Assembly (NCBI GenBank): GCA_035565575.1
Contig: DATMSE010000130.1
Coordinates: 1,107-65,106, forward strand
Direction: 5' to 3'
Source of the DNA: Xanthobacteraceae bacterium
GTDB lineage: Bacteria; Pseudomonadota; Alphaproteobacteria; Rhizobiales; Xanthobacteraceae
DNA length: 64,000 nucleotides
Position 1 is the first letter of the stretch. Every line of letters begins with the position of its first letter. Below are positions 1 to 64,000 of the stretch, piece after piece. The position numbers and the translations under genes were made by a program. The notes under the pieces are model-generated. The model was not told where the DNA came from. It worked only from the letters and a program-made list of their open reading frames with translations, and made no database searches.

Positions 1-93
1 GCTGCGCGCGCCTTTCTGGAACGACATTTCGACGATATCGGCCGCACCAGCACGCTGGACCTTGCGGCCGAATCCGGCGTCGAGTGGGGATAG
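1..93 (+). CDS. 3' end of an unidentified upstream CDS (partial)
   Basis: Frame +1 reads AARAFLERHFDDIGRTSTLDLAAESGVEWG and ends at TAG 91-93. The window begins inside the gene. No family recognised. Confidence 0.3.
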   Translation, partial: AARAFLERHFDDIGRTSTLDLAAESGVEWG

Positions 94-303
94 CCGATCG
101 GACCGTACCCGCATAAATTTCTATATAATTACAATGACTTGCACCAATACCCCTGATTGGGAGAGCCGTCGCCGGGCTCGAACGGGAGGACCTGAGATCA
201 AGAGGTGGCCAGCCATGAGTGGACCGCAGAGCAGCCTCCGCGGTCCGCGAATGGAAAAATTCGTAAGCCTTGCTTATTATATCGCTCACTTACGGAATGA
301 GCG

Positions 304-789
304 ATGCCCCGATCCGGACCGATTGATGCCGACTTCCTGTTCGCGCTGTTCGAGGTGCAGCGGCTGCTGCGGCTCTATGCCGACAAGCAGGCGGCGCAAT
401 ATGGGCTTACCCGCACGCAATGGGCCGTGCTGGCGAAGGTCAATCGTTCGGAAGGATTGAAGCAGGCCGAAGTGGCCGAGATGCTTGAAGTCCAGCCGAT
501 CACGTTGACGCGACTGATCGACAAGCTCTGCGACAGCGGCCTGCTTGAGCGCCGCAGCGACGCCACCGATCGACGCATCAACCGTTTGTACCTGACCAAG
601 GCTGCGCGGCCATTGATGGCGAAGCTGGCCGCTCTGCGATCCGAAGTCGTTGCGACCGCCTGCACCGGATTCAGTCACGCTGAAGTCCATCGGCTGGTCG
701 AGCAGCTCGAAACCATCAAGGACAATGTTCGCGACGCGCTGCAGGCGAGCCCCAGCGCAGCAAAACCCAAGGAACGCCGTTATGGCTGA
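304..789 (+). CDS. MarR family transcriptional regulator
   Basis: 161-aa ORF with a winged-helix MarR pattern (LTRTQWAVLAKV..GLKQAEVAEMLEVQPITLTRLIDKLCDSGLLERRSDATDRRINRLYLT). Its stop overlaps the start of the downstream HlyD gene. Confidence 0.88.
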   Translation: MPRSGPIDADFLFALFEVQRLLRLYADKQAAQYGLTRTQWAVLAKVNRSEGLKQAEVAEMLEVQPITLTRLIDKLCDSGLLERRSDATDRRINRLYLTKAARPLMAKLAALRSEVVATACTGFSHAEVHRLVEQLETIKDNVRDALQASPSAAKPKERRYG

Positions 790-1954
790 ACCGGCCCTCA
801 AACTCGCGCCAGAACAGAAAGCAAATCCGTCGGCACCGCCGCAAGCCGATACTCCCGTGGCCCAGCAGCGCGGCTTGACCGGCGGCCTGCGGCGCTATCG
901 TCGTCCGCTGCTGCTGATCGTCCTGCCGCTGCTGGCCCTGATCGGCGGCATCGCCTTTTATCTGAGCGGCGGCCGTTATGTGACGACCGACGACGCCTAT
1001 GTCGGTGCGCAGAAGGTTCTGATCACGCCGGACATCTCCGGCAAGATCGACAAGGTTGCGATCCGCGAAGGCCAGCAGGTGCACAAAGGTGACCTGCTGT
1101 TCGAAATCGATCCCACCCCGTTCCGCCTCGCGGTGCAGCAGGCCAAGGCCAAGCTCAACGAAGCGACGGTGACCTACAACGACCTGAAAGCCAACCTGAA
1201 GCTCTATGCCCGCTCATCGGAGCTTTCCCAACAAAGCATCGAGCTGAATCAGCGCGACGTCGAGCGCAAGAGCGCTCTGGTCAAGAGCAATTCCGGATCG
1301 CAACTCGACCTTGATAAGAGCCTGGCGAGCCTGGTCCAGTCGCAGTCGCTCAACCAGCTGCTGCAGCAGCGGATTTCCGGCGCCAAGAACCAACTGCTGG
1401 GCAATCCCGATCTGCCGCTGGAGCAGTTTCCCGCCTACATGCAGGCCAAGGCCGCGCTCGACGACGCCCAGCGCAATCTCGACCACACTGAATTACGCGC
1501 CCCGATCAACGGGATCGCCGCACAGGTCGACAATATTCAACTCGGCCGGTTCGTCACTGCCGGAACGCCCGTGTTCAGCATCATCGATACGTCGGCGCCA
1601 TGGGTTGATGCCAACCCGAAGGAGTCGGACTTCACGTATGTCGCTGTCGGCCAGCCCGTCACCATCGACGTCGATGCCTTTCCCGATCATCGTTTCAAGG
1701 GCACCATCGGCTCGCTCAGCCCCGGCACCGGCGCGACCTTCGCGATCCTGCCGCCGCAGAACGCCACCGGCAACTTCGTCAAGATCGTGCAGCGCGTTCC
1801 GGTCCGCATCTACTTCGACAAGAATGATGCCGACGTGCAGCGCCTCAAATCCGGCATGAGCGCCTACGTCACCATTGACACCGGACATCAGCGTACGCTG
1901 GCCGGGCTGTTGGGCTTCGGCCTGACGAAAGAGCCGGCCAAGGCCAAGCCGTAG
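782..1954 (+). CDS. emrA: HlyD/EmrA-family membrane fusion (efflux adaptor) protein
   Basis: N-terminal TM (LLLIVLPLLALIGGIAFYL), a coiled-coil middle and a C-terminal barrel (VQRVPVRIYF). Track ORF 650..1954 trimmed to ATG 782 (MAEPALKL), which overlaps the marR stop. Confidence 0.85.
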   Translation: MAEPALKLAPEQKANPSAPPQADTPVAQQRGLTGGLRRYRRPLLLIVLPLLALIGGIAFYLSGGRYVTTDDAYVGAQKVLITPDISGKIDKVAIREGQQVHKGDLLFEIDPTPFRLAVQQAKAKLNEATVTYNDLKANLKLYARSSELSQQSIELNQRDVERKSALVKSNSGSQLDLDKSLASLVQSQSLNQLLQQRISGAKNQLLGNPDLPLEQFPAYMQAKAALDDAQRNLDHTELRAPINGIAAQVDNIQLGRFVTAGTPVFSIIDTSAPWVDANPKESDFTYVAVGQPVTIDVDAFPDHRFKGTIGSLSPGTGATFAILPPQNATGNFVKIVQRVPVRIYFDKNDADVQRLKSGMSAYVTIDTGHQRTLAGLLGFGLTKEPAKAKP

Positions 1955-1956
1955 TC

Positions 1957-3513
1957 ATGACCGCCGCTGCCGCACACCCCGCTGCGGTCCCCGGCCTGCG
2001 CCGGAACATGGTGACGATCTGCGCCATGACCGCGACCATTATGCAGGCGCTCGACACCACGATCGCCAACGTCGCGCTGCCGTACATGCAGGGAAGCCTT
2101 TCGGCTTCGCAGGATCAGATCAACTGGGTGCTCACCTCCTACATCGTGGCGGCCGCGATCATGACCGCCCCGGTGGGCTGGATCGCCAACCGCTTCGGAC
2201 GCAAGCGCATCTTCATCATCTGCTCGGCCGGCTTCACCGTCGCCTCGGTGATGTGCGGCCTTGCCCAGGACATCACCCAGATGGTGCTGTTCCGGCTGCT
2301 GCAGGGCGTATTCGGCGCAGCGCTGGTGCCGCTGTCGCAGGCGGTCATGCTGGACAGTTACGCGCTGCATGAACGCGCCAAGGCAATGGCGATCTGGGGC
2401 ATGGGCGTGATGATGGGACCGATCATGGGCCCCTCGCTCGGTGCCTGGCTGACGGAGACCTACTCCTGGCACTGGGTGTTCTTCGTCAATCTGCCGTTCG
2501 GCGCCATCACCGTCATCGGCCTTATCATCTTCATGGATGAAACCCATCTCGACACCAAGCTGCGTTTCGACTGGTTCGGCTTCACGGCGCTCGCCATCGG
2601 TATCGGCGCGCTGCAACTGGCGCTCGACCGCGGCGAGCAGCTCGACTGGTTCAATTCATGGGAGATCGTGATCGAGTTCATCGTCTCGGGAATCGGCTTC
2701 TATTACTTCTTCGCACATTCCTTCACGACGGAGCGCCCGTTCATCCAGTTCGCGATCTTTGCGGATAAGAACTTTGCCGCGGCCTGTATCTTCATGGTGG
2801 TGATCGGCGTCGTGCTGTTCTCGACCATGGCGCTGGCATCGCCGCTGTTCCAGAACGCGTTCGGCTATCCCATTCTCACGGCCGGATTACTGCTGGCAAC
2901 GCGCGGCAGCGGCACTTTCGTCGCGATGATGATGGTCAGCCGGCTGATGAAATACTTCGAAGCCAAGTACCTGATCGCCACTGGCCTGTCGCTGATCGCG
3001 GTCACGCTCTACGACATGACCGGATGGACCGCCGACACCCAGGTGAAAACCATCGTCGTCAACAGTGTCATTCAGGGCTTCGGCCTCGGCCTCGTCTTCG
3101 TCCCGCTGTCGACCGCCGCGTTCATGACGCTGCCGAATCATCTGCGCACCGACGGAACGTCGATGCTCACCCTGATCCGCAACGTCGCCAGTTCAATCGG
3201 GATTTCGATCGTGATCGCCAAGCTGACCAGCGGCACGACGCGCGTCCATGCCGTGCTGGCCGAGCACGTCACGCCGTTCAATCAGGCGCTGCAAATGCCG
3301 GACGTCAGCAGCATCCTCAATCTGCAGACCGACGCTGGACGCGCCATGATGGACGCCATTCTTTACGCGCAATCGCAGATCATCGCGTTCTCGCAGGATT
3401 TCGAACTGGTGATGCTCGTCACCCTCTGCGCGATCCCGCTGGCCTTCATCATGGGCTCGACGAAGGCCTCGATGCGCGCGCCGAGCGCCGATCACGCCGC
3501 CGTCATGGAATGA
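1957..3513 (+). CDS. emrB: MFS DHA2-family (EmrB/QacA-like) efflux transporter
   Basis: 518-aa polytopic protein with the LDTTIANVALPYMQGSLSAS opening typical of EmrB. Starts 3 nt after the emrA stop. Confidence 0.88.
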   Translation: MTAAAAHPAAVPGLRRNMVTICAMTATIMQALDTTIANVALPYMQGSLSASQDQINWVLTSYIVAAAIMTAPVGWIANRFGRKRIFIICSAGFTVASVMCGLAQDITQMVLFRLLQGVFGAALVPLSQAVMLDSYALHERAKAMAIWGMGVMMGPIMGPSLGAWLTETYSWHWVFFVNLPFGAITVIGLIIFMDETHLDTKLRFDWFGFTALAIGIGALQLALDRGEQLDWFNSWEIVIEFIVSGIGFYYFFAHSFTTERPFIQFAIFADKNFAAACIFMVVIGVVLFSTMALASPLFQNAFGYPILTAGLLLATRGSGTFVAMMMVSRLMKYFEAKYLIATGLSLIAVTLYDMTGWTADTQVKTIVVNSVIQGFGLGLVFVPLSTAAFMTLPNHLRTDGTSMLTLIRNVASSIGISIVIAKLTSGTTRVHAVLAEHVTPFNQALQMPDVSSILNLQTDAGRAMMDAILYAQSQIIAFSQDFELVMLVTLCAIPLAFIMGSTKASMRAPSADHAAVME

Positions 3514-3531
3514 CGGCGGCCGAGCCATCGC

Positions 3532-4119
3532 TCACAGGTCGAAGAAGACCGTTTCGTTATCACCCTGCAGGTGCACGTCGAACCGATAATCCGCCCCTCC
3601 CCCACCGCGCCTGGCGATCAACGTCGCACGACGTTCGGCGGGGACCAGCGCCAGGACCGGATCGGCGGCATTCTTCTCGGCCTCGTCCTCGAAGTAGATG
3701 CGGGTGTAAAGCTGCAGCAGCATGCCGCGCGCAAACACCGCCAGCAGAATATGCGGCGCCTGCGGCTTTCCGTCGGGATCAGGCACCACGCCCGGCTTGA
3801 TGGTATCGAAAGCGAACTCGCCTTTGGCAGAGGTCCCGCAGCGCCCAAAGCCCTTGAAAGTGGCATTCGGCAGCGCCCGCTTGTCCTGCGGATCGGCAAA
3901 ACGGCCCTGCGCATCGGCCTGCCAGATCTCCAGCATCGCGTCCGGAATCACCACCCCGTCGCCGTCGAACACCTGGCCATGCACGCGAATGCGCTCGCCG
4001 GTCGAATCCGCCGTCACGAGGTCGTTGCTGAAGGCGTCGTTCCAGTCGTATTTCCCGCCCGGCGTCAGGCCGTATGCGAAGTACGGGCCCACCGTTTGCG
4101 AAGGCGTGATGCCGGCCAT
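3532..4119 (-). CDS. pcaG: protocatechuate 3,4-dioxygenase alpha subunit
   Basis: MAGITPSQTVGPYFAYGL... intradiol dioxygenase alpha chain. ORF trimmed to ATG 4119, which overlaps the pcaH stop by 1 nt (TAATG on the minus strand). Confidence 0.9.
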   Translation of the reverse strand: MAGITPSQTVGPYFAYGLTPGGKYDWNDAFSNDLVTADSTGERIRVHGQVFDGDGVVIPDAMLEIWQADAQGRFADPQDKRALPNATFKGFGRCGTSAKGEFAFDTIKPGVVPDPDGKPQAPHILLAVFARGMLLQLYTRIYFEDEAEKNAADPVLALVPAERRATLIARRGGGGADYRFDVHLQGDNETVFFDL

Positions 4120-4826
4120 TACTTGGTCTCCATCGGCGTGGCGTTGCGGCCGCGCAGGACAATATCGAAGCGGTAGCACAGCGCCCAATCCGGCTTGGTG
4201 TTCTCCAGATCGAAATTCGATACCATGCGCATCCGGGCCTTCTCATCCGGCACCGAATTGAAGATCGGATCGAACTCGAACAGCGGATCGCCGGGGAAAT
4301 ACATCTGCGTCACCAGACGCGAGATGAAGGCGTGGCCGAACACCGAGAAATGGATATGCGCCGGACGCCACGCATTGTGATGATTGCCCCAGGGATAAGC
4401 GCCGGGCTTGATGGTGATGAACCGGTAATAGCCGTTGGCGTCGGTCTGGGCCCGCCCGGCTCCGGTGAAGTTCGGATCGAGCGGCGCGGGATGCTGGTCG
4501 ACGACATGGATGTAGCGGCCGCAGGCATTGGCCTGCCAGATCTCAAGCAGCGTATTGGGCACACCGCGGCCATCCTCGTCGCGGACATGACCGTGCACGA
4601 TGATGCGCTCGCCGAGCGGCTCGCCGCTATGCTGGATCGTGAGATCATGGTCGTTCGGCCGCACCGTCTCGTGGCCGTAGACGGGTCCGGTCAGTTCAGA
4701 CAGCGTATGGCGCATCAAGATCAACGGCTTCTGCGGCGACCGCTTCGGCGTGCTCCTGTAGCCAGGAAACAACCGGGGCGGATTCGCCTGGTTGCTCTCC
4801 CGCGGATAAATCAGAGTCATATCCAT
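4119..4826 (-). CDS. pcaH: protocatechuate 3,4-dioxygenase beta subunit
   Basis: 235 aa with an intradiol dioxygenase beta-chain pattern (LLEIWQANACGRYIHVVDQH, AWRPAHIHFSVFG). Confidence 0.92.
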   Translation of the reverse strand: MDMTLIYPRESNQANPPRLFPGYRSTPKRSPQKPLILMRHTLSELTGPVYGHETVRPNDHDLTIQHSGEPLGERIIVHGHVRDEDGRGVPNTLLEIWQANACGRYIHVVDQHPAPLDPNFTGAGRAQTDANGYYRFITIKPGAYPWGNHHNAWRPAHIHFSVFGHAFISRLVTQMYFPGDPLFEFDPIFNSVPDEKARMRMVSNFDLENTKPDWALCYRFDIVLRGRNATPMETK

Positions 4827-4894
4827 GGTCCTCCCGCCGACGCCCAGCCAGGCGACGGCCGCTCAGTGTCGATCGGCCGGAAGCGTCCCGGCCG

Positions 4895-6103
<1,209 letters not shown>

Positions 6104-6350
6104 GGGGAAACCTCCGGAATGTGGCCACCCTGATCGGATCGCCGGATTGCATGAAGTCGAATGTCCCGTGGTTTTAAGAACCTATCCAAAGCAGGTCAAT
6201 TGATCGCGGGGCGCGAGAGCACGCGTTCCGGCGCAGGGGATATGCGCCGGAGGCGGGGGGCCGTGATAAATACCGCGGGGCGTGGAAATCGTGCATGGCG
6301 CGCCCAATCCCATAGGATCGGCCGGCAAAACTCGATAGGTTGCGCCCGCC

Positions 6351-9080
6351 ATGTCGCAATCGTCCGCTTCCCTTGCCACCGCATCTGTCACGCCGCCCGA
6401 ACCGGCGGCGCGCGTGACGCCGATGATGGAACAGTATCTCGAGATCAAGGCGGCCAATCCGGGCCTCCTGCTGTTCTACCGGATGGGCGATTTCTACGAA
6501 CTGTTCTTCGAGGACGCGGAAATTGCCTCGCGCGCGCTGGGCATCACGCTGACCAAGCGCGGCAAGCATCAGGGCGAGGACATTCCGATGTGCGGCGTGC
6601 CGGTGGAGCGTGCCGACGACTATCTGCACCGGCTGATTGCGCTCGGGCATCGCGTCGCGGTGTGCGAGCAGATGGAAGATCCGGCCGCCGCCCGCAAGCG
6701 CGGCAACAAGAGCGTGGTCAAGCGCGACGTGGTGCGGCTGGTGACGCCCGGCACGCTGACCGAGGACAACCTTCTCGATGCGCGCGCCAACAACTATCTG
6801 CTGGCGCTGGCGCGCGCCCGCGCCTCGTCATCCGGCGATGACCGTATCGGCCTTGCCTGGATCGATATCTCCACATCGGAATTCATGGTGACCGAGTGCA
6901 GCGCCGGCGAACTCGGCGCCACGCTGGCACGGATCAATCCGAATGAAGCCATCGTGACCGACGCGGTCTATAACGATGCGGTGCTCGGTCCGCTGCTGCG
7001 TGAGTTGCCCGCCGTCACGCCCCTCACCCGCGACGTGTTCGACAGCGCCACCGCCGAGCGGCGACTGTGCGACTATTTCGCGGTGGCGACCATGGACGGC
7101 CTCAGTGCGATGTCTCGGCTCGAGGTCACCGCCGCCGCCGCCGCCGTCACCTATATCGACCGCACCCAGGTCGGCAAGCGGGTGCCGCTATCGCCGCCGG
7201 CCCGCGAAATGACCGGCGCCACCATGGCAATCGATCCGGCGACGCGCGCCAACCTGGAGCTGACGCGAACCCTGGCGGGCGAGCGGCGCGGTTCGCTGCT
7301 CGACGCCATCGACGGCACGGTGACCGCGGCGGGATCGCGCCTCCTGGCGCAGCGCCTCGCCGCGCCATTGACCGACACCGCTGCGATTGCGCACCGCCTC
7401 GATGCCATCAGCGCCTTCGTCGACGACACTGCCGCACGCGACGATCTTCGCAGCATCCTGCGCGCGGCGCCGGACATGTCACGCGCTTTGGCGCGGCTGT
7501 CGGTGGGCCGCGGCGGACCACGCGATTTAGCCGCCCTGCGCGATGGCATCCTTGCCGCCGATCACGCGTTGGAGCGGCTCCATCGCCTTGTCGATCTGCC
7601 GCGCGATCTGCAAACGGTGGCGAGCGCGTTGCAGCGCCCCTCGCGCGATCTCGCGCATGAATTCGCCCGCGCGCTGGACGACGAATTGCCGCTGCTCAAG
7701 CGCGACGGCGGCTTCGTCCGCAAAGGCTATGCGGCCGCGCTGGACGACACCCGCAAGCTGCGGGACGATTCGCGCCGCGTCGTCGCCGAGATGCAGGCGC
7801 GCTATGCCGACGACACCGGCATCAAGGCCCTCAAAATCCGCCACAACAACGTGCTCGGCTATTTCGTCGAGGTGACGGCGCAGCACGGCGACAGGCTGAT
7901 GGCCGCGCCGCTCAATGCTACCTTCATCCACCGCCAGACCTTGGCCGGACAGGTGCGCTTTACCACAGCCGAGCTCGGCGAAATCGAAGCCAAGATCGCC
8001 AATGCCGGCGACCGTGCGCTCGGCCTCGAACTCGACATCTTCGAGCAGCTCTGCACGATGGCGATTGAAGCCGGCGATGATCTTCGCGCCGCCGCTCACG
8101 CCTTTGCCGTGCTCGATGTCGCAACCGCATTGGCCAAGCTCGCCGTCGACGAGAACTATGTCCGCCCCGAAGTTGACGCGTCGCTCGGCTTCGCCATCGA
8201 GGGCGGCCGCCATCCCGTGGTCGAGCAGGCTCTCAAGCGCGATGGCCAGCCGTTCATTGCCAACAATTGCGACCTGTCGCCGGGGCCTGCCCAGGCGTCC
8301 GGACAGATCTGGTTGATCACCGGCCCGAACATGGCGGGTAAATCAACCTTTCTGCGGCAGAACGCGCTGATCGCACTATTGGCGCAAACCGGCAGCTTCG
8401 TCCCTGCGGCACGCGCCCGCATCGGCGTGGTCGACCGGCTGTTCTCGCGTGTCGGCGCCGCCGACGATCTGGCGCGGGGACGCTCCACATTCATGGTGGA
8501 GATGGTGGAAACCGCCGCCATCCTCAATCAGGCCGGCGAGCGCGCGCTGGTGATCCTCGACGAGATCGGTCGCGGCACCGCCACCTTCGACGGTCTCTCC
8601 ATCGCCTGGGCGGCGATCGAGCACCTGCACGAATCGAATAAGTGCCGCACCCTGTTCGCGACGCATTATCACGAACTGACCGCGCTCTCGGCGCGGCTGC
8701 CGCGCCTGTTCAATGCCACCGTGCGTGTCAAAGAATGGCACGGCGATGTGGTGTTCCTGCACGAAGTGCTGCCCGGATCGGCGGATCGCTCCTACGGCAT
8801 TCAGGTGGCGAAACTCGCCGGCCTGCCGCCGAGTGTCATCGCCCGGGCTAAAGCCGTATTGGCCAAGCTCGAGGCACAGGATCGCGGCGCGACGACGCGC
8901 GCGCTGACTGACGATCTGCCGCTGTTCGCCGTAACCTCCCGCGCAGCAGCGGAACAGCAACCGCCAAGCGAATCCGAACAACTGATCGCAGCACTCGCCG
9001 CGCTGCATCCCGACGAGATGTCGCCCCGCGAGGCGCTCGATGCGCTCTACGCCTTGAAGGCCAAGTTGCCGAAGGAGTGA
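6351..9080 (+). CDS. mutS: DNA mismatch repair protein MutS
   Basis: 909 aa with [15 protein letters not shown], Walker [14 protein letters not shown] and STFMVEM motifs. Confidence 0.97.
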
Positions 9081-9110
9081 CAATGCGCGCGGTCCACTTC
9101 GCTTAAAGCC

Positions 9111-9923
9111 TCAGCCGGCTGCGCGGGCCATGCCCCGGCGGCTGAAACCCCACAGCCCGAGATTCCAGACGACGCAAACGGCCAGTGCCAGTAACAGGCC
9201 CGTCACCGTCCCGAGATGCGGCGTCACCAGATAGAGCATCGCCAGACCAAGCCCGAAGCCGGCCAGCCCCCAAACGCTGTTGGCCAGCACCGCGGCGGTC
9301 GCGCGGCCGCCGATACGCGGGTGCAGGATCAGCATCAAACTGGACGAGACGATGGGGAAGACGGCGAGAACGCCGGTGACCGCGGGTCCGACGCGGTTCG
9401 ACAGTCCGACGACCGTTGCGACCATCAGCGCCACCAGCAGCGCCCGCAACGGAATGTCGTACCAGCGCCGGCGGATCGGCGGCATCACTACCTTGCGGTA
9501 ACGTTGCGACAGCGGCAGGCAGATCGCGCAAACCAGTGCGTTGACGGCAAGCGCGCTGCCCAGCGACCAGGTGACGCTGTGCGCCAGCGATGCCAACGCC
9601 AGCCACGTCAGCATCGCGGCGCCGAAGCTCGCCATCATGCCGTGCCGCTGCGCCATCATCACGTAAACCAGACCATAAGTGATGGTCGCGGCGTTGATGG
9701 GCAGCGCGGCGAGCGCGCTGGCCGCGATGAAGGCGGCGTCGTGATCGAGGGCGAGAAAGACGTAGACCGGTCCGGTCGCCACCGGCAGGGTTGCCACCAA
9801 GGCGCCGATCACCGGCCCGGCCCGCTCGGTGATGATCGAGGCGCCGACCACGAAGACGGCCGCAACCGCCATGCGCAGCAGCAAGATCAGGGCAAAGGCA
9901 AGGTCGGGCGAATCCGGCATCAC
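9111..9923 (-). CDS. hypothetical polytopic inner-membrane protein
   Basis: 270-aa very hydrophobic ORF with about 8 predicted helices. High GC3 coding signal. No family recognised. Confidence 0.6.
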   Translation of the reverse strand: MMPDSPDLAFALILLLRMAVAAVFVVGASIITERAGPVIGALVATLPVATGPVYVFLALDHDAAFIAASALAALPINAATITYGLVYVMMAQRHGMMASFGAAMLTWLALASLAHSVTWSLGSALAVNALVCAICLPLSQRYRKVVMPPIRRRWYDIPLRALLVALMVATVVGLSNRVGPAVTGVLAVFPIVSSSLMLILHPRIGGRATAAVLANSVWGLAGFGLGLAMLYLVTPHLGTVTGLLLALAVCVVWNLGLWGFSRRGMARAAG

Positions 9924-10009
9924 TGCGTCATGCCCGGCTTTAGGTCAGGCATCCACGCCCTAATTTGCATTGATGGGATGCGTGAAGGGGCGCCGCGAAG
10001 CCGTACGGC

Positions 10010-10519
10010 TCACACGCGATGCATCGATACCGACGTCTTCGGCCCGTTCTTGATGGTCTGAAAGACTACGCAGTAACGCTCCGTCAGCTTCAGCATCAGG
10101 TCCAGCTTGTCTTGCGGCGCATCGGTATCGACGTCGAAGCGCAGGCGGATTTCCTTGAAGCCGACCGGGGTCTCCTTGTCGACACCCAAGGTCCCGCGAA
10201 AATCGAGGTCGCCCTCGGCAGACACCGAGCCGCTCTTCAACGGCACATCCAGCGCCGTGGCCACCGATTTCAGCGTGACGCCGGCGCAGGCGGCCAGTGC
10301 CTCCAGCAGCATGTCGCCTGAGCACAGTTCAAGCCCCGAACCTCCGGTGGCCGGATGCAGGCCCGCCACCGCCAGCGCACGCCCGGTATCGACCTTGCAG
10401 GTGATGCCCTCGCCCTCGATCGACCCCTTGGCCTTCAGGGTAATGAATCCCGCTTGGGGGTCGCTCTTCAGTCGGTCCTTGATCGGCGCCTGCATGGCGC
10501 GCAGTGCGGCGGAGTCCAT
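10010..10519 (-). CDS. OsmC/Ohr family peroxiredoxin-like protein
   Basis: 169 aa with the OsmC pattern (GGSGLELCSGDMLLEALAACAG ... TERYCVVFQT) and two conserved Cys. Confidence 0.8.
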   Translation of the reverse strand: MDSAALRAMQAPIKDRLKSDPQAGFITLKAKGSIEGEGITCKVDTGRALAVAGLHPATGGSGLELCSGDMLLEALAACAGVTLKSVATALDVPLKSGSVSAEGDLDFRGTLGVDKETPVGFKEIRLRFDVDTDAPQDKLDLMLKLTERYCVVFQTIKNGPKTSVSMHRV

Positions 10520-10623
10520 GGCGTAATCCTCGCGCGTTGCGGTCTGGAGATGAAGCTTGCTTGCTTTGGGTTATACCGGCTCGGCGGCGGCAGGCAAACT
10601 GCCGCCAACGCGGTGAGGCCGCG

Positions 10624-11409
10624 TTACCACCACAGCGCTTCCCCGACGAGCGCCTTGTCCGGACGATCCGGCACGGTGCGATCGAGCGAGCGGTTGAGTG
10701 CCGTCAACACCACGCGCTTGATCTTCTCGAACTCATTCGAGGCACGATCCCGCGGCCGGGGCAGCGGCACCGCAATGTCCTCGAACAGCCGGCCCGGATG
10801 CGGCCGCATGACCACGATGCGGTCGGCCAGCGTTACCGCTTCCTCGACATCATGCGTCACCATCAGCAGCGTCGGCCGGCTCTCCGCCCACAGATCGAGC
10901 AGGTGATCCTGCAGATCGGCCCGTGTGAAGGCATCGAGCGCGGAGAACGGTTCGTCCAGCAGCAGGACCTCCGGTTGTGGCACCAGCGCGCGAGCGATCG
11001 CGACGCGTTGCGCCTGACCGCCGGACAGTTCGCGGGGCCAGACCCGCGCCTTGTCCGCCAGGCCGACCCGATCGAGCGCGCGCGCCACGATGTCGCGCCG
11101 CTCGCCCTTGCTCCGGCCGGAGAGCCCGAAACCGACATTGTCGGCGACGCTGAGCCACGGCAGCAGCCGCGGCTCTTGAAAAATGATGCCGATCTTCTCA
11201 TGCGGCGCAACGATGGGCTCGCTGTCGAGCACGATCCTGCCGCGCGAGGCCGGATCGAGACCGGCGATGGCCCGCAGCAGCGTTGACTTGCCGCATCCCG
11301 AACCGCCGATCAGAAACACGATCTCACCCCGCGCGACCGTATTCGAGAAGCTCTCCAACGCATGGGTGCCGTTAGGATAGGTCTTGCTGACGCGATCGAG
11401 GACCAACAT
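10624..11409 (-). CDS. ABC transporter ATP-binding protein (nitrate/sulfonate/taurine NitT/TauT family)
   Basis: Walker A GGSGCGKSTLL, signature LSGGQAQRVAIARAL, Walker B LLLDEPFSALD. Trimmed to MLVLDRVSKTY (ATG 11409), 1 nt after the permease stop. Confidence 0.9.
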   Translation of the reverse strand: MLVLDRVSKTYPNGTHALESFSNTVARGEIVFLIGGSGCGKSTLLRAIAGLDPASRGRIVLDSEPIVAPHEKIGIIFQEPRLLPWLSVADNVGFGLSGRSKGERRDIVARALDRVGLADKARVWPRELSGGQAQRVAIARALVPQPEVLLLDEPFSALDAFTRADLQDHLLDLWAESRPTLLMVTHDVEEAVTLADRIVVMRPHPGRLFEDIAVPLPRPRDRASNEFEKIKRVVLTALNRSLDRTVPDRPDKALVGEALWW

Positions 11410-11410
11410 G

Positions 11411-12262
11411 TCAGGCGGCCTCCTGGCGCGCGCTGAAGCGATCCTCCCAGCGCAGCAGCGGCGCTGTGGCAAGTTCGATCAGCCAGTCGGTGGTCTTGCC
11501 GATGATGGCGAAAGTGACGATGGCGGCGACGATCTGCGCCGGCTTGCCGAGTTGCTGGCCGTCGATCAGCAAAAAGCCAAGACCTTCCGATGCGCCCAGA
11601 AGTTCGGCGGCGACCACGAACATCCAGCCCAGCCCGAGACCGGAGCGCAGCGCAACCACATAGCTCGGCAGCACCGCCGGCAGCAGGATGCGCCGGACCA
11701 GCGCGGGACCGGACAATCGGAACGCACGCCCGACCTCGACGATCTTGCGATCGACCGAAAGGATCGCGCCCATGACGCCGAGATACACCGGGAAGAACAC
11801 GCCGACAGCGATCAGCACCACCTTCGATTCCTCGAAGATTCCGAACCATAAGACAAAGAGCGGCACCCAGGCGATCGACGGAATCGATCGCAGTGCCTGC
11901 AAGGTCGGATCGAGAATCTGCCGCGACAGCGCAGAATAGCCGGCGAGCGCGCCGAGCAGCGTGCCGGCGACAACTCCGATGGCGAAACCGGCCGCAACCC
12001 GCAGCACGGTGGCGCGGGTGTGAAGCCATAGCTCGCCGGTCCGCGCCAGATCCCAGAGTGTCGAGAAGATCACCGACGGCGGCGGCACCAGCCGGCCATC
12101 AGAGAATCCGGCATACACCGCCAGTTCCCATAACGCCCCGAGAATAACGGGAAGCGCAAGGGCGAGCAGCACGCGGCGACATCGGCGCGCATGCGCGCTC
12201 TGGCGCGGCGCGGTCTGCGCGCTGTCGGACGTGCGCAGCAGTGGCAGATCCACGGAAGTCAT
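11411..12262 (-). CDS. ABC transporter permease (SsuC/TauC-like)
   Basis: BPD-type permease. Start set to ATG 12262 because codons 12263-12328 have about 48% GC3, versus much higher GC3 in the gene body. The alternative ATG 12328 forms an ATGA overlap with the upstream stop. Confidence 0.8.
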   Translation of the reverse strand: MTSVDLPLLRTSDSAQTAPRQSAHARRCRRVLLALALPVILGALWELAVYAGFSDGRLVPPPSVIFSTLWDLARTGELWLHTRATVLRVAAGFAIGVVAGTLLGALAGYSALSRQILDPTLQALRSIPSIAWVPLFVLWFGIFEESKVVLIAVGVFFPVYLGVMGAILSVDRKIVEVGRAFRLSGPALVRRILLPAVLPSYVVALRSGLGLGWMFVVAAELLGASEGLGFLLIDGQQLGKPAQIVAAIVTFAIIGKTTDWLIELATAPLLRWEDRFSARQEAA

Positions 12263-12327
12263 ACTCAATCCGTAACAAACGCGAACACGAGGGACGCCGG
12301 TCGTCGGAATCCCTCGCACAACTTCCA

Positions 12328-13299
12328 TCAGTTGGTGAGCGGCACGCTATCGTCGATCAGCGCGTCGAGTGTCGCTTTCACATCGACATTGGCGGCGATG
12401 ACCCCGGCTTGCTGCAAGGCAAGCCCGGCTGCGAGAATCGACTCGCGCTGCGACGCGCCGATCTTCGAATGCGTCAGTTCGGTGCGCTCCTTGAGCTGCT
12501 TGTCGACGACATTCTCCGGCAGCTTGGTGACGGCGATGAAGGTCCTTTTCACCTCATCGTAATTCGCCAGCGAGAACTTGCGCGCCTCCTCATAAACCTT
12601 GAGCACGCGCTGGACCAGATCGGGATGATCCTTCAGGAACTGTTCACGCACGTTGAGGATGCCCCAGGTATTGGCGTCCTTGTTGCGATAGAACAGCCGC
12701 GCGCCGTCTTCGATTTCGGCCGCCGCCATCATCGGATCGAGGCCGGCCCAGGCCTGCACGTCGCCGCGTTTCAGCGCCGTCGCGCCATCCGGATGCTGCA
12801 GCAGGACCGGCTTGATGTCCTTCTCGGACAGACCGACGCTCTGCAGGGCGCGAACCAGGAAGATGTGAGGATCGGTCCCGCGCGTGACCGCGACCCGCGC
12901 TCCCTTCAGATCCTCGATCTTTTCGATCTTGGAATCCTTGGAGGTCACCAGCGCGGTCCACTCGGGCCGCGAATAGACATAAATCGATTTGATGGGATTG
13001 CCGTTGATCTTCGCGACCAGCGCGGCTGAGCCGGCGGTCGATCCGAAATCGATGGAGCCGGCGTTGAGAAACTCCAGCGCCTTGTTGGAACCGGCCGATT
13101 GCACCCAGCGAATCTTGATGCCGTCCTTCTCGAACTCCTTTTCGAGGAGACCCTTATCCTTCAGCACCATGGAGACGGGATTGTATGTCGCCCAATCGAC
13201 CCGGATCTCCTTGACTGGATCGGCCGCTTGCGCCGCGCCCGGAATGAGCAATGAGACCGCGAGGACCGCCGTCAGCCTACGTCGCGAAATCTTGACCAT
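12328..13299 (-). CDS. ABC transporter periplasmic substrate-binding protein (aliphatic sulfonate/NMT1 type)
   Basis: Trimmed to MVKISRRRLTAVLAVSLLIPGAAQA (signal peptide) at ATG 13299. SsuA/NMT1-like body. Confidence 0.85.
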   Translation of the reverse strand: MVKISRRRLTAVLAVSLLIPGAAQAADPVKEIRVDWATYNPVSMVLKDKGLLEKEFEKDGIKIRWVQSAGSNKALEFLNAGSIDFGSTAGSAALVAKINGNPIKSIYVYSRPEWTALVTSKDSKIEKIEDLKGARVAVTRGTDPHIFLVRALQSVGLSEKDIKPVLLQHPDGATALKRGDVQAWAGLDPMMAAAEIEDGARLFYRNKDANTWGILNVREQFLKDHPDLVQRVLKVYEEARKFSLANYDEVKRTFIAVTKLPENVVDKQLKERTELTHSKIGASQRESILAAGLALQQAGVIAANVDVKATLDALIDDSVPLTN

Positions 13300-13539
13300 G
13301 ATCTTTACCTCTCGCCGTGGGTCGCGCGACACCCCGATCAGGGTCGTCCCGAACCGCCCCAGAAAACTCATGCTTTCCAATGGCTTATAGAATTGTTTCG
13401 GCGAGAAAGTCCGCCCAAATAGCATGCATGGCCGAGCATGAAGATGCTGCGGCGTGGCCGAGAACGGAAAGTTCCATCTGTAGAGGAACGCGCGATAATG
13501 TTTCGTGACAGTACCCGCGCCGTCCGATATCGGGAGAGC

Positions 13540-16335
13540 ATGGATCACGCCGCGCCGCAGCCGCCCGTTCCCGATGCCATTTTCGACACCGCACGCATCA
13601 CCGCGGAGGTCGACGCCCTGGCGGACCGTCACGCCGGCCACAACGACGCCTTTCGGTCGGCGCTGGCGCAACTGCTGAAAGCCGAACGCGCCAAGGCCCG
13701 CGAGATCGCTCAAGCCACGCTACTGAAGGACCGACACGGCCGCCGCTGCGCCGAGCGCCTCTGTTTCGTGCAGGACGAGATCATCGGCATCCTGTTCAAT
13801 GCGGCGACGCGCTATCTCTACCGCTCATCGATTCCATCGGGCGCCGAACGCATGGCCGTTGTCGCGACCGGCGGCTACGGGCGCGGCCTGATGGCGCCGG
13901 AATCCGACATCGATCTGTTGTTCATCCTGCCCTACAAGCAGACCGCCTGGGGCGAACAGGTGGCCGAAGCCATCCTCTATTGCTTGTGGGACATGGGTCT
14001 CAAGGTCGGGCACGCGACACGGTCCGTGGACGAGTCGATCCGCCAGGCCCGCGGCGACATGACCATCCGGACCGCGATTCTGGAAACGCGGTTTCTCACC
14101 GGGGACCGCGGGCTCTATGACGAACTGGTCGAGCGCTTCGACAAGGACGTGGTGCAAGGCACGGCCGCCGAGTTCGTCACCGCCAAGCTCGCCGAGCGCG
14201 AAGAGCGGCACCGTCGTGCCGGCCAATCACGCTATCTGGTCGAACCCAACGTCAAGGATGGCAAGGGCGGGCTGCGCGACCTGCACACGCTGTTCTGGAT
14301 CGCGAAATATGTCTACCGCGTTCGCGATACCGACGAGTTGCTGAAACGTGGCGTGTTCGACGCTCATGAATTCCGCGTCTTCCGCCGCTGCTCCGACCTG
14401 CTATGGTCGGTGCGTTGCCACCTGCATTTCATCACCGGCCGCCCCGAGGAACGGCTGTCGTTCGAACTGCAGCGCGAGATCGCGCAGCGCCTCGGCTACA
14501 CCTCGCATCCCGGCATGCAGGACGTCGAGCGCTTCATGAAGCATTACTTCCTGGCGGCCAAGGACGTCGGCGATCTCACCGCGATTCTGTGCGCCAAGCT
14601 GGAAGATCAGCAGGCCAAGCCTGCACCGGTGCTGAGCCGGATGATGGCGCGGCTGCGCCCGAGCAACAAGCGGCGGCGCGTCCCGGAAAGCGACGACTTC
14701 GTCATCGATAACAACCGCATCAGCCTGGCGACGCCAGATGTATTCAGACAGGATCCGGTGAACCTGATCCGCATCTTCCGCCTCGCCCAGAAGAACAACC
14801 TCGCCTTCCATCCCGATGCCATGCGCGCGGTGACGCGCTCACTGCGGCTGATCAATTCGCAGGTGCGCGACGATCCCGAAGCCAACCGGCTGTTCATCGA
14901 AATCCTGACCTCGGACGATGCCGAGATCGTGCTGCGGCGAATGAACGAGACCGGCGTGCTGGGCCAGTTCATCCGCGCCTTCGGCAAAATCGTCGCGATG
15001 ATGCAATTCAACATGTATCATCACTACACAGTCGACGAGCATCTGCTGCGTTGCGTCGGCTTCCTGCAGGAGATCGAGCGCGGCGGCAACGAGGAGTTCG
15101 CGCTCGCCTCCGACCTGATGCGCAAGATTCGCCCCGAGCATCGCACTGTCATTTACGTCTCGGTCCTGCTGCACGATATCGCCAAAGGTCGACCGGAGGA
15201 TCACTCGATCGCCGGAGCCAAGGTCGCCCGACGACTTTGTCCGCGTCTCGGTCTCAACGCTGCCGATACCGCGCTGGTGGCTTGGCTGATCGAGCAGCAC
15301 CTGACGATGTCCGGCGTGGCGCAGTCGCGCGATCTGTCGGACCGCAAGACCATCGAGAATTTTGCCGCCGTCGTCCAGTCGGTCGAGCACATGAAGCTGC
15401 TCACCATCCTGACCACCGCGGACATTCGCGGCGTCGGCCCCGGGGTGTGGAACGGCTGGAAGGCGCAGCTTCTGCGCACGCTCTATTACGAAACGGAGCC
15501 GGTGCTGACCGGCGGTTTCTCAGAGGTCAATCGCACCCAGCGGATCGAGGTGGCGCAGGCCGAATTCCGGGCCGCCTTCAGGGAATGGCCCGAAGCCGAA
15601 CTGAACGCCTATATCGGCCGACACTATCCAGCTTACTGGCTGAAGGTCGATCTGCCGCGCAAAATTCGCCACGCCCGCTTTCTGAAATCCGCGGAGAAAG
15701 GCGAGCACAAGCTGGCGATCAATGTCGGCTTCGACGAGGCGCGCGGCGTCACCGAACTGACCATTCTGGCGTCCGACCATCCCTGGCTGTTGTCGATCAT
15801 CGCCGGCGCCTGCGCGTCGGCGGGCGCCAATATCGTCGACGCGCAGATCTATACCACCACCGACGGCCTGGCGCTCGATACCATCGCCATCTCGCGCGAA
15901 TACGACCGCGACGAAGACGAGGGTCGCCGCGCCACGCGAATCGGCGAAATCATCGAGCAGGTGCTGGAAGGCAAGCTCAAGCTGCCGGACGTGGTGGCGC
16001 ATCGCGTCACCAGCCGGACCAAGCTGCGGCCGTTCGTGGTCGAGCCGGAAGTCATCATCAACAATCAGTGGTCGGACCGGCACACCGTGATCGAAGTCTC
16101 CGGCCTCGACCGGCCGGGCTTGCTGTATCAACTGACAACCGCGATCTCGAAGCTCAACCTGAACATCGCGTCGGCCCACGTTTCGACCTTCGGCGAGCGG
16201 GCCCGCGACGTGTTCTACGTCACCGACCTGCTTGGCGCGCAAATCACGGCTCCGACCCGGCAAGCCGCGATCAAACGCGCGCTGGTCCATCTCTTGACCA
16301 ACGATACCGTCGCCGCCACCCCTCCGGCTGCTTGA
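13540..16335 (+). CDS. glnD: [protein-PII] uridylyltransferase/uridylyl-removing enzyme GlnD
   Basis: Nucleotidyltransferase (GGYGRGLMAPESDIDLLF), HD domain (HHYTVDEHL ... LLHDIAKG) and two C-terminal ACT domains. Start at ATG 13540 is preceded by GGGAGAG. Confidence 0.95.
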   Translation: MDHAAPQPPVPDAIFDTARITAEVDALADRHAGHNDAFRSALAQLLKAERAKAREIAQATLLKDRHGRRCAERLCFVQDEIIGILFNAATRYLYRSSIPSGAERMAVVATGGYGRGLMAPESDIDLLFILPYKQTAWGEQVAEAILYCLWDMGLKVGHATRSVDESIRQARGDMTIRTAILETRFLTGDRGLYDELVERFDKDVVQGTAAEFVTAKLAEREERHRRAGQSRYLVEPNVKDGKGGLRDLHTLFWIAKYVYRVRDTDELLKRGVFDAHEFRVFRRCSDLLWSVRCHLHFITGRPEERLSFELQREIAQRLGYTSHPGMQDVERFMKHYFLAAKDVGDLTAILCAKLEDQQAKPAPVLSRMMARLRPSNKRRRVPESDDFVIDNNRISLATPDVFRQDPVNLIRIFRLAQKNNLAFHPDAMRAVTRSLRLINSQVRDDPEANRLFIEILTSDDAEIVLRRMNETGVLGQFIRAFGKIVAMMQFNMYHHYTVDEHLLRCVGFLQEIERGGNEEFALASDLMRKIRPEHRTVIYVSVLLHDIAKGRPEDHSIAGAKVARRLCPRLGLNAADTALVAWLIEQHLTMSGVAQSRDLSDRKTIENFAAVVQSVEHMKLLTILTTADIRGVGPGVWNGWKAQLLRTLYYETEPVLTGGFSEVNRTQRIEVAQAEFRAAFREWPEAELNAYIGRHYPAYWLKVDLPRKIRHARFLKSAEKGEHKLAINVGFDEARGVTELTILASDHPWLLSIIAGACASAGANIVDAQIYTTTDGLALDTIAISREYDRDEDEGRRATRIGEIIEQVLEGKLKLPDVVAHRVTSRTKLRPFVVEPEVIINNQWSDRHTVIEVSGLDRPGLLYQLTTAISKLNLNIASAHVSTFGERARDVFYVTDLLGAQITAPTRQAAIKRALVHLLTNDTVAATPPAA

Positions 16336-16358
16336 GCCGGCGTGGCGCATATCCTCGC

Positions 16359-16952
16359 TCAGGTGGTGATATCAACGCCTTCGTGCGCGAGTAGCCAGCG
16401 CTTGCGTTCGAGCCCGCCGCCATAACCGGTCAACGTGCCATTCGACCCGATGACGCGATGGCACGGCACCACGACGCTGATCGGATTGGCGCCGTTGGCA
16501 TGGCCGACCGCCCGCACCGCCTTCGGGCGATCGATACGCGCGGCGAGCGCGCCATAGCTGATGGTCTTGCCCGGGGCGATCTCGCGCAGCGCCGACCAGA
16601 CCTCACGCTGGAAGGACGTTCCGCCGAACCGGCAGGGGATGGCGCGGAGGCCCGCAAGATCGCCGGCAAAGTAGGCTTTGAGAGCCGCTATGATTGATGC
16701 CGGCGCTTTCCCCTCAACCAACTCGGATCCGCCGTATTGCTGCCGCATCAGTGCGGCCATCCGGTCTTCGTAATCCACCCAGTCCAAGGCGCACAGAGTG
16801 CCCTCGGCATCAGTGACCAGCAGCGCCACGCCGATCGGGCTCTTGAACCGGTCGAGATAAAACCGTTCAAGGGATTTCGTCCGCGACTGCGGAGTCGGAA
16901 AGATGCGACCCGGAGCGGACGAGACTTTCGTCGAAGCTTGGGACATGGACAT
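16359..16952 (-). CDS. ogt: methylated-DNA--protein-cysteine methyltransferase
   Basis: Active-site PCHRVIGSNG motif. Start set to ATG 16952, which follows GAGGA. The track start at 16964 is GTG. Confidence 0.9.
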   Translation of the reverse strand: MSMSQASTKVSSAPGRIFPTPQSRTKSLERFYLDRFKSPIGVALLVTDAEGTLCALDWVDYEDRMAALMRQQYGGSELVEGKAPASIIAALKAYFAGDLAGLRAIPCRFGGTSFQREVWSALREIAPGKTISYGALAARIDRPKAVRAVGHANGANPISVVVPCHRVIGSNGTLTGYGGGLERKRWLLAHEGVDITT

Positions 16953-16993
16953 GGCGATCCTCACAAGTGTTGCCGCGTCTTAAACGCTTGACC

Positions 16994-17012
16994 GTTGACC
17001 GGAACGGTCAAC
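16994..17012. promoter_or_regulatory. perfect inverted repeat GTTGACCG-GAA-CGGTCAAC upstream of ogt
   Basis: 8-bp arms with a 3-nt spacer, preceded by a direct TTGACCG repeat. Lies 42-60 nt upstream of the ogt start. Confidence 0.3.
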
Positions 17013-17244
17013 TTCGCCGTTGATCAAACCCTGCAACGGCTCCCTCGGTATCGGCCTTGAAGCGCGGCTGATCCACCCGCTTTCTGCCTGCAGCGGACAT
17101 GGCACGATGTTTCCCTTTGCATTGGCAAATTGCTTCCTTCAGTATCGGCCCAACGACGGCACAGCCCACGATTGAAGCCGACCGTCGGTCAAAAAAGATA
17201 CCGTGTCATGGGATCACAGTGTCACACAAAGGGAAGAAGCCAAA

Positions 17245-18468
17245 ATGAGGGATAAAGTTCTCGGTCTGACCGCCGCATCCGTTGTCGCCGTCGCGCTGTC
17301 GGTCTCACCGGCTAGCGCGCAGAAGAAGTACGATACGGGCGCGAGCGATACGGAAATCAAGATCGGCCAGACTGTGCCGTTCAGCGGCCCCGCCTCCGCT
17401 TACGCCACCATCGGCAAGACCCAGGCCGCCTATTTCAAGATGATCAATGATCAGGGGGGCGTAAACGGCCGCAAGCTGAACCTAATCCAGTATGACGACG
17501 CCTATAGCCCGCCAAAGGCGGTCGAGCAGGTACGCAAGCTGGTGGAGGGCGACGAGGTGCTGCTGACGTTTCAGATCGTCGGGACGCCTCCGAACGCCGC
17601 CGTGCAGAAGTATCTGAACCAGAAAAAAGTGCCGCAACTGTTCGCCGCCACCGGCGCGACCCGCTTCTCCGACCCCAAGAATTTCCCATGGACGATGGGC
17701 TTCAACCCTAACTACCAGTCCGAAGGGCGCATCTACGGCAAGTATATTCTCGCCAACTATCCCAATGCCAAGATTGGCATCCTATTCCAGAACGACGACC
17801 TCGGCCGCGATTACGTGACCGGTCTCAAGGAAGCGCTCGGCGACAAAGCCAAGACGATGATCGTGGCGGAGGCGTCATATGAACTCACCGACCCGACCAT
17901 CGATTCCCAGATCGTCAAGCTGAAGGCTGCAGGTGCCGATCTGCTCTATGACGCCTCCACGCCGAAATTTGCTGCGCAGGCCATCAAGAAGGTGGCCGAC
18001 CTCGGCTGGAAGCCAGTGCATATCCTCGATATCAACGCCACCTCCGTGGGCGCCGTGATGAAGCCGGCCGGTCTTGAGAACTCCAAGGGCGTGATCAGCA
18101 CCAATTACGGCAAGGACCCGCTCGATCCGGCCTGGAAGGACGACGCTGGAATGAAGAAGTACTTCGAATTCATGGCGAAGTACTATCCGGAAGGCGACAA
18201 GGACTCGAGCTTCAACACCTACGGCTACAGCACCGCACAGCTCTTGGTGCACGTGTTAAAGGAATGCGGCGACAATCTCACCCGAGAGAACGTGATGAAG
18301 CAGGCCACCAGCCTGAAGAACGTGCAGCTCGATCTTTCGCTGCCGGGCATCGTCGGCTCGACGTCGCCGACCGATTATCGCGTCAACAAGCAGTTGCAGA
18401 TGATGAAGTTCGACGGCGAGCGCTGGGAGCTGTTCGGTCCGATCATCGTCGACGATCACAAGGGCTGA
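17245..18468 (+). CDS. branched-chain amino acid (Liv/HAAT-type) ABC transporter substrate-binding protein
   Basis: Signal peptide MRDKVLGLTAASVVAVALSVSPASA followed by a type I periplasmic binding fold (IKIGQTVPFSGPASAY). Orphan gene with no adjacent permease. Confidence 0.85.
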   Translation: MRDKVLGLTAASVVAVALSVSPASAQKKYDTGASDTEIKIGQTVPFSGPASAYATIGKTQAAYFKMINDQGGVNGRKLNLIQYDDAYSPPKAVEQVRKLVEGDEVLLTFQIVGTPPNAAVQKYLNQKKVPQLFAATGATRFSDPKNFPWTMGFNPNYQSEGRIYGKYILANYPNAKIGILFQNDDLGRDYVTGLKEALGDKAKTMIVAEASYELTDPTIDSQIVKLKAAGADLLYDASTPKFAAQAIKKVADLGWKPVHILDINATSVGAVMKPAGLENSKGVISTNYGKDPLDPAWKDDAGMKKYFEFMAKYYPEGDKDSSFNTYGYSTAQLLVHVLKECGDNLTRENVMKQATSLKNVQLDLSLPGIVGSTSPTDYRVNKQLQMMKFDGERWELFGPIIVDDHKG

Positions 18469-18488
18469 TCGCGACCGTCAGTCCATCG

Positions 18489-18519
18489 GGCCGGCGCGGC
18501 GGAGCCGTTCGCGCCGGCC
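18489..18519 (+). terminator. hairpin after the Liv-type binding protein gene
   Basis: GGCCGGCGCG-N11-CGCGCCGGCC, a 10-bp perfect stem, 21 nt after the stop. Followed by a weak T-rich tract (CTTCTTTCCC). Confidence 0.4.
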
Positions 18520-18611
18520 TCGCTTGGCCTTCTTTCCCGGGCCCCGGTAGGGTTAAGGCCCCATGAAAGCCTTGTTTATCAGGCACTTTCAAACAACGCG
18601 CGGCATTAGCA

Positions 18612-18627
18612 TTAACCTTCATTTAAC
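18612..18627 (+). promoter_or_regulatory. CtrA-type box TTAA-N7-TTAAC upstream of the PBP1A gene
   Basis: TTAACCTTCATTTAAC matches the full alpha-proteobacterial CtrA consensus. Lies 58-73 nt before ATG 18685 in an AT-rich patch. Confidence 0.4.
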
Positions 18628-18684
18628 GCGCTTTTAAACCCCGCAGGTTACGTTCCGAAAAGCATGGGGCGGGTGCGTTAGCGT

Positions 18685-20901
18685 ATGGCGTTGCGACGAA
18701 AGAAAAGCAGTCCGCGGAAGGAGCCGCAATTCGGGCTCGGCGCGTCGCTGGCGAGCCTTCGCCTGAACATTGCCGATCGCATCAGCATCGCCAGCGACGA
18801 CAAACCCAAGAAATCCCCGAAGCGCGAAGGCGCTCGCGGCAGCGACTCGCGCAAGCCTCGCAAACGCGGCGCGCGCGGCGGTTTGCGCCGCAAACTCTAT
18901 CGGACCGCCTATTGGGGGGCGGTGCTCGGCCTCTGGGGCATCATCGCCATCACTGGCGTGGTGATCTGGGTTGGCGCGCATCTGCCGCCGATCCAGTCGC
19001 TGGAAATTCCGAAGCGGCCGCCGACCATTCAGATCGTCGGCCTCGACGGCAGCATCCTGGCAACGCGCGGCGAGATGGGCGGCGCCAGCGTCGCGCTGAA
19101 GGAACTTCCTCCGTATCTGCCGAAAGCCTTCATCGCCATCGAGGACCGCCGTTTCTACAGCCATTACGGCATCGATCCGCTCGGCATTGCCCGTGCGGCG
19201 GTTGCCAACCTTCTGCATCGCGGGGTGTCGCAGGGCGGTTCGACCCTGACCCAGCAACTCGCGAAGAACCTGTTCCTGACCCAGGAGCGCACCTTGCAGC
19301 GCAAGCTGCAGGAGGCCGAATTGGCGCTCTGGCTCGAGCACAATCACACCAAGGCCGAGATCCTCGAACTCTACCTCAACCGCGTCTATTTCGGCTCCGG
19401 CGCTTACGGCGTCGATGCCGCCGCGCAAAAATATTTCGGGAAATCGGCACGCAAGGTGACGCTGGCGGAAGCAGCCATGCTGGCGGGCCTCGTCAAATCG
19501 CCCTCGCGCCTTGCGCCGAACCGCAATCCGGAAGGCGCCGAGAAGCGCGCGCAAACCGTGCTGAGTGCGATGGCCGATGCCGGGTTCATCACCGAACAGC
19601 AAGCCAAGGCGGCGATCGCCAATCCCTCCTACGCGGTGAAGCCGCCCGGCGCCGGCACCATCAACTACGTTGCCGACTGGATCGGCGAAGTGCTCGACGA
19701 CCTGATCGGCCAGATCGACCAGAACATCGTGGTCGAAACCTCGATCGATCCTAAGCTGCAAAGCGTCGCCGAAGCCGCGGTGATCGACGAACTCGCCGCC
19801 AAGAGCGTCAAGTTCAACGTCACCCAGGGCGCGCTGGTGGCGATGACGCCGAGCGGCGAGGTGCGCGCCATGGTCGGCGGCCGCAACTACGCGGACAGCC
19901 AGTTCAACCGCGCCGTCACCGCCAAGCGTCAGCCGGGCTCTGCGTTCAAGCCGTTTGTCTACCTCACTGCCGTGGAGGCGGGTCTCACGCCCGAGACCAT
20001 CCGACAGGATGCGCCCATCGACATCAAGGGCTGGCGGCCGGAGAACTACACCCACGAATATTTCGGCGCGGTGACATTGACGCAGGCGCTAGCGATGTCG
20101 CTGAACACTGTCGCGGTCCGTCTCGGAATGGAAGTCGGGCCGAAGAACGTCGTGCGCACCGCTCACCGGCTCGGGATCAGTTCGAAGCTGGACGCTAACG
20201 CCTCGCTCGCGCTCGGCACCTCCGGCGTGTCGCTGCTGGAGCTGACCGGCGCCTACGCGCCGTTTGCCAATGGCGGCCGCGGCGTCTCCCCGCATGTCGT
20301 CAACCGTATCCGCGCCGAGAATGGCAAAGTGCTGTATCGCCGGCCGCCCGACTCGCGCGATCAGGTGATCGAACCGCGCTATGTGGCGATGATGAACACG
20401 ATGATGCGCGAGACGCTGGTCAGCGGCACCGCACGCAAAGCCGAGATTCCGGGATGGAGCGCGGCCGGAAAGACCGGCACCAGCCAGGATTTCCGCGATG
20501 CTTGGTTCATCGGCTACACTGCCAACCTCGTTACGGGCGTCTGGCTCGGCAATGACGACAATTCGCCGACCAAGAAGGCGACCGGCGGCGGCCTGCCGGT
20601 GGAAGTCTGGACCCGCTTCATGCGGGTGGCGCATCAGGGCGTGGCTGTTGCGGCCCTGCCGGGCGCCCAATCCAACGGTCTGTTCCCGAACTTCGGTGCG
20701 GGCGCGCCGGCACAGCAGGCCAGCATGATGCCGATGACCCGGTCTGACGGCACGACCGCGAATAGCGTGCAGCCGGTCTATCCTGCGGCGCCGAGTCCGG
20801 CCTCAGGCGCACCCGGGGCAGCACCGAGGCCGGCAGCGGTGCGGCCGGAAGCGGCGCCTGGCCTCGACGGCTGGCTGGTGGAGCGGCTGTTCGGGCGCTA
20901 A
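18685..20901 (+). CDS. mrcA: penicillin-binding protein 1A family (bifunctional glycosyltransferase/transpeptidase)
   Basis: GT51 motifs (AIEDRRFYSHYGID, GGSTLTQQLAKN) and a transpeptidase motif (KTGTSQDFRDAWF). Basic N-terminus plus a TM. Pro/Ala-rich tail. Confidence 0.92.
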   Translation: MALRRKKSSPRKEPQFGLGASLASLRLNIADRISIASDDKPKKSPKREGARGSDSRKPRKRGARGGLRRKLYRTAYWGAVLGLWGIIAITGVVIWVGAHLPPIQSLEIPKRPPTIQIVGLDGSILATRGEMGGASVALKELPPYLPKAFIAIEDRRFYSHYGIDPLGIARAAVANLLHRGVSQGGSTLTQQLAKNLFLTQERTLQRKLQEAELALWLEHNHTKAEILELYLNRVYFGSGAYGVDAAAQKYFGKSARKVTLAEAAMLAGLVKSPSRLAPNRNPEGAEKRAQTVLSAMADAGFITEQQAKAAIANPSYAVKPPGAGTINYVADWIGEVLDDLIGQIDQNIVVETSIDPKLQSVAEAAVIDELAAKSVKFNVTQGALVAMTPSGEVRAMVGGRNYADSQFNRAVTAKRQPGSAFKPFVYLTAVEAGLTPETIRQDAPIDIKGWRPENYTHEYFGAVTLTQALAMSLNTVAVRLGMEVGPKNVVRTAHRLGISSKLDANASLALGTSGVSLLELTGAYAPFANGGRGVSPHVVNRIRAENGKVLYRRPPDSRDQVIEPRYVAMMNTMMRETLVSGTARKAEIPGWSAAGKTGTSQDFRDAWFIGYTANLVTGVWLGNDDNSPTKKATGGGLPVEVWTRFMRVAHQGVAVAALPGAQSNGLFPNFGAGAPAQQASMMPMTRSDGTTANSVQPVYPAAPSPASGAPGAAPRPAAVRPEAAPGLDGWLVERLFGR

Positions 20902-20955
20902 CGCCACCGAGCCCTGGTCCCATAAGCTGCGACGACATTCAGCGGCACAGCTACG

Positions 20956-21711
20956 TCACTCCGAAATGCCGTAGCGATGCAGATCATTGCCGTGAACGTC
21001 GAGCCACGTCTTGGCTTGCTCCACCTTCGGGCAAATCCGCGCCACGACTTTCCAGAAGCGCGGCGAATGATTCATCTCGACGAGATGCGCGACCTCGTGC
21101 GCGGCCAGATAATCGAGCACGTAAGGCGGCGCGAGGATCAGCCGCCACGAGAACGACAACGATCCCGCCGAGGTGCACGACCCCCAACGGCTCGACTGAT
21201 CACGGATCGAGATGCGCTTCACCTTCACGCCCAGTTGCGCAGCGTAGACGTCGCATGCCTTCTGCAGATCGCGGCGCGCTTCTCGCTTCAGAAAGTCATG
21301 AATGCGACGCTCGATATATTCGACGCCACCCGCCGCGCACAGGATGCGGTCGCCGCTGTCCCGTGTTTCCGTCCAAACCGTGCCGCGGCTGCCGGCGCGA
21401 TGCACAATACGATGCGGGACACCCCGCAGCGGAACCAAAGTACCTGACTGAAAGGGCGCAGCTTTCGGCAGTCGCCCCAGTCGTGCGGCAATCCAGCCGC
21501 CATGTCGCTGCGCAAAGTCCTTTGCATCAGCAACGGTGCCGCGCGGCGGCATCGTCAGGATCGCTTCGCGATCACTGGGATGAATCCGTAACGTGTAGCG
21601 CCGCGCGCGGCGATGCCGCCTCAGACGAATCGCGAAAATCTGCGATCCAAATCTGATGGTGATGGTCGAAGGTTCACTGGGACGACGATAGAGAAGAGCG
21701 CGAAAAGCCAT
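20956..21711 (-). CDS. YgjP-like M48/SprT-family metal-dependent hydrolase (DUF45)
   Basis: HEVAHLVEMNHSPRFW zinc motif. Trimmed to MAFRALLY (ATG 21711). Confidence 0.8.
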   Translation of the reverse strand: MAFRALLYRRPSEPSTITIRFGSQIFAIRLRRHRRARRYTLRIHPSDREAILTMPPRGTVADAKDFAQRHGGWIAARLGRLPKAAPFQSGTLVPLRGVPHRIVHRAGSRGTVWTETRDSGDRILCAAGGVEYIERRIHDFLKREARRDLQKACDVYAAQLGVKVKRISIRDQSSRWGSCTSAGSLSFSWRLILAPPYVLDYLAAHEVAHLVEMNHSPRFWKVVARICPKVEQAKTWLDVHGNDLHRYGISE

Positions 21712-21919
21712 GTCAGCGGATCCGGCGTGCAGGAAGTCGCCGGGATTTTGCCATATCCGTCGCCAGGGAAACGGGTCCGCGCAAAAACAAATCATTTGCC
21801 CAATATACAGGGGCGCCCAGGCAAAATCGCCCTAGATCATGTAGGATTCAGACCATCAAACGAGATAAAATTGCACTGGTTCCCTCGCCAAAAGAATGAT
21901 GCCACATTCATAACTTAAA

Positions 21920-21947
21920 GGACGAGTGAATTCAAATTCACTCGTCC
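21920..21947 (-). terminator. rho-independent terminator of phaZ
   Basis: GGACGAGTGAAT-TCAA-ATTCACTCGTCC, a 12-bp perfect stem. On the minus strand it is followed by TTTAAGTTAT. Lies 64 nt after the phaZ stop. Confidence 0.55.
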
Positions 21948-22010
21948 CTGTGTGGCCTGTTTTAAGATCCGAGCTGAACGACGCACGCCGCAATATGGGC
22001 GGCGCAGGTC

Positions 22011-23282
22011 CTATTCCGCGGCCGCGAGCGCAGTTGGCGCGGCACGCGACTGTGATGCGTACATGAATGCGGAGATGCGCGGCATGATTTCCTTCCGGAA
22101 GCGTGATCCGTTGAACACGCCGTAATGCCCGACGTCCTTCTGGACGTAATGGACGCGTCGATTGGCCGGAATCGCGTTGCAGAGTCCGTGCGTTGCTTCG
22201 GTCTGGCCGAGTCCGGAAATATCGTCGTTCTCGCCTTCCACCGTCATCAGCGCAACGCGCCGGACCTTTGAAGGGTCGACCAGCTTACCGCGATGGGTCA
22301 TCTCACCCTTCGGCAGCGCCTGCCTGACGAAGACCTGGTCGACGGTCTGCAGATAATACTCTGCCGTCAGATCCATCACCGCGAGATACTCATCGTAGAA
22401 GTCGCGGTGCTTCTCGACCTTGTCGCCGTCACCCTTCACCAGATTATCGAACAGGCGGCGATGCGCATCGACATGGCGATCAAGATTCATGCTGACGAAG
22501 CCGGTGAGCTGCAGGAAGCCCGGATAGACATCGCGCATGAAGCCAGGATGCGGGAACGGCACCTTCGTGATGACATTGCTGCGGAACCAGTCGATGCCGC
22601 GCTCTTGCGCCAGATTGTTCACCGCGGTTGGATTGCGCCGCGTATCAATCGGCCCGCCCATCAGCGTCATCGACAGCGGCACGTTGGGATCGTTCGCGGC
22701 CTCCATCACCGAAACCGCCACGACGACAGGAACCGCGGGCTGACACACCGCGACGACATGGACGTCGCCACCGAGCAGATGCAGGATTTCGATGAGATAA
22801 TCGACGTAGTCATCGAGATCGAAGCGACCAGCCGTGAGCGGCACCATGCGCGCATCCGCCCAATCGGTGATGTAAACGTCATGTCCCGGCAGGAACGCCT
22901 CGACCGTGCCACGCAAGAGCGTTGCGTAGTGGCCTGACATCGGCGCTACGATCAATACGCGAGGTTGCGGTTTGCTGAGCGGCGTGGTGATGGCGCGATC
23001 GAAGTTCAGCAACCGACAAAACGGCTTTTCCCAGACCGAGCGAATGGCGACCGGCACGCGATGGCCTTCGACTTCGGTGTGGGTGATGCCCCATTCCGGC
23101 TTGCCGTAGCGACGCGTCATGCGCTCGAACAGCTCGCAGCCCGCCGCAATCGATTTGCCGAACTGCGTATGCGACCAGGGGTTGACCGGATTCTCGAACA
23201 GAATCTTGGTGGCGTCAGTCGCAGCGCGCGCCGGATTGAGCGAAGCGTGCCCCATCTCATACATCCAGTACAGCGGAGTCAT
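22011..23282 (-). CDS. phaZ: intracellular polyhydroxyalkanoate depolymerase
   Basis: PhaZ family opening MTPLYWMYEMGHASLNPAR with an alpha/beta-hydrolase body. Upstream ATG 23342 is possible, but that 20-codon extension has lower GC3. Confidence 0.85.
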   Translation of the reverse strand: MTPLYWMYEMGHASLNPARAATDATKILFENPVNPWSHTQFGKSIAAGCELFERMTRRYGKPEWGITHTEVEGHRVPVAIRSVWEKPFCRLLNFDRAITTPLSKPQPRVLIVAPMSGHYATLLRGTVEAFLPGHDVYITDWADARMVPLTAGRFDLDDYVDYLIEILHLLGGDVHVVAVCQPAVPVVVAVSVMEAANDPNVPLSMTLMGGPIDTRRNPTAVNNLAQERGIDWFRSNVITKVPFPHPGFMRDVYPGFLQLTGFVSMNLDRHVDAHRRLFDNLVKGDGDKVEKHRDFYDEYLAVMDLTAEYYLQTVDQVFVRQALPKGEMTHRGKLVDPSKVRRVALMTVEGENDDISGLGQTEATHGLCNAIPANRRVHYVQKDVGHYGVFNGSRFRKEIMPRISAFMYASQSRAAPTALAAAE

Positions 23283-23609
23283 GAGCGCGGAGCCACCTTG
23301 CACAGGCAGGTTCGGCGCACCGCCAAATTCACCAATCGCCATTAGCTAATCCCCGATCTGCTTTTTATTGCAACGCAGCAGTGTGACGGTTGCGTTGCGG
23401 AGCGTCAATCTATCTCTTTCGCTAATCCTCATCGGCTGAAGGGCTTTATGCTGGCAGGCTTGGGTTAACGGAAAGATCGTTCTTCGCCTTATCCCGGCAC
23501 CAATGGAACCCAAAATCTAGCAGTATGATCAAGGCCGGCATTCTTTTCAGGTCCCGCCGCGACGCAACGCGCATATCCAGCAAGGGACGCGATGCTTTAG
23601 AGTCAACGC

Positions 23610-24932
23610 ATGACCGACATCGCCTTTCCGAATTTTCACCATCCCCGGCGCAACATTCGCCTCGATACCATCCTGCGGCTGCGCTGGCTCGCCGCGCTGG
23701 GTCAGCTCGCTGCAATTTTCTTTGTCGTTCAAAGCCTTGACTTTGAAGTTCCGGTCATTCCCTGCGTCGCGATCATCGCCGCCTCGGCGCTCGTCACGCT
23801 GGCTCTGCAGATTATCCTCAACCCCATGGAGCGGCTCTCGCCGCGCTTTGCCGCTGCGCTGCTGGCATTGAATATCACCGAGCTCGCGGGTCTGCTGTAT
23901 CTGACGGGCGGACTCGAGAACCCGTTCTCATTCCTGTTTCTCGGCCCCGTGCTGATCTCGGCAACGGCGCTGCCGACCCGAATCACTATCGCCCTTGGTA
24001 TCTTCGCGGCGGTCTGCGCAACGGCCCTGGGCTTCTTTCATCTGCCACTGCCATGGAATGGCGACGAGCCGCTCGTGCTGCCGCCGGTCTACATGGCCGG
24101 CATCTGGCTTTCGATCCTGCTGGCGATCGGCGTCACCAGCCTCTACACATTTCAGGTCACCGAGGAAGCGCGCAAACTAGCTGATGCGCTGGCGGCAACC
24201 GAACTGGTGCTGACGCGCGAACAGCATTTGACGCAGCTCGACGGACTCGCCGCCGCAGCCGCCCACGAACTGGGGACGCCGCTCTCGACCATCTTCCTGA
24301 TCTCGCGCGAGCTTGAGCAGACCACACCGTCGGACAGTCCGATCGCCAGCGACCTCAGGACGCTGCGCGAACAAGCGCAGCGATGCCGCGACATTCTTGC
24401 CAAGATCGCTCAACTGTCATCGTCCGGCGCGCCGTTCGACCGCATGCCGCTGTCGACCTTGATCGAGGAAGCGGTCGCCCCGCATCGTGACTTCGGCATC
24501 GCCATCAAGATCCGCGTCGCGGCAGGGGAGCCTCCCGAGCCGACCAGCATGCGCAACCCCGCGATCCTCTATGGCGTCGGCAATATCCTGGAAAACGCCG
24601 TGGACTTCGCGCGGACCACGGTGGAAGTCGATGCACGCTGGACCGATGATCTTGTCGAGATCATCATTTCCGACGACGGTCCGGGCATCGCGCCGGATCT
24701 GCTAAAGCGCATCGGCGAGCCTTATTTGTCGCGTCGGCGCGGGGCCGACCAGACCCATCGCGAACGACGAGGGCTTGGCCTTGGCATCTTCATCGCACGC
24801 ACCTTTCTGGAGCGCTCCGATGCCGAAGTCACCTTTTCCAACCGGATATTTCCCGATCACGGCGCCGTGGTGCGGATCACATGGCCGCGCACGAGCTTCG
24901 AGAATACTCAGGCCGCACCGGCGGCGACCTAA
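23610..24932 (+). CDS. regS: RegB/PrrB/ActS-type redox-responsive sensor histidine kinase
   Basis: Six N-terminal TM helices, an H-box (AAAAHELGTPLSTI) and an HATPase domain. The partner RegA-like regulator is downstream. Confidence 0.88.
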   Translation: MTDIAFPNFHHPRRNIRLDTILRLRWLAALGQLAAIFFVVQSLDFEVPVIPCVAIIAASALVTLALQIILNPMERLSPRFAAALLALNITELAGLLYLTGGLENPFSFLFLGPVLISATALPTRITIALGIFAAVCATALGFFHLPLPWNGDEPLVLPPVYMAGIWLSILLAIGVTSLYTFQVTEEARKLADALAATELVLTREQHLTQLDGLAAAAAHELGTPLSTIFLISRELEQTTPSDSPIASDLRTLREQAQRCRDILAKIAQLSSSGAPFDRMPLSTLIEEAVAPHRDFGIAIKIRVAAGEPPEPTSMRNPAILYGVGNILENAVDFARTTVEVDARWTDDLVEIIISDDGPGIAPDLLKRIGEPYLSRRRGADQTHRERRGLGLGIFIARTFLERSDAEVTFSNRIFPDHGAVVRITWPRTSFENTQAAPAAT

Positions 24933-25104
24933 TTCCTCCCCTAAGTCGATGCGTATGATGGGTACCTATCATCCCGCGCACGGAACCGGAGGGCGATCAG
25001 ATTCCGGTGAAAAGGGCCTTCCTGCCACCGTCGCGACGATATGTGCCCTTGGATTTGCATGACAGCATCCCATATTCTGAAGATCGACAATCAAGGAAAT
25101 CACC

Positions 25105-25659
25105 GTGACCGCCATTGCCGAACTTGCCGCCGAAACCGATCGCTCGCTGATGATCGTGGAAGACGACAAACCGTTCCTGGAACGGCTGTCACGCGCCATG
25201 GAAACACGCGGCTTCACTGTCACCTCGTGTGAAAGCGTCTCTGACGGTCTCAATCACATCGGCAAGTCCGCCCCCGCCTTCGCCGTGGTGGACCTGCGGC
25301 TCGGCGACGGCAATGGCCTTGATGTCGTCGCCGCGCTGAAGCGCCAGCGCCCGGATGCGCGAGCGATCGTCCTGACCGGCTATGGCAACATCGCTACCGC
25401 GGTCACCGCCGTGAAGATGGGTGCGGTCGATTATCTCTCCAAGCCGGCCGATGCCGACGACGTTGTCGCTGCGCTGCTCGCCAGCGGCACCGAAAAATCG
25501 GAACTCCCAAGCAATCCGATGTCGGCGGACCGCGTGCGATGGGAGCATATCCAGCGCATCTACGAGCTTTGCAATCGCAACGTCTCGGAAACAGCGCGCC
25601 GCCTCAACATGCATCGGCGCACCTTGCAGCGCATTCTTGCCAAGCGCGCCCCGCGCTGA
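25105..25659 (+). CDS. regR: RegA/PrrA/ActR-type response regulator
   Basis: Receiver domain (LMIVEDDKP ... VVDLRLGDGNG) plus the highly conserved Fis-type HTH NVSETARRLNMHRRTLQRILAKRAP. GTG start. Confidence 0.92.
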   Translation: MTAIAELAAETDRSLMIVEDDKPFLERLSRAMETRGFTVTSCESVSDGLNHIGKSAPAFAVVDLRLGDGNGLDVVAALKRQRPDARAIVLTGYGNIATAVTAVKMGAVDYLSKPADADDVVAALLASGTEKSELPSNPMSADRVRWEHIQRIYELCNRNVSETARRLNMHRRTLQRILAKRAPR

Positions 25660-25674
25660 GGCAGAAGGCTTCGC

Positions 25675-26163
25675 TCAAGCCAGATCGTCGCGCACGTGGC
25701 CTTGCGGATCGACCAACCGGCTGATCCGCTGCGCCGCTGCCATGGCGAACCGCACTGTCATCAGCTTGCGCGTCGGCGCCGGCAGCCGATGCTCCGGGGC
25801 CTCGCAGTGCAAGTGTGCACCGTAGGCATCGGCGACGATCAGACCGGTATCGACGGGAAAAATCTCGCACGGCAGATCTTGCGTCGTAGCGAAGAACAGC
25901 CGGTCGCAATGCGCACGATATTCATGCCATTTGTGATCCGCGCGCAAATCCTCCACCGATGATTTGATCTCGACGATCCACAGGTCACCTCGGCCGTTGA
26001 GCGCCACCAGATCGGCGCGCCGCCCCGAGGGCAACGGCAATTCGCTGATGCAGGAAAAGCCGAGCTGTCCGAGCCAACGCGCCGTGCCGCGTGCGATCGC
26101 CGACGCCGTCTGCGACTGACGGCGATCGGGCGGCGGCACAATATTCAGCAGACGTGATTCCAT
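25675..26163 (-). CDS. MmcB-family DNA repair protein (PD-(D/E)xK nuclease-like)
   Basis: 162 aa with the pattern GRRADLVALNGRGDLWIVEIKSS..DL..DHKWHEY as I recall for MmcB homologs. Confidence 0.7.
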   Translation of the reverse strand: MESRLLNIVPPPDRRQSQTASAIARGTARWLGQLGFSCISELPLPSGRRADLVALNGRGDLWIVEIKSSVEDLRADHKWHEYRAHCDRLFFATTQDLPCEIFPVDTGLIVADAYGAHLHCEAPEHRLPAPTRKLMTVRFAMAAAQRISRLVDPQGHVRDDLA

Positions 26164-26321
26164 AGCCTTCGAACCCTAGCAGATTTCATCACCACACAGC
26201 AGCGCGAGATCGGTCTTCTGGGCCCGCAAGCGGCCGCCACGCGCAGCCTTGCGTCCAGCGCCGGTCTCGCGAGGGCACGGGGGTCGTGCAGCCGCGCGCC
26301 TGGCGCGGGTTTGGAGGTAAA

Positions 26322-27443
26322 ATGACATTCCCATCCACAATTCGCGGCTTCGTCCTGGCGATCGCAGCCCTGCCTTTTGTCGCCTCGGCGTCCCCGGTCG
26401 TGGCCAAGCCGACGATCGAGGTCGCTTTCGTGCTCGATACCACCGGTTCGATGAGTAACCTGATCGAGGGTGCCAAGCGCAAGATCTGGTCGATTGCGAC
26501 CGCGATCGCAGATGGCAATGCCGATGCCGACATCCGCATGGGTCTCGTCGCCTATCGCGATATCGGCGACGATTACGTGACCCGGACGTTCGATCTCACC
26601 ACGGACATTCAGGAGCTTTATGGGAATCTGCTGTCATTGCAGGCGCGAGGCGGGGGCGACTGGCCCGAAAGCGTCAACGAGGCGCTGGATGTGGCGGTCA
26701 ATCAACTCAAGTGGACATCAGGCGGCGAGGCGCGCCGCATCGTCTTTCTGGTAGGTGATGCACCGCCCCACATGGACTATGCGCAGGATACCAAGTACCC
26801 CGCCACGCTGGCGGCGGCCAGGCAGAAGAACATCATCGTCAACGCTGTTCTGGCGGGCAGTGCGCGTGACACCGAACGGGTATGGCGTGACATCGCCCAG
26901 GCCGGTGACGGCCAATTCATCCCGATCCCGCAGGACGGCGGTGAGGTGGTGGTGATCGAAACACCCTTCGATGGCGAAATCATCATTCTGCAGAATGAGA
27001 TCAACGGCACCGTGATCCCGTACGGGCCCCGCGCCCTGCAAAAGCGCACCGAGGAAAAGGCGCGGCAATTGTCCGACGTCGCGGCAGCCGCTCCCTCCGC
27101 CGCCAGCGACATGGCCAGCTATCTGAACAAACGTTCGCTCGCCTCCTCGGAAGCGATTACCGGTGGCGGCGATCTTGTCGGCGACGTCAACTCCGGCCGG
27201 CAGAAGCTCGCATCGCTCAAGGACGACGAACTGCCGGATTCGCTGCGCCAGCTCGCGCCGGAGCAGCGGGCCGCCGTCCTCGCCGAAAAGCTCACGACCC
27301 GCACCGCGCTCAATGCGAAGCTGGCGAAGCTGATCGCCAAACGCGAGGCCTTTGTGGCCGAGCAGCGCGCCAGGGCGCCACGCAAGCCATCGTCCTTCGA
27401 TCGCGTGGTGGAGGAGACGCTGAAGAAGCAAATCGCGCGGTAA
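26322..27443 (+). CDS. secreted von Willebrand factor type A domain protein
   Basis: GGAGG RBS. Signal peptide MTFPSTIRGFVLAIAALPFVASASPVVA. MIDAS-like VLDTTGSM. Long helical Ala/Lys/Glu-rich C-terminus. Confidence 0.8.
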   Translation: MTFPSTIRGFVLAIAALPFVASASPVVAKPTIEVAFVLDTTGSMSNLIEGAKRKIWSIATAIADGNADADIRMGLVAYRDIGDDYVTRTFDLTTDIQELYGNLLSLQARGGGDWPESVNEALDVAVNQLKWTSGGEARRIVFLVGDAPPHMDYAQDTKYPATLAAARQKNIIVNAVLAGSARDTERVWRDIAQAGDGQFIPIPQDGGEVVVIETPFDGEIIILQNEINGTVIPYGPRALQKRTEEKARQLSDVAAAAPSAASDMASYLNKRSLASSEAITGGGDLVGDVNSGRQKLASLKDDELPDSLRQLAPEQRAAVLAEKLTTRTALNAKLAKLIAKREAFVAEQRARAPRKPSSFDRVVEETLKKQIAR

Positions 27444-27604
27444 TACCACCGCCCGCCTCTGCAAAGGTGTCTTCCGGGGGCGCGTCTGAGCCCCCGGTCC
27501 GATCGGACGTCTTGCTCGTGTAATCCATACGGCATTCCACGAAAGCCGCTCAGGTGCGTTTACTTTGCACTTGGCTGCCTGACAAAAATCGGCAATGTGC
27601 GCGT

Positions 27605-28273
27605 ATGACCCAGGATTCCGAAGCAAAGCCCAAAGCTGGCGCCGCCATCATTCCCGTCACGCTGTTTCAGCAGAACTGCTTGTTACTCTGGTGCGAGACA
27701 TCGCGGCGCGCTGTGGTGTTCGATCCCGGCGGGGACGTCCCGACGATCGTCTCGGCGATCAATAAGGCCAACGTCACCGTCGAGCAGATCTGGCTGACCC
27801 ACGGACATATCGATCATGTGGGCGGCGCGGCGGAGTTGCGCGACCTTCTCAAGGTTCCGATTGTCGGCCCGCATCTCGACGATAAATTCCTGCTGGACCA
27901 TGTCGTGGAGAGTGGCGCCAATTTCGGTATGACCGGGGTCCGCAATTTCGCGCCTGATCGCTGGCTCGACCAGGGCGACAAAGTAGCGCTTGGGGAAATG
28001 ACTTTCGATATCCTGCATTGCCCCGGCCATTCGCCAGGCAGTGTGGTGTACTTCAATTCCGAAATGCGCTTCGCGCATGTCGGCGACGTGTTGTTCAACG
28101 GCTCGGTTGGACGAACCGATCTGCCGGGCGGCAACCATGCGACACTGATCAAATCCATCAAGGAAAAGCTGCTGCCGCTTGGCGACGACGTGCAGTTCAT
28201 CTGTGGCCACGGCTCCGGCTCCACCTTCGGTCACGAGCGCCAGACCAACCCATTCCTGAACGGCATGATGTAG
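27605..28273 (+). CDS. MBL-fold metallo-hydrolase (glyoxalase II-like)
   Basis: THGHIDHVGG metal motif. Trimmed to MTQDSEAK (ATG 27605). Confidence 0.85.
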   Translation: MTQDSEAKPKAGAAIIPVTLFQQNCLLLWCETSRRAVVFDPGGDVPTIVSAINKANVTVEQIWLTHGHIDHVGGAAELRDLLKVPIVGPHLDDKFLLDHVVESGANFGMTGVRNFAPDRWLDQGDKVALGEMTFDILHCPGHSPGSVVYFNSEMRFAHVGDVLFNGSVGRTDLPGGNHATLIKSIKEKLLPLGDDVQFICGHGSGSTFGHERQTNPFLNGMM

Positions 28274-28328
28274 TTGTCAGCAGTCGCAGTGCCGAGTGAT
28301 CATCGATACGTCCGCGAGGAAGACAGAT

Positions 28329-28574
28329 TTAGCGCAGCGGGGAGGCCCAATCCTCGATTTGCGAGGCGCCGATCACGCGCTTCGGTTGATAGGGGTTGAG
28401 AGTACCCGCCGTCGCTGACCAGCCCTTCGCCAGTATCTCAAGCGCGAAGGCTTTGGCCTCGTCCTCGGATTTAAATGTCCGTGTCGAGCGGACCGGACCA
28501 CCGGTCGCGCGCGCATCGGCTTTCAGTGTCTTGTCAGGCCCAAACGCAACGTACCAGATATCGGGACTTGTCAT
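28329..28574 (-). CDS. hypothetical small protein (81 aa)
   Basis: Compact ORF with normal composition (MTSPDIWYVAFGPDKTLKADARATGG...). No family recognised. Confidence 0.5.
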   Translation of the reverse strand: MTSPDIWYVAFGPDKTLKADARATGGPVRSTRTFKSEDEAKAFALEILAKGWSATAGTLNPYQPKRVIGASQIEDWASPLR

Positions 28575-28680
28575 GGGGCGGTAACGCAGGTGGCCGAAAA
28601 AGGTTTCATTATCGCAATTCCGCCTTCATCTTTCGGCGAAAACATGTCTTCGGTGCGAAGTGACCGCCGGGCAAAATGAT

Positions 28681-28720
28681 GTCCGCCGAGACTGCGCCTA
28701 CGGCTCCTCTCTCGGCGGAC
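28681..28720 (-). terminator. hairpin terminator after the DUF1236 gene
   Basis: GTCCGCCGAGA-N18-TCTCGGCGGAC, an 11-bp perfect stem. On the minus strand it is followed by ATCATTTTG. Confidence 0.45.
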
Positions 28721-28742
28721 AACGATTGGCCCTCCTTGAGGG

Positions 28743-29159
28743 CTATTCAACAACCTCCACGATACGGCGAGTGTGCGGATCGACCAGGACGGTCCGATCA
28801 TTCACCACCGTATAGCGATATCCTCGGACACCGTATTCAGGGGGGACCTCATAGTAAGTCACCCCCTGCTCAGGCAACACGACACCGACGCGAACGTCCT
28901 CACGGTAGTGATAGGAGGGGCGATGCTGCTCCACCACATAGCGGTGGAAACGCGGCCGTTGGTCCACGCCCAACACGCCGGCGACGCCGCCCACAACGCC
29001 ACCGATGGTCCCGCCGACGATCGCGCCAACCGGTCCGGCGGCGCGCTCGCCTTCCCGCGCGCCCTGCTCAATGCCGCCCGGCACGCCTTGCGCCTGCGCC
29101 ATGACGGGCATCGCGACAAGGGCGAGGAGAGTGGCAGCTCCAATCAAACGACGGTTCAT
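28743..29159 (-). CDS. DUF1236-like secreted protein
   Basis: Trimmed to MNRRLIGAATLLALVAMPVMAQA (signal peptide). Gly-rich segment, then the YYEVPPEYGVRGYRYTVVNDRTVLVDPHTRRIVEVV repeat typical of DUF1236. Confidence 0.7.
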   Translation of the reverse strand: MNRRLIGAATLLALVAMPVMAQAQGVPGGIEQGAREGERAAGPVGAIVGGTIGGVVGGVAGVLGVDQRPRFHRYVVEQHRPSYHYREDVRVGVVLPEQGVTYYEVPPEYGVRGYRYTVVNDRTVLVDPHTRRIVEVVE

Positions 29160-29421
29160 GAATGTCTCCTTGTGTGAAGAACCGGAGCATTCAAGCGGCG
29201 GCAGCAACATTCGTTCCGTGCAGACGACCGCAGGAACAATGCACGTCACAGAAAAATTTTCGGAACAAAACGGCGGTACGGCGCCAGCGCCGCCACACGC
29301 AGGCCTCTGATCGGCTCGCACTCGGCCATCAGCGCATTGGCCGCCACGCCTCGCCTCGGACAAGCGCAGTCACGACGAGGGACCGCATCTTGCGCCTCCA
29401 CGTGTCCTTTCTTATTACCGG

Positions 29422-30363
29422 TTAACCCCAGGGACCTCGGCGCGCCCCGCCGCCGTTCCACGGGCCTCGCGCGGGCGTCGGCGCTGCCGGTCGCGGCGGT
29501 GTGGACGGCGTGTAGCCGCCGCCGAATTGCATGGACAACTGCTGCAGGGCTGCGATGCGATTCGCCGTCGAGGGATGCGTGGCGAAGAGGTTGTCCATGC
29601 CCTGCCCCGACAAGGGATTGATGATAAACATATGCGCGGTGGCCGGCGCGCGCTCGGCATCCTCATTCGGCACCTGATGCGCGAAGTTCTCGATCTTCGC
29701 CAGCGCGGAGGCGAGCCACATCGGCTGCCCGCAGATGCGCGCGCCCATTTCGTCGGCAGCATATTCGCGGGTGCGGCTGATGGCCATCTGGACCAGCATC
29801 GCACCGAGCGGCGCGAGGATCATCATCGCCAGCGATCCGATGATACCGGGACCGTTGCTATTGCGGTTGCCACCGAAGAACATGCCAAACTGCGCCAGCA
29901 TCGAGATCGCGCCCGCGATCGTCGCGGTGACCGTCATCAGCAAAGTGTCGTGATGCTTGATGTGCGCCAGTTCGTGCGCCACCACGCCGGCCAGTTCTTC
30001 GCGACTTAACGACTGCATCAAGCCGGTGGTCACCGCCACGGCGGCATTCTCCGGGTTACGCCCGGTCGCGAAGGCATTTGGCTGCGGATTGTCCATGACG
30101 AAAACGCGCGGCATCGGCAGACCCGCGCGCGCAGCAAGATCGGCGACCATCCGGTGCAAATCCGGCGCGGTGCGGGCATCCACCTGCTGCGCGCCATACA
30201 TCGACAGCACCATGCGATCCGAATTCCAGTAGGCGAACAGATTGGTGCCGGCCGCGATCACCAGCGCGATGGTTGCGCCGCTCGCGCCGCCGATCAGATA
30301 GCCCACGCCCATGAACAGGCCGGTCAGGCCTGCCAGCAGGATCGCGGTTCGCAAGTAGCTCAT
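29422..30363 (-). CDS. htpX: zinc metalloprotease HtpX
   Basis: M48 motif [13 protein letters not shown] and TM helices. Trimmed to [13 protein letters not shown] (ATG 30363). Confidence 0.92.
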
Positions 30364-30404
30364 CAGTTCCTCCTCCACCGCGCGTACGGCGCGGCATATG
30401 CAGC

Positions 30405-30436
30405 AGATGGGAACGGCGCACCTGTCTGCGCAAGGG
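30405..30436 (-). promoter_or_regulatory. sigma-32 (RpoH)-like promoter upstream of htpX
   Basis: The minus strand reads CCCTTGCGC-N15-TCCCATCT, about 40 nt upstream of the htpX ATG. It resembles CTTGAA-N13-17-CCCCATnT. Confidence 0.3.
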
Positions 30437-30550
30437 AGACGGCTGCGGCGGCGCGTCGCGCATCTCTGCCAGGCCGCTGGCCAGAATCGGCCGATCTTGC
30501 AAATTGCGCTGCGGGGCCTCAGCTTCTTCGAATCGAGGAGGAGACACCCG

Positions 30551-31933
30551 ATGTCCATGCAAGGTTTGGCGGCGCCCGGCGAGGCAGGCTTGCTGCGACC
30601 GCCCAAACGCTCCGCTCTGGCCCATATCCCTGGTGACGAAGGCTGGCCGATCATCGGCCGCACCTTCTCGATCCTGGCCGATCCGCGGGGCGAGGTCGAG
30701 CGCATGGCCGCGACCTACGGTCCGGTCTATCGCAGCCGCGTGCTCGGTGAGACCAGCCTCAGCCTGCTCGGGCCCGAGGCCAACGAACTGGTGCTCTTCG
30801 ATCAGACCAAGCTGTTCTCCTCGACCTATGGCTGGGAACCCATTTTGGGACGACTATTTCCGCGCGGCCTGATGCTGCTCGATTTCGACGAGCACCGTCT
30901 GCATCGGCGGGCGCTCTCGGTGGCATTCAAGTCGGGACCGATGAAGTCGTATCTGGCGCAACTCGATTCCGGGATCGCCGCTCGGGTGGCGCGCTGGCGC
31001 CAGCAGCCACCGGGCACGATGCAATTCTATCCAGCAATGAAGCAGCTTACGCTCGATCTCGCCGCGACCTCATTCCTCGGCACCGATATCGGCCCCGAGG
31101 TCGAGGAGGTCACCACCGCTTTCATCGACATGATTGCCGCTTCGGTCTCGCCGGTGCGCAAGCCTTGGCCCGGCACCCAGATGGCACGCGGCGTCAAGGG
31201 ACGGGCCCGCATCGTCGCGTACTTCTCGCGTCAGATCCCGATCCGCCGCGAGAAGGGCGGCGACGATCTGTTCTCGCAATTGTGCCGCGCCACCCACGAC
31301 GACGGGGCGCTGCTGTCGACGCAGGACATCGTCGACCATATGAGTTTCCTGATTATGGCCGCGCACGACACGCTGACCTCGTCGCTCACCTCGCTGGTCG
31401 GTGCGCTCGCGGCCAATCCGCAATGGCAAAGAAAATTGCGCGACGAAATCATGGCGCTCGGTCTCGGCCGCGACGAGCCGATCAGCTTCGATAAGCTCGA
31501 AGCCATGCCGCTCACCGAAATGGCCTTCAAGGAAGCGATGCGGATGAAACCGCCGGTGCCGTCGATCCCGCGCCGCGCCACGCGCGATTTCAGCTTCAGG
31601 GGTTTCGCAATCCCGGCGGGGACCCTGGTCGGCATCAATCCGCTCTATACACACCACATGCCGACCATCTGGCCGGAGCCGGATGTCTTTGATCCTTTGC
31701 GCTTCACCGACGAGGCGCAGCGGGGCCGGCATCGCTTCGCCTGGATTCCCTTCTCGGGCGGCGCACACATGTGCCTCGGCCTGCATTTCGCCTATATGCA
31801 GGCGAAATGTTTCATGCGGCACTTCCTGCAGAACCTCGAGGTGTCGCTTGAACCCGGTTATGTGCCGGCGTGGCAAATGTGGCCGATTCCCAAGCCGAAG
31901 GACGGTCTGCACGTCATGTTGCGGGCGACGTAA
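30551..31933 (+). CDS. cytochrome P450
   Basis: Heme-thiolate loop [14 protein letters not shown] and an I-helix (AAHDTLTSS). Strong GAGGAGG RBS before ATG 30551. Confidence 0.9.
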
Positions 31934-31966
31934 CCAGCAACGCTCTTTATTTCGCGGGCCCTCAGC

Positions 31967-33265
31967 TTGACGACGATCTCCGACACTGCTCCAGCGCTGC
32001 GCCAGTTTCCACGCGGAGTGACCATCGTGCGACGATCATCGCGCGGGGCAGCGTCCGCGCCGACGACAGGCTCGTTCGCCGATATCACGGCATGGCTGCT
32101 CAAGGGCGCGGCGCGCGAAACCGAGATGCTGCTGCTGTTCGAATCCTTCATCTGGCGTCTGATCGCCGCGGGGATTCCGCTCGACCGCGCCAGCCTGCAT
32201 ATCGGCACGCTGCACCCGCAACTGCTCGGCTTTGCCTGGAATTGGCGGCGCGACGACGCCACCTGCTACGAGGTGAAAGTGCAGCACCTCACCTCCGAAA
32301 CCGACAGTTTCAAGCTCAATCCGTTGGCCCGCATCTTCGCAACCGGCGAGCCGCTGCGTCGCAACCCGCAAGCGCCCGAAGCGCAGGCCGAGTTTCCGAT
32401 CATGGTCGAATTGGCCGAATCCGGCATCACTGACTATGTCGCGCTGCCGTTCAGCAGCGGCGCCGGCTATCGCCACGCCATGACGCTGGCAACCAGCCAT
32501 CCCGGTGGCTTCCCGCACGCTGCGGGCGCGGAGGTCAGAAACGTACTCGATCTGTTTGCGCTGCATGTCGAGCGGCATATCGTCCAGCGCATCGCCGAGA
32601 ACGCCGTTAGCGCCTATCTCGGAGATGTCGCCGGCCGCAAGGTGCTCAGCGGCTCGATCCAGCGCGGTGCCGGCGAAGCGATCAGGGCGGTGATCTGGAT
32701 GTCTGACCTGCGCGGCTTCACGGCTTTATCGGACCGGTTGTCCGGCACCGAGATGATCGTGTTGCTGAACGCCTATTTCGAGACATTGGCCGGAGCGGTG
32801 CTGCTGCACGGCGGCGAGGTGCTCAAGTTCATGGGCGACGGGCTGCTTGCCGTGTTTCCCATCGGCGAGGCAACGAGCGCGCCAGCCGCAGCGCGGGCGG
32901 CACTCGGCGCCGCGCAACGCGCGATGCGCGACCTTGAGGGGCTCAACGCCGGTGCTTTGCCGCAGCTTGACGGCATCGATGGATGGCGGCCATTGCGTAC
33001 CGGAATCGCGCTTCATGAGGGCGAAGTGTTCTTCGGCAATATCGGCGCACCGGAGCGGCTCGACTTCACGGTGATCGGCCCGGCGGTCAACGAAGCGAGC
33101 CGCGTCGAGGCGCTGCAGAAAACATTGAAGCGCGACATCCTGATCACCACAGCGGTGGCGCGCCTATTGGATATTCCGCTGGATCATCTGGGCGAACATG
33201 CCTTGCGCGGCGTCGCCGCACCAGTCGCGGTCTACAGTCCACGCGAAGCTATGCGAAGGACATGA
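31967..33265 (+). CDS. class III adenylate/guanylate cyclase with an uncharacterised N-terminal domain
   Basis: C-terminal cyclase domain (VIWMSDLRGFTALS ... KFMGDGLLAVFP ... GIALHEGEVFFGNIG). The track start at 31967 is TTG, so the true start is uncertain (GTG 32018 is possible). Confidence 0.8.
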   Translation: MTTISDTAPALRQFPRGVTIVRRSSRGAASAPTTGSFADITAWLLKGAARETEMLLLFESFIWRLIAAGIPLDRASLHIGTLHPQLLGFAWNWRRDDATCYEVKVQHLTSETDSFKLNPLARIFATGEPLRRNPQAPEAQAEFPIMVELAESGITDYVALPFSSGAGYRHAMTLATSHPGGFPHAAGAEVRNVLDLFALHVERHIVQRIAENAVSAYLGDVAGRKVLSGSIQRGAGEAIRAVIWMSDLRGFTALSDRLSGTEMIVLLNAYFETLAGAVLLHGGEVLKFMGDGLLAVFPIGEATSAPAAARAALGAAQRAMRDLEGLNAGALPQLDGIDGWRPLRTGIALHEGEVFFGNIGAPERLDFTVIGPAVNEASRVEALQKTLKRDILITTAVARLLDIPLDHLGEHALRGVAAPVAVYSPREAMRRT

Positions 33266-33272
33266 AGCCTTC

Positions 33273-33776
33273 CTATTCCAGGTAGGTCGTCAACTCCGCG
33301 CCTTCGTCGGCCACGAACACTGCGATCAGTTCGGCGGGTTCGGTGACGCTGGCATTGGCCGATACCAGATGCGTCGAGCCGGGCGGCTCAAAGAACGACT
33401 GTCCGGCCTTGAAAACCTCGACCGGTCCGCCCCCGAGCTGCGAGCGGATCTCGCCCTGCGTGACATAGGCCGTCACCGTGCCGGCATGGCGATGCGGCCG
33501 CGTGAAGCCGCCCGGGCCATAAAACACCCGCACGATGGTGACCCGCTTGCCCGGCACATTCGGCAGCGGATGCGAGGCGATCAGCTCCACCTTGTCGAGC
33601 GGACTCGATGCGCTGGTCCCCTCCACCGCACAGAGCGGCGCGACGACAGCGGACACCGCGTCCATCGACAGCGGCAGCGCCTTGCCGATCAGCAATGCAC
33701 CGGCCAGCCCCGCGGCGATGGCCGCATGAACCTGCCACCGGACCGCTTCCGAAAGATATCCGAATGTCGCCGACAT
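33273..33776 (-). CDS. cupin domain protein with N-terminal signal/anchor
   Basis: Cupin motifs (GFTRPHRHAGTVTAYVTQGE ... PPGSTHLV). Start ATG 33776 is preceded by GGAGG. Lies 19 nt downstream of the SDR stop. Confidence 0.8.
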   Translation of the reverse strand: MSATFGYLSEAVRWQVHAAIAAGLAGALLIGKALPLSMDAVSAVVAPLCAVEGTSASSPLDKVELIASHPLPNVPGKRVTIVRVFYGPGGFTRPHRHAGTVTAYVTQGEIRSQLGGGPVEVFKAGQSFFEPPGSTHLVSANASVTEPAELIAVFVADEGAELTTYLE

Positions 33777-33795
33777 TGCCGCCTCCGGATCTGCC

Positions 33796-34638
33796 TCAGG
33801 CTCCGTCCTGACCGAGCAGCTTGCGCAGGCCGACATAGCCCTGCTGCTGTTGGGTCCAGTTGCGGCCGCCGATTACGCCGCCGTCGATCACCAGATCGGC
33901 GCCATTGATGAAGGACGACTCGTCGCTTGCCAGAAACACCGCCGCATGGGCGATGTCGTCGGGAATGCCGGCGCGCGGGATCGGCTGCGCGGACTTGAAC
34001 AGAGCCGCGAGCGTCTCCGCCTTCTTGTCGGCAGCGCCGGTTTCGACACCGAGCGCCTTGGCAAGAATGCCGGTGGCGATCGCACCGGGGGAAATGCTGT
34101 TGACGCGAATCCCGGCCTCGCCGAGCTCCATCGCCACGCATTTGGTGAAGTGGATCACCGCCGCCTTGGCAGCGCCATAGACCAGCGACGAGGAATAGCC
34201 ACCAAGATGACCCGCAATGCTGCCGTTGTTGATGATGCTCCCGGAGCCTTGCCGGCGCATATGCGGCGCGGCGTGCTTCATGCCGAGCATGACGCTGCGC
34301 ACCAGCGTCGCCATCGCCGCGTCGAACTGCCCGACGTCGAGCCCTTCGATGCCGCCGGTCTGCGCCGGACCGCCTGCATTGTTGAACAAGCAGTCGAGGC
34401 GGCCGAAGCGTGCGACTGCGAGCCCGATCAGCGCTTCGACCTGAGCTTCGTCGGTGACGTCGGTCTGCTTGAAGATACAATTGTCGCCGAGCTTCTTCGC
34501 CAGCGCCTCGCCTTCGTCGCTCCGCCGCCCGGCCGCGACCACCTTGGCGCCCTCCGCAACGAAGATTTCCGCAGTTCGCCAGCCGATGCCGCTGGTTGCG
34601 CCGGTGATCACCGCCACCTTGCCGTCGAGCCGTCCCAC
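33796..34638 (-). CDS. SDR family oxidoreductase
   Basis: TGATSGIG cofactor motif and YGAAK catalytic motif. Confidence 0.9.
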   Translation of the reverse strand: MGRLDGKVAVITGATSGIGWRTAEIFVAEGAKVVAAGRRSDEGEALAKKLGDNCIFKQTDVTDEAQVEALIGLAVARFGRLDCLFNNAGGPAQTGGIEGLDVGQFDAAMATLVRSVMLGMKHAAPHMRRQGSGSIINNGSIAGHLGGYSSSLVYGAAKAAVIHFTKCVAMELGEAGIRVNSISPGAIATGILAKALGVETGAADKKAETLAALFKSAQPIPRAGIPDDIAHAAVFLASDESSFINGADLVIDGGVIGGRNWTQQQQGYVGLRKLLGQDGA

Positions 34639-34782
34639 GTCGTTTCTCCTGCTCTTTCCTCTTCTTTGGAGGCACTATCGACGGGCCTGCGCGGCCGCGC
34701 AAGAACTTTGCGATTCCGGATCTCGCGCGATGAGATTGCCCGGCAGAGCCTTCTGGGCAAGCAGCTCCATGCCACAAAGAAC

Positions 34783-34813
34783 AACTCCGCCTCTGGGGCC
34801 CAGAGACGGAGTT
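34783..34813 (-). terminator. hairpin terminator after fpr
   Basis: AACTCCGCCTCTGG-GGC-CCAGAGACGGAGTT, a 14-bp stem with 1 mismatch. On the minus strand it is followed by GTTCTTTGTGG. Confidence 0.5.
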
Positions 34814-34865
34814 GAGATGATCGCTGTAGCTTGAACGGATAAAGGCTGTGACGTCCGCTCGTGTC

Positions 34866-35639
34866 TCAGCGTTCGGCGAAGGCCTTCTCGACCACGAACT
34901 GACCCGGCTCGCCGTGATTGCCTTCGACGAAGCCGCGCTCCAGCAGCAGCGCGCGCGTATCGACCAGGAGAGCGGGGCTGCCGCACATCATCACGCGGTC
35001 ATGCTCGGCATCGAGTTCGGGCAAGCCGATGTCGCTGAACAGTTTGCCGGACGTCATCAGGTCGGTGATGCGGCCGCGGTTGCGAAACGGGTCGCGCGTC
35101 ACCGTCGGATAATAGATCAGCTGATTGCGGATGTACTCTCCGAGAAAATCGTGTTTCGGCAGCGTCTCGGTGATCATCTCGCCATAGGCGAGCTCCTTGA
35201 CGCGACGGCAGCCATGCAGCAGCACCACCTTCTCGAAGCGCTCATAGGTCTCGGGATCTTTGATGACACTGAGGAACGGCGCGAGGCCGGTGCCGGTCCC
35301 AACCAGATAGAGGTTACGGCCGCTATGCAGATTATCGATCACCAGCGTGCCGGTGGCCTTGCGGCTGACGATGATCTGATCGCCTTCCTTGAGGTGCTGC
35401 AGGCGCGAGGTGAGCGGACCGTCCGGCACCTTGATGGAGAAGAACTCAAGGTTCTCTTCGTAATTGGCGCTGGCGACGCTGTAGGCGCGCAGCAGCGGCT
35501 TCTCGCCCACCTTCAGACCGATCATCGTGAACTCGCCATTGCGGAAGCGGAACGACGGATCGCGGGTGGTGGTGAAGCTGAAGAGGTTGTCCGTCCAGTG
35601 ATGAACGCTGAGGACGTTCTCGTAGTTGAAATTGCTCAT
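34866..35639 (-). CDS. fpr: ferredoxin--NADP(+) reductase
   Basis: Bacterial Fpr pattern (VLSVHHWTDNLFSFTTTRD, RAYSVAS, GTGLAPF, C-terminal VVEKAF). Trimmed to MSNFNYEN (ATG 35639). Confidence 0.9.
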   Translation of the reverse strand: MSNFNYENVLSVHHWTDNLFSFTTTRDPSFRFRNGEFTMIGLKVGEKPLLRAYSVASANYEENLEFFSIKVPDGPLTSRLQHLKEGDQIIVSRKATGTLVIDNLHSGRNLYLVGTGTGLAPFLSVIKDPETYERFEKVVLLHGCRRVKELAYGEMITETLPKHDFLGEYIRNQLIYYPTVTRDPFRNRGRITDLMTSGKLFSDIGLPELDAEHDRVMMCGSPALLVDTRALLLERGFVEGNHGEPGQFVVEKAFAER

Positions 35640-35736
35640 CGGTTGAGGTCCATAACCGTTTGTGCGTCGCAAAAATCCGGGGGCAGAAATGATGCCGAAT
35701 GTGACGGAAGCGTGGCGGTTGCGTGCGCCGATATTG

Positions 35737-35748
35737 TTAGTATACTAA
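35737..35748. promoter_or_regulatory. 12-bp perfect palindrome TTAGTATACTAA in the fpr/enamidase-like divergent promoter region (candidate MarR operator)
   Basis: Perfect palindrome inside an AT-rich patch. Extends to ATTgTTAGTATACTAAtgAAT. Confidence 0.45.
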
Positions 35749-35831
35749 TGAATAAACCGACTTGATCGTTCCGTCAAGATGCGATCAAATCTGATTTCAA
35801 ACCAATGACTTAATGAGAGGGAGCAGGTCGA

Positions 35832-37031
35832 ATGTCGCACGGCGAGCCGCAGGGAAACGTCAATTCCGGGAAGTTGGTCGTTCGCAACATCGGACTGGTT
35901 CTAAGCGGCGCCATCGAAAATCCAATCCTGGATGCCGATACCATCATCGTCGAGAACGGGCTGATCACTGCCGTCGGCCGCGCCAAGGATGTCGATACCG
36001 AGGGGGCGACCTCCGTGATCGATGCCAATGGCATCACGGTAACGCCGGGCCTGATCGACAGCCATGTCCACCCCGTCGCCGGCGACTGGACGCCGCGGCA
36101 GAGCCAGCTCAACTGGATCGACTCCAGCCTCCACGGCGGCGTTACCACCATGATCTCCGCGGGCGAAGTCCACACACCCGGCCGCCCCAAGGACATCACC
36201 GGCCTCAAGGCGATGGCGATCTTCGCGCAGCGTGCGTTCGATGCCTTCCGCCCGAGCGGCGTCAAGGTGCTCGCCGGTGCGCCGGTGATCGAGAACGGCA
36301 TGGAAGAGGAAGACTTCAAGGAGATGGCCGCCGCCGGCGTGCGCTGGCTGGGCGAAGTCGGGCTCGGCAGTGTCAAGGATGGACCGACGGCGCGCAAGAT
36401 GGTGGCCTGGGCCCGCAAATACGGCATGAACAGCACGATTCATACCGGCGGTCCGTCGATCCCCGGCTCCGGCCTGATCGACAAGGACGTCGTGCTGGAA
36501 GCGGACACCGACATCGTCGGTCACATCAACGGCGGCCACACCGCGCTTCCGGACGGGCAGATCCGTTGCATCTGCGAGGGCTGCAAGCGCGGTCTCGAAC
36601 TGGTGCACAACGGCAATGAACGCTCCGCGCTCTATACGCTCCGGCTGGCCCGCGAGATGAACGATCTCGGCCGCATCATTCTCGGCACCGACGGGCCGGC
36701 GGGCTCCGGCGTTCAGCCGCTCGGCATCCTGCGCATGATCTCGATGCTGTCCTCGCTCGGCGAGGTGCCGGCCGAAATCGCATTCTGCTTCGCGACCGGC
36801 AATACCGCGCGGATGCGTGCGCTCGACTGCGGGCTGATCGAAGTCGGCCGTGCCGCCGATTTCGTCTTCATGGATAAAGCGCAGCACTCATCCGGCAAGG
36901 ATATTCTGGAAAGCGTGCGGCTCGGCGACCTTCCCGGCGTCGGCATGACCGTGATCGGCGGCATCGTGCGCAGCCAGCGCAGCCGCAACACGCCGCCCGC
37001 CGCCAAGATACCGACCATTGTAATGGGATGA
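35832..37031 (+). CDS. enamidase-like metal-dependent amidohydrolase
   Basis: 399 aa. Amidohydrolase HxH (GLIDSHVHPVAGDW). Length and opening (VVRNIGLVLSG...IIVENGLITAVG) recall the enamidase subgroup. GGGAG RBS. Confidence 0.7.
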   Translation: MSHGEPQGNVNSGKLVVRNIGLVLSGAIENPILDADTIIVENGLITAVGRAKDVDTEGATSVIDANGITVTPGLIDSHVHPVAGDWTPRQSQLNWIDSSLHGGVTTMISAGEVHTPGRPKDITGLKAMAIFAQRAFDAFRPSGVKVLAGAPVIENGMEEEDFKEMAAAGVRWLGEVGLGSVKDGPTARKMVAWARKYGMNSTIHTGGPSIPGSGLIDKDVVLEADTDIVGHINGGHTALPDGQIRCICEGCKRGLELVHNGNERSALYTLRLAREMNDLGRIILGTDGPAGSGVQPLGILRMISMLSSLGEVPAEIAFCFATGNTARMRALDCGLIEVGRAADFVFMDKAQHSSGKDILESVRLGDLPGVGMTVIGGIVRSQRSRNTPPAAKIPTIVMG

Positions 37032-37076
37032 CGCCAAATTTTTGAAGCGTGATGAGTCCAGATGCGCGTGCTGACC

Positions 37077-37169
37077 TCATCCCGAGGTGCGACGCGCGCT
37101 AAGCGCATAGCCTCGACGGATGGGCGTCGCCCTTCGAGGCTTGGACTTTGTCCGAGCACCTCAGGGTGA
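37077..37169. repeat. nested long hairpin element (family C) between the convergent enamidase-like and marR genes
   Basis: Outer arms TCATCCCGAGGTGC / GCACCTCAGGGTGA (12 Watson-Crick pairs, 1 wobble, 1 mismatch). Inner arms GCCTCGA / TCGAGGC. The core is GGGCG-T-CGCCC. Confidence 0.6.
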
Positions 37170-37196
37170 CGGCGACCGGACGTCAACCATCCCGCG

Positions 37197-37655
37197 CTAT
37201 CGCAGCTTGGCGAGCAGCGCGACGAACACGTCGCGTTCCTTCGCCGTCAACGGCGCCAAAGTCTCTTCCGTCACCTGCAACGCACTGGGCGCCGTCTTCT
37301 CGACCATCGCCTGCCCCGCGCGCGTCAACTTCACCAGCAATCGCCGTCCGTCGCGCGGATCGGGCCCGGTCTCGGTCAGTCCCCGCGCTGTCAGCCGATC
37401 GATCACGCCTTTGATCGTCGCGACATCCATCGCAGTCAGCCGGCCGAGTTGGTTCTGCGAGCAAGGTCCGGCCTCGGCCAGCTTCGACAACGCCGCCCAT
37501 TGCGTCGTAGTCAGACTGGCGCCGATGGCAGCGGTGAAGATCGCGGTATGACGCTGCGAAACCTGGCGTAGGATGAAGCCGACTTGCTCGTCGAGAATGT
37601 AAGAGGCCGGCTCGCGTGGCGCCACCTTAGCTTTTGCAGATGGCTTTTTCGACAT
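37197..37655 (-). CDS. MarR family transcriptional regulator (last gene of the hnr-like operon)
   Basis: 152 aa with a MarR winged helix (LTTTQWAALSKLAEAGPCSQNQLGRLTAMDVATIKGVIDRLTARGL...DPRDGRRLLV). Confidence 0.88.
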   Translation of the reverse strand: MSKKPSAKAKVAPREPASYILDEQVGFILRQVSQRHTAIFTAAIGASLTTTQWAALSKLAEAGPCSQNQLGRLTAMDVATIKGVIDRLTARGLTETGPDPRDGRRLLVKLTRAGQAMVEKTAPSALQVTEETLAPLTAKERDVFVALLAKLR

Positions 37656-37711
37656 CGGTGTTCCTCGGTTCCGCTGCCAGCCGGTCGCTCACGCCGCGCG
37701 GAAAGGACATA

Positions 37712-38416
37712 TCACATTGCGAGATGAGCATCGCGAATATCCGGCCGGGCATCAAGATCGGCCATCGTCCCGTTGAAGCAGATGCGGCCGCGCTCGATGA
37801 TGTAGCTGCGGTCCGAAATCAGCCGCGCGAAATGCAGGTTCTGCTCGGACAGAAGGATGCTCAAGCCTTCCTTCTTCATCGTAAGAATGGCATGCGCCAT
37901 CTGCTCGACGATTTTTGGCGACAGGCCCTCCGACGGTTCGTCCAGCAACACGAGTGAGGGATTGCCCATCAAGGTGCGGGCGATGGTCAACATCTGCTGT
38001 TCGCCGCCGCTCATGCGGCCGCCGGCGCGGTTACGCATTTCCGCGAGGTTGGGAAACAGTTCGAACAGCTTGTCCCGGCTCCAATGCGGAGCGCCGGAAC
38101 GCGGCGGCTGCCGGCCCACCTCGAGATTCTCCTCGACCGTCAGATCGGTGAAGATGCGTCGCTCTTCCGGCACATAGCCAAGACCGGCACGGCCGATCGC
38201 ATGCGTGGGCTGCTTCGAGATATCATGCCCCTCGAACATGATGCGGCCGTCACGGCGCGCCACCAACCCGACGATGGAGCGGAAGGTCGTGGATTTTCCG
38301 GCGCCGTTCCGGCCAAGCAAGGCCACCACCTCGCCGGCACCGACCTCAAGATCGACATCGAACAGGATATGCGCCGGCCCGTAATAACTATTCAGCGCGG
38401 ACACCGAGAGCTTCAT
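37712..38416 (-). CDS. HAAT-family ABC transporter ATP-binding protein (LivF-like)
   Basis: Walker A GRNGAGKSTTF, signature MSGGEQQMLTIARTL, Walker B LVLLDEPSEGL. Confidence 0.92.
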   Translation of the reverse strand: MKLSVSALNSYYGPAHILFDVDLEVGAGEVVALLGRNGAGKSTTFRSIVGLVARRDGRIMFEGHDISKQPTHAIGRAGLGYVPEERRIFTDLTVEENLEVGRQPPRSGAPHWSRDKLFELFPNLAEMRNRAGGRMSGGEQQMLTIARTLMGNPSLVLLDEPSEGLSPKIVEQMAHAILTMKKEGLSILLSEQNLHFARLISDRSYIIERGRICFNGTMADLDARPDIRDAHLAM

Positions 38417-39204
38417 GCACCAGCCTCTTCCTGATGGCGCGCGTCATAGACCAGGCCTTCGCCCAGATAGATCGCCCGCACCTGCGGATCGCGCCGCACC
38501 TTTTCCGGCGAGCCTTCGGCGATCAGCGTGCCGCGATTGAGCACCAGAATGCGATCCGCGTGTTCGAACACCACGTCCATGTCGTGCTCGGTGAACAGCA
38601 CGCCGATCGACTGCTCGCGCGCGATTCGCGCCGTGAGCCGCATCAGTTCGATGCGATCGCGCGGCGCCATGCCGGCCGTCGGCTCGTCCATCAAGAGCAG
38701 CTTCGGTTGATTGGCAAGCGCGATGGCAAGCTCGAGCCGCTTGAGGTCGCCATAAGCCAGTTCGCCGCACGGCCGCTGCGCGTAGCCGTCGACGCCGACC
38801 AGAGAAAGCAGACGGTCCGCTTCGTCGCGCGCAAAACGCGGCGTCGACCGCCACATGTTGAATATCTCGCCGGCATGGGACAGCAGAGCCACCTGCACGT
38901 TCTCGCGCACCGTCATGGTGGGGAACGTCGCGGTAATCTGGAACGTGCGACCGACGCCGAGCCGCCAGACATGCCGCGGCATCTCGCCGGTGATCTCCCT
39001 ACCGAGCAATTGCACGCGGCCGCTGTCCGGCCGACGCTGGCCGTTCAGCATATCGAAGCAGGTGCTTTTGCCCGCCCCGTTCGGTCCGATCAGCGCGAGA
39101 ATTTCTCCGGCTGCCAACCGGAACGACACGCCGCGCACGGCATGCACGCCACCATAGGATTTGGTCAGGCCATCGACGGCCAGAAGGTCGGGACCCGCGG
39201 TCAT
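38413..39204 (-). CDS. HAAT-family ABC transporter ATP-binding protein (LivG-like)
   Basis: Trimmed to MTAGPDLLAVDGLTKSYGG (ATG 39204, ATGA overlap with the permease stop). Walker A GPNGAGKST. LAYGDLKRLELA signature. Confidence 0.9.
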   Translation of the reverse strand: MTAGPDLLAVDGLTKSYGGVHAVRGVSFRLAAGEILALIGPNGAGKSTCFDMLNGQRRPDSGRVQLLGREITGEMPRHVWRLGVGRTFQITATFPTMTVRENVQVALLSHAGEIFNMWRSTPRFARDEADRLLSLVGVDGYAQRPCGELAYGDLKRLELAIALANQPKLLLMDEPTAGMAPRDRIELMRLTARIAREQSIGVLFTEHDMDVVFEHADRILVLNRGTLIAEGSPEKVRRDPQVRAIYLGEGLVYDARHQEEAGA

Positions 39205-41090
39205 TCTGCGCCCTCGGTCTGCGCCGCACGCGGCGAAGCTCGTTTCATGAAGGACAGCCGCCCGCCATCGATCAGGCTCGCGAACGTGCCGACGATGCCT
39301 TTCGGAAATGCCACGACCAGCAGCACGATCACGGCGCCCATCACCAGCTTCGACATCTCGGTATAGCTGACCAGCCAGATGCTGAGCGCCTTGTAGACAA
39401 CGGCGCCGACCACCGCGCCGGATACAGTCTCGACGCCGCCCAGCAGCACCATCACCAGTGAATCGACCGAAAGCGCGATGCCGGCATTGTCGGGAAAAAC
39501 GCTGCCCTTCAGATATGCGAACAGCGCTCCGGCGATAGCGGCGAAGGTGCCGGCGATCACGAAGGCCGTCCATTGCACGCGCTTGCTGTTGATGCCGATC
39601 GCTTCGCTGCGCAGGCCGGAATCACGCGTCGCGCGCAACGCATAGCCGAACGGCGAGAACACCAGCACGCGTAGTGCCATCACCGACAGAGCCATGATCC
39701 CAAGCGCCAGCCAGTAGAACCGGGCCGGTGTCGCCACCAGCGCGGCCGGCCAGACGCCGAGGATGCCGTTGTCGCCGCCGGTGACCTCGACCCACTGAAA
39801 GGCGATCGACCAGACGATCTGTGCGAACGCCAGCGTCAGCATCGCGAAATAGACGCCGGACAATTGCACCGCGAACCAGCCGAACAGCACCGCGCCGAAC
39901 AAACCAAGCAATGGGCCGATCAGCAGACAGACAATCATCGGAAGACCGGCAAGCTTGGCAAGGAATGCGACGCCGTAGGCACCGAGCCCGAAGTAAGCGG
40001 CATGACCGAACGACGCCATGCCGCCGACCGACATCAGGAAGTGCAGGCTGACCGCAAAGATGACAAAGATCGCGATCTCCGCGCCGACGATCAGCGCATA
40101 GTTGCTGCCGAGCAGCGGCAGTGCCGCGGCCAGCATCAGCACGCCGAGTGACGCAAGCCGCGCCCGCGCCGACAGCGGCTGCCAGGGCCGCACTGCAAGG
40201 CCCGGTGTCTGCCGCGCTGCGGCTTCCGGTTTGCCGAACAGGCCCCATGGCCGAACGATCAGCACCACCGCCATCACGAGGAAGACGAGGATGATCGAGA
40301 TTTTGGGGAAGATGAGGATGCCGAACGCATTCAATTCGGATACCAGAACCGCCGCGACGAAGGCGCCGGTGATGCTGCCGAGACCACCGATGACGACGAC
40401 GACGAACACATCGACGATGATGCGCAGGTCCATCGTGTGATTGACCGCGTCGCGCGGAATCTGCAAGGCGCCGCCAAGCGCCGCGAGAAAGACGCCGAGC
40501 GCAAAGACGCTGGTGAACAACCATTTCTGATTGACGCCGAGCGCCGCCACCATGTCGCGATCCTGCGTCGCGGCGCGCACCAGCACGCCCCAGCGCGTGC
40601 GATGAAACAGCAGCCACAAGGCGCCGAGCACCGCGGGCCCGAGCACGATCAAGAGAACATCATAGGTCGGAATGGCCTGGCCGAAGAAATCGAGCGCACC
40701 GCGCAAGCCCGGCGCGCGGCGCCCTAACAGATCGTCCGGGCCCCAGATCAACACCGCGAGATCCTCGACGACGAGCGTCAGGCCAAAGGTGGCGAGCAGT
40801 TGGAACAGTTCGGGCGAACGATAGATCCGGCGCAGCAGCGTCATCTCCACCAGCACGCCGATCGCCGCAACGATAAGCGCGGCGAGAACGATGCCGCCCC
40901 AGAAACCGAGCGTGCCCGACATCCGCTCGGTCAGAGAGAAGGCGATATAGGCACCGAGCATATAGAAGGCGCCGTGCGCGAAGTTCACGATGCGCGTGAC
41001 GCCGAAAATGATCGACAGGCCGGACGCGACCAGAAACAGCGCGGCGGCGCTGGCGAGGCCGGAAAGAAACTGGACGACGTAAAAGCTCAT
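39201..41090 (-). CDS. fused LivH-LivM type ABC transporter permease
   Basis: One 629-aa ORF. The N-terminal half is LivH-like (VNFAHGAFYMLGAY). The C-terminal half is LivM-like (MASFGHAAYFGLGAYG). Confidence 0.88.
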   Translation of the reverse strand: MSFYVVQFLSGLASAAALFLVASGLSIIFGVTRIVNFAHGAFYMLGAYIAFSLTERMSGTLGFWGGIVLAALIVAAIGVLVEMTLLRRIYRSPELFQLLATFGLTLVVEDLAVLIWGPDDLLGRRAPGLRGALDFFGQAIPTYDVLLIVLGPAVLGALWLLFHRTRWGVLVRAATQDRDMVAALGVNQKWLFTSVFALGVFLAALGGALQIPRDAVNHTMDLRIIVDVFVVVVIGGLGSITGAFVAAVLVSELNAFGILIFPKISIILVFLVMAVVLIVRPWGLFGKPEAAARQTPGLAVRPWQPLSARARLASLGVLMLAAALPLLGSNYALIVGAEIAIFVIFAVSLHFLMSVGGMASFGHAAYFGLGAYGVAFLAKLAGLPMIVCLLIGPLLGLFGAVLFGWFAVQLSGVYFAMLTLAFAQIVWSIAFQWVEVTGGDNGILGVWPAALVATPARFYWLALGIMALSVMALRVLVFSPFGYALRATRDSGLRSEAIGINSKRVQWTAFVIAGTFAAIAGALFAYLKGSVFPDNAGIALSVDSLVMVLLGGVETVSGAVVGAVVYKALSIWLVSYTEMSKLVMGAVIVLLVVAFPKGIVGTFASLIDGGRLSFMKRASPRAAQTEGAE

Positions 41091-41106
41091 CAGGGCTGTC
41101 CGGCTT

Positions 41107-41199
41107 GGCGATGGACGTAAGCCATCGCCCGGTCATTCAAGGCAAACAGAACAGAGATCATCGTCAGGTCGGCGGCCGAAGCGCCATGCTGCGGCCGCC
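41107..41199 (-). other. two intercistronic GC hairpins between the binding-protein and permease genes
   Basis: GGCGATGG-N7-CCATCGCC (41107-41129) and GGCGGCCG-N13-CGGCCGCC (41171-41199), both inside the 118-nt spacer. Confidence 0.4.
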
Positions 41200-41208
41200 T
41201 CGCCTGTC

Positions 41209-42432
41209 TCAATCCTTCGGACGTTCCTTGGCAACATCCTCCTCGCTCGGCAGGAAATCCTTGCCGTCGCGATAGACCGAATCGACCATCACGCCCTTGC
41301 CGTCCTTCACCGCAGTCTTGCCGACATAGGCACCGAGCGTCGCCTGATGATCGCTCTTGCGGAAGGTGATCTCACCGAACGGCGAACTCAGCTTGATGCC
41401 TTCGGCGGCTTCGATCAGCTTGTCGGTGTCGGTGCTGCCCGCTTTGGCGAGAATCGCGGCCGCGGCCTTGATCGCACCGTAACCGACGATCGAGCCGAGA
41501 CGCGGATAATCGTTGAACTTGGCCTGATAGGCTTTGAGGAACTTGTCGTGATCGGCGGTCTTGATGTCGTACCAAGGATAGCCGGTGACGATCCAGCCGG
41601 TCGGCGTCTCGTCCTTGAGCGGGTCGAGATATTCCGGCTCGCCGGTCAGGAAGCTGACCACCGACTTGCCCTTGAACAGGCCGCGCGTATTGCCTTCCCG
41701 CACGAACTTCACGAGATCCGGACCGAACTCGACGTTGAGGATGGCTTCTGGATTGGTGGCGGCGAGCGCCTGCACCACCGGGCCGGCATCGATCTTGCCC
41801 TGCGGCGGCCACTGCTCGCCGACCCACTGAACGTCCGGGCGCTTCTTCGACAGCAGCGTCTTGAACACGGCGACCGCGGACTGGCCGTACTCATAGTTCG
41901 GCGCGACGGTAGCCCAGCGCTTCGCCGGGAGCTTTGCCGCCTCATCCGCCAGCATCGCCGCTTGCATATAGTTCGAAGGCCGCAACCGGAACGTATAACG
42001 ATTGCCTTTCGTCATCGTCATCGCGTCGGTCAGCGGCTCGGCGGCCAGGAAGAAGACTTTCTTCTGCTTGGCGAAGTCGCTGACCGCGAGGCCGATATGC
42101 GAGAAGAAGGTGCCAGTCAGCATCACCACCTTCTCGCTCGAGACCAGTTCGTTCGCAGCGGTCACCGCATCCGCCGGCTTGCCGTTGTCGTCCTTGGAGA
42201 TGACGAGGAGCTTCTTGCCGTTGATGCCGCCGGCGGCGTTGACCTCCTCGAGCGCAAGCTGCCAGCCCTTGCGATACGGTTCGGTGAAGGACGGCAAGGC
42301 GGAATAGCTGTTGATCTCGCCGATCTTGATTTCGTCCTGCGCCAGCGCGCCCGTGGTCATGACACCAGTCGTCATCGCGGCCGTTGCCAGCCCGGCCAGC
42401 ACGATGCCGAGAATCCCACTCTGTCGTCGCAT
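41209..42432 (-). CDS. Liv/HAAT-type periplasmic substrate-binding protein
   Basis: Signal peptide MRRQSGILGIVLAGLATAAMTTGVMTTGALA, then a type I PBP fold (IKIGEINSYSALPSFTEPY). Confidence 0.88.
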   Translation of the reverse strand: MRRQSGILGIVLAGLATAAMTTGVMTTGALAQDEIKIGEINSYSALPSFTEPYRKGWQLALEEVNAAGGINGKKLLVISKDDNGKPADAVTAANELVSSEKVVMLTGTFFSHIGLAVSDFAKQKKVFFLAAEPLTDAMTMTKGNRYTFRLRPSNYMQAAMLADEAAKLPAKRWATVAPNYEYGQSAVAVFKTLLSKKRPDVQWVGEQWPPQGKIDAGPVVQALAATNPEAILNVEFGPDLVKFVREGNTRGLFKGKSVVSFLTGEPEYLDPLKDETPTGWIVTGYPWYDIKTADHDKFLKAYQAKFNDYPRLGSIVGYGAIKAAAAILAKAGSTDTDKLIEAAEGIKLSSPFGEITFRKSDHQATLGAYVGKTAVKDGKGVMVDSVYRDGKDFLPSEEDVAKERPKD

Positions 42433-42546
42433 TCCATCCTCCACTGTTGGAAGGGACAGTCGTCCCTACGGTGCATCTCCGTCCATCCACTTGTAGCCGA
42501 TGGGATGGTTCGAAGCAGTCCTAAATTTCAGGCAGAGCGATCTTGA

Positions 42547-43131
42547 TTAACGCAAGCCGTCTTCGCCCTTGATCTCCGAATGCTTGAGGCCGCCGACGCG
42601 CGGCAGCGGGCGGCCGCTGTCGGTGACGGCGACGGCGACCATGATCTCGCCCGCGCGCGGAGCATCGTTGATCTGCACTTCCATGCCATCGAAGTGGCTG
42701 CGCACGAAAGCTGCGTCTTTATGCCCCAGCGGAATATCGAGCACGGTGCCGAGACCGCCGCGCTTCTTCGACGACGGAATCAGTGCAGCGCCTTTGGTCA
42801 GCACCTTGCGAAACGGTGCGCCGAGTTTCGGATGCAGGATCGCGGCAGCATGTTCGAGTTCGCCATTCTCGCCGACCGCGGCGGCCTTGCCATAGCTCTG
42901 CACATGGGCGCCATCGATGCCGAGCGCCGCGACGGCGCGCTTGGCCAGCAGATCGCCGAGCTCTTCGCCGATATCCATCAGCGGCGACAGATCATCGACA
43001 TACTGTCCCGCGAACGGATTTTCGATCACGGCCACGGCGGCCGCGCGACGCGTCGGCGGGTTCACCGCATGACCGCCTTCCTGCAAGGTTTCCTCGACCA
43101 CGGTCATGATCTTGCGAATTCGAGCGCTCAT
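42547..43131 (-). CDS. DUF1185 ('amino acid synthesis', PF06684-like) protein, paralog B
   Basis: 194 aa and clearly paralogous to the upstream gene (shared NPFAG.YV.D, YGK.A..G..GELEH, VRSHFD.MEV, RVGGLK.SEIKG.DGLR). ATGA overlap with the upstream stop. Confidence 0.8.
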   Translation of the reverse strand: MSARIRKIMTVVEETLQEGGHAVNPPTRRAAAVAVIENPFAGQYVDDLSPLMDIGEELGDLLAKRAVAALGIDGAHVQSYGKAAAVGENGELEHAAAILHPKLGAPFRKVLTKGAALIPSSKKRGGLGTVLDIPLGHKDAAFVRSHFDGMEVQINDAPRAGEIMVAVAVTDSGRPLPRVGGLKHSEIKGEDGLR

Positions 43132-43712
43132 CGCAGTCCATCCTGTCCCTTGATCTCGCTGGCCTTCAATCCGCCGACGCGCGCGTGAATCCGCGAGCCG
43201 GTGGTCATCACCAGCGCCAGCAGCAACTCGTCGGCACGCGGCGCGTCGACAATCCCGACCTCCATCGCATCGAAGTGCGAGCGCACATACGATGCATTGA
43301 TGTGCGTCACCGGCACGTCGAGCCGCGTCCCCGGTCCGCCGACTTTCTTCGCCGACGGCACGATGGCTTTCGCTTCGCCGAGAATCTCGCGCATCGCGTA
43401 ACCGCCCGGCACGTGCCACAGCGCGCCGTGTTCAAGCTCGCCGGCCGAGCCGATGATGGCACCCTTGCCATAGCCTTGAATGCGCGAAGCATCGTTGCCG
43501 AGTGCTTTCAGCAGGCTGCGCGCCATCTCGACGCCGAGCGGATTCAGATCATCCATGAATCCGGCGATGTCTTCGACATAACGGCCGGCGAACGGATTGC
43601 GGATCACCGCGAGCGCCGCGCCACGAAACAACGGCTGCGCCGGCGGCGGGCCGCCTTCGTGCAGAATTTCCTCGATGATGATGACACGCTTGCGAAGGAC
43701 GACTTCAGGCAT
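43128..43712 (-). CDS. DUF1185 ('amino acid synthesis', PF06684-like) protein, paralog A
   Basis: 194 aa. See paralog B. Its start overlaps the UPF0280 gene end by 8 nt. Confidence 0.8.
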   Translation of the reverse strand: MPEVVLRKRVIIIEEILHEGGPPPAQPLFRGAALAVIRNPFAGRYVEDIAGFMDDLNPLGVEMARSLLKALGNDASRIQGYGKGAIIGSAGELEHGALWHVPGGYAMREILGEAKAIVPSAKKVGGPGTRLDVPVTHINASYVRSHFDAMEVGIVDAPRADELLLALVMTTGSRIHARVGGLKASEIKGQDGLR

Positions 43713-44619
43713 CGATCAGATTTCCGGTTGGCGCGATAACCGCGCGTGAATGCGACAGGTCGAATGCGCGCGAATGAGATGGCGCGACGATCTGCATTTC
43801 GCCTTGCAGACAGAGCGCAGCGCCTTCGACGAGGCCGCGCGACAGCAGTTCGCGCGCGAAAGCCGCCCCCGCATCCAGCGCCATCGTGACTTCGTCATAT
43901 GTCAGCGGCGCGACCTCGCGGGTGACGAGACGCTCGCCGAGATCGCTGTCGGGTTGAATCTCGCATGCCGGCACGCGCAGGATTCCGGGATGATCCGGCA
44001 GATCGACGGCGTTGGCGATCATCGTCGCAGCGGCATCGGCTTGCGACGCGGTGCGCGCGAGAACGGTGACGGCATCGGCGATGCCGAGCGAAAAGCTGCG
44101 GCCATGGCGGCCGCTGGTGGCGACGCCGCGCACCGCGCTATCGGCATCGATCACCGTCTTGCCCGCAAGCGTCGGCGGATCGATATGCGCGACCAATCCG
44201 ATCGTGAACTGTTGGCCAGGTGCAAGATGCAATGCGATGTCGCCGCCGTTATTGACATAGGCGCGATCGAGCGTTGCGGCCCTGATCATTGCGCCAAGAA
44301 TCTCTTCGGCGACCGCGCCGGCCACCGCCGCCATCGGCGTGATGAAATGGGTCTCCGCGAACGGCGCGACGGCGCCATGCATGCGCCGCGCGACCACGCC
44401 TTTCAGGCTCGGGAATCTTGCGGCAGCACGGCGGCGCAATTCGGGCAGCTCGCCACAAAGCTTATCCAGCAATCCGGTGAAGGATTCCGCCGCCGCCGCG
44501 TAGGCGATCTCGATCGCGGCGCGGTCGCCGCATGCCTCGATCACCAGATCGATGGGGCCGTCCTGCAGGTGCAGACGGCGGCCGTCCGGCAACAACGCGA
44601 TTTGCGGGCGGCGCATCAT
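43705..44619 (-). CDS. UPF0280 family protein (ApbE-superfamily-like)
   Basis: 304 aa. The pattern ...FITPMAAVAGAVAEEI...VNNGGDIAL... recalls UPF0280/COG2122. ATGA-type overlap with the upstream stop. Confidence 0.65.
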   Translation of the reverse strand: MMRRPQIALLPDGRRLHLQDGPIDLVIEACGDRAAIEIAYAAAAESFTGLLDKLCGELPELRRRAAARFPSLKGVVARRMHGAVAPFAETHFITPMAAVAGAVAEEILGAMIRAATLDRAYVNNGGDIALHLAPGQQFTIGLVAHIDPPTLAGKTVIDADSAVRGVATSGRHGRSFSLGIADAVTVLARTASQADAAATMIANAVDLPDHPGILRVPACEIQPDSDLGERLVTREVAPLTYDEVTMALDAGAAFARELLSRGLVEGAALCLQGEMQIVAPSHSRAFDLSHSRAVIAPTGNLIDA

Positions 44620-46091
44620 TGCGGCCTGTCCTTTTTCGGCGGCGCGGGTGCGTTGCGCACCTCGGTGTCGCGCGTGAGCGACGACAGCGGGCGCACATAA
44701 TCCATGTGGCCGCCGAGCGCGGCGTAATCATCGAGCCGCATGGTGAATTCGATCGGCGCCACCAATGCCGGCGTCGGCACATAGCCAAACGCGCCGGCGG
44801 GCATCTGCGTCACATCGACCATGAAGGTGATGCCGCCGCCCGGCCAGACATAAACCGGCGCGCCGCCGCTGGTCACCGAGGTGAGCGCCTCCTTCACCGA
44901 GCGCGTCAGCCGCACCGGATTGTCGGTGACGCCGGCGCGCAGCGATCCGCCGGCGCCGCCCATGAACAGCACGGTGCACAGCGCCGGTTCGCAATTCTCC
45001 TGAATCCGCTCGACCGATTGCTGAAGATTCTCCGGCAGCGGCTTCTCCACCGGCTGCAAACGCTCGTCGAGTTCAAAATAGGCGTAGTGTTCGCCGGTGG
45101 TCGATACCATCAGCATCCGCAGCCCAGGCTTCGCCACCTTGGGATTGAACGGGCCGAGCACGGTGAGCGGATCGGAAATCTGCGTGCCGCCCCAGCCGGT
45201 GCCGGGCTCGGCGACCTGGAAGTAACGGCCCGGCGTCGAACGCCGGCCTTTCATCTTGATGCCGGTCTCGGGAATATCGAGCAGCTTGCCGGCCTGATGT
45301 TCCGACAAGACGCCGGTGATGTGATCGTCGACCACGACGACCTCGTCGACCTTGCCCTGCCACTGCTTGGCGAACATGCCGATGGTGGCGGAGCCGCAGC
45401 CGACGCGCATCCGCACTTCCGGCACGCCGTTGACGATCGGCGGCTGCCCCGCCTGCACCACAACCGTCGCGCCGCCGTCGATGGTGAGCTCGACGGCCTT
45501 GCCGTTGCACAGGTCCATCAACGCGTCGCAGGTGACGCGGCCCTCTTTCTTCGAGCCGCCGGTCAAATGATGCACACCTCCGAGCGAGAGCATCTGCGAG
45601 CCGTATTCGCCGGTGGTGACGTGGCCGATGGCCTCGCCTTCCGCGCGCACCGTCGCGGTTTCCGGGCCGAGGAAGCGATCGGTATCGATCTTCACCTTGA
45701 CGCCGCAGTAACTGAAGATGCCTTCGGTCACCACGGTGACCATATCGACGCCATCGATCTCCGACGAGACGATGAACGGCGCGGGCTTGTAATCGGGATA
45801 GGTGGTACCGGCGCCGATGGCGGTGACCATCACGTCGCGGCCGGAGACCAGCTTGCCGTCCCACTCGCCGGATTTCTGGAACGGCACCACCGCGCCGCCT
45901 TGCGACACCGTGCGCTGAAGCACGACATGCGGATCGACGCGCACCAAGGTGCCGTTCTCGTTGGCATAGCGGTCGCACGCGCCGGTATTGCCGGGCTTGA
46001 TGTAGCACATCACCGGGCAGGCATCGCAGCGGATCTTGTCGCCGTCGGTGGCGCCCGCTGCTATCGGCGATCCTTCATTCATCATCGGCAC
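44616..46091 (-). CDS. 6-hydroxynicotinate reductase-like Fe-S protein
   Basis: 491 aa. N-terminal Cys cluster IRCDACPVMCYIKPGNTGACDRYAN (C-x2-C-x3-C-x9-C). I recognise this opening and length as the family annotated 6-hydroxynicotinate reductase in proteobacteria. GTG at 46091 (ATG 46085 is the alternative). Confidence 0.65.
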   Translation of the reverse strand: MPMMNEGSPIAAGATDGDKIRCDACPVMCYIKPGNTGACDRYANENGTLVRVDPHVVLQRTVSQGGAVVPFQKSGEWDGKLVSGRDVMVTAIGAGTTYPDYKPAPFIVSSEIDGVDMVTVVTEGIFSYCGVKVKIDTDRFLGPETATVRAEGEAIGHVTTGEYGSQMLSLGGVHHLTGGSKKEGRVTCDALMDLCNGKAVELTIDGGATVVVQAGQPPIVNGVPEVRMRVGCGSATIGMFAKQWQGKVDEVVVVDDHITGVLSEHQAGKLLDIPETGIKMKGRRSTPGRYFQVAEPGTGWGGTQISDPLTVLGPFNPKVAKPGLRMLMVSTTGEHYAYFELDERLQPVEKPLPENLQQSVERIQENCEPALCTVLFMGGAGGSLRAGVTDNPVRLTRSVKEALTSVTSGGAPVYVWPGGGITFMVDVTQMPAGAFGYVPTPALVAPIEFTMRLDDYAALGGHMDYVRPLSSLTRDTEVRNAPAPPKKDRPQ

Positions 46092-46206
46092 AATCCGCGA
46101 GCAAGAACAAATGAGTCAAGGAAGGTTTCGGGCGCGGTCATCACAGCCGCGACATCTCCAGCATTTCCGTCCCTGCTCATCCTGTCCGGGCCCGCCCGGC
46201 ACATCA

Positions 46207-46218
46207 TTCGTATACGAA
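46207..46218. promoter_or_regulatory. 12-bp perfect palindrome TTCGTATACGAA upstream of the hnr-like operon (candidate MarR operator)
   Basis: Perfect palindrome with the same GTATAC core as 35737-35748. Extends to ATCaTTCGTATACGAAcGAT. Lies 116 nt upstream of the hnr-like start. Confidence 0.45.
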
Positions 46219-46348
46219 CGATTTTGGGCGGGGGCGCGAAAACTGTCAAGCGGTCCGATGCGCAATTTCTTCGCACCTGCCGATCCTTTGCGCTGCAATG
46301 CCGACCCGCGCCGGGCAATGGGCAGTGCAGCATCGGCGCGTCCTTGCA

Positions 46349-46364
46349 CGTTTGTACACAAACG
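46349..46364. promoter_or_regulatory. inverted repeat CGTTTGT-AC-ACAAACG in the hnr/nicA intergenic region
   Basis: 7-bp perfect arms with a 2-nt spacer. About 230 nt upstream of nicA. Confidence 0.3.
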
Positions 46365-46548
46365 GTATTCTCGACGTCCCAGTTTTGGAAGTTCGCGTTA
46401 TGCGCAAATTTGCCACACGAGAATCGTCGTCCCTGCCAACGGGTCGGCGCGAAGCGCCGCCCGATGACAGGCTCCGGCAGGGACCCATACGCCGCGGCGG
46501 TTCGGTTCAATCACTCATGGCGAGGTTACTCTACAATAATTCAGGCAA

Positions 46549-46581
46549 GGGGTTGTGGGTCCCCGCCTGCGCGGGGACGAC
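46549..46581 (+). repeat. REP-like hairpin repeat, family A (GGGGTTGTGGGTCCCCGCCTGCGCGGGGACGAC)
   Basis: A 33-nt unit identical to the reverse complement of 61683-61715. Core hairpin is GTCCCCGC-CTGC-GCGGGGAC. Ends 10 nt before the nicA ATG. Confidence 0.8.
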
Positions 46582-46590
46582 GCTGAGAGC

Positions 46591-47121
46591 ATGACAAACG
46601 CTGAGCGCATGACTTCAGACCCGATCCGCCTGACCGTCAATGGCACGAGCCACAGCATCGCGGCGGCGGCGGATACGCCGCTGCTCTACATCCTGCGCAA
46701 CGATCTCGAACTCAACGGGCCGAAGTTTGGCTGCGGGCTCGGCGAATGCGGCGCGTGCACGGTGCTCGTCGACGGCATGGCCGCGCGATCCTGCGTGCTG
46801 CCGCTCGCAGCCTGCGCCGGGCGCAGCATCACCACGCTGGAAGGGCTCGGCTCGCGCGAGCGGCCGGACCCGCTGCAGGCGGCATTCGTGACGCATCAGG
46901 CGGCGCAGTGCGGCTATTGCCTCAACGGCATGATCATGACGGCGAAGGCGCTGCTGCTGCGCAATCCCCATCCGTCCGAGCAGGAGATCAAGCAGGCGCT
47001 GCGCTACAACCTGTGCCGCTGCGGCACGCATGTGGAAATTCTCGCCGCGGTGATGACGGCCGCCGGCCATCATGTCGCGCGCGATCACGCGGCGGGAGGC
47101 GCGGCCGATGCGACGCACTGA
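46591..47121 (+). CDS. nicA: (2Fe-2S)-binding small subunit of a Mo-hydroxylase (NicA/IorA-like)
   Basis: Two [2Fe-2S] motifs (CGLGECGACTV and QCGYCLNGMI). Start at ATG 46591 or 46609. Confidence 0.8.
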   Translation: MTNAERMTSDPIRLTVNGTSHSIAAAADTPLLYILRNDLELNGPKFGCGLGECGACTVLVDGMAARSCVLPLAACAGRSITTLEGLGSRERPDPLQAAFVTHQAAQCGYCLNGMIMTAKALLLRNPHPSEQEIKQALRYNLCRCGTHVEILAAVMTAAGHHVARDHAAGGAADATH

Positions 47122-50100
47122 CGGCGCCGATCCCGACATGACGACCACCTCTGGCGCCGAATCGCTGTCGGTCGTGCGCAGCACGCCGGACGATCCCGCC
47201 GGCAGCAGCTTCGAGATTTACATCACCATCGACGCCAGCGGACAGGTGTTCGCCTATAACGGCCATGTCGATCTCGGCACCGGCATCCGCACCGCGCTGA
47301 CGCAGATCGTGGCGGAAGAACTCGACGTGGCGCTGGATCGCGTCACCATGGTGCTGGGCGACACCACGAAGACGCCCAATCAGGGCCCGACCATCGCCAG
47401 CGAAACCATTCAGATCACCGCGGTGCCGTTGCGCAACGCGGCCGCGCAGGCGCGACATTACTTGCTGGCGCGCGCCGCCGAACAGCTCAATCAGCCCATC
47501 GATTCACTCTCGATCGAGGACGGGTTGATCCGCGCGCAGAACAATCACAGCGTCAGCTACGCCGAACTGGTGGCAGGCCACACGGTGCGCCTTGAACTGC
47601 GCGACGATGTGACCTTGAAGGACGTCAACTCCTACAAGCTGGTCGGCCGCGCGGTGCCGCGCCTCGAAATTCCGGCGATGACCACCGGCGAGATGATCTA
47701 TGTGCACGACGTGCGCGTGCCCGGCATGCTGCACGGCCGCGTGGTGCGCCCGCCTTATGCCGGCGTCGATGCCGGCGATTTCGTCGGCACCAGCCTGATC
47801 GCGGTGGACGAAAGCTCGGTCGCGGATATTCCCGGCCTCATCGCCGTGGTGCGGATCGGCGATTTCGTCGGCGTGGTGGCCGATCGCGAGGAAAATGCGA
47901 TCCGCGCCGCCAGTCAGTTGAAACTGACATGGAAGCCGACGCCGACCTTGCCGGACCTCAACGACATCGCCACCGCGCTGCGCGCCAATCCGAGCACGCC
48001 GCGCGTGCTGCGCGACACCGGGGATGTCGACGCAGCATTGGCCAGCGCCGCCACGCCGATGCAACGCACCTATGTGTGGCCGTATCATATTCACGGCTCG
48101 ATCGGGCCGTCGTGTTCGGTCGCGGATTACACCGATAGCGGCTTGCGGGTGTGGACCGGATCGCAGAACCCGCACAACCTGCGCGCCGATCTCGCGAAAC
48201 TGCTGGCGCTGCCGGAAGCCCGCATCGACGTGATCCGGCTGGAGGCCGCCGGCTGCTACGGCCGCAACGGCGCCGACGATGTCAGCGCCGACGCGGCGCT
48301 GCTCTCGCGCGCGGTCGGCCGTCCGGTGCGGGTGCAGCTTACCCGCGAGCAGGAACATGCGTGGGACCCGAAGGGCACCGGGCAGTTGATGGAAATCAAC
48401 GGCGGGCTCGATGCGAACGGCGCGCCGGCCGCTTACGACTTCGCCACGCGCTATCCGTCCAACGCCGCGCCGACACTGGCGCTGCTGCTCACCGGCGCGG
48501 TGCCGCCGGTCGCCGCGACCTTGCAGATGGGCGATCGCACCGCGATCCCGCCCTACGATTATCCTGCGATGCGCGTGATCGCCCACGACATGGCGCCAAT
48601 CGTGCGCGCCTCATGGTTTCGCGGCGTCTCGGCGCTGCCCAACACTTTCGCGCACGAATCCTACATCGACGAACTCGCCACCGAAGCCGGCGTCGATCCG
48701 ATCGAATACCGGCTGCGCTATCTGAAGGACGAGCGCGCGGCCAAACTGGTGCGCGAGGTCGCCGAGCGCGCCAAATGGGAGCCGCGCCCGACATGGACGC
48801 CGAAGGAGGCCGACGGCGACGTGGTGCGCGGCCGCGGCTTCGCTTACGCGGTCTACGTGCACGGCCCGTTTCCCGGCACCGCGGCGGCGTGGTCGGCGTG
48901 GGTCGCCGATGTCGCGGTCAACAAGGCGACCGGCGACGTCGCGGTGACGCATGTGACCGTGGGGCAGGACTCCGGCCTCGTCATCAATCCCGACGGCGTA
49001 CGGCATCAGATCCACGGCAACGTCATCCAGTCCACCAGCCGCGCGCTGATGGAGGAAGTGACGTTCGAGCCTTCCGCCGTCGCGAGCCGCGAATGGGGCG
49101 GTTATCCGATCATCACCTTCCCCGACGTGCCGACAATCGACGTGGTGATCGTCGAGCGGCCGGACCAGCCGCCGCTTGGGGTGGGCGAATCCGCCTCGGT
49201 GCCGAGCGCCGCCGCCATCGCCAACGCCATTTTCGACGCGACCGGCGTGCGTTTTCGCGAGTTGCCGTTCACGCCGGACCGGATTCGCGCGGGACTGCTG
49301 GCGGCCGAAGAAAAGACAAGGCCGCCTTCACCTTTGAAGAAGCGCGGGCTGTGGGCCGGGCTCGCCGCACTGTGTACGGCGGCGGTTGGACTGATCGTTA
49401 CCGCCTCGCCATGGCGGCCGGCGATCGCGCCGATCGCGCCGCCGGATGCCTCCACATACTCGGCCGCGACCATCGCGCGCGGCGCGCAGCTCGCGGCGCT
49501 CGGCGATTGCGCGGTGTGCCACACCCAGGACGGCGGCATCGTCAATGCCGGCGGCCGGCCGCTGGAGACGCCGTTCGGCCTCGTCTATGCCACCAACATC
49601 ACGCCGGATGTCGAGACCGGCATCGGCGCGTGGTCATATCCCGCCTTCGCGCGCGCCATGCGCGAGGGCATCCATCGCGACGGCCGGCATCTCTATCCGG
49701 CGTTTCCCTATAATCACTTCGCGAAAACCAGCGAAGCCGACTTGCAGGCGCTCTACGCCTATCTGATGGCGCAGCCGCCGGTGCGGCAGACCAATCCGGA
49801 AACCAGGCTCGCCTTCCCGCTGAACCTGCGGCCGCTATTGGCGGGATGGAATCTCTTGTTTCATTCGACGGCGGCCTTCGCGGCCGATCCGACCCAATCG
49901 GACGCCTGGAATCGCGGCGCCTATCTGGTGGAAGGGCTCGGCCATTGCGGCGCCTGCCACACGCCGCGCAACGCGCTCGGCGCGGAGAAGGCGTCGCTGA
50001 AACTCGCCGGCGGCGCAGCCGAAGGCTGGACCGCGCCGCCCTTGACGTCGCTGTCGCACGCGCCGATCCCGTGGAGCGAGCAGGAGCTGTTCACGTATCT

Positions 50101-50632
50101 GCGTAGCGGCATCTCGCAGTTTCACGGCGTCGCGGCGGGACCGATGGCGCCGGTGGTGAAGGAACTTAGGCTCCTGCCGGACAGCGACATCCGCGCCATG
50201 GCGACCTATCTCGCCTCGTTCAATCCGAACGCGCCGACGCAGGAGGCGCAGCAGGCGATGGCGGCGCGGCTTGAGGCCGTCACCAGCGCGAAGCCGCTCA
50301 ACGCGTCGCAGCAGGGCGCGCGCATCTATGACGGCGCCTGCGCGGTGTGCCACGAGCCCGGCGGCCCGCAATGGTTCGGCAGCCGGCCCTCGCTGGCGCT
50401 CAACAGCAACCTGCACGGCCCCTCGCCCGACAATCTCGCGCGCGTCATTCTCGAGGGCATCACCCAGCCGGTGAACGGCGAGCTCGGCGCGATGCCGGGC
50501 TTTTCGCACAGCCTCAACGACCAGCAGCTCACCGAACTGATCCGCTACCTGCGCACCCGCTTCGCGCCCGACAAGCCGGCCTGGGACGGCATCGACGCGG
50601 CGCTGAAGGCGGCGCGCGGGACGATCAAATAA
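47108..50632 (+). CDS. nicB: Mo-cofactor large subunit fused to a triheme cytochrome c (NicB-like)
   Basis: About 1174 aa. IorB/aldehyde-oxidase-type Mo-binding region, one TM (LWAGLAALCTAAVGLIVTASPW), then three CxxCH motifs (49508-49522, 49946-49960, 50339-50353). GGGAGG RBS 8 nt before ATG 47108. Overlaps nicA by 14 nt. Confidence 0.8.
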   Translation: MRRTDGADPDMTTTSGAESLSVVRSTPDDPAGSSFEIYITIDASGQVFAYNGHVDLGTGIRTALTQIVAEELDVALDRVTMVLGDTTKTPNQGPTIASETIQITAVPLRNAAAQARHYLLARAAEQLNQPIDSLSIEDGLIRAQNNHSVSYAELVAGHTVRLELRDDVTLKDVNSYKLVGRAVPRLEIPAMTTGEMIYVHDVRVPGMLHGRVVRPPYAGVDAGDFVGTSLIAVDESSVADIPGLIAVVRIGDFVGVVADREENAIRAASQLKLTWKPTPTLPDLNDIATALRANPSTPRVLRDTGDVDAALASAATPMQRTYVWPYHIHGSIGPSCSVADYTDSGLRVWTGSQNPHNLRADLAKLLALPEARIDVIRLEAAGCYGRNGADDVSADAALLSRAVGRPVRVQLTREQEHAWDPKGTGQLMEINGGLDANGAPAAYDFATRYPSNAAPTLALLLTGAVPPVAATLQMGDRTAIPPYDYPAMRVIAHDMAPIVRASWFRGVSALPNTFAHESYIDELATEAGVDPIEYRLRYLKDERAAKLVREVAERAKWEPRPTWTPKEADGDVVRGRGFAYAVYVHGPFPGTAAAWSAWVADVAVNKATGDVAVTHVTVGQDSGLVINPDGVRHQIHGNVIQSTSRALMEEVTFEPSAVASREWGGYPIITFPDVPTIDVVIVERPDQPPLGVGESASVPSAAAIANAIFDATGVRFRELPFTPDRIRAGLLAAEEKTRPPSPLKKRGLWAGLAALCTAAVGLIVTASPWRPAIAPIAPPDASTYSAATIARGAQLAALGDCAVCHTQDGGIVNAGGRPLETPFGLVYATNITPDVETGIGAWSYPAFARAMREGIHRDGRHLYPAFPYNHFAKTSEADLQALYAYLMAQPPVRQTNPETRLAFPLNLRPLLAGWNLLFHSTAAFAADPTQSDAWNRGAYLVEGLGHCGACHTPRNALGAEKASLKLAGGAAEGWTAPPLTSLSHAPIPWSEQELFTYLRSGISQFHGVAAGPMAPVVKELRLLPDSDIRAMATYLASFNPNAPTQEAQQAMAARLEAVTSAKPLNASQQGARIYDGACAVCHEPGGPQWFGSRPSLALNSNLHGPSPDNLARVILEGITQPVNGELGAMPGFSHSLNDQQLTELIRYLRTRFAPDKPAWDGIDAALKAARGTIK

Positions 50633-50650
50633 GACAAGATCACTTGGACT

Positions 50651-50664
50651 TTGCGCTCGCGCAA
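50651..50664. promoter_or_regulatory. NnrR/Dnr-type box TTGCG-CTCG-CGCAA upstream of nnrS
   Basis: Perfect dyad TTGCGCTCGCGCAA. Its centre is 68 nt before the nnrS ATG, which fits a -41.5 class II activator site. Confidence 0.6.
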
Positions 50665-50725
50665 AGGGGACGCGGCAGCGCGCGCTATGGTGGCGGCATT
50701 CCAAGCTGTTTGAAGCACAAGTTCG

Positions 50726-51898
50726 ATGTCCACGCCGCCTGTCCTCAGCCATGCCTTTCGCATCTGTTTTCTGCTCGCCGCAATCTGGGCGGCGCTGGCG
50801 GTGCCGCTGTGGCTGATGACCTATGCCGGCATGCTGACCATCGCCGAGGTTTACGGCGGCGTCGCCTGGCATGCGCATGAGCTGATCTTCGGCTATGCCG
50901 CGCTGGTGATCTGCGGCTTCCTGTTCACCGCGATCCCGAACTGGACCGGACGGCTGCCGGTGGCGGGATTTCCGCTGCTGTCGCTGGTCCTGATCTGGGT
51001 GCTGGGACGCATCGCGATGCTGTGCGCGGCCGGAATCGGTCCCGCCGTCGCCGCGCTGGTCGACCTGACGTTTCTCGGCGCGGTGCTGGCGGTGGCCGGG
51101 CGCGAGATCGTCGCCGGCAAGAACTGGCGCAATCTGCGGGTGCTGGTGATGGTGGCCTGGCTGTTCGCCGCCAACGCCGCATTCCATGCCGCCGTGCTCG
51201 GCGGCGCGATGCTCGACGTCAGCCTGCGCGGCGCGGTCGGCGCGCTGGTGGCGCTGATCACCTTGATCGGCGGGCGGCTGACGCCGAGTTTCACCCGCAA
51301 TTGGCTGGTGAAACGCGATCCCGCGCGCCTGCCCGCGCCGTTCGACGCGCTCGACGCCGTCGCCATCGGCACCGGCGTGGTCGCGCTGCTGGCGTGGGTG
51401 ATTGCACCGGATGGGCAGACCACCGCCGCGCTGGCGGCGCTTGCGGCATTGCTTCTGATCGCGCGGCTGGCGCGCTGGCGCGGCACCCTCACATTTGCCG
51501 AACCGCTGCTGGCGATCCTGCATCTCGGCTATGCCTTTGTCCCGCTCGGCTTCGCGCTCGCCGCCGGCCATGCGCTGTGGCCGGACGCGATTCCCGCCGC
51601 CGCCGTGATTCACGCCTGGACCGCCGGCGCGGTCGGGGTGATGACGCTGGCGGTGATGACGCGCGCGAGCCTCGGCCATACCGGCCACGCGCTCACCGCG
51701 GGCCCGGCGACGACGTCGATCTATCTCGCGATCCTCACCGCCGCGCTGCTGCGCGTCGTCGCGCCATTCGCCGTCGACTGGCAGCATGCGGCGCTCAACC
51801 TGTCCGGCGCGGCCTGGACGCTGGCATTCCTGCTGTTCGTCGCAAGCTACGGCCCGATCCTGTGCACGGCGCGCCGGACAAAACGCGCGGAAGCCTAG
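50726..51898 (+). CDS. nnrS: NnrS family heme/copper membrane protein
   Basis: 390-aa polytopic protein. The opening (FRICFLLAAIWAALAVPLWL ... WHAHELIFGY) is typical of NnrS. Confidence 0.88.
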   Translation: MSTPPVLSHAFRICFLLAAIWAALAVPLWLMTYAGMLTIAEVYGGVAWHAHELIFGYAALVICGFLFTAIPNWTGRLPVAGFPLLSLVLIWVLGRIAMLCAAGIGPAVAALVDLTFLGAVLAVAGREIVAGKNWRNLRVLVMVAWLFAANAAFHAAVLGGAMLDVSLRGAVGALVALITLIGGRLTPSFTRNWLVKRDPARLPAPFDALDAVAIGTGVVALLAWVIAPDGQTTAALAALAALLLIARLARWRGTLTFAEPLLAILHLGYAFVPLGFALAAGHALWPDAIPAAAVIHAWTAGAVGVMTLAVMTRASLGHTGHALTAGPATTSIYLAILTAALLRVVAPFAVDWQHAALNLSGAAWTLAFLLFVASYGPILCTARRTKRAEA

Positions 51899-52590
51899 CC
51901 CTCCTCCGCCACCTCGGTCAGCGCGCCGGGCTTGGCGATCACCACGCGGCGGCGGCCGCTGTCGATGATGCCGCGCCCCTCCCATCCGCTCAAGGTGCGG
52001 CTGACGGTGTGCAGCGTGGTGCCGGTCATCTCCGCCAGATCCTGCCGCGACAGCGGAAACGCGATCTCGACGCCGCGCGCGGTGCGCCGTCCCGCCTGCT
52101 GCGCCAGCCGCAGCAAGGTGTGGGCGATGCGCCGCTCGACCTTCTCGGTCGCGAGTTCGCGCAGCCGCAATTGCAGGTCGCGATAGCGCTGGCCCAGCAG
52201 CGCCGCGGCATTGATCGCGATCGCCGCATGCCGCGTCATGGCCTCGCGCAGCACCGCGGCCGGCATCCCGATGAGATGGCTGTCGTCCACCGCCGTCACC
52301 GCGCCGGGATGCACCTCGCCGCCGGTCAGCGCCGCATAGCCGACCACGTCGCCGGGCCCGAGATAGCGAATGATGATCTGCTGGCCGTCCAACGTGGACT
52401 GGGTGACGCGCAGCCGCCCGACGGCGACGACATAGCAGGTCGTGACGGTGTCTTCCTGCTGGAATACGGTCTCGCCCGCCGCAAATTTGCGGCGGAATGA
52501 CGTCGCCTGCAGTTGGCGCAGCACGTCGGCCGGCACGCCACGAAACAGTTCACTGCGGGCCAGGATGTCGATATCGGGAGATTCGACCAT
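51895..52590 (-). CDS. nnrR: Crp/Fnr family transcriptional regulator, NnrR/Dnr-like (no Fe-S Cys cluster)
   Basis: Trimmed to MVESPDIDILARSELFRGV (ATG 52590). cNMP-type beta-barrel plus HTH (RQDLAEMTGTTLHTVSRTL). No N-terminal Cys motif. Adjacent to nnrS, with TTGCG-N4-CGCAA boxes nearby. Confidence 0.7.
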   Translation of the reverse strand: MVESPDIDILARSELFRGVPADVLRQLQATSFRRKFAAGETVFQQEDTVTTCYVVAVGRLRVTQSTLDGQQIIIRYLGPGDVVGYAALTGGEVHPGAVTAVDDSHLIGMPAAVLREAMTRHAAIAINAAALLGQRYRDLQLRLRELATEKVERRIAHTLLRLAQQAGRRTARGVEIAFPLSRQDLAEMTGTTLHTVSRTLSGWEGRGIIDSGRRRVVIAKPGALTEVAEEG

Positions 52591-52808
52591 ACCGCTGCTT
52601 TCGCGCCATCCCCTGCTATCGCCGGCCAAACCGCGAATCTGCCGCCACCCTCGCGAATCCGGCCATATTCCGGGCCCGACCTCCGCAGCCTGTCGCGGCA
52701 CGCCGGTGACGAATGTCAGAACCAACACCACACTAGCCGCGCCCGCAACTTCGCCGCATAGTGCGGGCATCGAATCGCGGGCCTGCCGGGCGGCATATTG
52801 CTGGTTAT

Positions 52809-52822
52809 TTGCGTTGGCGCAA
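52809..52822. promoter_or_regulatory. NnrR/Dnr-type box TTGCG-TTGG-CGCAA in the nnrR/aox divergent region
   Basis: Perfect dyad TTGCGTTGGCGCAA. Its centre is 66 nt before the aox ATG. Confidence 0.6.
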
Positions 52823-52881
52823 AGACCGTGACGCCGGCCTGCGCCACTGCCAGACTGGCGCCGCGTTTTCAGGGAGCTGCG

Positions 52882-53538
52882 ATGCTGAACGTCAACAAGA
52901 CCGATCTTCTGCGCCATCACGTTCCGGAAACATTGTCGGATCGTTTTGCCGCGTGGGCGGAACGGCTGTTGACGGCGATGGCCGGCGGCTTCAGCCGCCG
53001 TTACGGCGGGCGCGTCGTGGTGCTGGAGACCATCGCGGCGGTGCCGGCGATGGTGGCGGCGAGCCTGCTCCATTTACAATGCCTGCGGCAGTTGATCGAC
53101 GATCGCGGCTGGGTCCGCGCCTTCATGGACGAGGCGGAAAACCAGCGCGCGCACCTGATGGCCTTCGTCGCCATCAGGCGGCCGAGCTGGGGCGAGCGCT
53201 GGCTGATCGCGATCGGTCAGGGCACCTTCTATAATGCCTATTTCCTGCTCTCGCTGATTTCGGGCCGCTGCGCCCATCGCCTCGCCGGCTATCTCGCCGA
53301 GCGTTCGGTGAAGGGCTATTCGGATTATCTCGCATCGCTGGAATCCGGCGCGATCCCCAACGGCCCGGCGCCGGACACCGCAGTGGCCTACTGGAATCTC
53401 GCGCCCGGCGCGCTGCTCAGCGACATGATCATCGCCATGCGCGAGGACGAGGCGATCCATCGCGACATCCATCACGCCTTCGCTGATGCCCTGGCGCAAG
53501 GTCAGGTGCTGCCGGAACGACCGAGTCCGCTGCTGTAG
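52882..53538 (+). CDS. aox: alternative (cyanide-insensitive, diiron) ubiquinol oxidase family protein
   Basis: AOX motifs VVLETIAAVPAMV, EAENQRAHL and REDEAIHRDIHH. Trimmed to MLNVNKTDLLRHHVPE (ATG 52882, GGGAG RBS). Confidence 0.85.
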   Translation: MLNVNKTDLLRHHVPETLSDRFAAWAERLLTAMAGGFSRRYGGRVVVLETIAAVPAMVAASLLHLQCLRQLIDDRGWVRAFMDEAENQRAHLMAFVAIRRPSWGERWLIAIGQGTFYNAYFLLSLISGRCAHRLAGYLAERSVKGYSDYLASLESGAIPNGPAPDTAVAYWNLAPGALLSDMIIAMREDEAIHRDIHHAFADALAQGQVLPERPSPLL

Positions 53539-53567
53539 GTTTTCGTTTCACGAACATCCTATCCATC

Positions 53568-53657
53568 GTCATGCCCGGCCTTGTGCCGGGCATCCACGTC
53601 CTTACGAAGAGTCAGAAAGCAAGACGTGGATGGCCGGGACAAGCCCGGCCATGACAC
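53568..53657. repeat. REP-like composite, family B: two ATG(C/G)CCGG hairpins in inverted orientation
   Basis: ATGCCCGGC-CTTGT-GCCGGGCAT (53572-53594) and ATGGCCGGG-ACAAG-CCCGGCCAT (53631-53653). The flanking CCACGTC/GACGTGG arms can pair as well. Confidence 0.75.
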
Positions 53658-53694
53658 CTGAGAAATACGTGCCAGGAAAACTCTTTGCTTCAAC

Positions 53695-53708
53695 TTGCGC
53701 CAGCGCAA
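53695..53708. promoter_or_regulatory. NnrR/Dnr-type box TTGCG-CCAG-CGCAA upstream of pseudoazurin
   Basis: Perfect dyad TTGCGCCAGCGCAA. Its centre is 91 nt before the paz ATG. Confidence 0.6.
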
Positions 53709-53792
53709 CGAGCGTGTTGCGGACGTGCATAGGGTGCGCCTGCAAGATGAAGGGACTGCCCTTTGACGGCAGTCGCGAGACGGAGTTGCCCC

Positions 53793-54275
53793 ATGCCACG
53801 CTTGACCACGCTGATGCTTTGCGCCGGTGCGCTGCTGCTGACCGTTCCTGCCCATGCGGCAGAGTACGAAGTCAAGATGCTGAACAAGGGGCCTGACAAT
53901 CAGGCGATGGTCTTCGATCCGCCGTTCCTGAAAGTGCAGCCGGGCGACACCGTCAAATTCGTCCCGACCGACAAGGGCCACGACGCCGAAACCATTCCGG
54001 GCCTGCTGCCGGAGGGTGCAACGCCGTTCAAAGGCAAGCTGTCGCAGGAGATCAGCGTCACCTTCGAGAAGCCGGGCCTCTACGGCTACCGCTGCGTGCC
54101 GCACTTCGGCATGGGCATGGTGGGGCTGATCGAAGTCGGCGGCGACACCGCCAATCTCGAGGCGGTCAAACAGGCCAAGCTGCCGCCGCTCGCCACCAAA
54201 CGCATGACCGCGCTGCTGGATCAGGCGACGACGAAGAACACCGCGGATGCGGGAAGCGGGCCTGCTTCGCGCTAG
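53793..54275 (+). CDS. paz: pseudoazurin (type 1 blue copper protein)
   Basis: Signal peptide MPRLTTLMLCAGALLLTVPAHA. Cupredoxin ligand pattern (...GH..E ... YRCVPHFGMGMVG). ACGGAG RBS. Confidence 0.88.
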   Translation: MPRLTTLMLCAGALLLTVPAHAAEYEVKMLNKGPDNQAMVFDPPFLKVQPGDTVKFVPTDKGHDAETIPGLLPEGATPFKGKLSQEISVTFEKPGLYGYRCVPHFGMGMVGLIEVGGDTANLEAVKQAKLPPLATKRMTALLDQATTKNTADAGSGPASR

Positions 54276-54472
54276 CCCTGCGCCGCGCGTCCCGGACGCC
54301 ATCGGCATCAGCATCAAGCGGGCGCCTCGCGCGGCCGCGGCATTCGCTCGAGCAGCAGTGGATGGACCAACCGGCACGACTGCAACGACCACGGCCGGCA
54401 TCTTCAACTGACATCGGCGGCCCTTGAATCGCATTGACGGCATCGCGGCCGCCGCCGCGCTGCAGCGTCAAT

Positions 54473-54486
54473 TTGCGTTTGCACAA
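54473..54486. promoter_or_regulatory. Crp/Fnr-type box TTGCG-TTTG-CACAA upstream of fixN (9/10 match)
   Basis: TTGCGTTTGCACAA with the same TTT...AAAG flanks as the other boxes. About 160 nt before the fixN ATG. Confidence 0.4.
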
Positions 54487-54641
54487 AGATGCAATCCCCG
54501 GACACGATATAGCTGGAAATCTATCCGGCTGCTGAGCCTCGGGGCTTCCCCCGGGCTCATGCCACTGGGGCATTGCCAAGGCAGATCGCCGCGGCGGCTG
54601 CGTCAAGCATTCCGCGCGATGAAACAAGGGGTGTGTTTTCG

Positions 54642-56303
54642 ATGATCGCCGAACTCACAAAAAACGAGCGCCAGAGCGCACTGGTCATTCTGCTGGTGCT
54701 GGCCATCGTCGGCCTCGCCATGGCCGCCGCCGGCCGCAGCGACCCGTTCGGGATTCACGGCGCGATGGTGATGATCGCGGCGATTGCCGGCATCTTCGCG
54801 GTGATCTCCGGCTACTACGCGCCGGAGCCACCGGAAGAACGGCTCAACAGCTATTACGACACGCCGACCAAGTTCGGCATCATCGCCGCGATGGTCTGGG
54901 CCGTGATCGGCATGGGAGTCGGCGACTGGGTCGCCTGGCTGCTCGCTTTTCCGGACCTGACCTTCGATGCGGCCTGGGCCAGCTTCGGCCGGCTGCGCCC
55001 GGTGCACACCTCCGGCGTGATCTTCGGCTTCGGCGGCAACGCGCTGATCGCCACCTCCTTCTACGTGATGCAGCGGACCACGCGGGCACGGCTGCCGGAT
55101 CAGCTCAGCCCGTGGTTCGTGCTGCTCGGCTACAACCTGTTCTGCATCATCGCCGCCACCGGCTACCTGATGGGCGTGACGCAGTCGCGCGAATATGCCG
55201 AGCCGGAATGGTATGCCGACATCTGGCTGGTGATCGTGTGGGTGGCCTATTTCGTGCTCTACATGCGTACGCTGGCGCGGCGCAAGGAACCGCACATCTA
55301 CGTCGCCAACTGGTACTATCTCGCGTTCATCCTGGTGGTGGCGATGCTGCACATCGTCAACAACCTCGCGGTACCGATCTCGTTCGGCAGCGCCAAGAGC
55401 TATTCGCTGTTCTCCGGCGTGCAGGACGCGATGACCCAGTGGTGGTACGGCCACAACGCGGTGGCGTTCTTCCTCACCTCCGGCTTTCTCGGCATGCTGT
55501 ATTACTACATGCCCAAGCGCGCCGGCCGCCCGATCTACTCCTACCGGATGTCGATCATCAGCTTCTGGGGCATCACCTTCTTCTACATGTGGGCCGGTTC
55601 GCATCACCTGCACTACACCGCGCTGCCGCAGTGGGTGCAGTCGCTCGGCATGACCTTCTCGGTGATGCTGCTGGTGCCGTCCTGGGTCTCCGCCGGCAAC
55701 GCGCTGATGACGCTGAACGGCGCCTGGCACAAGGTGCGCGACGACGCGGTGCTGCGCTTCATGATGGTGGCGGCGGTGTTCTACGGCCTCACCACCTTCG
55801 AAGGCTCGTTCATGGCGATCCGTCCGGTGAACTCGCTGTCGCACTACACCGACTGGACCGTGGGCCACGTTCATGCCGGCGCACTGGGCTGGGTGGCGAT
55901 GATCACCTTCGGCGCGATCTACGCCTCGGTGCCGTGGCTGTGGAAGCGCGAGGGCATGTATTCGGCGAGGCTGGTCGAGGCCCACTTCTGGCTCGCCCTT
56001 GCCGGCACCGTCGTCTACGTCTTCGCGATGTGGAATTCAGGCATCATTCAGGGCCTGATGTGGCGGACCTATAACGAGAGCGGCACGCTGACCTACTCGT
56101 TCCTCGATTCGCTGGTGGCGATGCATCCTTACTACATCGCCCGCGCCATCGGCGGCCTGTTCTTCCTGCTCGGCGCGATCATCGGCTTCTACAACATCTG
56201 GATGACGATCCGCACCGCGTCGCAGGAGCAGGCGGCGCACAATCCCGCCGACTATCCCGAGATCGGCGCCGCCGGCGCCCCCGCATTGCAGCCCGGAGAG
56301 TAA
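54642..56303 (+). CDS. fixN: cbb3-type cytochrome c oxidase subunit I
   Basis: CcoN/FixN pattern (WWYGHNAVAFFLT, GAHHLHYT-like SHHLHYTALP, HYTDWTVGHVHAGALGW). Trimmed to MIAELTKNERQ. Confidence 0.95.
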   Translation: MIAELTKNERQSALVILLVLAIVGLAMAAAGRSDPFGIHGAMVMIAAIAGIFAVISGYYAPEPPEERLNSYYDTPTKFGIIAAMVWAVIGMGVGDWVAWLLAFPDLTFDAAWASFGRLRPVHTSGVIFGFGGNALIATSFYVMQRTTRARLPDQLSPWFVLLGYNLFCIIAATGYLMGVTQSREYAEPEWYADIWLVIVWVAYFVLYMRTLARRKEPHIYVANWYYLAFILVVAMLHIVNNLAVPISFGSAKSYSLFSGVQDAMTQWWYGHNAVAFFLTSGFLGMLYYYMPKRAGRPIYSYRMSIISFWGITFFYMWAGSHHLHYTALPQWVQSLGMTFSVMLLVPSWVSAGNALMTLNGAWHKVRDDAVLRFMMVAAVFYGLTTFEGSFMAIRPVNSLSHYTDWTVGHVHAGALGWVAMITFGAIYASVPWLWKREGMYSARLVEAHFWLALAGTVVYVFAMWNSGIIQGLMWRTYNESGTLTYSFLDSLVAMHPYYIARAIGGLFFLLGAIIGFYNIWMTIRTASQEQAAHNPADYPEIGAAGAPALQPGE

Positions 56304-56308
56304 CGACG

Positions 56309-57040
56309 ATGTTTGGATTTCATTACCGGCTGGAACGCAAATCCATCGGCCTGGTGCTCGCCATCGTCGGCGTCGCCTCGATCGGCGGCATCGTCGAGAT
56401 CGCGCCGCTGTTCACCATCCACCAGACGGTGGAAGCGGCGCCGAACATGCGGGTCTACACTCCGCTCGAACTGGCGGGCCGCAACATCTATGTCCGCGAA
56501 GGCTGCTACGCCTGCCATTCGCAGATGGTTCGCACGCTGCGCGACGAGGTGGAGCGCTACGGGCCCTATTCGCTGGCGGTCGAATCCAAATACGACCACC
56601 CGCATCTGTGGGGCTCGAAGCGCACCGGCCCCGATCTCGCCCGCCTCGGCGAGAAGTATTCCGACGACTGGCACGTCGCCCATCTCAACAATCCGCGCGA
56701 CGTGGTGCCGGAATCGGTGATGCCGGCCTATCGCTGGCTGCTGCGCACGCCGCTGCAGACCGAGACGCTGGGCAAGGACCTCAAGGCGATGCGCGCCGTC
56801 GGCGTGCCCTATACCGACGACATGATCGCCAATGCCTCGGCGGACGCTTACGGCCAGGCCGCGCCCGACTCGCCCGCCGCCGAAGGCGTCACCAAGCGCT
56901 ACGGCGAGAAGACCACCGTGCGCGCCTTCGACGGCAAGCCCGCCGAGCTGACCGAAATGGATGCGCTGGTGGCCTATCTGCAAATCCTCGGGCGGCTGAC
57001 CGATGTCGCGCACAAGCCCGTCGCTTCCGCGGAGAAATGA
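56309..57040 (+). CDS. fixO: cbb3-type cytochrome c oxidase subunit II (monoheme)
   Basis: GRNIYVREGCYACHSQMVR heme motif. GGAGAG RBS. Confidence 0.95.
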   Translation: MFGFHYRLERKSIGLVLAIVGVASIGGIVEIAPLFTIHQTVEAAPNMRVYTPLELAGRNIYVREGCYACHSQMVRTLRDEVERYGPYSLAVESKYDHPHLWGSKRTGPDLARLGEKYSDDWHVAHLNNPRDVVPESVMPAYRWLLRTPLQTETLGKDLKAMRAVGVPYTDDMIANASADAYGQAAPDSPAAEGVTKRYGEKTTVRAFDGKPAELTEMDALVAYLQILGRLTDVAHKPVASAEK

Positions 57041-57210
57041 CCATGACCCACGACCTGCTCGTCTGGTTCTCCAAATCCTTCGGCCTGTTCTACCTGATTG
57101 GTCTGTCGCTGATCGTGCTCGCCTACACCTACTGGCCCTCGAACAAGAAGCCGTTCGAGCAGGCCGCGCAGGCGATCATCACCGACGACGACAAGCCATA
57201 TCGTGGATGA
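57037..57210 (+). CDS. fixQ: cbb3-type oxidase small subunit FixQ/CcoQ (57 aa; absent from the ORF track as a separate gene)
   Basis: ATG 57037 overlaps the fixO stop (ATGA). MTMTHDLLVWFSKSFGLFYLIGLSLIVLAYTYWPSNKKPFEQAA... contains a single TM. Position between fixO and fixP. Confidence 0.8.
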   Translation: MTMTHDLLVWFSKSFGLFYLIGLSLIVLAYTYWPSNKKPFEQAAQAIITDDDKPYRG

Positions 57211-57219
57211 GATCACATC

Positions 57220-58095
57220 ATGGGGCACTTTGAACGCGACCCGCATACCGGGTACCTGACCACCGGTCACGAATGGAACGGCATCACCGAGCTCAACACG
57301 CCGGTGCCGAAAGTGATCTGGCTGTTCCTGATATCGACGGTGATCTTCGCCGTCGGCTACTGGATCCTGATGCCGACCTGGCCCCTGGGGCGCACCTATA
57401 CCAAGGGCCTGCTCGGTGACGATCAGCACCAGATCGTGGCGCAGTCGGTGAAGCAGGCGGCGCTCGCGCGCACCGTCTGGACCGACCGCATCGAGAAGGA
57501 AAGCTTCGCCGATATTCAGAAGGACGCGGCGCTGATGGACGTCGTGCGCAAGACCGGCCACACGCTGTTCGGCGACAACTGCGCCGTCTGCCACGGCCGC
57601 ACCGCGCAGGGCGGCAAGGGCTATCCGAATCTCACCACCTCGTCGTGGCTGTGGGGCGGCACGCCGGAGGCGATCTTCGAGACGATCCGCGTCGGCATCA
57701 ACTCGGCGCATCCGGAAACCCGCACCTCGCAGATGCCGGCCTTCGGCAAGGACGGCATGCTGCCGCGCGCCGACATCGAGAAGGTGATCGCCTTCGTGCG
57801 CAGCCTGTCGCCCGAGACCAAGGGCCTCGATGCCGCCACCGTTGCCGCCGGCAAGGAGCTGTTCGCGGCGAACTGCGCCTCCTGTCACGGCGAGGACGCC
57901 AAGGGCAACACCGAGATGGGGGCGCCGGATCTGACCGATGCCTACTGGATCTACGGCGGCGATCAGGCGTCGCTCGCGGCGACGCTGTGGGGCGGCCGGC
58001 AGGGCCATATGCCGACCTGGGAGAGCCGGCTGTCGGCGATCGATCGCAAAATCCTCGCGCTCTATCTGGTCGACCTGCGGAGCGGCAAGAAATGA
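57220..58095 (+). CDS. fixP: cbb3-type cytochrome c oxidase subunit III (diheme)
   Basis: Two heme motifs (CAVCHG and CASCHG) and an N-terminal TM. Confidence 0.95.
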   Translation: MGHFERDPHTGYLTTGHEWNGITELNTPVPKVIWLFLISTVIFAVGYWILMPTWPLGRTYTKGLLGDDQHQIVAQSVKQAALARTVWTDRIEKESFADIQKDAALMDVVRKTGHTLFGDNCAVCHGRTAQGGKGYPNLTTSSWLWGGTPEAIFETIRVGINSAHPETRTSQMPAFGKDGMLPRADIEKVIAFVRSLSPETKGLDAATVAAGKELFAANCASCHGEDAKGNTEMGAPDLTDAYWIYGGDQASLAATLWGGRQGHMPTWESRLSAIDRKILALYLVDLRSGKK

Positions 58096-58298
58096 GCTCG
58101 GAGACCACGATGCGACGCGGACGCGGCTGGATCTGGCTGATGGTGGGCGCCGGCCTCGCGCTGGTGATCGGCGCCAACTGGCACCTCGTCCATGTCGCCG
58201 TCAGCTCGCAGCCGGATTGCGTCGCCCATGTGCGCGGCGGCGCGGCCGGTTCGCCCGGCGCGTTCAGCGCGGCGAAATCGTCGTGCACACCCCGTTGA
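58092..58298 (+). CDS. small membrane protein (68 aa) with a FixH/CcoH-like N-terminal TM only
   Basis: ATG 58092 overlaps the fixP stop (ATGA). GRGWIWLMVGAGLALVIGANWHLVHVAVSS resembles the FixH N-terminal anchor, but the roughly 100-aa periplasmic domain is missing. Confidence 0.5.
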   Translation: MSSETTMRRGRGWIWLMVGAGLALVIGANWHLVHVAVSSQPDCVAHVRGGAAGSPGAFSAAKSSCTPR

Positions 58299-58330
58299 CC
58301 CGATTTGTTTTCGCATGATGAGGCTCTGAC

Positions 58331-59140
58331 GTGACCGACACCGAACCCTCACCGATCATCATTCCGCCCGTTCTCGCGCCGCTGCCGGTGAATCACCGCT
58401 GGAAGCGCGGACTGACATCGGCCGATGCCTTTAGATGGCTGGCGCTGGGCTGGCGCGACTTCTGCACCCGGCCGGGACCCAGCATCGTCTACGGGCTGTT
58501 CGTATTCCTGCTGTCGGCGGCGATCGTCTACGGCCTGTTCAAGTTCGAACTGGATTACATCCTGTTTCCGGCGCTGGCCGGCTTCATGGTGGTGGGCCCG
58601 ATCCTCGCGGTCGGCCCCTATGCCAAGAGCCGGCAAATCGCCGAGGGCAAACCCGTCAGCCTGTTCAACATGATCTTCGTGCGGCCGGCGGCGGGCGCGC
58701 AGATCATGTTCACCGGCGTGCTGCTGTGCCTGCTGATGCTGGTGTGGATGCGCGCCGCGGTGATCGTCTATGCGTTGTTCTTCGGCCTGGTGCCGTTCCC
58801 CGGCCTCGATCACATCGCGCAGATGCTGTTCGGCACCCCGACCGGCTGGGCGATGCTGTTCGTCGGCAGCGTGGTGGGCGCGCTGTTCGCCGCGTTCTCG
58901 TTCGGCATCAGCGCCTTCTCGATCCCGATGCAGCTCGATCAGCGCGTCGATGCGCTGACCGCGATGGGCTCCAGCATGGCGCTGGTCTGGCACAACCTCG
59001 CCGCAATGCTGACCTGGGCCGCGATCATGCTGGCGCTGATTCTGTTCAGCATCGCCACCGGCCTGCTCGGATTGATCGTGGTGTTTCCGGTTCTCGGCCA
59101 TGGCACCTGGCATGCCTATCGGGCCGTGAAGCCGTCATGA
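58331..59140 (+). CDS. DUF2189 domain integral membrane protein
   Basis: GTG start after GAGG. The pattern FRWLALGWRDF...GPSIVYGL..F ... FPALAGFMVVGPILAVGPY recalls DUF2189/COG5473. Confidence 0.7.
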   Translation: MTDTEPSPIIIPPVLAPLPVNHRWKRGLTSADAFRWLALGWRDFCTRPGPSIVYGLFVFLLSAAIVYGLFKFELDYILFPALAGFMVVGPILAVGPYAKSRQIAEGKPVSLFNMIFVRPAAGAQIMFTGVLLCLLMLVWMRAAVIVYALFFGLVPFPGLDHIAQMLFGTPTGWAMLFVGSVVGALFAAFSFGISAFSIPMQLDQRVDALTAMGSSMALVWHNLAAMLTWAAIMLALILFSIATGLLGLIVVFPVLGHGTWHAYRAVKPS

Positions 59141-59195
59141 GCCGGCGGTCTCCGGCGAGGGCCGGAGGCGTTCGCCGGCAGAAGTGGAGCGTGCG

Positions 59196-61463
59196 ATGAG
59201 TTGTTGCGCCCCTGGCAGCGAGGTCGCATTCGGCGGCGATGCCGCGAGCCGCGCCGAGGAAGTGCGGCTGGCGAGCCGTCCGGTCGGCGACGGCATCCGC
59301 CAGACCGACCTGTCGGTGCCCGGCATGCATTGCGGCGGCTGCATTCAGGCGGTCGAGCGCGCGCTGAATGCCCTTCCGGGGGTCGAAGCCGCCCGCGTGA
59401 ATCTGTCCAGCAGGCGCGCCACCATCCGCTGGCATGAGGACGCCGCGCCGCCGCCGTTCATCGCGGCGCTGCGCGATATCGGCTATGACGCGCATCTGTT
59501 CGATCCCGGCGCCGAGCGCAAGGACAATACGCTCAGCGAATTGTTGCGCGCGCTGGCGGTGGCCGGCTTCGCCGCCAGCAACATCATGCTGCTGTCGGTC
59601 TCGGTATGGGCCGGCGCCGACCCGACCACGCGCGACCTGTTTCACGGCATCTCGGCGCTGATCGCGCTGCCGGCGCTGGCCTATTCCGGACGCGTGTTCT
59701 TCCGCTCGGCGTGGAGCGCGCTCAAGCACGGCCGCACCAACATGGACGTGCCGATCTCGATCGGCGTCATCATGGCCTTCGGCCTCAGCCTTTATGAGAC
59801 GCTGCATCACGGCGCACATGCCTACTTCGATGCGTCCGTCACGCTGCTGTTCTTCCTGCTGATCGGCCGCACGCTCGATCACCTGATGCGCGAACGCGCG
59901 CGCACCGCCGTGAAGGGCCTCGCGCAACTGGCGGCCCGCGGCGCGCTGGTGGCGCAGCCGGACGGCAGCAACGTCTATCTGCCGGTGAACGACATTCAGA
60001 TCGGCATGACGGTGCTGCTGGCGGCGGGCGAGCGCGTGCCGGTGGACGGACGCGTCACCAGCGGCCAGTCCGATATCGACCGCTCGCTGCTCACCGGCGA
60101 AAGCGCGCCGGTGCAGGTCGCGCCGGGCGCGCTGCTGCAGGCCGGCACGCTGAACCTCACAGGCCCGCTGACGCTGATCGCCACCGCCGTCGCGCGCGAT
60201 TCGTTCCTTGCGGAAATGATGCGGCTGATGGAGACGGCGGAAGCCGGCCGCTCCGCCTATCGCCGCATCGCCGACCGCGCCTCGCGGCTTTATGCGCCGG
60301 TGGTGCATGCCGCCGCGTTGCTGACCATGATCGGCTGGCTGATCGCCACCGGCGATCTGCATCGCGCGGTGACGATCGCGATTGCCGTGCTCATCATCAC
60401 CTGCCCCTGCGCGCTCGGCCTCGCAGTGCCGATGGTGCAGGTGATGGCGGCGCGGCGGCTGTTCGAACGCGGCATGCTGCTGAAGGACGGCGGCGCGCTG
60501 GAGCGGCTCGCCGAGATCGACACCGTGGTGTTCGACAAGACCGGCACGCTCACGCTCGGCCAGCCGCGCCTGCTGCATCCGGAATCGATCGACGCCGATG
60601 CGCTCGGCATCGCGGCGGCGATGGCGACGCATTCGCGCCATCCGTATTCCCGCGCGCTGGCCGCGGCGGGCGCGGTGATTGCATCGCCGCTCGACGCGGG
60701 CGCGGTCGCGGAAATTCCGGGCGCGGGGCTGGAAGCGCGCATCGGCGCGCATGTCTATCGCCTCGGCCGCGCAAGCTGGGCGCTGTCGCAACCCGACGGC
60801 GACGCGGTTGACCACGCCAATGTCGTGCTGTCGCGCGACGGACAACCTGTGGCGCGCTTCGCATTCGAAGACCGGCTGCGCGACGGTGCGCGGACCGCGA
60901 TCGCCGACCTCGCCGCGCGCGGCTTCGTCATCGAGGTGCTGTCCGGCGACCGCGACGACGCGGTGCGCCGCATCGCCGATGATCTCGGCGCGCGGCATCT
61001 GTCCGAAGTCTCGCCGGCCGGCAAGGTCACGCGTATCAGCGATATCGAAGCGAGCGGCCATCGCGTGCTGATGGTCGGCGACGGCCTCAACGACGCGCCG
61101 GCGCTCGCCGCCGCGCATGCGTCGATGGCGCCGGCCTCGGCCGCCGACGTCGGCCGCAACGCCGCCGATCTGGTGTTTCTGCACCAAAGCCTGCGCGCGG
61201 TTCCCGAAGCGATCGGTCTCGCCCGAAATGCCGCGCGGCTGGTGCAACAAAACCTCGCGCTGGCGATTGGATATAATGTGATCGCGGTGCCGATCGCAGT
61301 GTCGGGCTATGTGACGCCGCTGATCGCCGCGGTGGCGATGTCGTCGTCGTCGCTCATCGTGATCGCCAATGCGTTGCGGCTGCGCGGCACCACGCGCACC
61401 AAGGGCGCGGACTCGGCCGCCGCAGCCATCGTCGCGCAACCAGTGATGGGAAAAAGCGCATGA
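59196..61463 (+). CDS. fixI: copper-translocating P1B-type ATPase FixI/CcoI
   Basis: HMA domain (GMHCGGC), CPC (ITCPCALG), DKTGTLT and GDGLNDAP. GTGGAG RBS before ATG 59196. Confidence 0.93.
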   Translation: MSCCAPGSEVAFGGDAASRAEEVRLASRPVGDGIRQTDLSVPGMHCGGCIQAVERALNALPGVEAARVNLSSRRATIRWHEDAAPPPFIAALRDIGYDAHLFDPGAERKDNTLSELLRALAVAGFAASNIMLLSVSVWAGADPTTRDLFHGISALIALPALAYSGRVFFRSAWSALKHGRTNMDVPISIGVIMAFGLSLYETLHHGAHAYFDASVTLLFFLLIGRTLDHLMRERARTAVKGLAQLAARGALVAQPDGSNVYLPVNDIQIGMTVLLAAGERVPVDGRVTSGQSDIDRSLLTGESAPVQVAPGALLQAGTLNLTGPLTLIATAVARDSFLAEMMRLMETAEAGRSAYRRIADRASRLYAPVVHAAALLTMIGWLIATGDLHRAVTIAIAVLIITCPCALGLAVPMVQVMAARRLFERGMLLKDGGALERLAEIDTVVFDKTGTLTLGQPRLLHPESIDADALGIAAAMATHSRHPYSRALAAAGAVIASPLDAGAVAEIPGAGLEARIGAHVYRLGRASWALSQPDGDAVDHANVVLSRDGQPVARFAFEDRLRDGARTAIADLAARGFVIEVLSGDRDDAVRRIADDLGARHLSEVSPAGKVTRISDIEASGHRVLMVGDGLNDAPALAAAHASMAPASAADVGRNAADLVFLHQSLRAVPEAIGLARNAARLVQQNLALAIGYNVIAVPIAVSGYVTPLIAAVAMSSSSLIVIANALRLRGTTRTKGADSAAAAIVAQPVMGKSA

Positions 61464-61636
61464 CCGATTTTCTGTATCTGGTGCCGATCGCCCTGGCGCT
61501 CGGCCTCGCCGGCCTCGCCGCCTTCATGTGGGCGCTGCGCAGCGGCCAGTATGACGACCTCGACGGCGCCGCCGAACGGATTCTCATCGACGAGGATAAG
61601 CCGCTGCCGCAGAAGCACTCGGCGCGAAAATCATAA
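61460..61636 (+). CDS. fixS: cbb3 oxidase maturation protein FixS/CcoS (58 aa; absent from the ORF track)
   Basis: ATG 61460 overlaps the fixI stop (ATGA). MTDFLYLVPIALALGLAGLAAFMWALRSGQYDDLDGAAERILIDED matches the CcoS pattern (W...SGQ.DDL.G...RIL.D). Confidence 0.85.
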   Translation: MTDFLYLVPIALALGLAGLAAFMWALRSGQYDDLDGAAERILIDEDKPLPQKHSARKS

Positions 61637-61682
61637 ACACGGATGACGTTGGTGGGGCACACAACGGTGCCACGATCACAAT

Positions 61683-61715
61683 GTCGTCCCCGCGCAGGCG
61701 GGGACCCACAACCCC
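61683..61715 (-). repeat. REP-like hairpin repeat, family A (inverted copy)
   Basis: Exact 33-nt reverse complement of 46549-46581. Confidence 0.8.
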
Positions 61716-61789
61716 AGTGATCGTTGGGATCGCAGACATGTCAAGAGAAATGCAACAGGCAGTCCCGACACTATTACGGCTGCGGCGTA

Positions 61790-61815
61790 TGGGTCCCCCG
61801 CCTGCGCGGGGACGA
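61790..61815 (+). repeat. REP-like hairpin repeat, family A (third copy, one extra C)
   Basis: TGGGTCCCCCGCCTGCGCGGGGACGA. Forms an inverted pair with 61683-61715, 74 nt apart. Confidence 0.75.
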
Positions 61816-61869
61816 TGGTTTTCGTGTTGCACGTCTGCGCAAAAGAGCTTTCGAAAATCCTCGAGACGT

Positions 61870-61900
61870 CGTCATGCCCGGGCTTGTCCCGGGCATGACG
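61870..61900. repeat. REP-like hairpin, family B (CGTCATGCCCGGG-CTTGT-CCCGGGCATGACG)
   Basis: 13-bp perfect stem with the same CGTCATGCCCGG...CTTGT core as 53568-53601. Confidence 0.75.
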
Positions 61901-61944
61901 GAATAATAACCACAGCGAATTGAAGGATGCATCCGTAAGACCTG

Positions 61945-62640
61945 TTACGCCGCCATCGCCTGCGGCGGGGCGAGCGTCTGCCAGCTCTCCGCGAGGTGCA
62001 GCTTCGGCTCGGTCATCGTCTGCAAAAGCTCCAGCGTCATGCCGGGGATCATTTCCAGCACCATGAGGCCCTTCGCCGTCACGTCGATTACCGCGAGGTC
62101 GGTGTAGATGCGCTTGACCACACCGGGCGCGGTGAGCGGCAGCGAGCAGCGCTTGAGGATGCGCGGCGATCCGCTCTTGTGGGTGTGCGCCATCAGCACG
62201 CGGATTTCGCGCGCGCCGACCGCGAGATCCATGGCGCCGCCGACGCCGGGCGGGAACGCCGGGTCCTCGGTGGTCCAGTTGGCGAGATCGCCGGTCTCCG
62301 ACACCTCGAACGCGCCCAGCAGGCTGACATCGAGATGGCCGCCGCGGATCATCAGGAAGGCGTCGGCGTGATGCACATAGCAGCCGCCGGTGACCAGTGT
62401 GGAGAGATTCTTGCCCGCGTCAGTGATGTTGGGATCTTCCTCACCCGGCTTCGGCTTCGGCCCGAGGCCGATCACGCCATTCTCGCTGTGGAAGATCACC
62501 TCGCGGCCCGCCGGCACATAGCTCGCCGCCAGCGTCGGAATGCCGATGCCGAGATTGACGAAACACCCCTCCGGCAGATCCTGCGCGGCGCGCCATGCCA
62601 TCTGGTCGCGGGTGAGCCGGGTGTAAGCTGGCGATGTCAT
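61945..62640 (-). CDS. pcaJ: 3-oxoacid/3-oxoadipate CoA-transferase subunit B
   Basis: 231 aa with the SENG active-site region (VIFHSENGVIGLGP). ATGA overlap with the subunit A stop. Confidence 0.88.
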   Translation of the reverse strand: MTSPAYTRLTRDQMAWRAAQDLPEGCFVNLGIGIPTLAASYVPAGREVIFHSENGVIGLGPKPKPGEEDPNITDAGKNLSTLVTGGCYVHHADAFLMIRGGHLDVSLLGAFEVSETGDLANWTTEDPAFPPGVGGAMDLAVGAREIRVLMAHTHKSGSPRILKRCSLPLTAPGVVKRIYTDLAVIDVTAKGLMVLEMIPGMTLELLQTMTEPKLHLAESWQTLAPPQAMAA

Positions 62641-63308
62641 GCATTTCCTCCCACAACGACGACACGGTCGATGAACACGCCCGGCGTCGCCACCGCTTCC
62701 GGATCGAGCGCGCCGAGATCGACCATCTCGTCGACCTCGACGATGGACAGCTCGGCCGCCATCGCCATCACCGGATTGAAATTCCGCGCCGACTTCAGAT
62801 AAGTCAGGTTGCCCCAGCGGTCGGCCTTGTTCGCTTTCAAGAGCGCGACGTCGCCGCGCAGCGGCTTCTCGAACACATGCAGCCGGCCGTCGATCTCGCG
62901 CGTTTCCTTGCCCTCGGCCAGCTTCGTGTGCGCCGACACCGGCGAGAAGAAGCCGCCGAGCCCGGCGGCGGCGGCCCGCATCCGCTCGCTGATGGTGCCC
63001 TGCGGCACCAGTTCCAGTTCCAGCGTCTTGGCCTTGTAGGCGTTGAGGAATGCGCTGTAATCGCCGGAGCGCGGATAGGAGCAGATCACCTTGCGCACGC
63101 GGCCGGAATTGATCAGCCGCGCCAGCCCGTAATCGCCGTTGCCGGAATTGTTGGCGACGATGGTGAGGTCCTTCGCGCCCTGATCGTGCAGCGCTTCCAG
63201 CAGATGATCGGCGACGCCGACGATTCCGAACCCTGCCACCAATACCGTTGATCCATCACGGATGCCGGCAACGGCCTCCTCCACCGACTTCACACGCTTG
63301 TCGATCAC
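62637..63308 (-). CDS. pcaI: 3-oxoacid/3-oxoadipate CoA-transferase subunit A
   Basis: Trimmed to GTG 63308 (V/MIDKRVKSVEEAVAGIRDGSTVLVAGFG) with GGAG 8 nt upstream. The 100-codon upstream extension is compositionally non-coding. Confidence 0.85.
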   Translation of the reverse strand: MIDKRVKSVEEAVAGIRDGSTVLVAGFGIVGVADHLLEALHDQGAKDLTIVANNSGNGDYGLARLINSGRVRKVICSYPRSGDYSAFLNAYKAKTLELELVPQGTISERMRAAAAGLGGFFSPVSAHTKLAEGKETREIDGRLHVFEKPLRGDVALLKANKADRWGNLTYLKSARNFNPVMAMAAELSIVEVDEMVDLGALDPEAVATPGVFIDRVVVVGGNA

Positions 63309-63628
63309 CTCGAACTCCAGCCTCGAACCGCAAATTGATGCGAGGCACACTAGGCAGAAACGCCGCAGCGGGCAAACACTCGTGAAGCGGATTTGGCATT
63401 CGCGCGCCGCATCGCTCGCGGCTGCGAAGCACGCCTTCGGGAGGATTTCGCCCGCGATTTTCGCGACAAGGAATTGAACCGGCATCCGTGCAATCCCTGT
63501 ATGCGGTTCCGCGGCTTGAGGGCGCAGCGCGTTGCGGCCAAAACCGGCTTGTGCGATAGGCCATCCGAGCCGACAATCAATGCAAGCGGGACGCGCGGAC
63601 GCATCCTGCCTCAAGACAGGGAGTGGAC

Positions 63629-64000
63629 GTGACCGACACCGTGACCACGCGTGATCCGCAGACCAGCGCCGTATCGCAGCCGATCACCGGCCCGCTGAAG
63701 GGCGTGCGCATCGTCGAATTCGCCGGCATCGGACCGGGACCCTTCGCCTGCATGATGCTGGCCGACATGGGCGCCGAGGTCATCACGCTCGACCGCGTCG
63801 GCGCCAACAAGAATCTCAAGTCGGTGGCGGGACGCGGCCGCAAGGTCATCGAGCTCGACCTCAAGGACAAGGCATCGATCGCGCAGGCGCTCGATCTGCT
63901 CGCCCATGCCGATGCGTTGATCGAGGGCTTCCGCCCCGGCGTGATGGAGCGCCTCGGCCTCGGCCCGGACGTGGTGCTGGCGCGCAATCCGCGCCTCGTC
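63629..64000 (+). CDS. family III (CaiB/BaiF) CoA-transferase / alpha-methylacyl-CoA racemase-like, 5' partial
   Basis: GTG 63629. [30 protein letters not shown] ... [16 protein letters not shown] is the diagnostic N-terminus. Runs off the window end. Confidence 0.85.

Follow-up and report, generated by a model that had tools for sequence, protein, structure and literature searches.

The window, a 64-kb stretch of DNA from a Xanthobacteraceae bacterium, combines genes for a NicAB-type hydroxylase with homologs of genes for anaerobic nicotinate fermentation, which raises the question of what pathway such a combination encodes. A sequence-only reading had proposed a hybrid route for nicotinate or a related compound, with oxidative hydroxylation followed by reductive ring opening. 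This proposal is supported by the homology of Ena, Hnr, and NicAB, by the conservation of their neighborhood, and also by a BpsR-like MarR protein and two conserved palindromes in the hnr-nicA spacer. The cluster is an intact copy of already described genes for the breakdown of nicotinate (vitamin B3), and the locus very probably accounts for the upper part of the aerobic nicotinate pathway known as "Azorhizobium-type."

Gene content and arrangement

Domain content was assigned by sequence searches against Pfam, NCBIfam, and PDB. All 13 genes are present and intact, and every open reading frame, its strand, and the layout agree with the sequence-only reading. The order of the genes recurs in dozens of genomes, and the arrangement is thus not due to chance.

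The nine-gene operon (37197 to 46085/46091, minus strand) starts with hnr (44616 to 46085, 489 amino acids [aa]), followed by a gene of family UPF0280 (PF27030, "AbpE_bact"; 43705 to 44619, 304 aa; NCBIfam NF003322, 412 bits versus a cutoff of 290) and by two DUF1185 (PF06684) paralogs of 194 aa each, A (43128 to 43712; Pfam AA_synth, 5.6e-70; PDB 3byq, 2.9e-62) and B (42547 to 43131; AA_synth, 5.8e-74). A transporter follows, composed of a periplasmic substrate-binding protein (41209 to 42432; Peripla_BP_6), a fused LivH/LivM-type permease of 629 aa with two BPD_transp_2 stretches (39201 to 41090), a LivG-like ATPase of 263 aa (38413 to 39204; ABC_tran and BCA_ABC_TP_C), and a LivF-like ATPase of 234 aa (37712 to 38416; ABC_tran). 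The last gene encodes a MarR-family regulator (37197 to 37655; Pfam MarR). The description of this operon as tightly coupled holds for five junctions with overlaps of a few bases, namely hnr/UPF0280, UPF0280/paralog A, paralog A/paralog B, permease/ATPase (where the ATG at 39204 overlaps the permease stop codon), and ATPase/ATPase (4 nucleotides [nt]), but not elsewhere, as gaps of about 115 nt precede the genes for the binding protein and the permease and one of 56 nt precedes marR.

Pfam scans of selected long open reading frames across the window retrieved no homologs of nicC, nicX, nicD, nicF, or nicE, in agreement with the earlier statement that NicC and NicX are missing from it. The window likewise contains no genes of the downstream glutarate route.

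Enamidase and its neighbor fpr

The product of ena (35832 to 37031, plus strand, 399 aa) matches the solved enamidase of Eubacterium barkeri (PDB 2VUN) along its full length, with 45.7% identity and an E value of 4.3e-108 (residues 14 to 394 against 3 to 383), which bears out the similarity first proposed. In a neighborhood survey of 54 full-flank hnr loci, 44 have a homolog of ena no more than 10 kb away from hnr.

The adjacent fpr gene (34866 to 35639, minus strand) encodes 257 aa from its ATG; the gene itself had been recognized correctly, but the end first assigned to it, at 35672, corresponds to an upstream TTG. The protein contains the Pfam domains FAD_binding_6 and NAD_binding_1, and its best NCBIfam match is NF008178 (Fpr), with a score below the curated cutoff. 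It is assigned as a ferredoxin/flavodoxin-NADP+ reductase and would be the source of NADPH-derived electrons for Hnr. In about 23 Hyphomicrobiales loci fpr and ena form a divergent pair 116 to 300 bp apart, and fpr relocates together with ena. An adjoining fpr is restricted to Hyphomicrobiales lineages (18 of the 54 loci), and in three loci (L001, L017, and L061) a gene for a 7Fe ferredoxin lies next to it; no ferredoxin gene was found in the window. A terminator-like hairpin just downstream of fpr (34782 to 34814, minus strand), with a 15-bp stem followed by a T-run, suggests that the gene is monocistronic.

A short-form homolog of 6-hydroxynicotinate reductase

Searches of Pfam, NCBIfam, and PDB with the Hnr sequence gave no match, and its confident structural model has no neighbors in PDB. 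Close homologs carry the NCBI name "6-hydroxynicotinate reductase," and the protein is 42% identical to P0453 of Sporomusa ovata and 43% identical to P0457 of Proteiniborus, the genes of which are found within ndhSLM-ena-hnr-...-hgd-hmd-ndhF and hgd-hmd-dmdAB-mgm-mii-dml-ena-hnr clusters. The family name, together with this level of identity to Hnr from complete E. barkeri-type clusters, sustains the assignment of the open reading frame at 44616 to 46091, with a link to E. barkeri Hnr that is transitive. The ortholog of strain SG-6C is 42% identical to E. barkeri Hnr (PMC3511419).

Residues C20, C23, C27, C37, and C230 are invariant in an alignment of 42 sequences (A4); in a wider alignment of 17 sequences (A2) the first four remain invariant and C230 is nearly so. 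The aerobic form lacks the N-terminal 2x[4Fe-4S] domain of the long anaerobic form, and one homolog (P0253) is a fusion of a GltD-like reductase, a ferredoxin, and Hnr. E. barkeri Hnr contains one [2Fe-2S] cluster, two [4Fe-4S] clusters, and a covalent flavin. Since the window protein presents only one invariant four-cysteine motif and C230, its cofactor set differs from that of the E. barkeri enzyme.

A NicAB-type hydroxylase with a cytochrome c domain

On the plus strand, nicA (46591 to 47121, 176 aa; Pfam Fer2 and Fer2_2) encodes a protein with two [2Fe-2S] clusters, and nicB starts at 47072 or 47108 and extends to 50632 (1186 or 1174 aa; MoCoBD_1/2 and cytochrome c domains). NicB is composed of a molybdopterin part, one hydrophobic segment (residues 760 to 778), and a cytochrome c domain that was correctly described as triheme, with CxxCH motifs at residues 813, 959, and 1090. 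It is about 60% identical to NicB from the canonical oxidative nic cluster of Rhizobium leguminosarum, where nicB adjoins nicC/D/F/X-like genes (FAD monooxygenase, hydrolase, and amidohydrolase) and a MarR gene. Both this identity and the architecture agree with the NicAB assignment, which is linked to NicAB of Pseudomonas putida transitively.

Among solved structures, NicB is closest to the large subunit and the cytochrome subunit of PDB 8gy3, a Gluconobacter-type membrane aldehyde dehydrogenase, and 25 of the 54 loci have no nicAB next to hnr. These observations could mean that NicAB is a membrane-bound aldehyde dehydrogenase and an unrelated neighbor of a reductive hnr operon. Such a reading is very improbable given the identity to a canonical nic-cluster NicB. 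Moreover, 29 of the 54 loci have a nicA ortholog (60 to 77% identical) transcribed divergently from hnr, the divergent nicAB-hnr pair as a whole recurs in 28 to 29, with two conserved palindromes in the spacer, and the loci without nicAB carry another molybdenum hydroxylase directly upstream of hnr. In Microvirga and Terriglobales this hydroxylase is an FAD-containing enzyme of the xanthine dehydrogenase (XDH) type.

Regulation and the identity of the substrate

The MarR protein matches PDB 2nnn (1e-43) and BpsR (6pcp, 4e-27) and resembles the BpsR/NicR-like regulators in sequence, keeping three of the four 6HNA contacts of BpsR (Y15/H23/R26/H32, which correspond to Y19/F27/R30/H36). Two palindromes between hnr and nicA are candidate MarR operators. 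Box 1, TTCGTATACGAA (46207 to 46218), is situated at the putative hnr promoter, just downstream of its -10 hexamer, and is found exactly or with at most two base differences in about 30 related loci, and Box 2, CGTTTGT-AC-ACAAACG (46349 to 46364), lies on the nicA side and is kept in about 30 loci at about 150 bp from Box 1. The sequence TTYGTRYACRAA has just two exact matches in the window, both in this spacer. The putative sigma-70-like promoter of the hnr operon (TTGACA-17-CAAAAT; 46221 to 46249, minus strand; 10 of 12 consensus positions) is assigned by its position, as the number of sites in the promoter scan as a whole did not exceed the chance expectation.

The same enzymes might act on another N-heterocyclic carboxylate, such as a substituted or isomeric pyridine carboxylate. 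It is consistent with this that the BpsR ligand residue His23 is a phenylalanine in the window protein and that the hydroxylase module varies by lineage, from NicAB with cytochrome c to the XDH-type enzyme; nicotinate as the substrate is, moreover, what we infer. This alternative is nevertheless unlikely. NicB is closely related to a canonical nic-cluster NicB, the Firmicute homologs belong to full E. barkeri-type nicotinate fermentation clusters, and a Terriglobales locus (L045) has genes for a nicotinamidase-like isochorismatase and a nucleoside hydrolase nearby. Furthermore, orthologous clusters are present in SG-6C, which grows with nicotinate or 6-hydroxynicotinate as the sole carbon source, and in Azorhizobium caulinodans, for which biochemical work demonstrated 1,4,5,6-tetrahydro-6-oxonicotinate (THON) intermediates (Kitts 1989 and 1992, cited in PMC3511419).

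A conserved core with exchangeable modules

Conservation of the neighborhood is strong. Among the 54 loci, DUF1185 is found in 53, UPF0280 in 51, MarR in 35, ABC genes in 32, and nicAB in 28 to 29. The genes that had been called a supercluster are therefore co-conserved, but they do not form one indivisible unit: ena-hnr-UPF0280-DUF1185 is a core common to anaerobes and aerobes, and the additions made up of NicAB, the ABC transporter, and fpr can be swapped. Permease orthologs of 626 to 630 aa were found in loci L001 and L002 and on an Inquilinus contig.

The UPF0280 gene is directly downstream of hnr in 48 of the 54 loci, and likewise in Sporomusa and Proteiniborus. An AF2 model of its product (pLDDT, 85.7) presents the fold of the ApbE superfamily, which is also the source-database label of the family, and a Foldseek search of PDB (E ≤ 0.001) retrieved 2o34 (DVU1097) and otherwise only the flavin transferases ApbE, Ftp, and FmnB. 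Identity to ApbE/Ftp is, however, just 10 to 18%, with TM-scores of 0.35 to 0.5, and the canonical ApbE acceptor motif [ST]GA[ST] is present in no Hnr homolog examined, Hnr being the presumed client. We know of no activity for any UPF0280 member. The DUF1185 paralogs A and B (51% identical to each other) occur in 25 and 52 of the 54 loci, respectively, and A is 78% identical to its Microvirga ortholog.

The Pfam label of PF06684, AA_synth ("Amino acid synthesis"), and the branched-chain amino acid type of the transporter would fit an operon for amino acid uptake or synthesis, and neighborhood data were read as amino acid metabolism in a 2010 structural genomics paper (PMC2954203). This is the least probable of the readings, because Acidobacteriota loci keep hnr-UPF0280-DUF1185-ena without Liv genes, and in the nicotinate clusters of anaerobes, which have no Liv transporter, DUF1185 lies between UPF0280 and hgd or closes the ena-hnr-UPF0280 series. 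The Liv-type fold, in addition, binds many organic acids. Since UPF0280 and DUF1185 accompany hnr and ena in aerobes and strict anaerobes alike, they would serve the Hnr/Ena steps, most plausibly in Hnr cofactor maturation or product handling. Purified E. barkeri Hnr and enamidase are active in vitro without extra proteins, and the two families are therefore not catalytic necessities.

Proposed pathway

In the nicotinate pathway favored here, the Liv-type ABC system would import nicotinate or 6-hydroxynicotinate, one of which the Peripla_BP_6 protein is presumed from its context to bind. As homologs of the NicAB proteins from canonical nic clusters, NicA and NicB would hydroxylate nicotinate at C6 and pass electrons to the respiratory chain, with the hydrophobic segment of NicB as a likely membrane anchor. 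Short-form Hnr, as a homolog of the E. barkeri-type enzyme, would reduce 6-hydroxynicotinate to THON. Because it has no built-in 2x[4Fe-4S] ferredoxin domain, its donor is probably a free ferredoxin, which Fpr and NADPH may keep reduced. The enamidase, with its strong homology to the solved enzyme, would hydrolyze THON to 2-formylglutarate and ammonia, and the later steps via glutarate would be encoded elsewhere in the genome. The BpsR-like MarR protein may bind the two palindromes to repress the promoters of hnr and nicAB, which diverge from each other, with release by 6-hydroxynicotinate.

Comparison with known systems

Neither the cluster nor the inferred route is new. A 2006 report is said to have noted the cluster in nine Proteobacteria, and Alhapel et al. 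reportedly described the E. barkeri nicotinate fermentation cluster in the same year. The A. caulinodans/Bradyrhizobiaceae nicotinate cluster was published in 2012 and drawn for A. caulinodans ORS571 (AZC_2790-2804), Bradyrhizobium japonicum USDA110 (blr3818-blr3830), Rhodopseudomonas palustris HaA2, and SG-6C (Shettigar et al. 2012, PMC3511419, Fig. 4). What the present analysis adds is the division into core and additions, the short form of Hnr, the joint movement of fpr and ena, the UPF0280 fold, and the Hnr model result.

The A. caulinodans, B. japonicum, R. palustris, and SG-6C clusters have the same gene set as the window, with hydroxylase, Hnr, and enamidase for the first three steps, the ABC transporter, and the conserved unknowns; the window, however, belongs to the metagenome-assembled genome of an uncultured member of the Xanthobacteraceae. 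B. japonicum and other Bradyrhizobium loci share the gene order, with proteins 65 to 90% identical, but in most of them DUF1185 paralog B is the sole copy, whereas the window has both A and B. Loci of Xanthobacter and Rhodopseudomonas have the ena-fpr pair on the opposite side of hnr.

The window shares homologs of Hnr and enamidase with E. barkeri, and its ena-hnr-UPF0280-DUF1185 block is identical to that of the E. barkeri-type clusters of S. ovata and Proteiniborus. It differs from the E. barkeri system in having NicAB with a cytochrome c domain instead of the four-subunit NdhFSLM, an Hnr without the N-terminal 2x[4Fe-4S] domain, and none of the hgd, hmd, mgm, mii, dmd, and dml genes, and in the additional presence of fpr, the Liv-type transporter, and the MarR gene. 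Like the nic cluster of P. putida KT2440 and Bordetella (nicAB, nicCDEFX, and nicR/bpsR), it encodes a two-subunit hydroxylase of the NicAB type, the cytochrome c domain of which is triheme, and a BpsR-related regulator of the MarR type. For the lower pathway, the window has reductive and hydrolytic genes (hnr and ena), whereas P. putida and Bordetella have oxidative ones (the nicC monooxygenase and the nicX dioxygenase).

Organization of the gene cluster

ORF listing with start-codon inspection recovered every gene named in the sequence-only reading, which had proposed a hybrid nicotinate route joining oxidative hydroxylation to reductive ring opening. The fpr gene (34866–35639, minus strand) is followed by the amidohydrolase gene ena (35832–37031, plus strand), and a nine-gene operon extends on the minus strand from 46085 down to 37197, divergent from nicA (46591–47121, plus strand) and its neighbor nicB (47072/47108–50632, plus strand). 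The operon encodes, in order, a protein resembling 6-hydroxynicotinate reductase (Hnr; 44616–46085, minus strand), UPF0280, two PF06684/DUF1185 paralogs (42547–43712), a Peripla_BP_6 binding protein, a fused LivHM-type permease, two ABC ATPases, and a MarR regulator. Its description as tightly coupled holds for five junctions, which overlap by a few bases, whereas the genes stand apart at the three others, twice by about 115 nt and once by 56 nt. Pfam and NCBIfam assigned the expected domains to the cluster products, whose lengths all equal those of their orthologs, so that the cluster looks intact from its sequence. The window gave no Rfam or tRNA match, and genes of the downstream glutarate route were not found among the window ORFs scanned.

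A respiratory and low-oxygen gene island (50726–61463) lies directly downstream of nicB. It comprises genes for NnrS (50726–51898), a Crp/FNR-type regulator (51895–53073, minus strand), an alternative oxidase (52798–53538), a cupredoxin (53763–54275), CcoN-like (54573–56303) and FixP-like (57211–58095) subunits of a cbb3-type oxidase, a DUF2189 protein, and a FixI-like P-type ATPase (59130–61463). Bradyrhizobium sp. CB1717 lacks this adjacency, which is therefore probably coincidental. On the other side, beyond fpr, the stretch 30398–34638 holds genes for a cytochrome P450 (30398–31933, plus strand), an adenylate/guanylate cyclase-domain protein (31967–33265, plus strand), a cupin (33273–33836, minus strand), and an SDR protein (33796–34638, minus strand); in Bradyrhizobium sp. 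CB1717, a P450 gene likewise follows fpr. Far upstream, at 4119–6181 on the minus strand, genes for a protocatechuate 3,4-dioxygenase beta-subunit-like protein and a thiolase belong to beta-ketoadipate-type aromatic catabolism and are unrelated to the nicotinate cluster.

The hydroxylase and the enamidase

NicA carries the Pfam domains Fer2 and Fer2_2, corresponding to two [2Fe-2S] clusters, and NicB carries MoCoBD_1/2, Cytochrom_C, and Cytochrome_CBB3 domains with three CxxCH motifs (residues 813, 959, and 1090), as expected for the molybdenum subunit fused to a triheme cytochrome c that had been proposed. A hydrophobic segment of 19 residues separates the molybdenum part of NicB from the cytochrome part. 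Among solved structures, the nearest to NicB is the membrane aldehyde dehydrogenase 8gy3, through its molybdenum subunit and its triheme cytochrome subunit. Over its full length, NicB is about 60% identical to proteins encoded on Rhizobium, Mesorhizobium, and Azospirillum replicons. The Rhizobium leguminosarum WSM1325 protein (59.5% identity over 99% of the length) is encoded by a nicAB-like pair divergent from genes for an FAD monooxygenase, an alpha/beta hydrolase, an amidohydrolase, and a MarR regulator, which is a canonical oxidative nic cluster. One type of hydroxylase is thus coupled to an oxidative lower pathway in some clusters and to a reductive one in others.

The amidohydrolase matches the Eubacterium barkeri enamidase structure 2VUN with an E value of 4.3e-108, whereas the second-best PDB match (2.9e-06) is weaker by 100 orders of magnitude. 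The two proteins share 45.7% identity over 381 ungapped columns, and the HxH motif is aligned (DSHVHP in the window protein, DTHVHV in 2VUN). The assignment as an enamidase thus has full-length homology behind it, far above that to other amidohydrolases.

A short-form homolog of 6-hydroxynicotinate reductase

Searches against Pfam, NCBIfam, and PDB sequences gave no match for the Hnr-like Fe-S protein of 489 amino acids. NCBI gives its close homologs the name 6-hydroxynicotinate reductase (EC 1.3.7.1), and an entry 100% identical to the window protein was found in a Xanthobacteraceae MAG. Across the full core, it is 42% identical to a Sporomusa ovata homolog and 43% identical to one from Proteiniborus, both encoded within ena-hnr clusters that carry ndh, hgd, hmd, mgm, mii, and dml genes. 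The protein had been called Hnr-like, and these identities link it to Hnr from nicotinate fermentation clusters of the E. barkeri type.

The purified E. barkeri enzyme of Alhapel 2006 reportedly contains one [2Fe-2S] cluster, two [4Fe-4S] clusters, and a covalently bound flavin, a cofactor complement that the Cys motifs in the window sequence do not match. The window protein is without the N-terminal ferredoxin domain with two CxxCxxCxxxCP motifs present in long-form homologs, and its invariant cysteines are limited to a CxxCxxxCx9C motif and C230. In an alignment of 42 Hnr sequences, C20, C23, C27, C37, C230, T94, and T448 are invariant; in a more divergent one of 17 sequences, the four N-terminal cysteines and T448 remain so, C230 nearly does, and T94 varies. 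With no ferredoxin domain and few invariant cysteines, the window protein is, as judged from its sequence, a short-form variant of the family. Most Hnr representatives at 34 to 47% identity have the 2x[4Fe-4S] N-terminal ferredoxin domain, which is absent from the window protein and from all 80 of its closest relatives (the best 80 of at least 598 matches). For comparison, the Hnr ortholog of strain SG-6C is 42% identical to E. barkeri Hnr (PMC3511419).

The AF2 model of Hnr is confident (pLDDT 83.5, pTM 0.81), and Foldseek retrieved no significant neighbor for it in the PDB (best E value 0.09, TM-scores below 0.12). The fold thus seems to be unrepresented among solved structures, and the enzyme family appears structurally unexplored. 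This central enzyme has so far no solved structure, Pfam family, or defined flavin linkage.

Conservation of the gene neighborhood

A scan of one genome per species with a six-sequence Hnr alignment as the query returned at least 598 matches, and the best 80 (74 to 87% identity) were examined as loci. These 80 come from Bradyrhizobium, Afipia, Xanthobacter, Rhodopseudomonas, Rhodoplanes, Microvirga, Aurantimonas, Mesorhizobium, Acetobacteraceae, and Dongia, together with, unexpectedly, many Acidobacteriota (Terriglobia). Genes were counted in those 54 loci for which complete 10-kb flanks were available. The companions of hnr recur: UPF0280 is present in 51 of 54 loci and directly follows hnr in 48, one or both DUF1185 paralogs occur in 53 (both in 24), and ena occurs in 44. 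Genes for MarR (35/54), the ABC transporter (about 32/54), nicA (29/54), nicB (28/54), and fpr (18/54) complete the counts. In loci without nicAB, a gene for an FAD-containing XDH-type hydroxylase can directly precede hnr, as in Microvirga and in the Terriglobales locus L045. Among the Acidobacteriota loci L045 to L081, L045 is the one with annotated flanking genes; there (6351–18826), genes for a nicotinamidase-like isochorismatase, a nucleoside hydrolase, and a ureide-permease-like protein lie nearby. The Acidobacteriota order is hnr-UPF0280-DUF1185(A+B)-ena, and the 75 to 78% identity of their Hnr to the alphaproteobacterial protein suggests that the cluster moved across phyla.

Proposed electron supply to Hnr

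In one representative Hnr homolog of 969 amino acids (P0253), Hnr is naturally fused to a GltD-like NAD(P)H/FAD oxidoreductase and a 2x[4Fe-4S] ferredoxin domain, a Rosetta-stone hint that NAD(P)H can drive Hnr through Fe-S relays. In about 23 Hyphomicrobiales loci, fpr diverges from ena at a distance of 116 to 300 bp, and it remains with ena even where the pair has shifted to the opposite side of hnr. A 7Fe ferredoxin gene lies beside fpr in three loci; a tblastn search of the window with a Microvirga FdxA-like protein found no ferredoxin gene as a partner for fpr. The Acidobacteriota loci have no adjacent fpr. The short form of Hnr, the fusion protein, the ena-fpr pairing, and the neighboring 7Fe ferredoxin genes support, without proving, an aerobic path in which electrons would pass from NADPH through Fpr and a ferredoxin to the short-form Hnr.

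UPF0280 and DUF1185

The AF2 model of UPF0280 is also confident (pLDDT 85.7), and its only PDB matches are DVU1097 (2o34) and the flavin transferases ApbE, Ftp, and FmnB. Foldseek probabilities to FmnB, ApbE, and Ftp are about 1.0, with TM-scores of only 0.35 to 0.5, and the precomputed Pfam label on UPF0280 homologs is PF27030 (AbpE_bact); the predicted fold is that of ApbE. Together with the covalent flavin that E. barkeri Hnr is said to carry, this makes a role for UPF0280 in flavin maturation of Hnr attractive. Canonical ApbE flavinylation of Hnr is ruled out, since the [ST]GA[ST] part of the acceptor motif Dxx[ST]GA[ST] occurs in none of the Hnr homologs examined (0 of 42 and 0 of 17 in the two alignments). 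Any flavin role of UPF0280 on Hnr must therefore be noncanonical, with the invariant C230 among the possible attachment sites.

The two DUF1185 paralogs are 51% identical to each other, and each is 78 to 80% identical to its own Microvirga ortholog, which points to an ancient duplication and, perhaps, to a hetero-oligomer. Both are kept in the window, Microvirga, Xanthobacter, Rhodopseudomonas, and Acidobacteriota; most Bradyrhizobium loci have only paralog B (compare L002:12367–12951 of Bradyrhizobium sp. CB1717), and anaerobes have a single copy. DUF1185 might be taken for the aerobic 2-formylglutarate decarboxylase of the Azorhizobium route. This is ruled out because the gene also lies behind hnr-UPF0280 in strict anaerobes, and anaerobes of the E. 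barkeri type reduce rather than decarboxylate 2-formylglutarate. Since UPF0280 and DUF1185 occur with hnr and ena in fermentative as well as aerobic pathways, they must serve those two shared steps.

A joint reading of these features, which we offer tentatively and judge less likely than not as a whole, is that ena-hnr-UPF0280-DUF1185 forms a universal four-gene module. Hnr would be an Fe-S flavoenzyme with a fold that has no solved relative, and UPF0280, possibly with a hexameric DUF1185, would be its dedicated maturation or partner system, for example attaching a covalent flavin at C230 by chemistry unlike the threonyl-FMN transfer of ApbE. Aerobes would have made the ferredoxin-dependent Hnr usable in air by shedding its ferredoxin domain and bringing in Fpr, alone or together with a 7Fe ferredoxin, beside ena.

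Candidate operators of the MarR regulator

The best solved relatives of the MarR protein are 2nnn and the 6-hydroxynicotinate-responsive BpsR. Tyr15, His23, Arg26, and His32 are the four contacts of BpsR with this ligand (PMC6837509). Alignment to 6pcp places Y19, F27, R30, and H36 at these positions, so that three of the four contacts are conserved, with Phe27 standing in for His23; 2nnn, the closer homolog, has the same Phe. The 505-bp hnr-nicA spacer contains two palindromes, box 1 (TTCGTATACGAA, 46207–46218), which sits a short way downstream of a promoter-like hnr-strand TTGACA-17-CAAAAT, and box 2 (CGTTTGT-AC-ACAAACG, 46349–46364). Their sequence and spacing (about 150 bp) are kept in about 30 related loci, and TTYGTRYACRAA has no other exact match within the 64-kb window. 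The candidate operator sequences, TTCGTATACGAA and CGTTTGTACACAAACG, are good candidates for binding by the BpsR-like MarR.

No such operator box was found ahead of ena or fpr, its exact matches being confined to the hnr-nicA spacer, and the divergent ena-fpr spacer (35673–35831, about 160 to 190 bp) has no TTYGTRYACRAA box. That spacer holds a different imperfect inverted repeat (35754–35768/35782–35796).

Comparison with known nicotinate pathways

In 2006, Alhapel et al. reportedly noted that nine Proteobacteria have genes for the first three enzymes of the E. barkeri pathway. That Azorhizobium caulinodans degrades nicotinate by way of 1,4,5,6-tetrahydro-6-oxonicotinate (THON) and glutarate is textbook material, with a citation in PMC9304392. 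Shettigar et al. 2012 (PMC3511419), who ran BLAST with the E. barkeri cluster, drew this same cluster for A. caulinodans ORS571, B. japonicum USDA110, R. palustris HaA2, and strain SG-6C. In that study, SG-6C was shown to degrade nicotinate and 6-hydroxynicotinate when these were its only source of carbon. Homology of the enamidase, Hnr, and NicAB and conservation of the neighborhood support the hybrid nicotinate reading. Because the cluster was drawn in 2012, that proposal is correct but not new, and with both pathway and gene arrangement already in the literature, novelty is low and little is gained as a cluster discovery. What remains of interest are the two to three accessory genes that go with hnr, the short-form Hnr and how it receives electrons, and the so far unexplored fold of this enzyme. 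The pathway is widespread, with at least 598 matches in species-representative genomes and close relatives that include soil Acidobacteriota, and 6-hydroxynicotinate has recently been tied to plant immune priming (PMC13510662). The comparative picture of a shared core, short versus long Hnr, ena-fpr pairing, and two operator boxes provides a basis for concrete experiments.

Anaerobe contexts were obtained by a homolog search with the Hnr homolog P0251, followed by contig look-ups. The order is ndhS-ndhL-ndhM-ena-hnr-UPF0280-DUF1185-hgd-hmd-ndhF in Sporomusa ovata and hgd-hmd-dmdAB-mgm-mii-MutL-dml-ena-hnr-UPF0280-DUF1185 in Proteiniborus. These E. barkeri-type clusters of strict anaerobes have the same ena-hnr-UPF0280-DUF1185 block as the window. 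As the block recurs in aerobes and strict anaerobes, it is the conserved unit, around which the hydroxylase, transporter, fpr, and lower pathway are interchangeable modules.

Follow-up and report, generated by a model that had tools for sequence, protein, structure and literature searches.

6-Hydroxynicotinate reductase (Hnr, EC 1.3.7.1), an uncommon enzyme first described decades ago, catalyses the reduction of a pyridone ring; it has two [4Fe-4S] clusters, one [2Fe-2S] cluster and a covalent flavin as cofactors and, to our knowledge, is without a solved structure. The Hnr purified from E. barkeri reportedly consists of one polypeptide to which flavin is covalently bound, and the nicotinate fermentation cluster of that organism is said to contain hnr, ena, hgd, ndhFSLM, mgm and further genes. 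Proteobacterial counterparts have been described in Azorhizobium caulinodans (AZC_2790-2804) and Bradyrhizobium (blr3818-3830) in a 2012 paper that ran the Azorhizobium nicotinate pathway via glutarate, gave 42% identity between a Bradyrhizobiaceae ortholog and E. barkeri Hnr, and flagged the module as "conserved proteins of unknown function" with a putative nicotinate ABC transporter (PMC3511419). An earlier sequence-only reading of the DNA analysed here called such a module the most likely undescribed biochemistry present, a fair description of a module that had, however, been flagged already in 2012.

The window, meaning the whole stretch of DNA that was analysed, comprises 64,000 nt of Xanthobacteraceae bacterium GCA_035565575.1 (contig DATMSE010000130.1, positions 1,107-65,106, forward strand) and was compared with about 160 other loci. 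On its minus strand lies a block of four genes encoding an Hnr-like protein of 491 aa, a UPF0280 protein of 304 aa and two DUF1185/AA_synth paralogs of 194 aa each, A and B. The surrounding genes make up a complete nicotinate cluster, with a NicAB-like hydroxylase, an enamidase, a ferredoxin-NADP(+) reductase (FNR), an ABC transporter and a MarR regulator:

33273-33836, minus strand: cupin (Pfam)
33796-34638, minus strand: SDR oxidoreductase (Pfam)
34866-35672, minus strand: bacterial FNR (PDB FNRs, E 6e-118)
35832-37031, plus strand: enamidase ortholog, opening 1,4,5,6-tetrahydro-6-oxonicotinate (PDB 2VUN)
37197-37655, minus strand: MarR-family regulator, NicR-like (Pfam)
37712-38416, minus strand: ABC ATPase 2 (Pfam)
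38413-39573, minus strand: ABC ATPase 1, mechanical ORF, the true start probably lying near the permease stop at about 39200 (Pfam)
about 39201-41090, minus strand: fused ABC permease (Pfam)
41209-42444, minus strand: ABC substrate-binding protein (Peripla_BP_6), first gene past a 102-nt gap (Pfam)
42547-43131, minus strand: DUF1185/AA_synth paralog B, 194 aa (PF06684, 249 bits)
43128-43712, minus strand: DUF1185/AA_synth paralog A, 194 aa (PF06684, 235 bits)
43705-44619, minus strand: UPF0280/PF27030 'AbpE_bact' protein, ApbE superfamily, 304 aa
44616-46091, minus strand: Hnr-like 6-hydroxynicotinate reductase, short (proteobacterial) type, 491 aa from GTG
46221-46249, minus strand: sigma-70-like promoter match TTGACA-17-CAAAAT (consensus scan only, 10/12; not evidence of function)
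46555-47121, plus strand: NicA-like [2Fe-2S] subunit, divergent from the block (Pfam)
to 50632, plus strand: NicB-like molybdopterin subunit with three cytochrome c domains (Pfam)

By Pfam, the NicA-like and NicB-like genes (46555-50632) encode a nicotinate hydroxylase, and Moco/2Fe-2S genes stand beside Hnr in most genome loci. The enamidase ortholog matched PDB 2VUN ('ENAMIDASE') over its full length (E 4e-108). In neighbourhood comparisons, an ABC transporter of the same kind trails the module in other loci too, and the MarR gene has the same position in Sagittula and Sulfitobacter. The SDR and cupin genes (33273-34638) are not conserved in most other loci; they possibly serve downstream steps, and their membership of the cluster is uncertain. 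As in the E. barkeri cluster, the first three steps belong to a hydroxylase, Hnr and an enamidase. Unlike that cluster, the window has a NicAB-like hydroxylase with cytochrome c domains in place of NdhFSLM, an Hnr without the 2x[4Fe-4S] domain of the E. barkeri type, an FNR gene and two DUF1185 copies against one, and it is without an Hgd or B12-mutase branch. Both of the remaining families of the block are found in an E. aggregans-like fermentation cluster of the order Hnr-PF27030-Hgd-NdhFSLM-...-Ena-PF06684-B12 mutase, where PF27030 follows hnr and PF06684 follows ena.

The overlapping stop and start codons that had been noticed in the four genes were borne out on the minus strand, with 4 nt between Hnr and UPF0280 (ATGA, 44616-44619), 8 nt between UPF0280 and paralog A (ATGcctGA, 43705-43712) and 4 nt between A and B (ATGA, 43128-43131). 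The conclusion drawn from them, that the products are made in stoichiometric amounts, did not hold: because the two ABC ATPase genes downstream likewise overlap, by 4 nt, and the genes of the block lie 3-52 nt apart in other taxa, the overlaps are ordinary operon architecture, indicating co-transcription and coupling and carrying no evidence on stoichiometry. The promoter match (46221-46249) sits upstream of the block. As to gene starts, a database protein 100% identical to the Hnr-like ORF begins 3 codons later, and a mechanical 290-aa GTG ORF for paralog B was rejected as an over-extension because, counted on the 194-aa form, the Pfam match already begins at residue 5.

Proteins 100%-80% identical to the 491-aa protein carry the NCBI name '6-hydroxynicotinate reductase'; the protein shows 42-46% identity with clostridial homologs of the ferredoxin type, the E. 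aggregans-like protein included, and here, as in most of 80 loci, its gene is accompanied by those for nicotinate hydroxylase and enamidase. A profile search returned no Pfam or NCBIfam family for it, and in a fold search with its AF2 model (pLDDT 83) no structure in the PDB matched at E<=1e-3. The core motif CxxCxxxC-x9-C (C22, C25, C29, C39) is invariant in the family alignment and C232 is conserved. The N-terminal 2x[4Fe-4S] ferredoxin domain, 2x(CxxCxxCxxxCP), is present in anaerobic-type homologs and absent from the window's Hnr. FNR genes adjoin Hnr in Comamonadaceae and Sagittula and occur within 5/25 short-type genome loci (L070, L075, L076, L080 and L086). We propose that Hnr would be the catalytic 6-hydroxynicotinate reductase, that its proteobacterial form may have lost the ferredoxin domain, and that FNR is the likely electron entry for such an Hnr, the electrons probably coming from NAD(P)H through the FNR of the cluster.

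UPF0280 is an almost obligatory partner of Hnr. Of 74 genome loci, spread over the four phyla Desulfobacterota, Bacillota, Pseudomonadota and Acidobacteriota, 65 have it directly 3' of Hnr (44/50 ferredoxin-type and 21/24 short-type loci), and it is found anywhere in the locus in 49/50 and 23/24, respectively. In the reverse direction, Hnr stood directly upstream of UPF0280 in 57/57 metagenome loci. This adjacency across phyla, Eubacterium-type cluster included, is new in this analysis. One metagenomic case, P0115, has an in-frame Hnr-UPF0280 fusion; this is one cluster with a sole member, in which a stop codon may have been lost.

The families named in the sequence-only reading were confirmed by profile search, with PF06684 at 249 and 235 bits and NCBIfam NF003322 on the UPF0280 protein at 412 bits (cutoff 290; residues 2-284), as was its coupling of UPF0280 to Hnr by the co-occurrence above. 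Homologs 66-99% identical to the UPF0280 protein have a precomputed PF27030 match, and so has the Eubacterium-type neighbour. Pfam ApbE (PF02424) gave a partial match to residues 100-177 of UPF0280 at 18.6 bits, below its cutoff of 25.6. The best sequence match was DVU1097 of Desulfovibrio vulgaris (PDB 2O34, Pfam DUF375; E 4e-7 to 6e-10), which, unlike the window's protein, has 250 aa and is without the N- and C-terminal parts, at 21-22% identity; it presumably belongs to one of the shorter (238-250-position) UPF0280 subfamilies NF003321/3/4, which Hnr-linked UPF0280 proteins match in the central 120 residues only. Foldseek on the AF2 model (pLDDT 85) also placed 2O34 first (E 6e-11), and all significant matches beyond it were FmnB, Ftp and ApbE (E 2e-5 to 1e-3, TM 0.35-0.49). 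The predicted model has the ApbE flavin-transferase fold, with Foldseek probability 1.0 and TM about 0.45 against ApbE/Ftp structures (PF02424; 4XDR, 6NXI, 4XGV, 7ESA).

All 71 UPF0280 sequences of the alignment have G125-G126-D127, T168-S169-G170 and D195/T199 in common. When the profile of these sequences was aligned to E. coli Ftp (hhalign, probability 80%, E 1.4e-5), G125/G126 fell on G212/G213, T168-S169-G170 on T253-S254-G255 and D195/T199, an Asp-x3-Thr pair, on D301/T305. The GG, TSG and Asp-x3-Thr residues are those that we take, by Ftp structures, to form the Mg2+/FAD site. Like ApbE/Ftp, UPF0280 is a dedicated gene product with these motifs beside a reported covalent flavoprotein. 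Unlike ApbE/Ftp, to which it is about 10-17% identical, it is sub-threshold in Pfam, has families of its own (PF27030 and NF003322), is cytoplasmic and is without the 'HxIDP' His, and its client is without the [ST]GA[ST] flavinylation motif. In the hhalign alignment the ApbE histidine was not kept, the His of Ftp 'SHVIDP' aligning to Leu178 (Thr in the consensus), and Ftp 'SHVIDPQTGRPIEHN' aligned to a shortened 'SLGIAD'. The 'HxIDP' His of Ftp presumably corresponds to His257, which is essential in ApbE of V. cholerae. The N-terminus of E. coli Ftp is a lipoprotein signal; direct reading of UPF0280 found no signal peptide or lipobox, and because a hydrophobic signal segment is missing from its N-terminus, MMRRPQIALLPDGRRLHLQDGPID, the protein is taken to be cytoplasmic.

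A regex scan of Hnr found no [ST]GA[ST], nor did direct reading of the DUF1185 A, B and UPF0280 translations. The nearest strings in Hnr are AIGAGTT (93-99) and GSAT (233-236), the Thr of which vary within the family, and the sole invariant Thr of the widest Hnr alignment is within 'EFTM'. The conserved Cys232 could carry an autocatalytic cysteinyl-flavin, in which case a transferase would not be needed. The earlier proposal that UPF0280 may install the flavin on Hnr has gained support but is still a proposal: adjacency, ApbE fold and motifs speak for it, whereas the His, the acceptor motif and the Pfam threshold do not. From sequence comparison, UPF0280 is probably a cofactor-insertion (flavin) maturation factor of Hnr. 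It would be a cytoplasmic protein of the ApbE superfamily, dedicated to Hnr, that binds an ADP-containing flavin nucleotide with Mg2+ and inserts or covalently fixes flavin in Hnr, acting as a maturation factor and not as a stoichiometric subunit.

PF06684 (AA_synth) covers profile positions 1-175 in both A and B, against a cutoff of 27 bits. The two proteins are indeed paralogs, as had been seen, with 51% identity over 190 aa (E 8e-62), and they have the C-terminal sequence RVGGLK.SEIKG.DGLR in common; the heteromer suggested from this shared ending does not follow, because the ending is family-wide and also present in single-copy homologs. In an NJ tree, A falls in a proteobacteria-only clade and clade B nests with single-copy genes of Desulfobacterota/Clostridia, by which B appears to be the ortholog of the single copy in anaerobic nicotinate clusters. 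Paralog A matched the JCSG DUF1185 structures BB2672 (PDB 3BYQ, E 3e-62) and SPO0826 (2QTP, E 3e-45). Across 80 DUF1185 sequences, 18 residues rich in Arg, His, Glu and Lys are invariant and kept in A and B, among them H95, H100, H146, E92, E94, K83, R7, R108, R144, R174 and R178; neither a cofactor-binding motif nor a Cys cluster was found in DUF1185. [quoted passage not shown] The amino-acid synthesis role attached to BB2672 and SPO0826 has a neighbourhood basis only and is at odds with the gene contexts seen in this analysis.

Where DUF1185 is detached from the Hnr block, it lies directly 3' of Ena (L014, L023, L030, L033, L037, L045, L063, L080 and L092); all A-only loci (5/5) carry oxoprolinase-like HyuAB and no Ena; and a further member is flanked by genes for an Hgd-family beta-hydroxyacid dehydrogenase and a 2-hydroxyacid dehydrogenase. 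In one plasmid collection the family occurs on 388 plasmids, versus 26 with Hnr, and each of the low-identity rhizobial/Acinetobacter/Thioclava plasmid loci examined (4/4, out of 388) reads tgnF-tgnD-tgnA-tgnB-tgnC, so that, judging by these four sampled loci, plasmid members would mostly be TgnF, whose gene is coupled to that of the trigonelline hydrolase TgnD. The TgnF of Acinetobacter baylyi ADP1 belongs to the same Pfam family as A and B, is 33-37% identical to them and has the 18 family-invariant residues in common; its pathway, like that of nicotinate, opens a pyridine-3-carboxylate ring to an enamine/formyl-dicarboxylate, tgnF being coupled to the ring-product hydrolase. Unlike A and B, TgnF falls in a separate clade, has a different C-terminus and stands in clusters without Hnr or UPF0280. 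PMC7913881, citing Perchat et al. 2018 for TgnF of the trigonelline pathway, reports that TgnF stimulates TgnE-dependent succinate-semialdehyde oxidation, an effect on the succinate-semialdehyde dehydrogenase, and that HcdD, another DUF1185 member, had no effect in vitro. Overall, the gene neighbourhoods indicate that DUF1185 is not reductase-specific and accompanies ring-opening hydrolases. Purified enamidase by itself is reported to give ammonia and (S)-2-formylglutarate, so that a helper would not be essential in vitro; this and the HcdD result speak against the DUF1185 role proposed below.

From the observed gene identities, coupling, co-occurrence, fold and motifs we infer the biochemical activities proposed here. 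In addition to the maturation of Hnr by UPF0280, DUF1185/AA_synth proteins would be small oligomeric accessory enzymes or chaperones, not parts of the reductase, that act beside a ring-opening hydrolase, namely enamidase or HyuAB for nicotinate and TgnD for trigonelline. Their target would be a labile product, 2-(aminomethylene)glutarate or 2-formylglutarate, and their action deamination, tautomerisation or a shielded transfer of the aldehyde-acid to the dehydrogenase that follows. B may be the ancestral enamidase-associated copy and A a later proteobacterial duplicate able to work alone. We hold this account as a whole, in which the four coupled genes form one expression unit with two functional units, tentatively and with somewhat less than even confidence. 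The stronger form, that PF27030 is a new cytoplasmic ApbE branch which flavinylates or otherwise loads the one client Hnr, an Fe-S flavoprotein of a fold unmatched in the PDB, by an acceptor site and a catalytic base other than the canonical Thr-in-SGAT and His, and that DUF1185 is a new enzyme class for the enamine/beta-formyl-carboxylate products of enamidase, HyuAB and TgnD, we regard as unlikely.

According to a third account, all four proteins form one multi-subunit reductase, in which Hnr would hold the Fe-S clusters and the substrate, UPF0280 would be a permanent subunit that carries flavin and lets electrons in, and an A3B3 DUF1185 hexamer would stand in, as a structural or electron-transfer scaffold, for the ferredoxin domain that proteobacteria have lost. 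The tight translational coupling, the P0115 fusion and the hexamers of the family (PMC2954203) are in its favour, and so is the order Hnr-UPF0280-AA_synth, constant in 64/65 proteobacterial loci. B lies directly downstream of UPF0280 in 57/65 metagenome loci and adjoins it in 64/65 loci of proteobacteria, and, since Ena is elsewhere in the proteobacterial clusters, gene order alone fits a reductase accessory equally well. However, UPF0280 and one DUF1185 equally accompany the ferredoxin-type Hnr, which has its own ferredoxin domain; DUF1185, which has neither a cofactor motif nor a Cys cluster, also serves pathways that have no Hnr; P0115 perhaps lost a stop codon; and E. barkeri Hnr was reportedly purified as a single polypeptide. 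DUF1185 is single-copy in all anaerobic nicotinate clusters, and most soil relatives are B-only (44/51 metagenome relatives, with A in just 7/51); because of this and of the existence of A-only loci, an obligate A/B heteromer does not appear to be supported by the gene content. With the Hnr-free trigonelline clusters, these results count against the earlier suggestion of DUF1185 as extra reductase subunits, and the multi-subunit arrangement is improbable.

The same reading's other suggestion, that DUF1185 acts on 2-formylglutarate, is the better-supported direction, but not as simple decarboxylation in the aerobic branch. The proteins would in that case be 2-formylglutarate decarboxylases making glutarate semialdehyde for the aerobic glutarate branch, with TgnF as an analog on 2-formylsuccinate, consistent with the place of TgnF beside a hydrolase yielding CO2 and succinate semialdehyde, its stimulation of the coupled dehydrogenase, the conserved His/Glu/Arg cluster and the Azorhizobium pathway via glutarate (PMC3511419). 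Because the gene also stands directly behind ena in a cluster of the fermentation type that includes Hgd and a B12-dependent mutase, where the carboxyl must be kept and 2-formylglutarate is reduced to 2-(hydroxymethyl)glutarate, and with no aldehyde dehydrogenase found in the window cluster by Pfam scan, we think it rather improbable that DUF1185 is simply an aerobic-branch decarboxylase. Least probable of all is that UPF0280 has nothing to do with flavin, delivering or repairing another cofactor (e.g. Fe-S) or binding the pyridine substrate, and that DUF1185 proteins are ABC-linked sensors or regulators, as the missing ApbE His and acceptor motif, the transporter that follows the pair in the window and the JCSG proposal of environmental sensing linked to branched-chain amino-acid transport (PMC2954203) might suggest, since the Asp/Thr metal dyad and the GG/TSG nucleotide motifs are invariant, the DUF1185 genes stay with Hnr-UPF0280 when a Rieske gene or MarR displaces the transporter, and no liv-type substrate-binding protein was detected within 10 kb of many anaerobic DUF1185 loci.

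The presence of UPF0280 beside Hnr in essentially every genome examined makes it the obvious candidate for flavin acquisition by this enzyme. If true, ApbE-type flavin loading would reach beyond extracytoplasmic SGAT clients to an enzyme of the cytoplasm whose acceptor differs. The PF06684 name 'amino acid synthesis' is misleading for a family that is widespread (388 plasmids in one collection), and if DUF1185 is tied to labile products of N-heterocycle ring opening, then the annotation would be corrected and the stimulation of the dehydrogenase by TgnF explained. A heterologous reductive pathway for nicotinate or 6-chloronicotinate probably needs these helpers.

The block under study consists of four consecutive ORFs on the reverse strand:

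44616-46091, minus strand, Hnr (6-hydroxynicotinate reductase)-like protein, 491 aa
43705-44619, minus strand, UPF0280 protein, 304 aa
43128-43712, minus strand, DUF1185 paralog A, 194 aa
42547-43131, minus strand, DUF1185 paralog B, 194 aa

The overlaps between these genes were found exactly where the sequence-only reading had placed them (ATGA at 44616-44619, ATGcctGA at 43705-43712, and ATGA at 43128-43131), in a window of 63-66% G+C and with a sigma-70-like match upstream of the block at 46221-46249. The stoichiometric co-expression deduced from them was rejected, because such overlaps are common and these are conserved only within alpha-proteobacteria. In a Pfam scan, A and B both matched PF06684 (AA_synth, formerly DUF1185) over its full length (235 and 249 bits, respectively) and are 51% identical to each other, confirming that they are paralogs of this family. 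Similarly, the assignment of the 304-aa protein to UPF0280 was upheld by a full-length match to NF003322 (412 bits; cutoff, 290), and its score on the Pfam ApbE model was below threshold (18.6 bits). The 491-aa protein had no family match in Pfam or NCBIfam; proteins of Xanthobacteraceae, Afipia, and Bradyrhizobium that are 80-100% identical to it carry the NCBI name 6-hydroxynicotinate reductase.

The surroundings of the block make up a complete upper nicotinate pathway, which includes the following features:

46555-50632, plus strand, NicA-like/NicB-like hydroxylase genes of the aerobic Pseudomonas NicAB type, molybdenum cofactor subunit fused to cytochrome c domains
35832-37031, enamidase (amidohydrolase), full-length match to the E. 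barkeri enamidase crystal structure 2VUN (E 4e-108)
34866-35672, bacterial ferredoxin-NADP reductase (FNR), E 6e-118 to solved FNRs

The hydroxylase genes, encoding a [2Fe-2S] protein and a 1186-aa molybdopterin protein with the cytochrome c domains, are divergent from the operon. A gap of 102 nt separates B from a liv-type ABC transporter (substrate-binding protein, fused permease, and two ATPases), which is followed by a MarR gene; an SDR and a cupin come next after FNR. The cluster pairs an aerobic Pseudomonas NicAB-type hydroxylase with the reductive Hnr/enamidase branch, and the anaerobes compared have NdhFSLM-type subunits. The nicotinate cluster itself is already known, being conserved in Azorhizobium caulinodans, Bradyrhizobium, and Rhodopseudomonas according to a 2012 study of a Bradyrhizobiaceae strain (PMC3511419), and the module has been flagged in the literature as unknown. 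The remainder of the window holds housekeeping genes unrelated to the nicotinate cluster. Past the cluster, 50726-61463 is an ordinary microaerobic respiration island with NnrS, cbb3 oxidase genes (FixN/O/P), a pseudoazurin-like copper protein, a FixI-like P-type ATPase, a DUF2189 membrane protein, and a 392-aa regulator of the Crp/Fnr type whose N-terminus is much extended, and a 270-aa ORF at 9111-9923 (minus strand) has a high third-position G+C (0.86) and no Pfam family.

We examined how widely Hnr and its neighbors go together. A tblastn survey of plasmids for Hnr found 26 records, and the order Hnr-UPF0280-AA_synth-AA_synth was common to the annotated loci (Comamonadaceae, a beta-proteobacterium; Sagittula; Sulfitobacter); the two Roseobacter loci among them (Sagittula and Sulfitobacter) have the same 4/8/4-nt overlaps as the window, whereas the Comamonadaceae locus has gaps of 3-26 nt instead. 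Among 1.8 billion cluster representatives, distant full-length Hnr relatives were found at 34-47% identity. A scan of one genome per GTDB species with an alignment of 5 Hnr sequences left 80 loci, from Desulfobacterota, Clostridia (Eubacterium aggregans, Acetobacterium bakii, and Lutispora included), alpha-proteobacteria, and one Acidobacteriota metagenome-assembled genome, in which genes were counted by searching six-frame ORFs with the window proteins.

Gene counts in the 80 loci, by Hnr type (ferredoxin-type, anaerobic, with an N-terminal 2x[4Fe-4S] domain; short-type, proteobacterial, without it)
UPF0280 directly 3' of Hnr: ferredoxin-type, 44/50; short-type, 21/24
UPF0280 anywhere within the locus: ferredoxin-type, 49/50; short-type, 23/24
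AA_synth gene present: ferredoxin-type, 33/43; short-type, 21/23
Two AA_synth copies: ferredoxin-type, never; short-type, 9/23

UPF0280 was present with Hnr in all but one of the loci counted for each type. In the reverse test, metagenome contigs were anchored on UPF0280; although the alignment used was diverse, the matches were close proteobacterial relatives only (59-86% identity), and among these Hnr lay directly 5' of UPF0280 in 57/57 loci, AA_synth directly 3' in 64/65, and two AA_synth copies occurred in 7/51. By precomputed Pfam labels, a contig nearly identical to E. aggregans carries LysR, Hnr, PF27030 (AbpE_bact), an Hgd-type dehydrogenase, and NdhF/S/L/M-type subunits in its first part and a membrane protein, enamidase, PF06684, and a B12-binding mutase in its second. 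It is an E. barkeri-type fermentation cluster with both UPF0280 and DUF1185 inside, DUF1185 following ena rather than hnr; E. barkeri Hnr by name was absent from the best 120 matches to the E. aggregans protein. Two loci (L020, Lutispora; L027, Clostridiales PH28_bin88) have UPF0280 ∼3 kb 3' of Hnr, with neither enamidase nor DUF1185 found within 10 kb, and may represent a different Hnr-like system. One 764-aa library protein (P0115; a single cluster with one member, from a 108-kb metagenome contig) is an in-frame Hnr-UPF0280 fusion, which may be a true fusion or the result of a stop codon lost at the ATGA junction.

The AF2 model of Hnr, built from 58 sequences of both types, was confident (pLDDT 83, pTM 0.80). 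Nothing was found for Hnr in the PDB by sequence, and a Foldseek comparison of the model with the PDB returned no neighbor at E<=1e-3 (best TM ∼0.1), so that the fold offers no clue to the flavin site; judged by this model, the Fe-S flavoenzyme Hnr looks to have an orphan fold. One four-Cys motif is retained in its core, and Hnr has no [ST]GA[ST] acceptor motif; in the widest alignment, the sole invariant Thr is T450 in 'EFTM', and Cys232 is nearly invariant. Candidate residues for flavin attachment are Thr450, Thr90, Cys232, and His265. Distant relatives mostly have the extra N-terminal 2x[4Fe-4S] ferredoxin domain, which the window protein lacks. Because this domain is missing from proteobacterial Hnr and the clusters of those genomes include an FNR gene, the arrangement suggests that proteobacterial Hnr would be fed from NAD(P)H via the cluster FNR. 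Two distant relatives of ∼970 aa (P0248 and P0253) are natural fusions that combine Hnr with the ferredoxin domain and a GltD-like NAD(P)H/FAD oxidoreductase, the oxidoreductase being inserted within the Hnr sequence in P0248, and suggest NAD(P)H-driven reductase variants in anaerobes.

The sequence-only reading had proposed that UPF0280 installs a covalent flavin on Hnr. Because a UPF0280 profile matched only 2O34 and no ApbE among PDB sequences, a structure model was needed. The AF2 model (pLDDT 85) was closest in the PDB to DVU1097 (2O34, 'DUF375'; E 6e-11), and all remaining matches were to flavin transferases of the ApbE/Ftp/FmnB kind (E 2e-5 to 1e-3, TM ∼0.45). Residues invariant in 71 Hnr-linked UPF0280 proteins include G125-G126-D127, T168-S169-G170, G173-R174-S175, and D195/T199. 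In a profile alignment with E. coli Ftp from MG1655 (80% probability, E 1.4e-5), the GG, TSG, and Asp/Thr elements correspond to G212-G213, T253-S254-G255, and D301/T305 of Ftp, which we take to be its nucleotide- and Mg2+-binding elements. In contrast, the 'SHVIDPQTG' segment of Ftp is shortened to 'SLGIAD', with Leu in place of the histidine; this histidine is presumably His257 of V. cholerae ApbE, an essential residue. No signal peptide was found in UPF0280. The flavin proposal is thus supported by the Hnr-UPF0280 adjacency, the ApbE fold, and the retained elements but not by the lost histidine, the ApbE Pfam score, or an Hnr acceptor motif. The Hnr-linked UPF0280 proteins of anaerobes match NF003322 over its full length, yet below its cutoff, and the other three subfamily models (NF003321/3/4) only in the center, indicating that the Hnr partner is one subfamily of the wider UPF0280 family. 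Purified E. barkeri Hnr reportedly (Alhapel et al. 2006) consists of one polypeptide chain carrying a covalent flavin, one [2Fe-2S] cluster, and two [4Fe-4S] clusters, which makes a transient role in Hnr maturation more likely for UPF0280 than that of a subunit. We infer that UPF0280 acts as a maturation factor that binds nucleotides in the manner of ApbE, though it is not a canonical ApbE.

The DUF1185 proteins of solved structure assemble as hexamers and share a conserved cluster of His residues and a cavity of 1000 cubic angstroms (PMC2954203). The functional data found concern TgnF and HcdD only, both second-hand (PMC7913881): TgnF, from the pathway for trigonelline (N-methylnicotinate), is reported to stimulate the oxidation of succinic semialdehyde that depends on TgnE, and no effect was seen for HcdD of a coumarin cluster. 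A neighbor-joining tree resolved a TgnF clade, a clade A of proteobacteria only, and a clade B within which the single copies from anaerobes also fall. In 80 DUF1185 sequences, 18 residues never vary (five Arg, three His, three Glu, one Lys, and others); because both paralogs keep all of them, A and B both look functional. Their shared C-terminal RVGGLK motif, previously read as a sign of a heteromer, is family-wide and occurs in single-copy homologs, and is hence uninformative on this point; we discarded it.

The two paralogs also part company. In Roseovarius, the gene behind UPF0280 is A, and B comes after enamidase. All five A-only loci (Pleomorphomonas, Sinorhizobium medicae pSMED01, L070, L086, and L087) have oxoprolinase-like HyuA/HyuB and lack enamidase. 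HyuAB genes (hydantoinase/oxoprolinase-like) lie at 13026-16861 in L003, 1519-5258 in L002, and 7821-11713 in L005 and also occur in L070, L072, L086, L087, and L091; the several proteobacterial Hnr clusters that bear them have no enamidase, and in Pleomorphomonas they are translationally coupled to A-type DUF1185. HyuAB appears to offer another, ATP-dependent way to open the tetrahydro-6-oxonicotinate lactam. The S. medicae WSM419 locus (L005; pSMED01 92529-107110) has an A 66% identical to that of the window, no Hnr or UPF0280, and, around A, two nucleoside hydrolases, an isochorismatase-family (nicotinamidase-like) protein, MarR, and HyuAB; it may be a nicotinamide-riboside/nicotinamide catabolic cluster. 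In the literature searched, we found no description of this split behavior of A and B, the near-obligatory phylum-wide Hnr-UPF0280 pairing, the Hnr orphan fold, or the non-canonical nature of the Hnr-linked ApbE relative.

Membership of the DUF1185 pair in the ABC transporter was rejected: a Rieske oxygenase gene (Sagittula) or MarR (Sulfitobacter S190) lies between pair and transporter, indicating that the pair travels with Hnr-UPF0280. The Rieske gene beside the transporter in Roseobacter nicotinate clusters encodes an aromatic-ring-hydroxylating oxygenase alpha subunit (L002 13529-14599; L004 15309-16379).

Outside the Hnr block, DUF1185 lies directly after enamidase (L014, L023, L030, L033, L037, L045, L063, L080, and L092) or in front of the hydroxylase genes. 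The family is found on 388 plasmids, compared with 26 for Hnr, and all four low-identity (33-40%) plasmid loci inspected are tgnF-tgnD-tgnA-tgnB-tgnC clusters, in which the DUF1185 gene is immediately 5' of, or overlaps, the gene of the alpha/beta-hydrolase that sets the formyl-dicarboxylate free. One Burkholderia locus reads DUF1185-hydrolase-flavin monooxygenase-NIPSNAP-succinate-semialdehyde dehydrogenase, and in one Hydrogenophaga locus DUF1185 is flanked by an Hgd-family beta-hydroxyacid dehydrogenase and a 2-hydroxyacid dehydrogenase. The pair had been suggested as possible extra reductase subunits; the family works without Hnr elsewhere and its copy number varies freely (B only in 44/51 metagenome loci, and A-only loci exist), making this unlikely. 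In proteobacteria, however, the place directly after UPF0280 (64/65 loci) would still be compatible with a link of DUF1185 to the reductase. A pure decarboxylase is also unlikely, as the E. aggregans-like cluster, which runs on through Hgd and the B12 mutase, retains the gene.

Overall, the observation behind the sequence-only reading was confirmed and its interpretation supported in part, all activities here being putative. In this reading, the enamidase/HyuAB and TgnD steps share one chemistry: each liberates an enamine, a 2-(aminomethylene)- or 2-(methylaminomethylene)-dicarboxylate. The enamine hydrolyzes to a 2-formyl-dicarboxylate that is configurationally labile, prone to decarboxylation, and has to be captured by the next dehydrogenase. 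On the basis of this shared ring-opening chemistry, we propose that DUF1185 acts on the labile ring-opening product, where it would serve, at the point of the enamine and the 2-formyl-dicarboxylate, as an enamine deaminase, as a keto-enol tautomerase, or in protected transfer of the aldehyde-acid.

Follow-up and report, generated by a model that had tools for sequence, protein, structure and literature searches.

The locus examined here raises the question of which transcription factor acts on four boxes of the TTGCG-N4-CGCAA type that lie ahead of nnrS, aox, pseudoazurin and ccoNOQP, and what purpose such a set of genes would serve under common control. The initial annotation of the 64-kb window (the whole stretch of Xanthobacteraceae DNA that was analysed) had read the boxes as a nitric oxide (NO)-responsive regulon under a local NnrR. 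NnrS is a haem-copper membrane protein that belongs to NO-responsive regulons, and the alternative quinol oxidase (AOX) is insensitive to cyanide and NO. Gene identities were assigned with Pfam and NCBIfam profiles (Table 1); the cbb3 genes match TIGR00780 (ccoN), TIGR00781 (ccoO) and TIGR00782 (ccoP). The inverted repeat downstream of aox is probably a hairpin that parts the aox and pseudoazurin transcription units.

Table 1. Genes, boxes and promoter elements of the nnrS-aox-pseudoazurin-cco locus (window coordinates).
Feature	Position	Strand	Details
Box 1, TTGCGCTCGCGCAA, nnrS promoter	50651..50664	+	centre 68.5 nt 5' of nnrS ATG
-10-like hexamer TATGGT	50686..50691	+	21 nt 3' of box 1; sequence read
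nnrS, 390 aa	50726..51898	+	PF05940, E=3e-104
NnrR-family Crp/Fnr regulator, 231 aa, aox-linked sister clade	51895..52590	-	PF00027, PF13545
Box 2, TTGCGTTGGCGCAA, regulator-aox divergent intergenic region	52809..52822	+	perfect dyad; centre 66.5 nt 5' of aox ATG, 225.5 nt 5' of regulator ATG
aox, alternative quinol oxidase, 218 aa	52882..53538	+	PF01786, E=4e-60
Inverted repeat, 33 nt, 88% complementary, 22-nt loop	53568..53655	.	between aox and pseudoazurin box
Box 3, TTGCGCCAGCGCAA, pseudoazurin promoter	53695..53708	+	centre 91.5 nt 5' of ATG
-10-like hexamer TAGGGT	53730..53735	+	21 nt 3' of box 3; sequence read
Pseudoazurin, 160 aa	53793..54275	+	TIGR02375, 151 bits vs cutoff 110
Box 4, TTGCGTTTGCACAA (9/10), ccoNOQP promoter	54473..54486	+	centre 162.5 nt 5' of ccoN ATG
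-10-like hexamer TATAGC	54508..54513	+	21 nt 3' of box 4; sequence read
ccoN	54642-56303	+	cbb3-type cytochrome oxidase; above NCBIfam cutoff
ccoO	56309-57040	+	cbb3-type cytochrome oxidase; above NCBIfam cutoff
ccoP	57220-58095	+	cbb3-type cytochrome oxidase; above NCBIfam cutoff

The count of boxes given initially holds against chance. The perfect dyad TTGCGNNNNCGCAA occurs three times in the window, whereas 0.24 copies are expected and none of 100 dinucleotide shuffles reached three; a 9/10 copy is found ahead of ccoN. The three perfect boxes span no more than 3.1 kb; all four boxes are intergenic, and each lies 5' of a separate unit, as had been proposed; the centre of box 1 is 19 nt past the stop codon of the upstream Moco/cytochrome c gene. 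Four further one-mismatch matches in the window (4144, 29088, 35539 and 52157) are chance-like, with 8 seen versus 6.9 expected. The shared flanks reported earlier can be read directly in the sequence: boxes 1, 2 and 4 have tTTGCG...C(G/A)CAAAg, while the pseudoazurin box has cTTGCG...CGCAAc. The window boxes agree with the published NnrR consensus, ctTTGcgnnnncgCAAag, of which nnrS is a core target (PMC1274295), and GCaCAA half-sites like that of box 4 are present in published NnrR site tables, including the known R. sphaeroides nnrS site. In line with the initial statement, the literature counts nnrS and pseudoazurin among the classical targets of NnrR.

At three of the four promoters (nnrS, pseudoazurin and ccoN), a -10-like hexamer of the TAnnnT type lies exactly 21 nt 3' of the box, a spacing that would fit class II (-41.5) geometry. 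For nnrS, the hexamer predicts a transcription start near 50698, placing box 1 at about -41. No sigma-70 consensus promoter was found in the box region. At aox, both the window and its closest relatives show a weak -10 (CCACTG or GCAATG) where one should fall. The hexamer reads TATGGT, TTAATT or CTAATT at orthologous nnrS loci; in relatives, it is TAGGGT, TAAGGT, TACGGT, TAGATT or TAGAAT at pseudoazurin and TATAGG, TACGGT, TAAGGT or TATAGA at ccoN. Related genomes keep both box and hexamer at these promoters, while the spacers differ.

Conservation of the boxes themselves was found in orthologous promoters. A box with at most one mismatch is present at the matching promoter in 7 of 8 nnrS, about 14 of 22 aox, 12 of 16 pseudoazurin and 7 of 10 ccoN loci, the chance rate being about 0.03 per 300 bp. 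At nnrS, the perfect box keeps its distance of 68.5 nt in four loci (L001, L002, L004, L005); L010 and L013 each have a perfect box as well. The aox box is identical at 66.5 nt in six loci (L001, L002, L004, L005, L008, L011), with perfect boxes also in Bradyrhizobium cenepequi, L016, L089 and L090. The pseudoazurin box is the same in L001, L002, L005, L006, L009 and L021, with variants in others; at ccoN, five loci carry the window's own box (L001, L002, L005, L008, L010) and L011 has the perfect TTGCGTTTGCGCAA. The observed boxes are real and conserved, and outline a predicted regulon.

As to the regulator encoded among them, the protein combines a cNMP-binding-like sensor domain (PF00027, E=1e-19) with a C-terminal Crp-type helix-turn-helix (PF13545, E=8e-19), and matches no NCBIfam equivalog at cutoff. 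Its single Cys is C52, so that it lacks the FNR-type [4Fe-4S] Cys cluster, just as had been noted. It shares its recognition helix, TGTTLHTVSR, residue for residue with the NnrR that is linked to nirK-nirV in S. meliloti; in T-L-H-T-V-S-R, His replaces the Glu of FNR, FixK and CRP (E181, CRP numbering), FixK having LTIETVSR. Among the 120 closest homologues listed, most carry this helix unchanged. Overall, the regulator shares 43% identity with S. meliloti NnrR, as against 28% with FixK. In a purely distance-based neighbour-joining tree of 77 sequences, from which DNR and FNR references were left out, the NnrR family including the regulator is set apart from FixK and other Crp proteins (bootstrap 83%), and the regulator falls in a monophyletic aox-linked clade that is sister to NnrR (bootstrap 100%). 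The initial annotation had named the grouping of the regulator and the conservation of the boxes as tests of its reading; since the regulator goes with NnrR rather than FixK and the boxes are conserved, that reading came through both. Its identification of the regulator as NnrR stands for family and helix and fails for orthology, as the protein belongs to a sister branch tied to aox, apparently unremarked before.

Orthology with the studied NnrR proteins, of the S. meliloti SMa1245 or B. diazoefficiens blr7084 type, is contradicted by the separate clade, by identities of 42-43% with both S. meliloti NnrR and the nnrS/DUF1858-linked type (which matches the gene order of blr7084), and by the coexistence of the aox-linked and the canonical nnrS/DUF1858-linked types on Chelatococcus daeguensis pTAD1 and in locus L090. 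The same observations weigh on the view that the regulator is simply this genome's ordinary NnrR, with a standard denitrification regulon seen in part. That view accounts for the common helix and box and for the presence of nnrS and pseudoazurin, but tblastn detects no nirK, nirV, norCBQD or napA in the window (the absence of nirK and nor had been reported before), and we regard it as quite improbable. A canonical NnrR with the same helix, if also present in the genome, would not be distinguishable from the local protein by sequence.

The claim that TTGCG-N4-CGCAA is distinct from the FixK pattern has to be relaxed. In vitro, purified B. diazoefficiens FixK2 directly activates the promoter shared by nnrS and nnrR, which carries the box TTGCGCTATCGCAA, and fixNOQP is a classic FixK2 target in the same organism (PMC6710368). 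Hence, the box is not exclusive to NnrR, and a FixK-type protein encoded elsewhere could use the window sites. The boxes would then be of the FixK2 type (TTG[A/C]-N6-[T/G]CAA) and serve a low-oxygen response via a FixLJ-FixK system outside the window, with the local regulator as an extra target or minor co-activator; the relaxed pattern fits three of the four boxes, and the aox and pseudoazurin boxes of Chelatococcus and Afipia are TTGAT/CGCAA hybrids. We nevertheless consider this unlikely. Every half-site of the window boxes belongs to the TTGCG/TTGTG type, with TTGAT absent; box 4 with its ACAA half lies outside the FixK2 pattern, and the NnrR and FNR/FixK motifs have only 6 of 10 positions in common (PMC2908626). 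Furthermore, no fixK or other second Crp/Fnr gene was found in the window; a gene amid the boxes encodes a regulator whose His-containing helix matches them, and regulator and boxes vary together from genome to genome.

Gene neighbourhoods bear on the signal. Regulator and aox are divergently oriented in L001-L022, L081, L083 and L088-L090, and the regulator's clade is so paired in all sampled contexts but one; its cultured carriers include Chelatococcus daeguensis TAD1, Bradyrhizobium cenepequi and Afipia. In more distant members, nirK-nirV (directly adjoining it in Chelatococcus, Afipia, Brucella endophytica and Undibacter) or norEF flank the regulator, and this nirK-nirV carries a perfect box, e.g. 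TTGCGTATTCGCAA in Chelatococcus. Genes of O2-independent ubiquinone synthesis (ubiD, ubiT/U/V-like) are among the neighbours in B. cenepequi and Chelatococcus. These genes, together with a sensor domain only ~40% identical to that of characterised NnrR and a regulon in which terminal oxidases and an electron carrier predominate, would suit a dedicated regulator of alternative respiration that senses respiratory-chain inhibition, redox state, CO, cyanide or O2 via haem instead of NO. Such a signal seems very improbable to us, given that nnrS is in the regulon, that denitrification genes adjoin the regulator in distant clade members, and that NO is the aox inducer wherever tested in bacteria.

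Taken together, we consider it probable that an activator binds at all four boxes, that the promoters behind them are Crp/Fnr-dependent ones of class II, and that the NnrR-family regulator encoded among them serves these sites; we infer that it is this protein, and not a paralogue or FixK, that occupies them. The regulator would be activated, most likely by NO as for characterised NnrR, and its dimer would bind each dyad near -41.5 and recruit RNA polymerase to promoters without a -35 element. NnrS, the NO-insensitive AOX, pseudoazurin and the cbb3 oxidase would be switched on, and aerobic or microaerobic respiration could be kept going while NO poisons haem-copper oxidases. It is plausible that aox and cbb3 are under NO control; in Sphingopyxis granuli, also an alphaproteobacterium, NO strongly induces aox (PMC6472365). 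More tentatively, the aox-linked clade may be a dedicated second NnrR ('NnrR2') that, in some Xanthobacteraceae, has lost its tie to denitrification and today runs a module for NO-tolerant aerobic respiration: AOX and NnrS, with pseudoazurin and cbb3 offering an alternative route for electrons that may consume NO as well. If so, non- or partly denitrifying soil and wastewater bacteria would keep respiring in the NO of their neighbours. An NnrR-family paralogue physically and evolutionarily tied to aox is a concrete candidate regulator, with its operator, for Hyphomicrobiales; the predicted regulon would widen the scope of NnrR from denitrification enzymes to terminal oxidases, 'NnrR' annotations would cover at least two functionally separable lineages, and NO tolerance might be predicted among nitrifier- and denitrifier-associated bacteria.

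The closest known systems are the NnrR regulons of Rhodobacter sphaeroides, Ensifer meliloti and Bradyrhizobium diazoefficiens, which have in common with this locus a Crp/Fnr activator without the Cys cluster, the helix TLHTVSR, the dyad (c)tTTGCG-N4-CGCAAAg, targets that include nnrS and pseudoazurin, and promoters in need of an activator (the last two as predicted here). Here, however, the regulator is of a distinct sister clade (~43% identity with canonical NnrR), has aox as its divergent partner rather than nnrS or nirK, and has terminal oxidases (aox, cbb3) instead of nirK/nor as predicted targets; neither aox nor ccoN is among the entries of the 2005 NnrR site tables. In Vibrio fischeri, aox is reported to be NO-induced via NsrR, with nnrS in the same stimulon (Dunn 2010); no other route of NO control of a bacterial aox is known to be established. 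Both systems would couple an NO-responsive transcription factor to an NO-insensitive AOX. NsrR, a repressor of the Rrf2 family, acts on an unrelated operator, unlike the Crp/Fnr-type activator and class II promoters predicted here, which suggests convergent wiring of aox. The FixLJ-FixK2 control of fixNOQP in B. diazoefficiens similarly places a single Crp/Fnr-type dyad ahead of a cbb3 operon, and FixK2 can also use TTGCG-type boxes, but the fixN box there is TTGATTTCAATCAA, while the ccoN box here is conserved as such with no FixK nearby. Finally, DNR and NNR of Pseudomonas and Paracoccus share the trait of being NO-responsive Crp/Fnr activators of respiratory genes; they differ in forming a separate phylogenetic group, with a Glu-containing helix that recognises the FNR-like TTGAT-N4-ATCAA.

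The perfect dyad TTGCGNNNNCGCAA occurs three times in the 64-kb window (50651, 52809 and 53695) against a mean expectation of 0.24, and none of 100 dinucleotide-preserving shuffles reached three. With one mismatch allowed, the window scan adds TTGCGTTTGCACAA at 54473 and further matches at 4144, 29088, 35539 and 52157, although the one-mismatch class is at chance level (8 observed versus 6.9 expected). The copies at 50651, 52809, 53695 and 54473 (boxes 1 to 4) are all intergenic, with their centres 68.5, 66.5, 91.5 and 162.5 nt, respectively, upstream of the start codons of nnrS, aox, the pseudoazurin gene (paz) and ccoN. Their flanks read as the initial annotation had described them: tTTGCG...C(G/A)CAAAg for boxes 1, 2 and 4, and cTTGCG...CGCAAc for box 3.

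Genes and -10-like hexamers around the four boxes
Feature	Position	Strand	Support or spacing
Molybdopterin dehydrogenase/cytochrome c fusion, 1186 aa	47072-50632		Pfam, NCBIfam
nnrS	50726-51898		Pfam; NCBIfam without equivalog above cutoff
Crp/Fnr regulator, convergent	51895-52590	minus	Pfam; NCBIfam without equivalog above cutoff
aox	52882-53538		Pfam; NCBIfam without equivalog above cutoff
Pseudoazurin	53793-54275		Pfam/NCBIfam
ccoN, ccoO, ccoP	54642-58095		Pfam/NCBIfam
Hexamer TATGGT	50686-50691		21 nt after box 1
Hexamer TAGGGT	53730-53735		21 nt after box 3
Hexamer TATAGC	54508-54513		21 nt after box 4

A consensus sigma-70 scan of 50550-54700 gave zero matches, as is to be expected of activator-dependent promoters in which an activator site takes the place of the -35 element; -10 spacing was instead judged manually and by comparison of orthologues. 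Three of the promoters have a TAnnnT hexamer exactly 21 nt past the box. The centre of the dyad then falls about 41 nt before the predicted transcription start (near 50698, 53742 and 54520 for boxes 1, 3 and 4), which corresponds to class II geometry. Only aox departs from this pattern: the hexamer position reads CCACTG or GCAATG in the window and its closest relatives, and TATGAT, TAGGAT, TATCCT or TAGGTT, at equal spacing, in aox promoters further removed. A sigma-54 promoter for aox, considered for the TGGCAC-like strings in relatives, was rejected on manual inspection, as the GG-to-GC distance is wrong by one nucleotide and the window lacks the motif.

Just upstream of box 3, the aox-pseudoazurin spacer is occupied by a 33-nt inverted repeat (53568-53600 / 53623-53655; 88% complementary, 22-nt loop). 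It probably folds into a hairpin of the REP-like or terminator-like kind, and no second copy was found in the window. The predicted pseudoazurin 5' UTR contains, between the -10 hexamer and the ATG, a perfect 7-bp stem (GACTGCC...GGCAGTC, 53754-53774), which was flagged on the minus strand by the terminator scan and may be a leader structure.

The window regulator contains a single cysteine and hence lacks an FNR-type cluster. Its recognition helix, TGTTLHTVSR, matches that of Sinorhizobium meliloti NnrR at every residue, the gene for the latter following nirK-nirV and preceding azu1 on pSymA-type plasmids; FixK of the same locus has LTIETVSR. Overall, the regulator is 43% identical to this NnrR and 28% to FixK. 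The His-for-Glu change in this helix falls at the position correlated with the altered half-site by Rodionov et al., and the NnrR motif agrees with the FNR/FixK/DNR motif at just 6 of 10 positions (Dufour et al.). A neighbour-joining tree set the NnrR-like sequences apart from FixK and other Crp proteins (83% bootstrap), in agreement with the placement proposed earlier. A PDB sequence search with the regulator returned generic Crp-family structures as best matches (about E=1e-21) and FixK2 (4i2o) at E=6e-11; no NnrR structure was found.

The initial annotation had called this protein NnrR. Helix and tree uphold the family, but not identity with the studied NnrR, since the regulator falls in a separate, aox-linked clade that was recovered as monophyletic in all 200 bootstrap replicates. 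Among the 120 closest database proteins listed, identity to the window regulator is 58-100%, but falls to about 40-49% when they are compared with S. meliloti NnrR or the second Chelatococcus regulator. Both regulator types occur within 10 kb on Chelatococcus daeguensis plasmid pTAD1. There, the first (62% identical to the window regulator) is divergent from aox and paz and is followed by a convergent nirK-nirV pair. The second (43%) is divergent from nnrS and followed by DUF1858 and norEF, with norCBQD further on; it shares with its Bradyrhizobium relatives the order nnrS / nnrR / DUF1858, which is the blr7084 arrangement of B. diazoefficiens (PMC6710368).

A divergent aox partner accompanies the regulator in loci L001-L012, L014-L022, L081 (Chelatococcus), L083 (B. 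cenepequi), L088 (Afipia), L089 and L090; L013 is cut at a contig end, and the tally covers sampled members with context. The sole exception is L084, which has the helix LYTVSR and adjoins an IS fragment. L090 encodes a second, canonical-type Crp protein 4 kb away, with hemN and norEF. Most aox-linked loci have a perfect or near-perfect box in the regulator-aox intergenic region, that of Chelatococcus and Afipia being a TTGAT/CGCAA hybrid. In the window this region (52591-52881) measures 291 bp versus 167-172 bp in the closest relatives, the extra ~120 bp lying on the regulator side. The box-to-regulator distance is accordingly 225 versus ~105 nt, a variation that speaks against autoregulation from a fixed class II promoter.

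A search with the regulator over one genome per species yielded 80 loci. The order ccoPON-paz-aox / regulator / nnrS-Moco dehydrogenase is found again in uncultured members of the Xanthobacteraceae and Hyphomicrobiales (regulator identity 77-86%), and the boxes proved to be conserved in the orthologous promoters, as the first reading of the region required. At nnrS, a perfect box lies at 68.5 nt in four related loci; at aox, the window-identical box lies at 66.5 nt in six; TTGCGCCAGCGCAA precedes the pseudoazurin gene in six; and the one-mismatch TTGCGTTTGCACAA precedes ccoN in five, with a perfect version in L011. Judging from the shuffle expectation, a 300-bp upstream region would contain a box with no more than one mismatch by chance with a probability of ~0.03. 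Boxes and hexamers are constant and the 21-nt spacers and flanks variable across these promoters, in a profile biased by selection of the best-matching site per region.

In the fusion protein encoded upstream of nnrS, a molybdopterin-binding dehydrogenase is joined to two or three cytochrome c domains. The protein is preceded by a [2Fe-2S] subunit (46555-47121), and its gene is syntenic with nnrS in L001, L002, L004, L010, L011 and L015. Downstream of the cco operon (58331-61463) lie genes for a DUF2189 membrane protein and a heavy-metal P-type ATPase (ccoI-like, 59184-61463). No ccoG or ccoH homologues were found in the window, where tblastn with S. meliloti CcoG gave zero matches.

The best-supported model for the four predicted sites is that the local NnrR-family activator would bind the four dyads and, once bound, switch on the class II promoters of nnrS, aox, paz and ccoNOQP. 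These genes might also be co-regulated, or even mainly regulated, by a FixK whose gene lies beyond the window. Purified FixK2 of B. diazoefficiens activates the nnrS/nnrR promoter, which has the box TTGCGCTATCGCAA, so this box is not exclusive to NnrR, and fixNOQP is a FixK2 target; in the same species, fixN is ~2-fold down in the nnrR mutant (PMC6710368). However, the window holds no other Crp/Fnr gene that we could find, and FNR-type boxes are absent from the four promoters: TTGAT-N4-ATCAA with at most one mismatch has 3 matches in the window versus 1.06 expected, with 0 at these promoters. Two candidates for a second Crp/Fnr (FixK) gene proved to be a CoA-transferase (61945-62640, a 231-aa ORF) and an ABC ATPase (37712-38416). 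A perfect FNR/FixK consensus, TTGATGGAAATCAA (48386-48399), lies within the fusion ORF, where it may mark an internal promoter or be a chance match. The hybrid box TTGCGGAGCGTCAA (23395-23408), between a divergent PHB depolymerase gene (22011-23342, minus) and histidine kinase gene (23610-24932, plus), may mark a further Crp/Fnr-type target.

For the local activator, NO is suggested as the signal by NnrR family membership, by nnrS within the regulon, by nirK-nirV or norEF lying next to the regulator in distant members of the clade, and by experiments on other species in which bacterial aox is NO-induced (via NsrR in Vibrio fischeri; also in Sphingopyxis granuli). No nirK, nor or nap genes were found in the 64-kb window. 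In L081 (14914-19635) and L083 (11126-15320), genes of the O2-independent ubiquinone biosynthesis type (UbiX, UbiD, SCP2/UbiT-like and two UbiU/V-like U32 peptidases) adjoin the aox-linked regulator; the homologous pair bll7628-7627 is NnrR-dependent in B. diazoefficiens.

The pairing of box and regulator is textbook NnrR. Literature searches on alternative oxidase and NnrR or Crp/Fnr regulators found no report linking them. Three features are missing from the literature searched: that NnrR-type boxes conservedly precede aox and a cbb3 operon, that NnrR has a distinct sister clade, and that this clade is tightly linked to aox.
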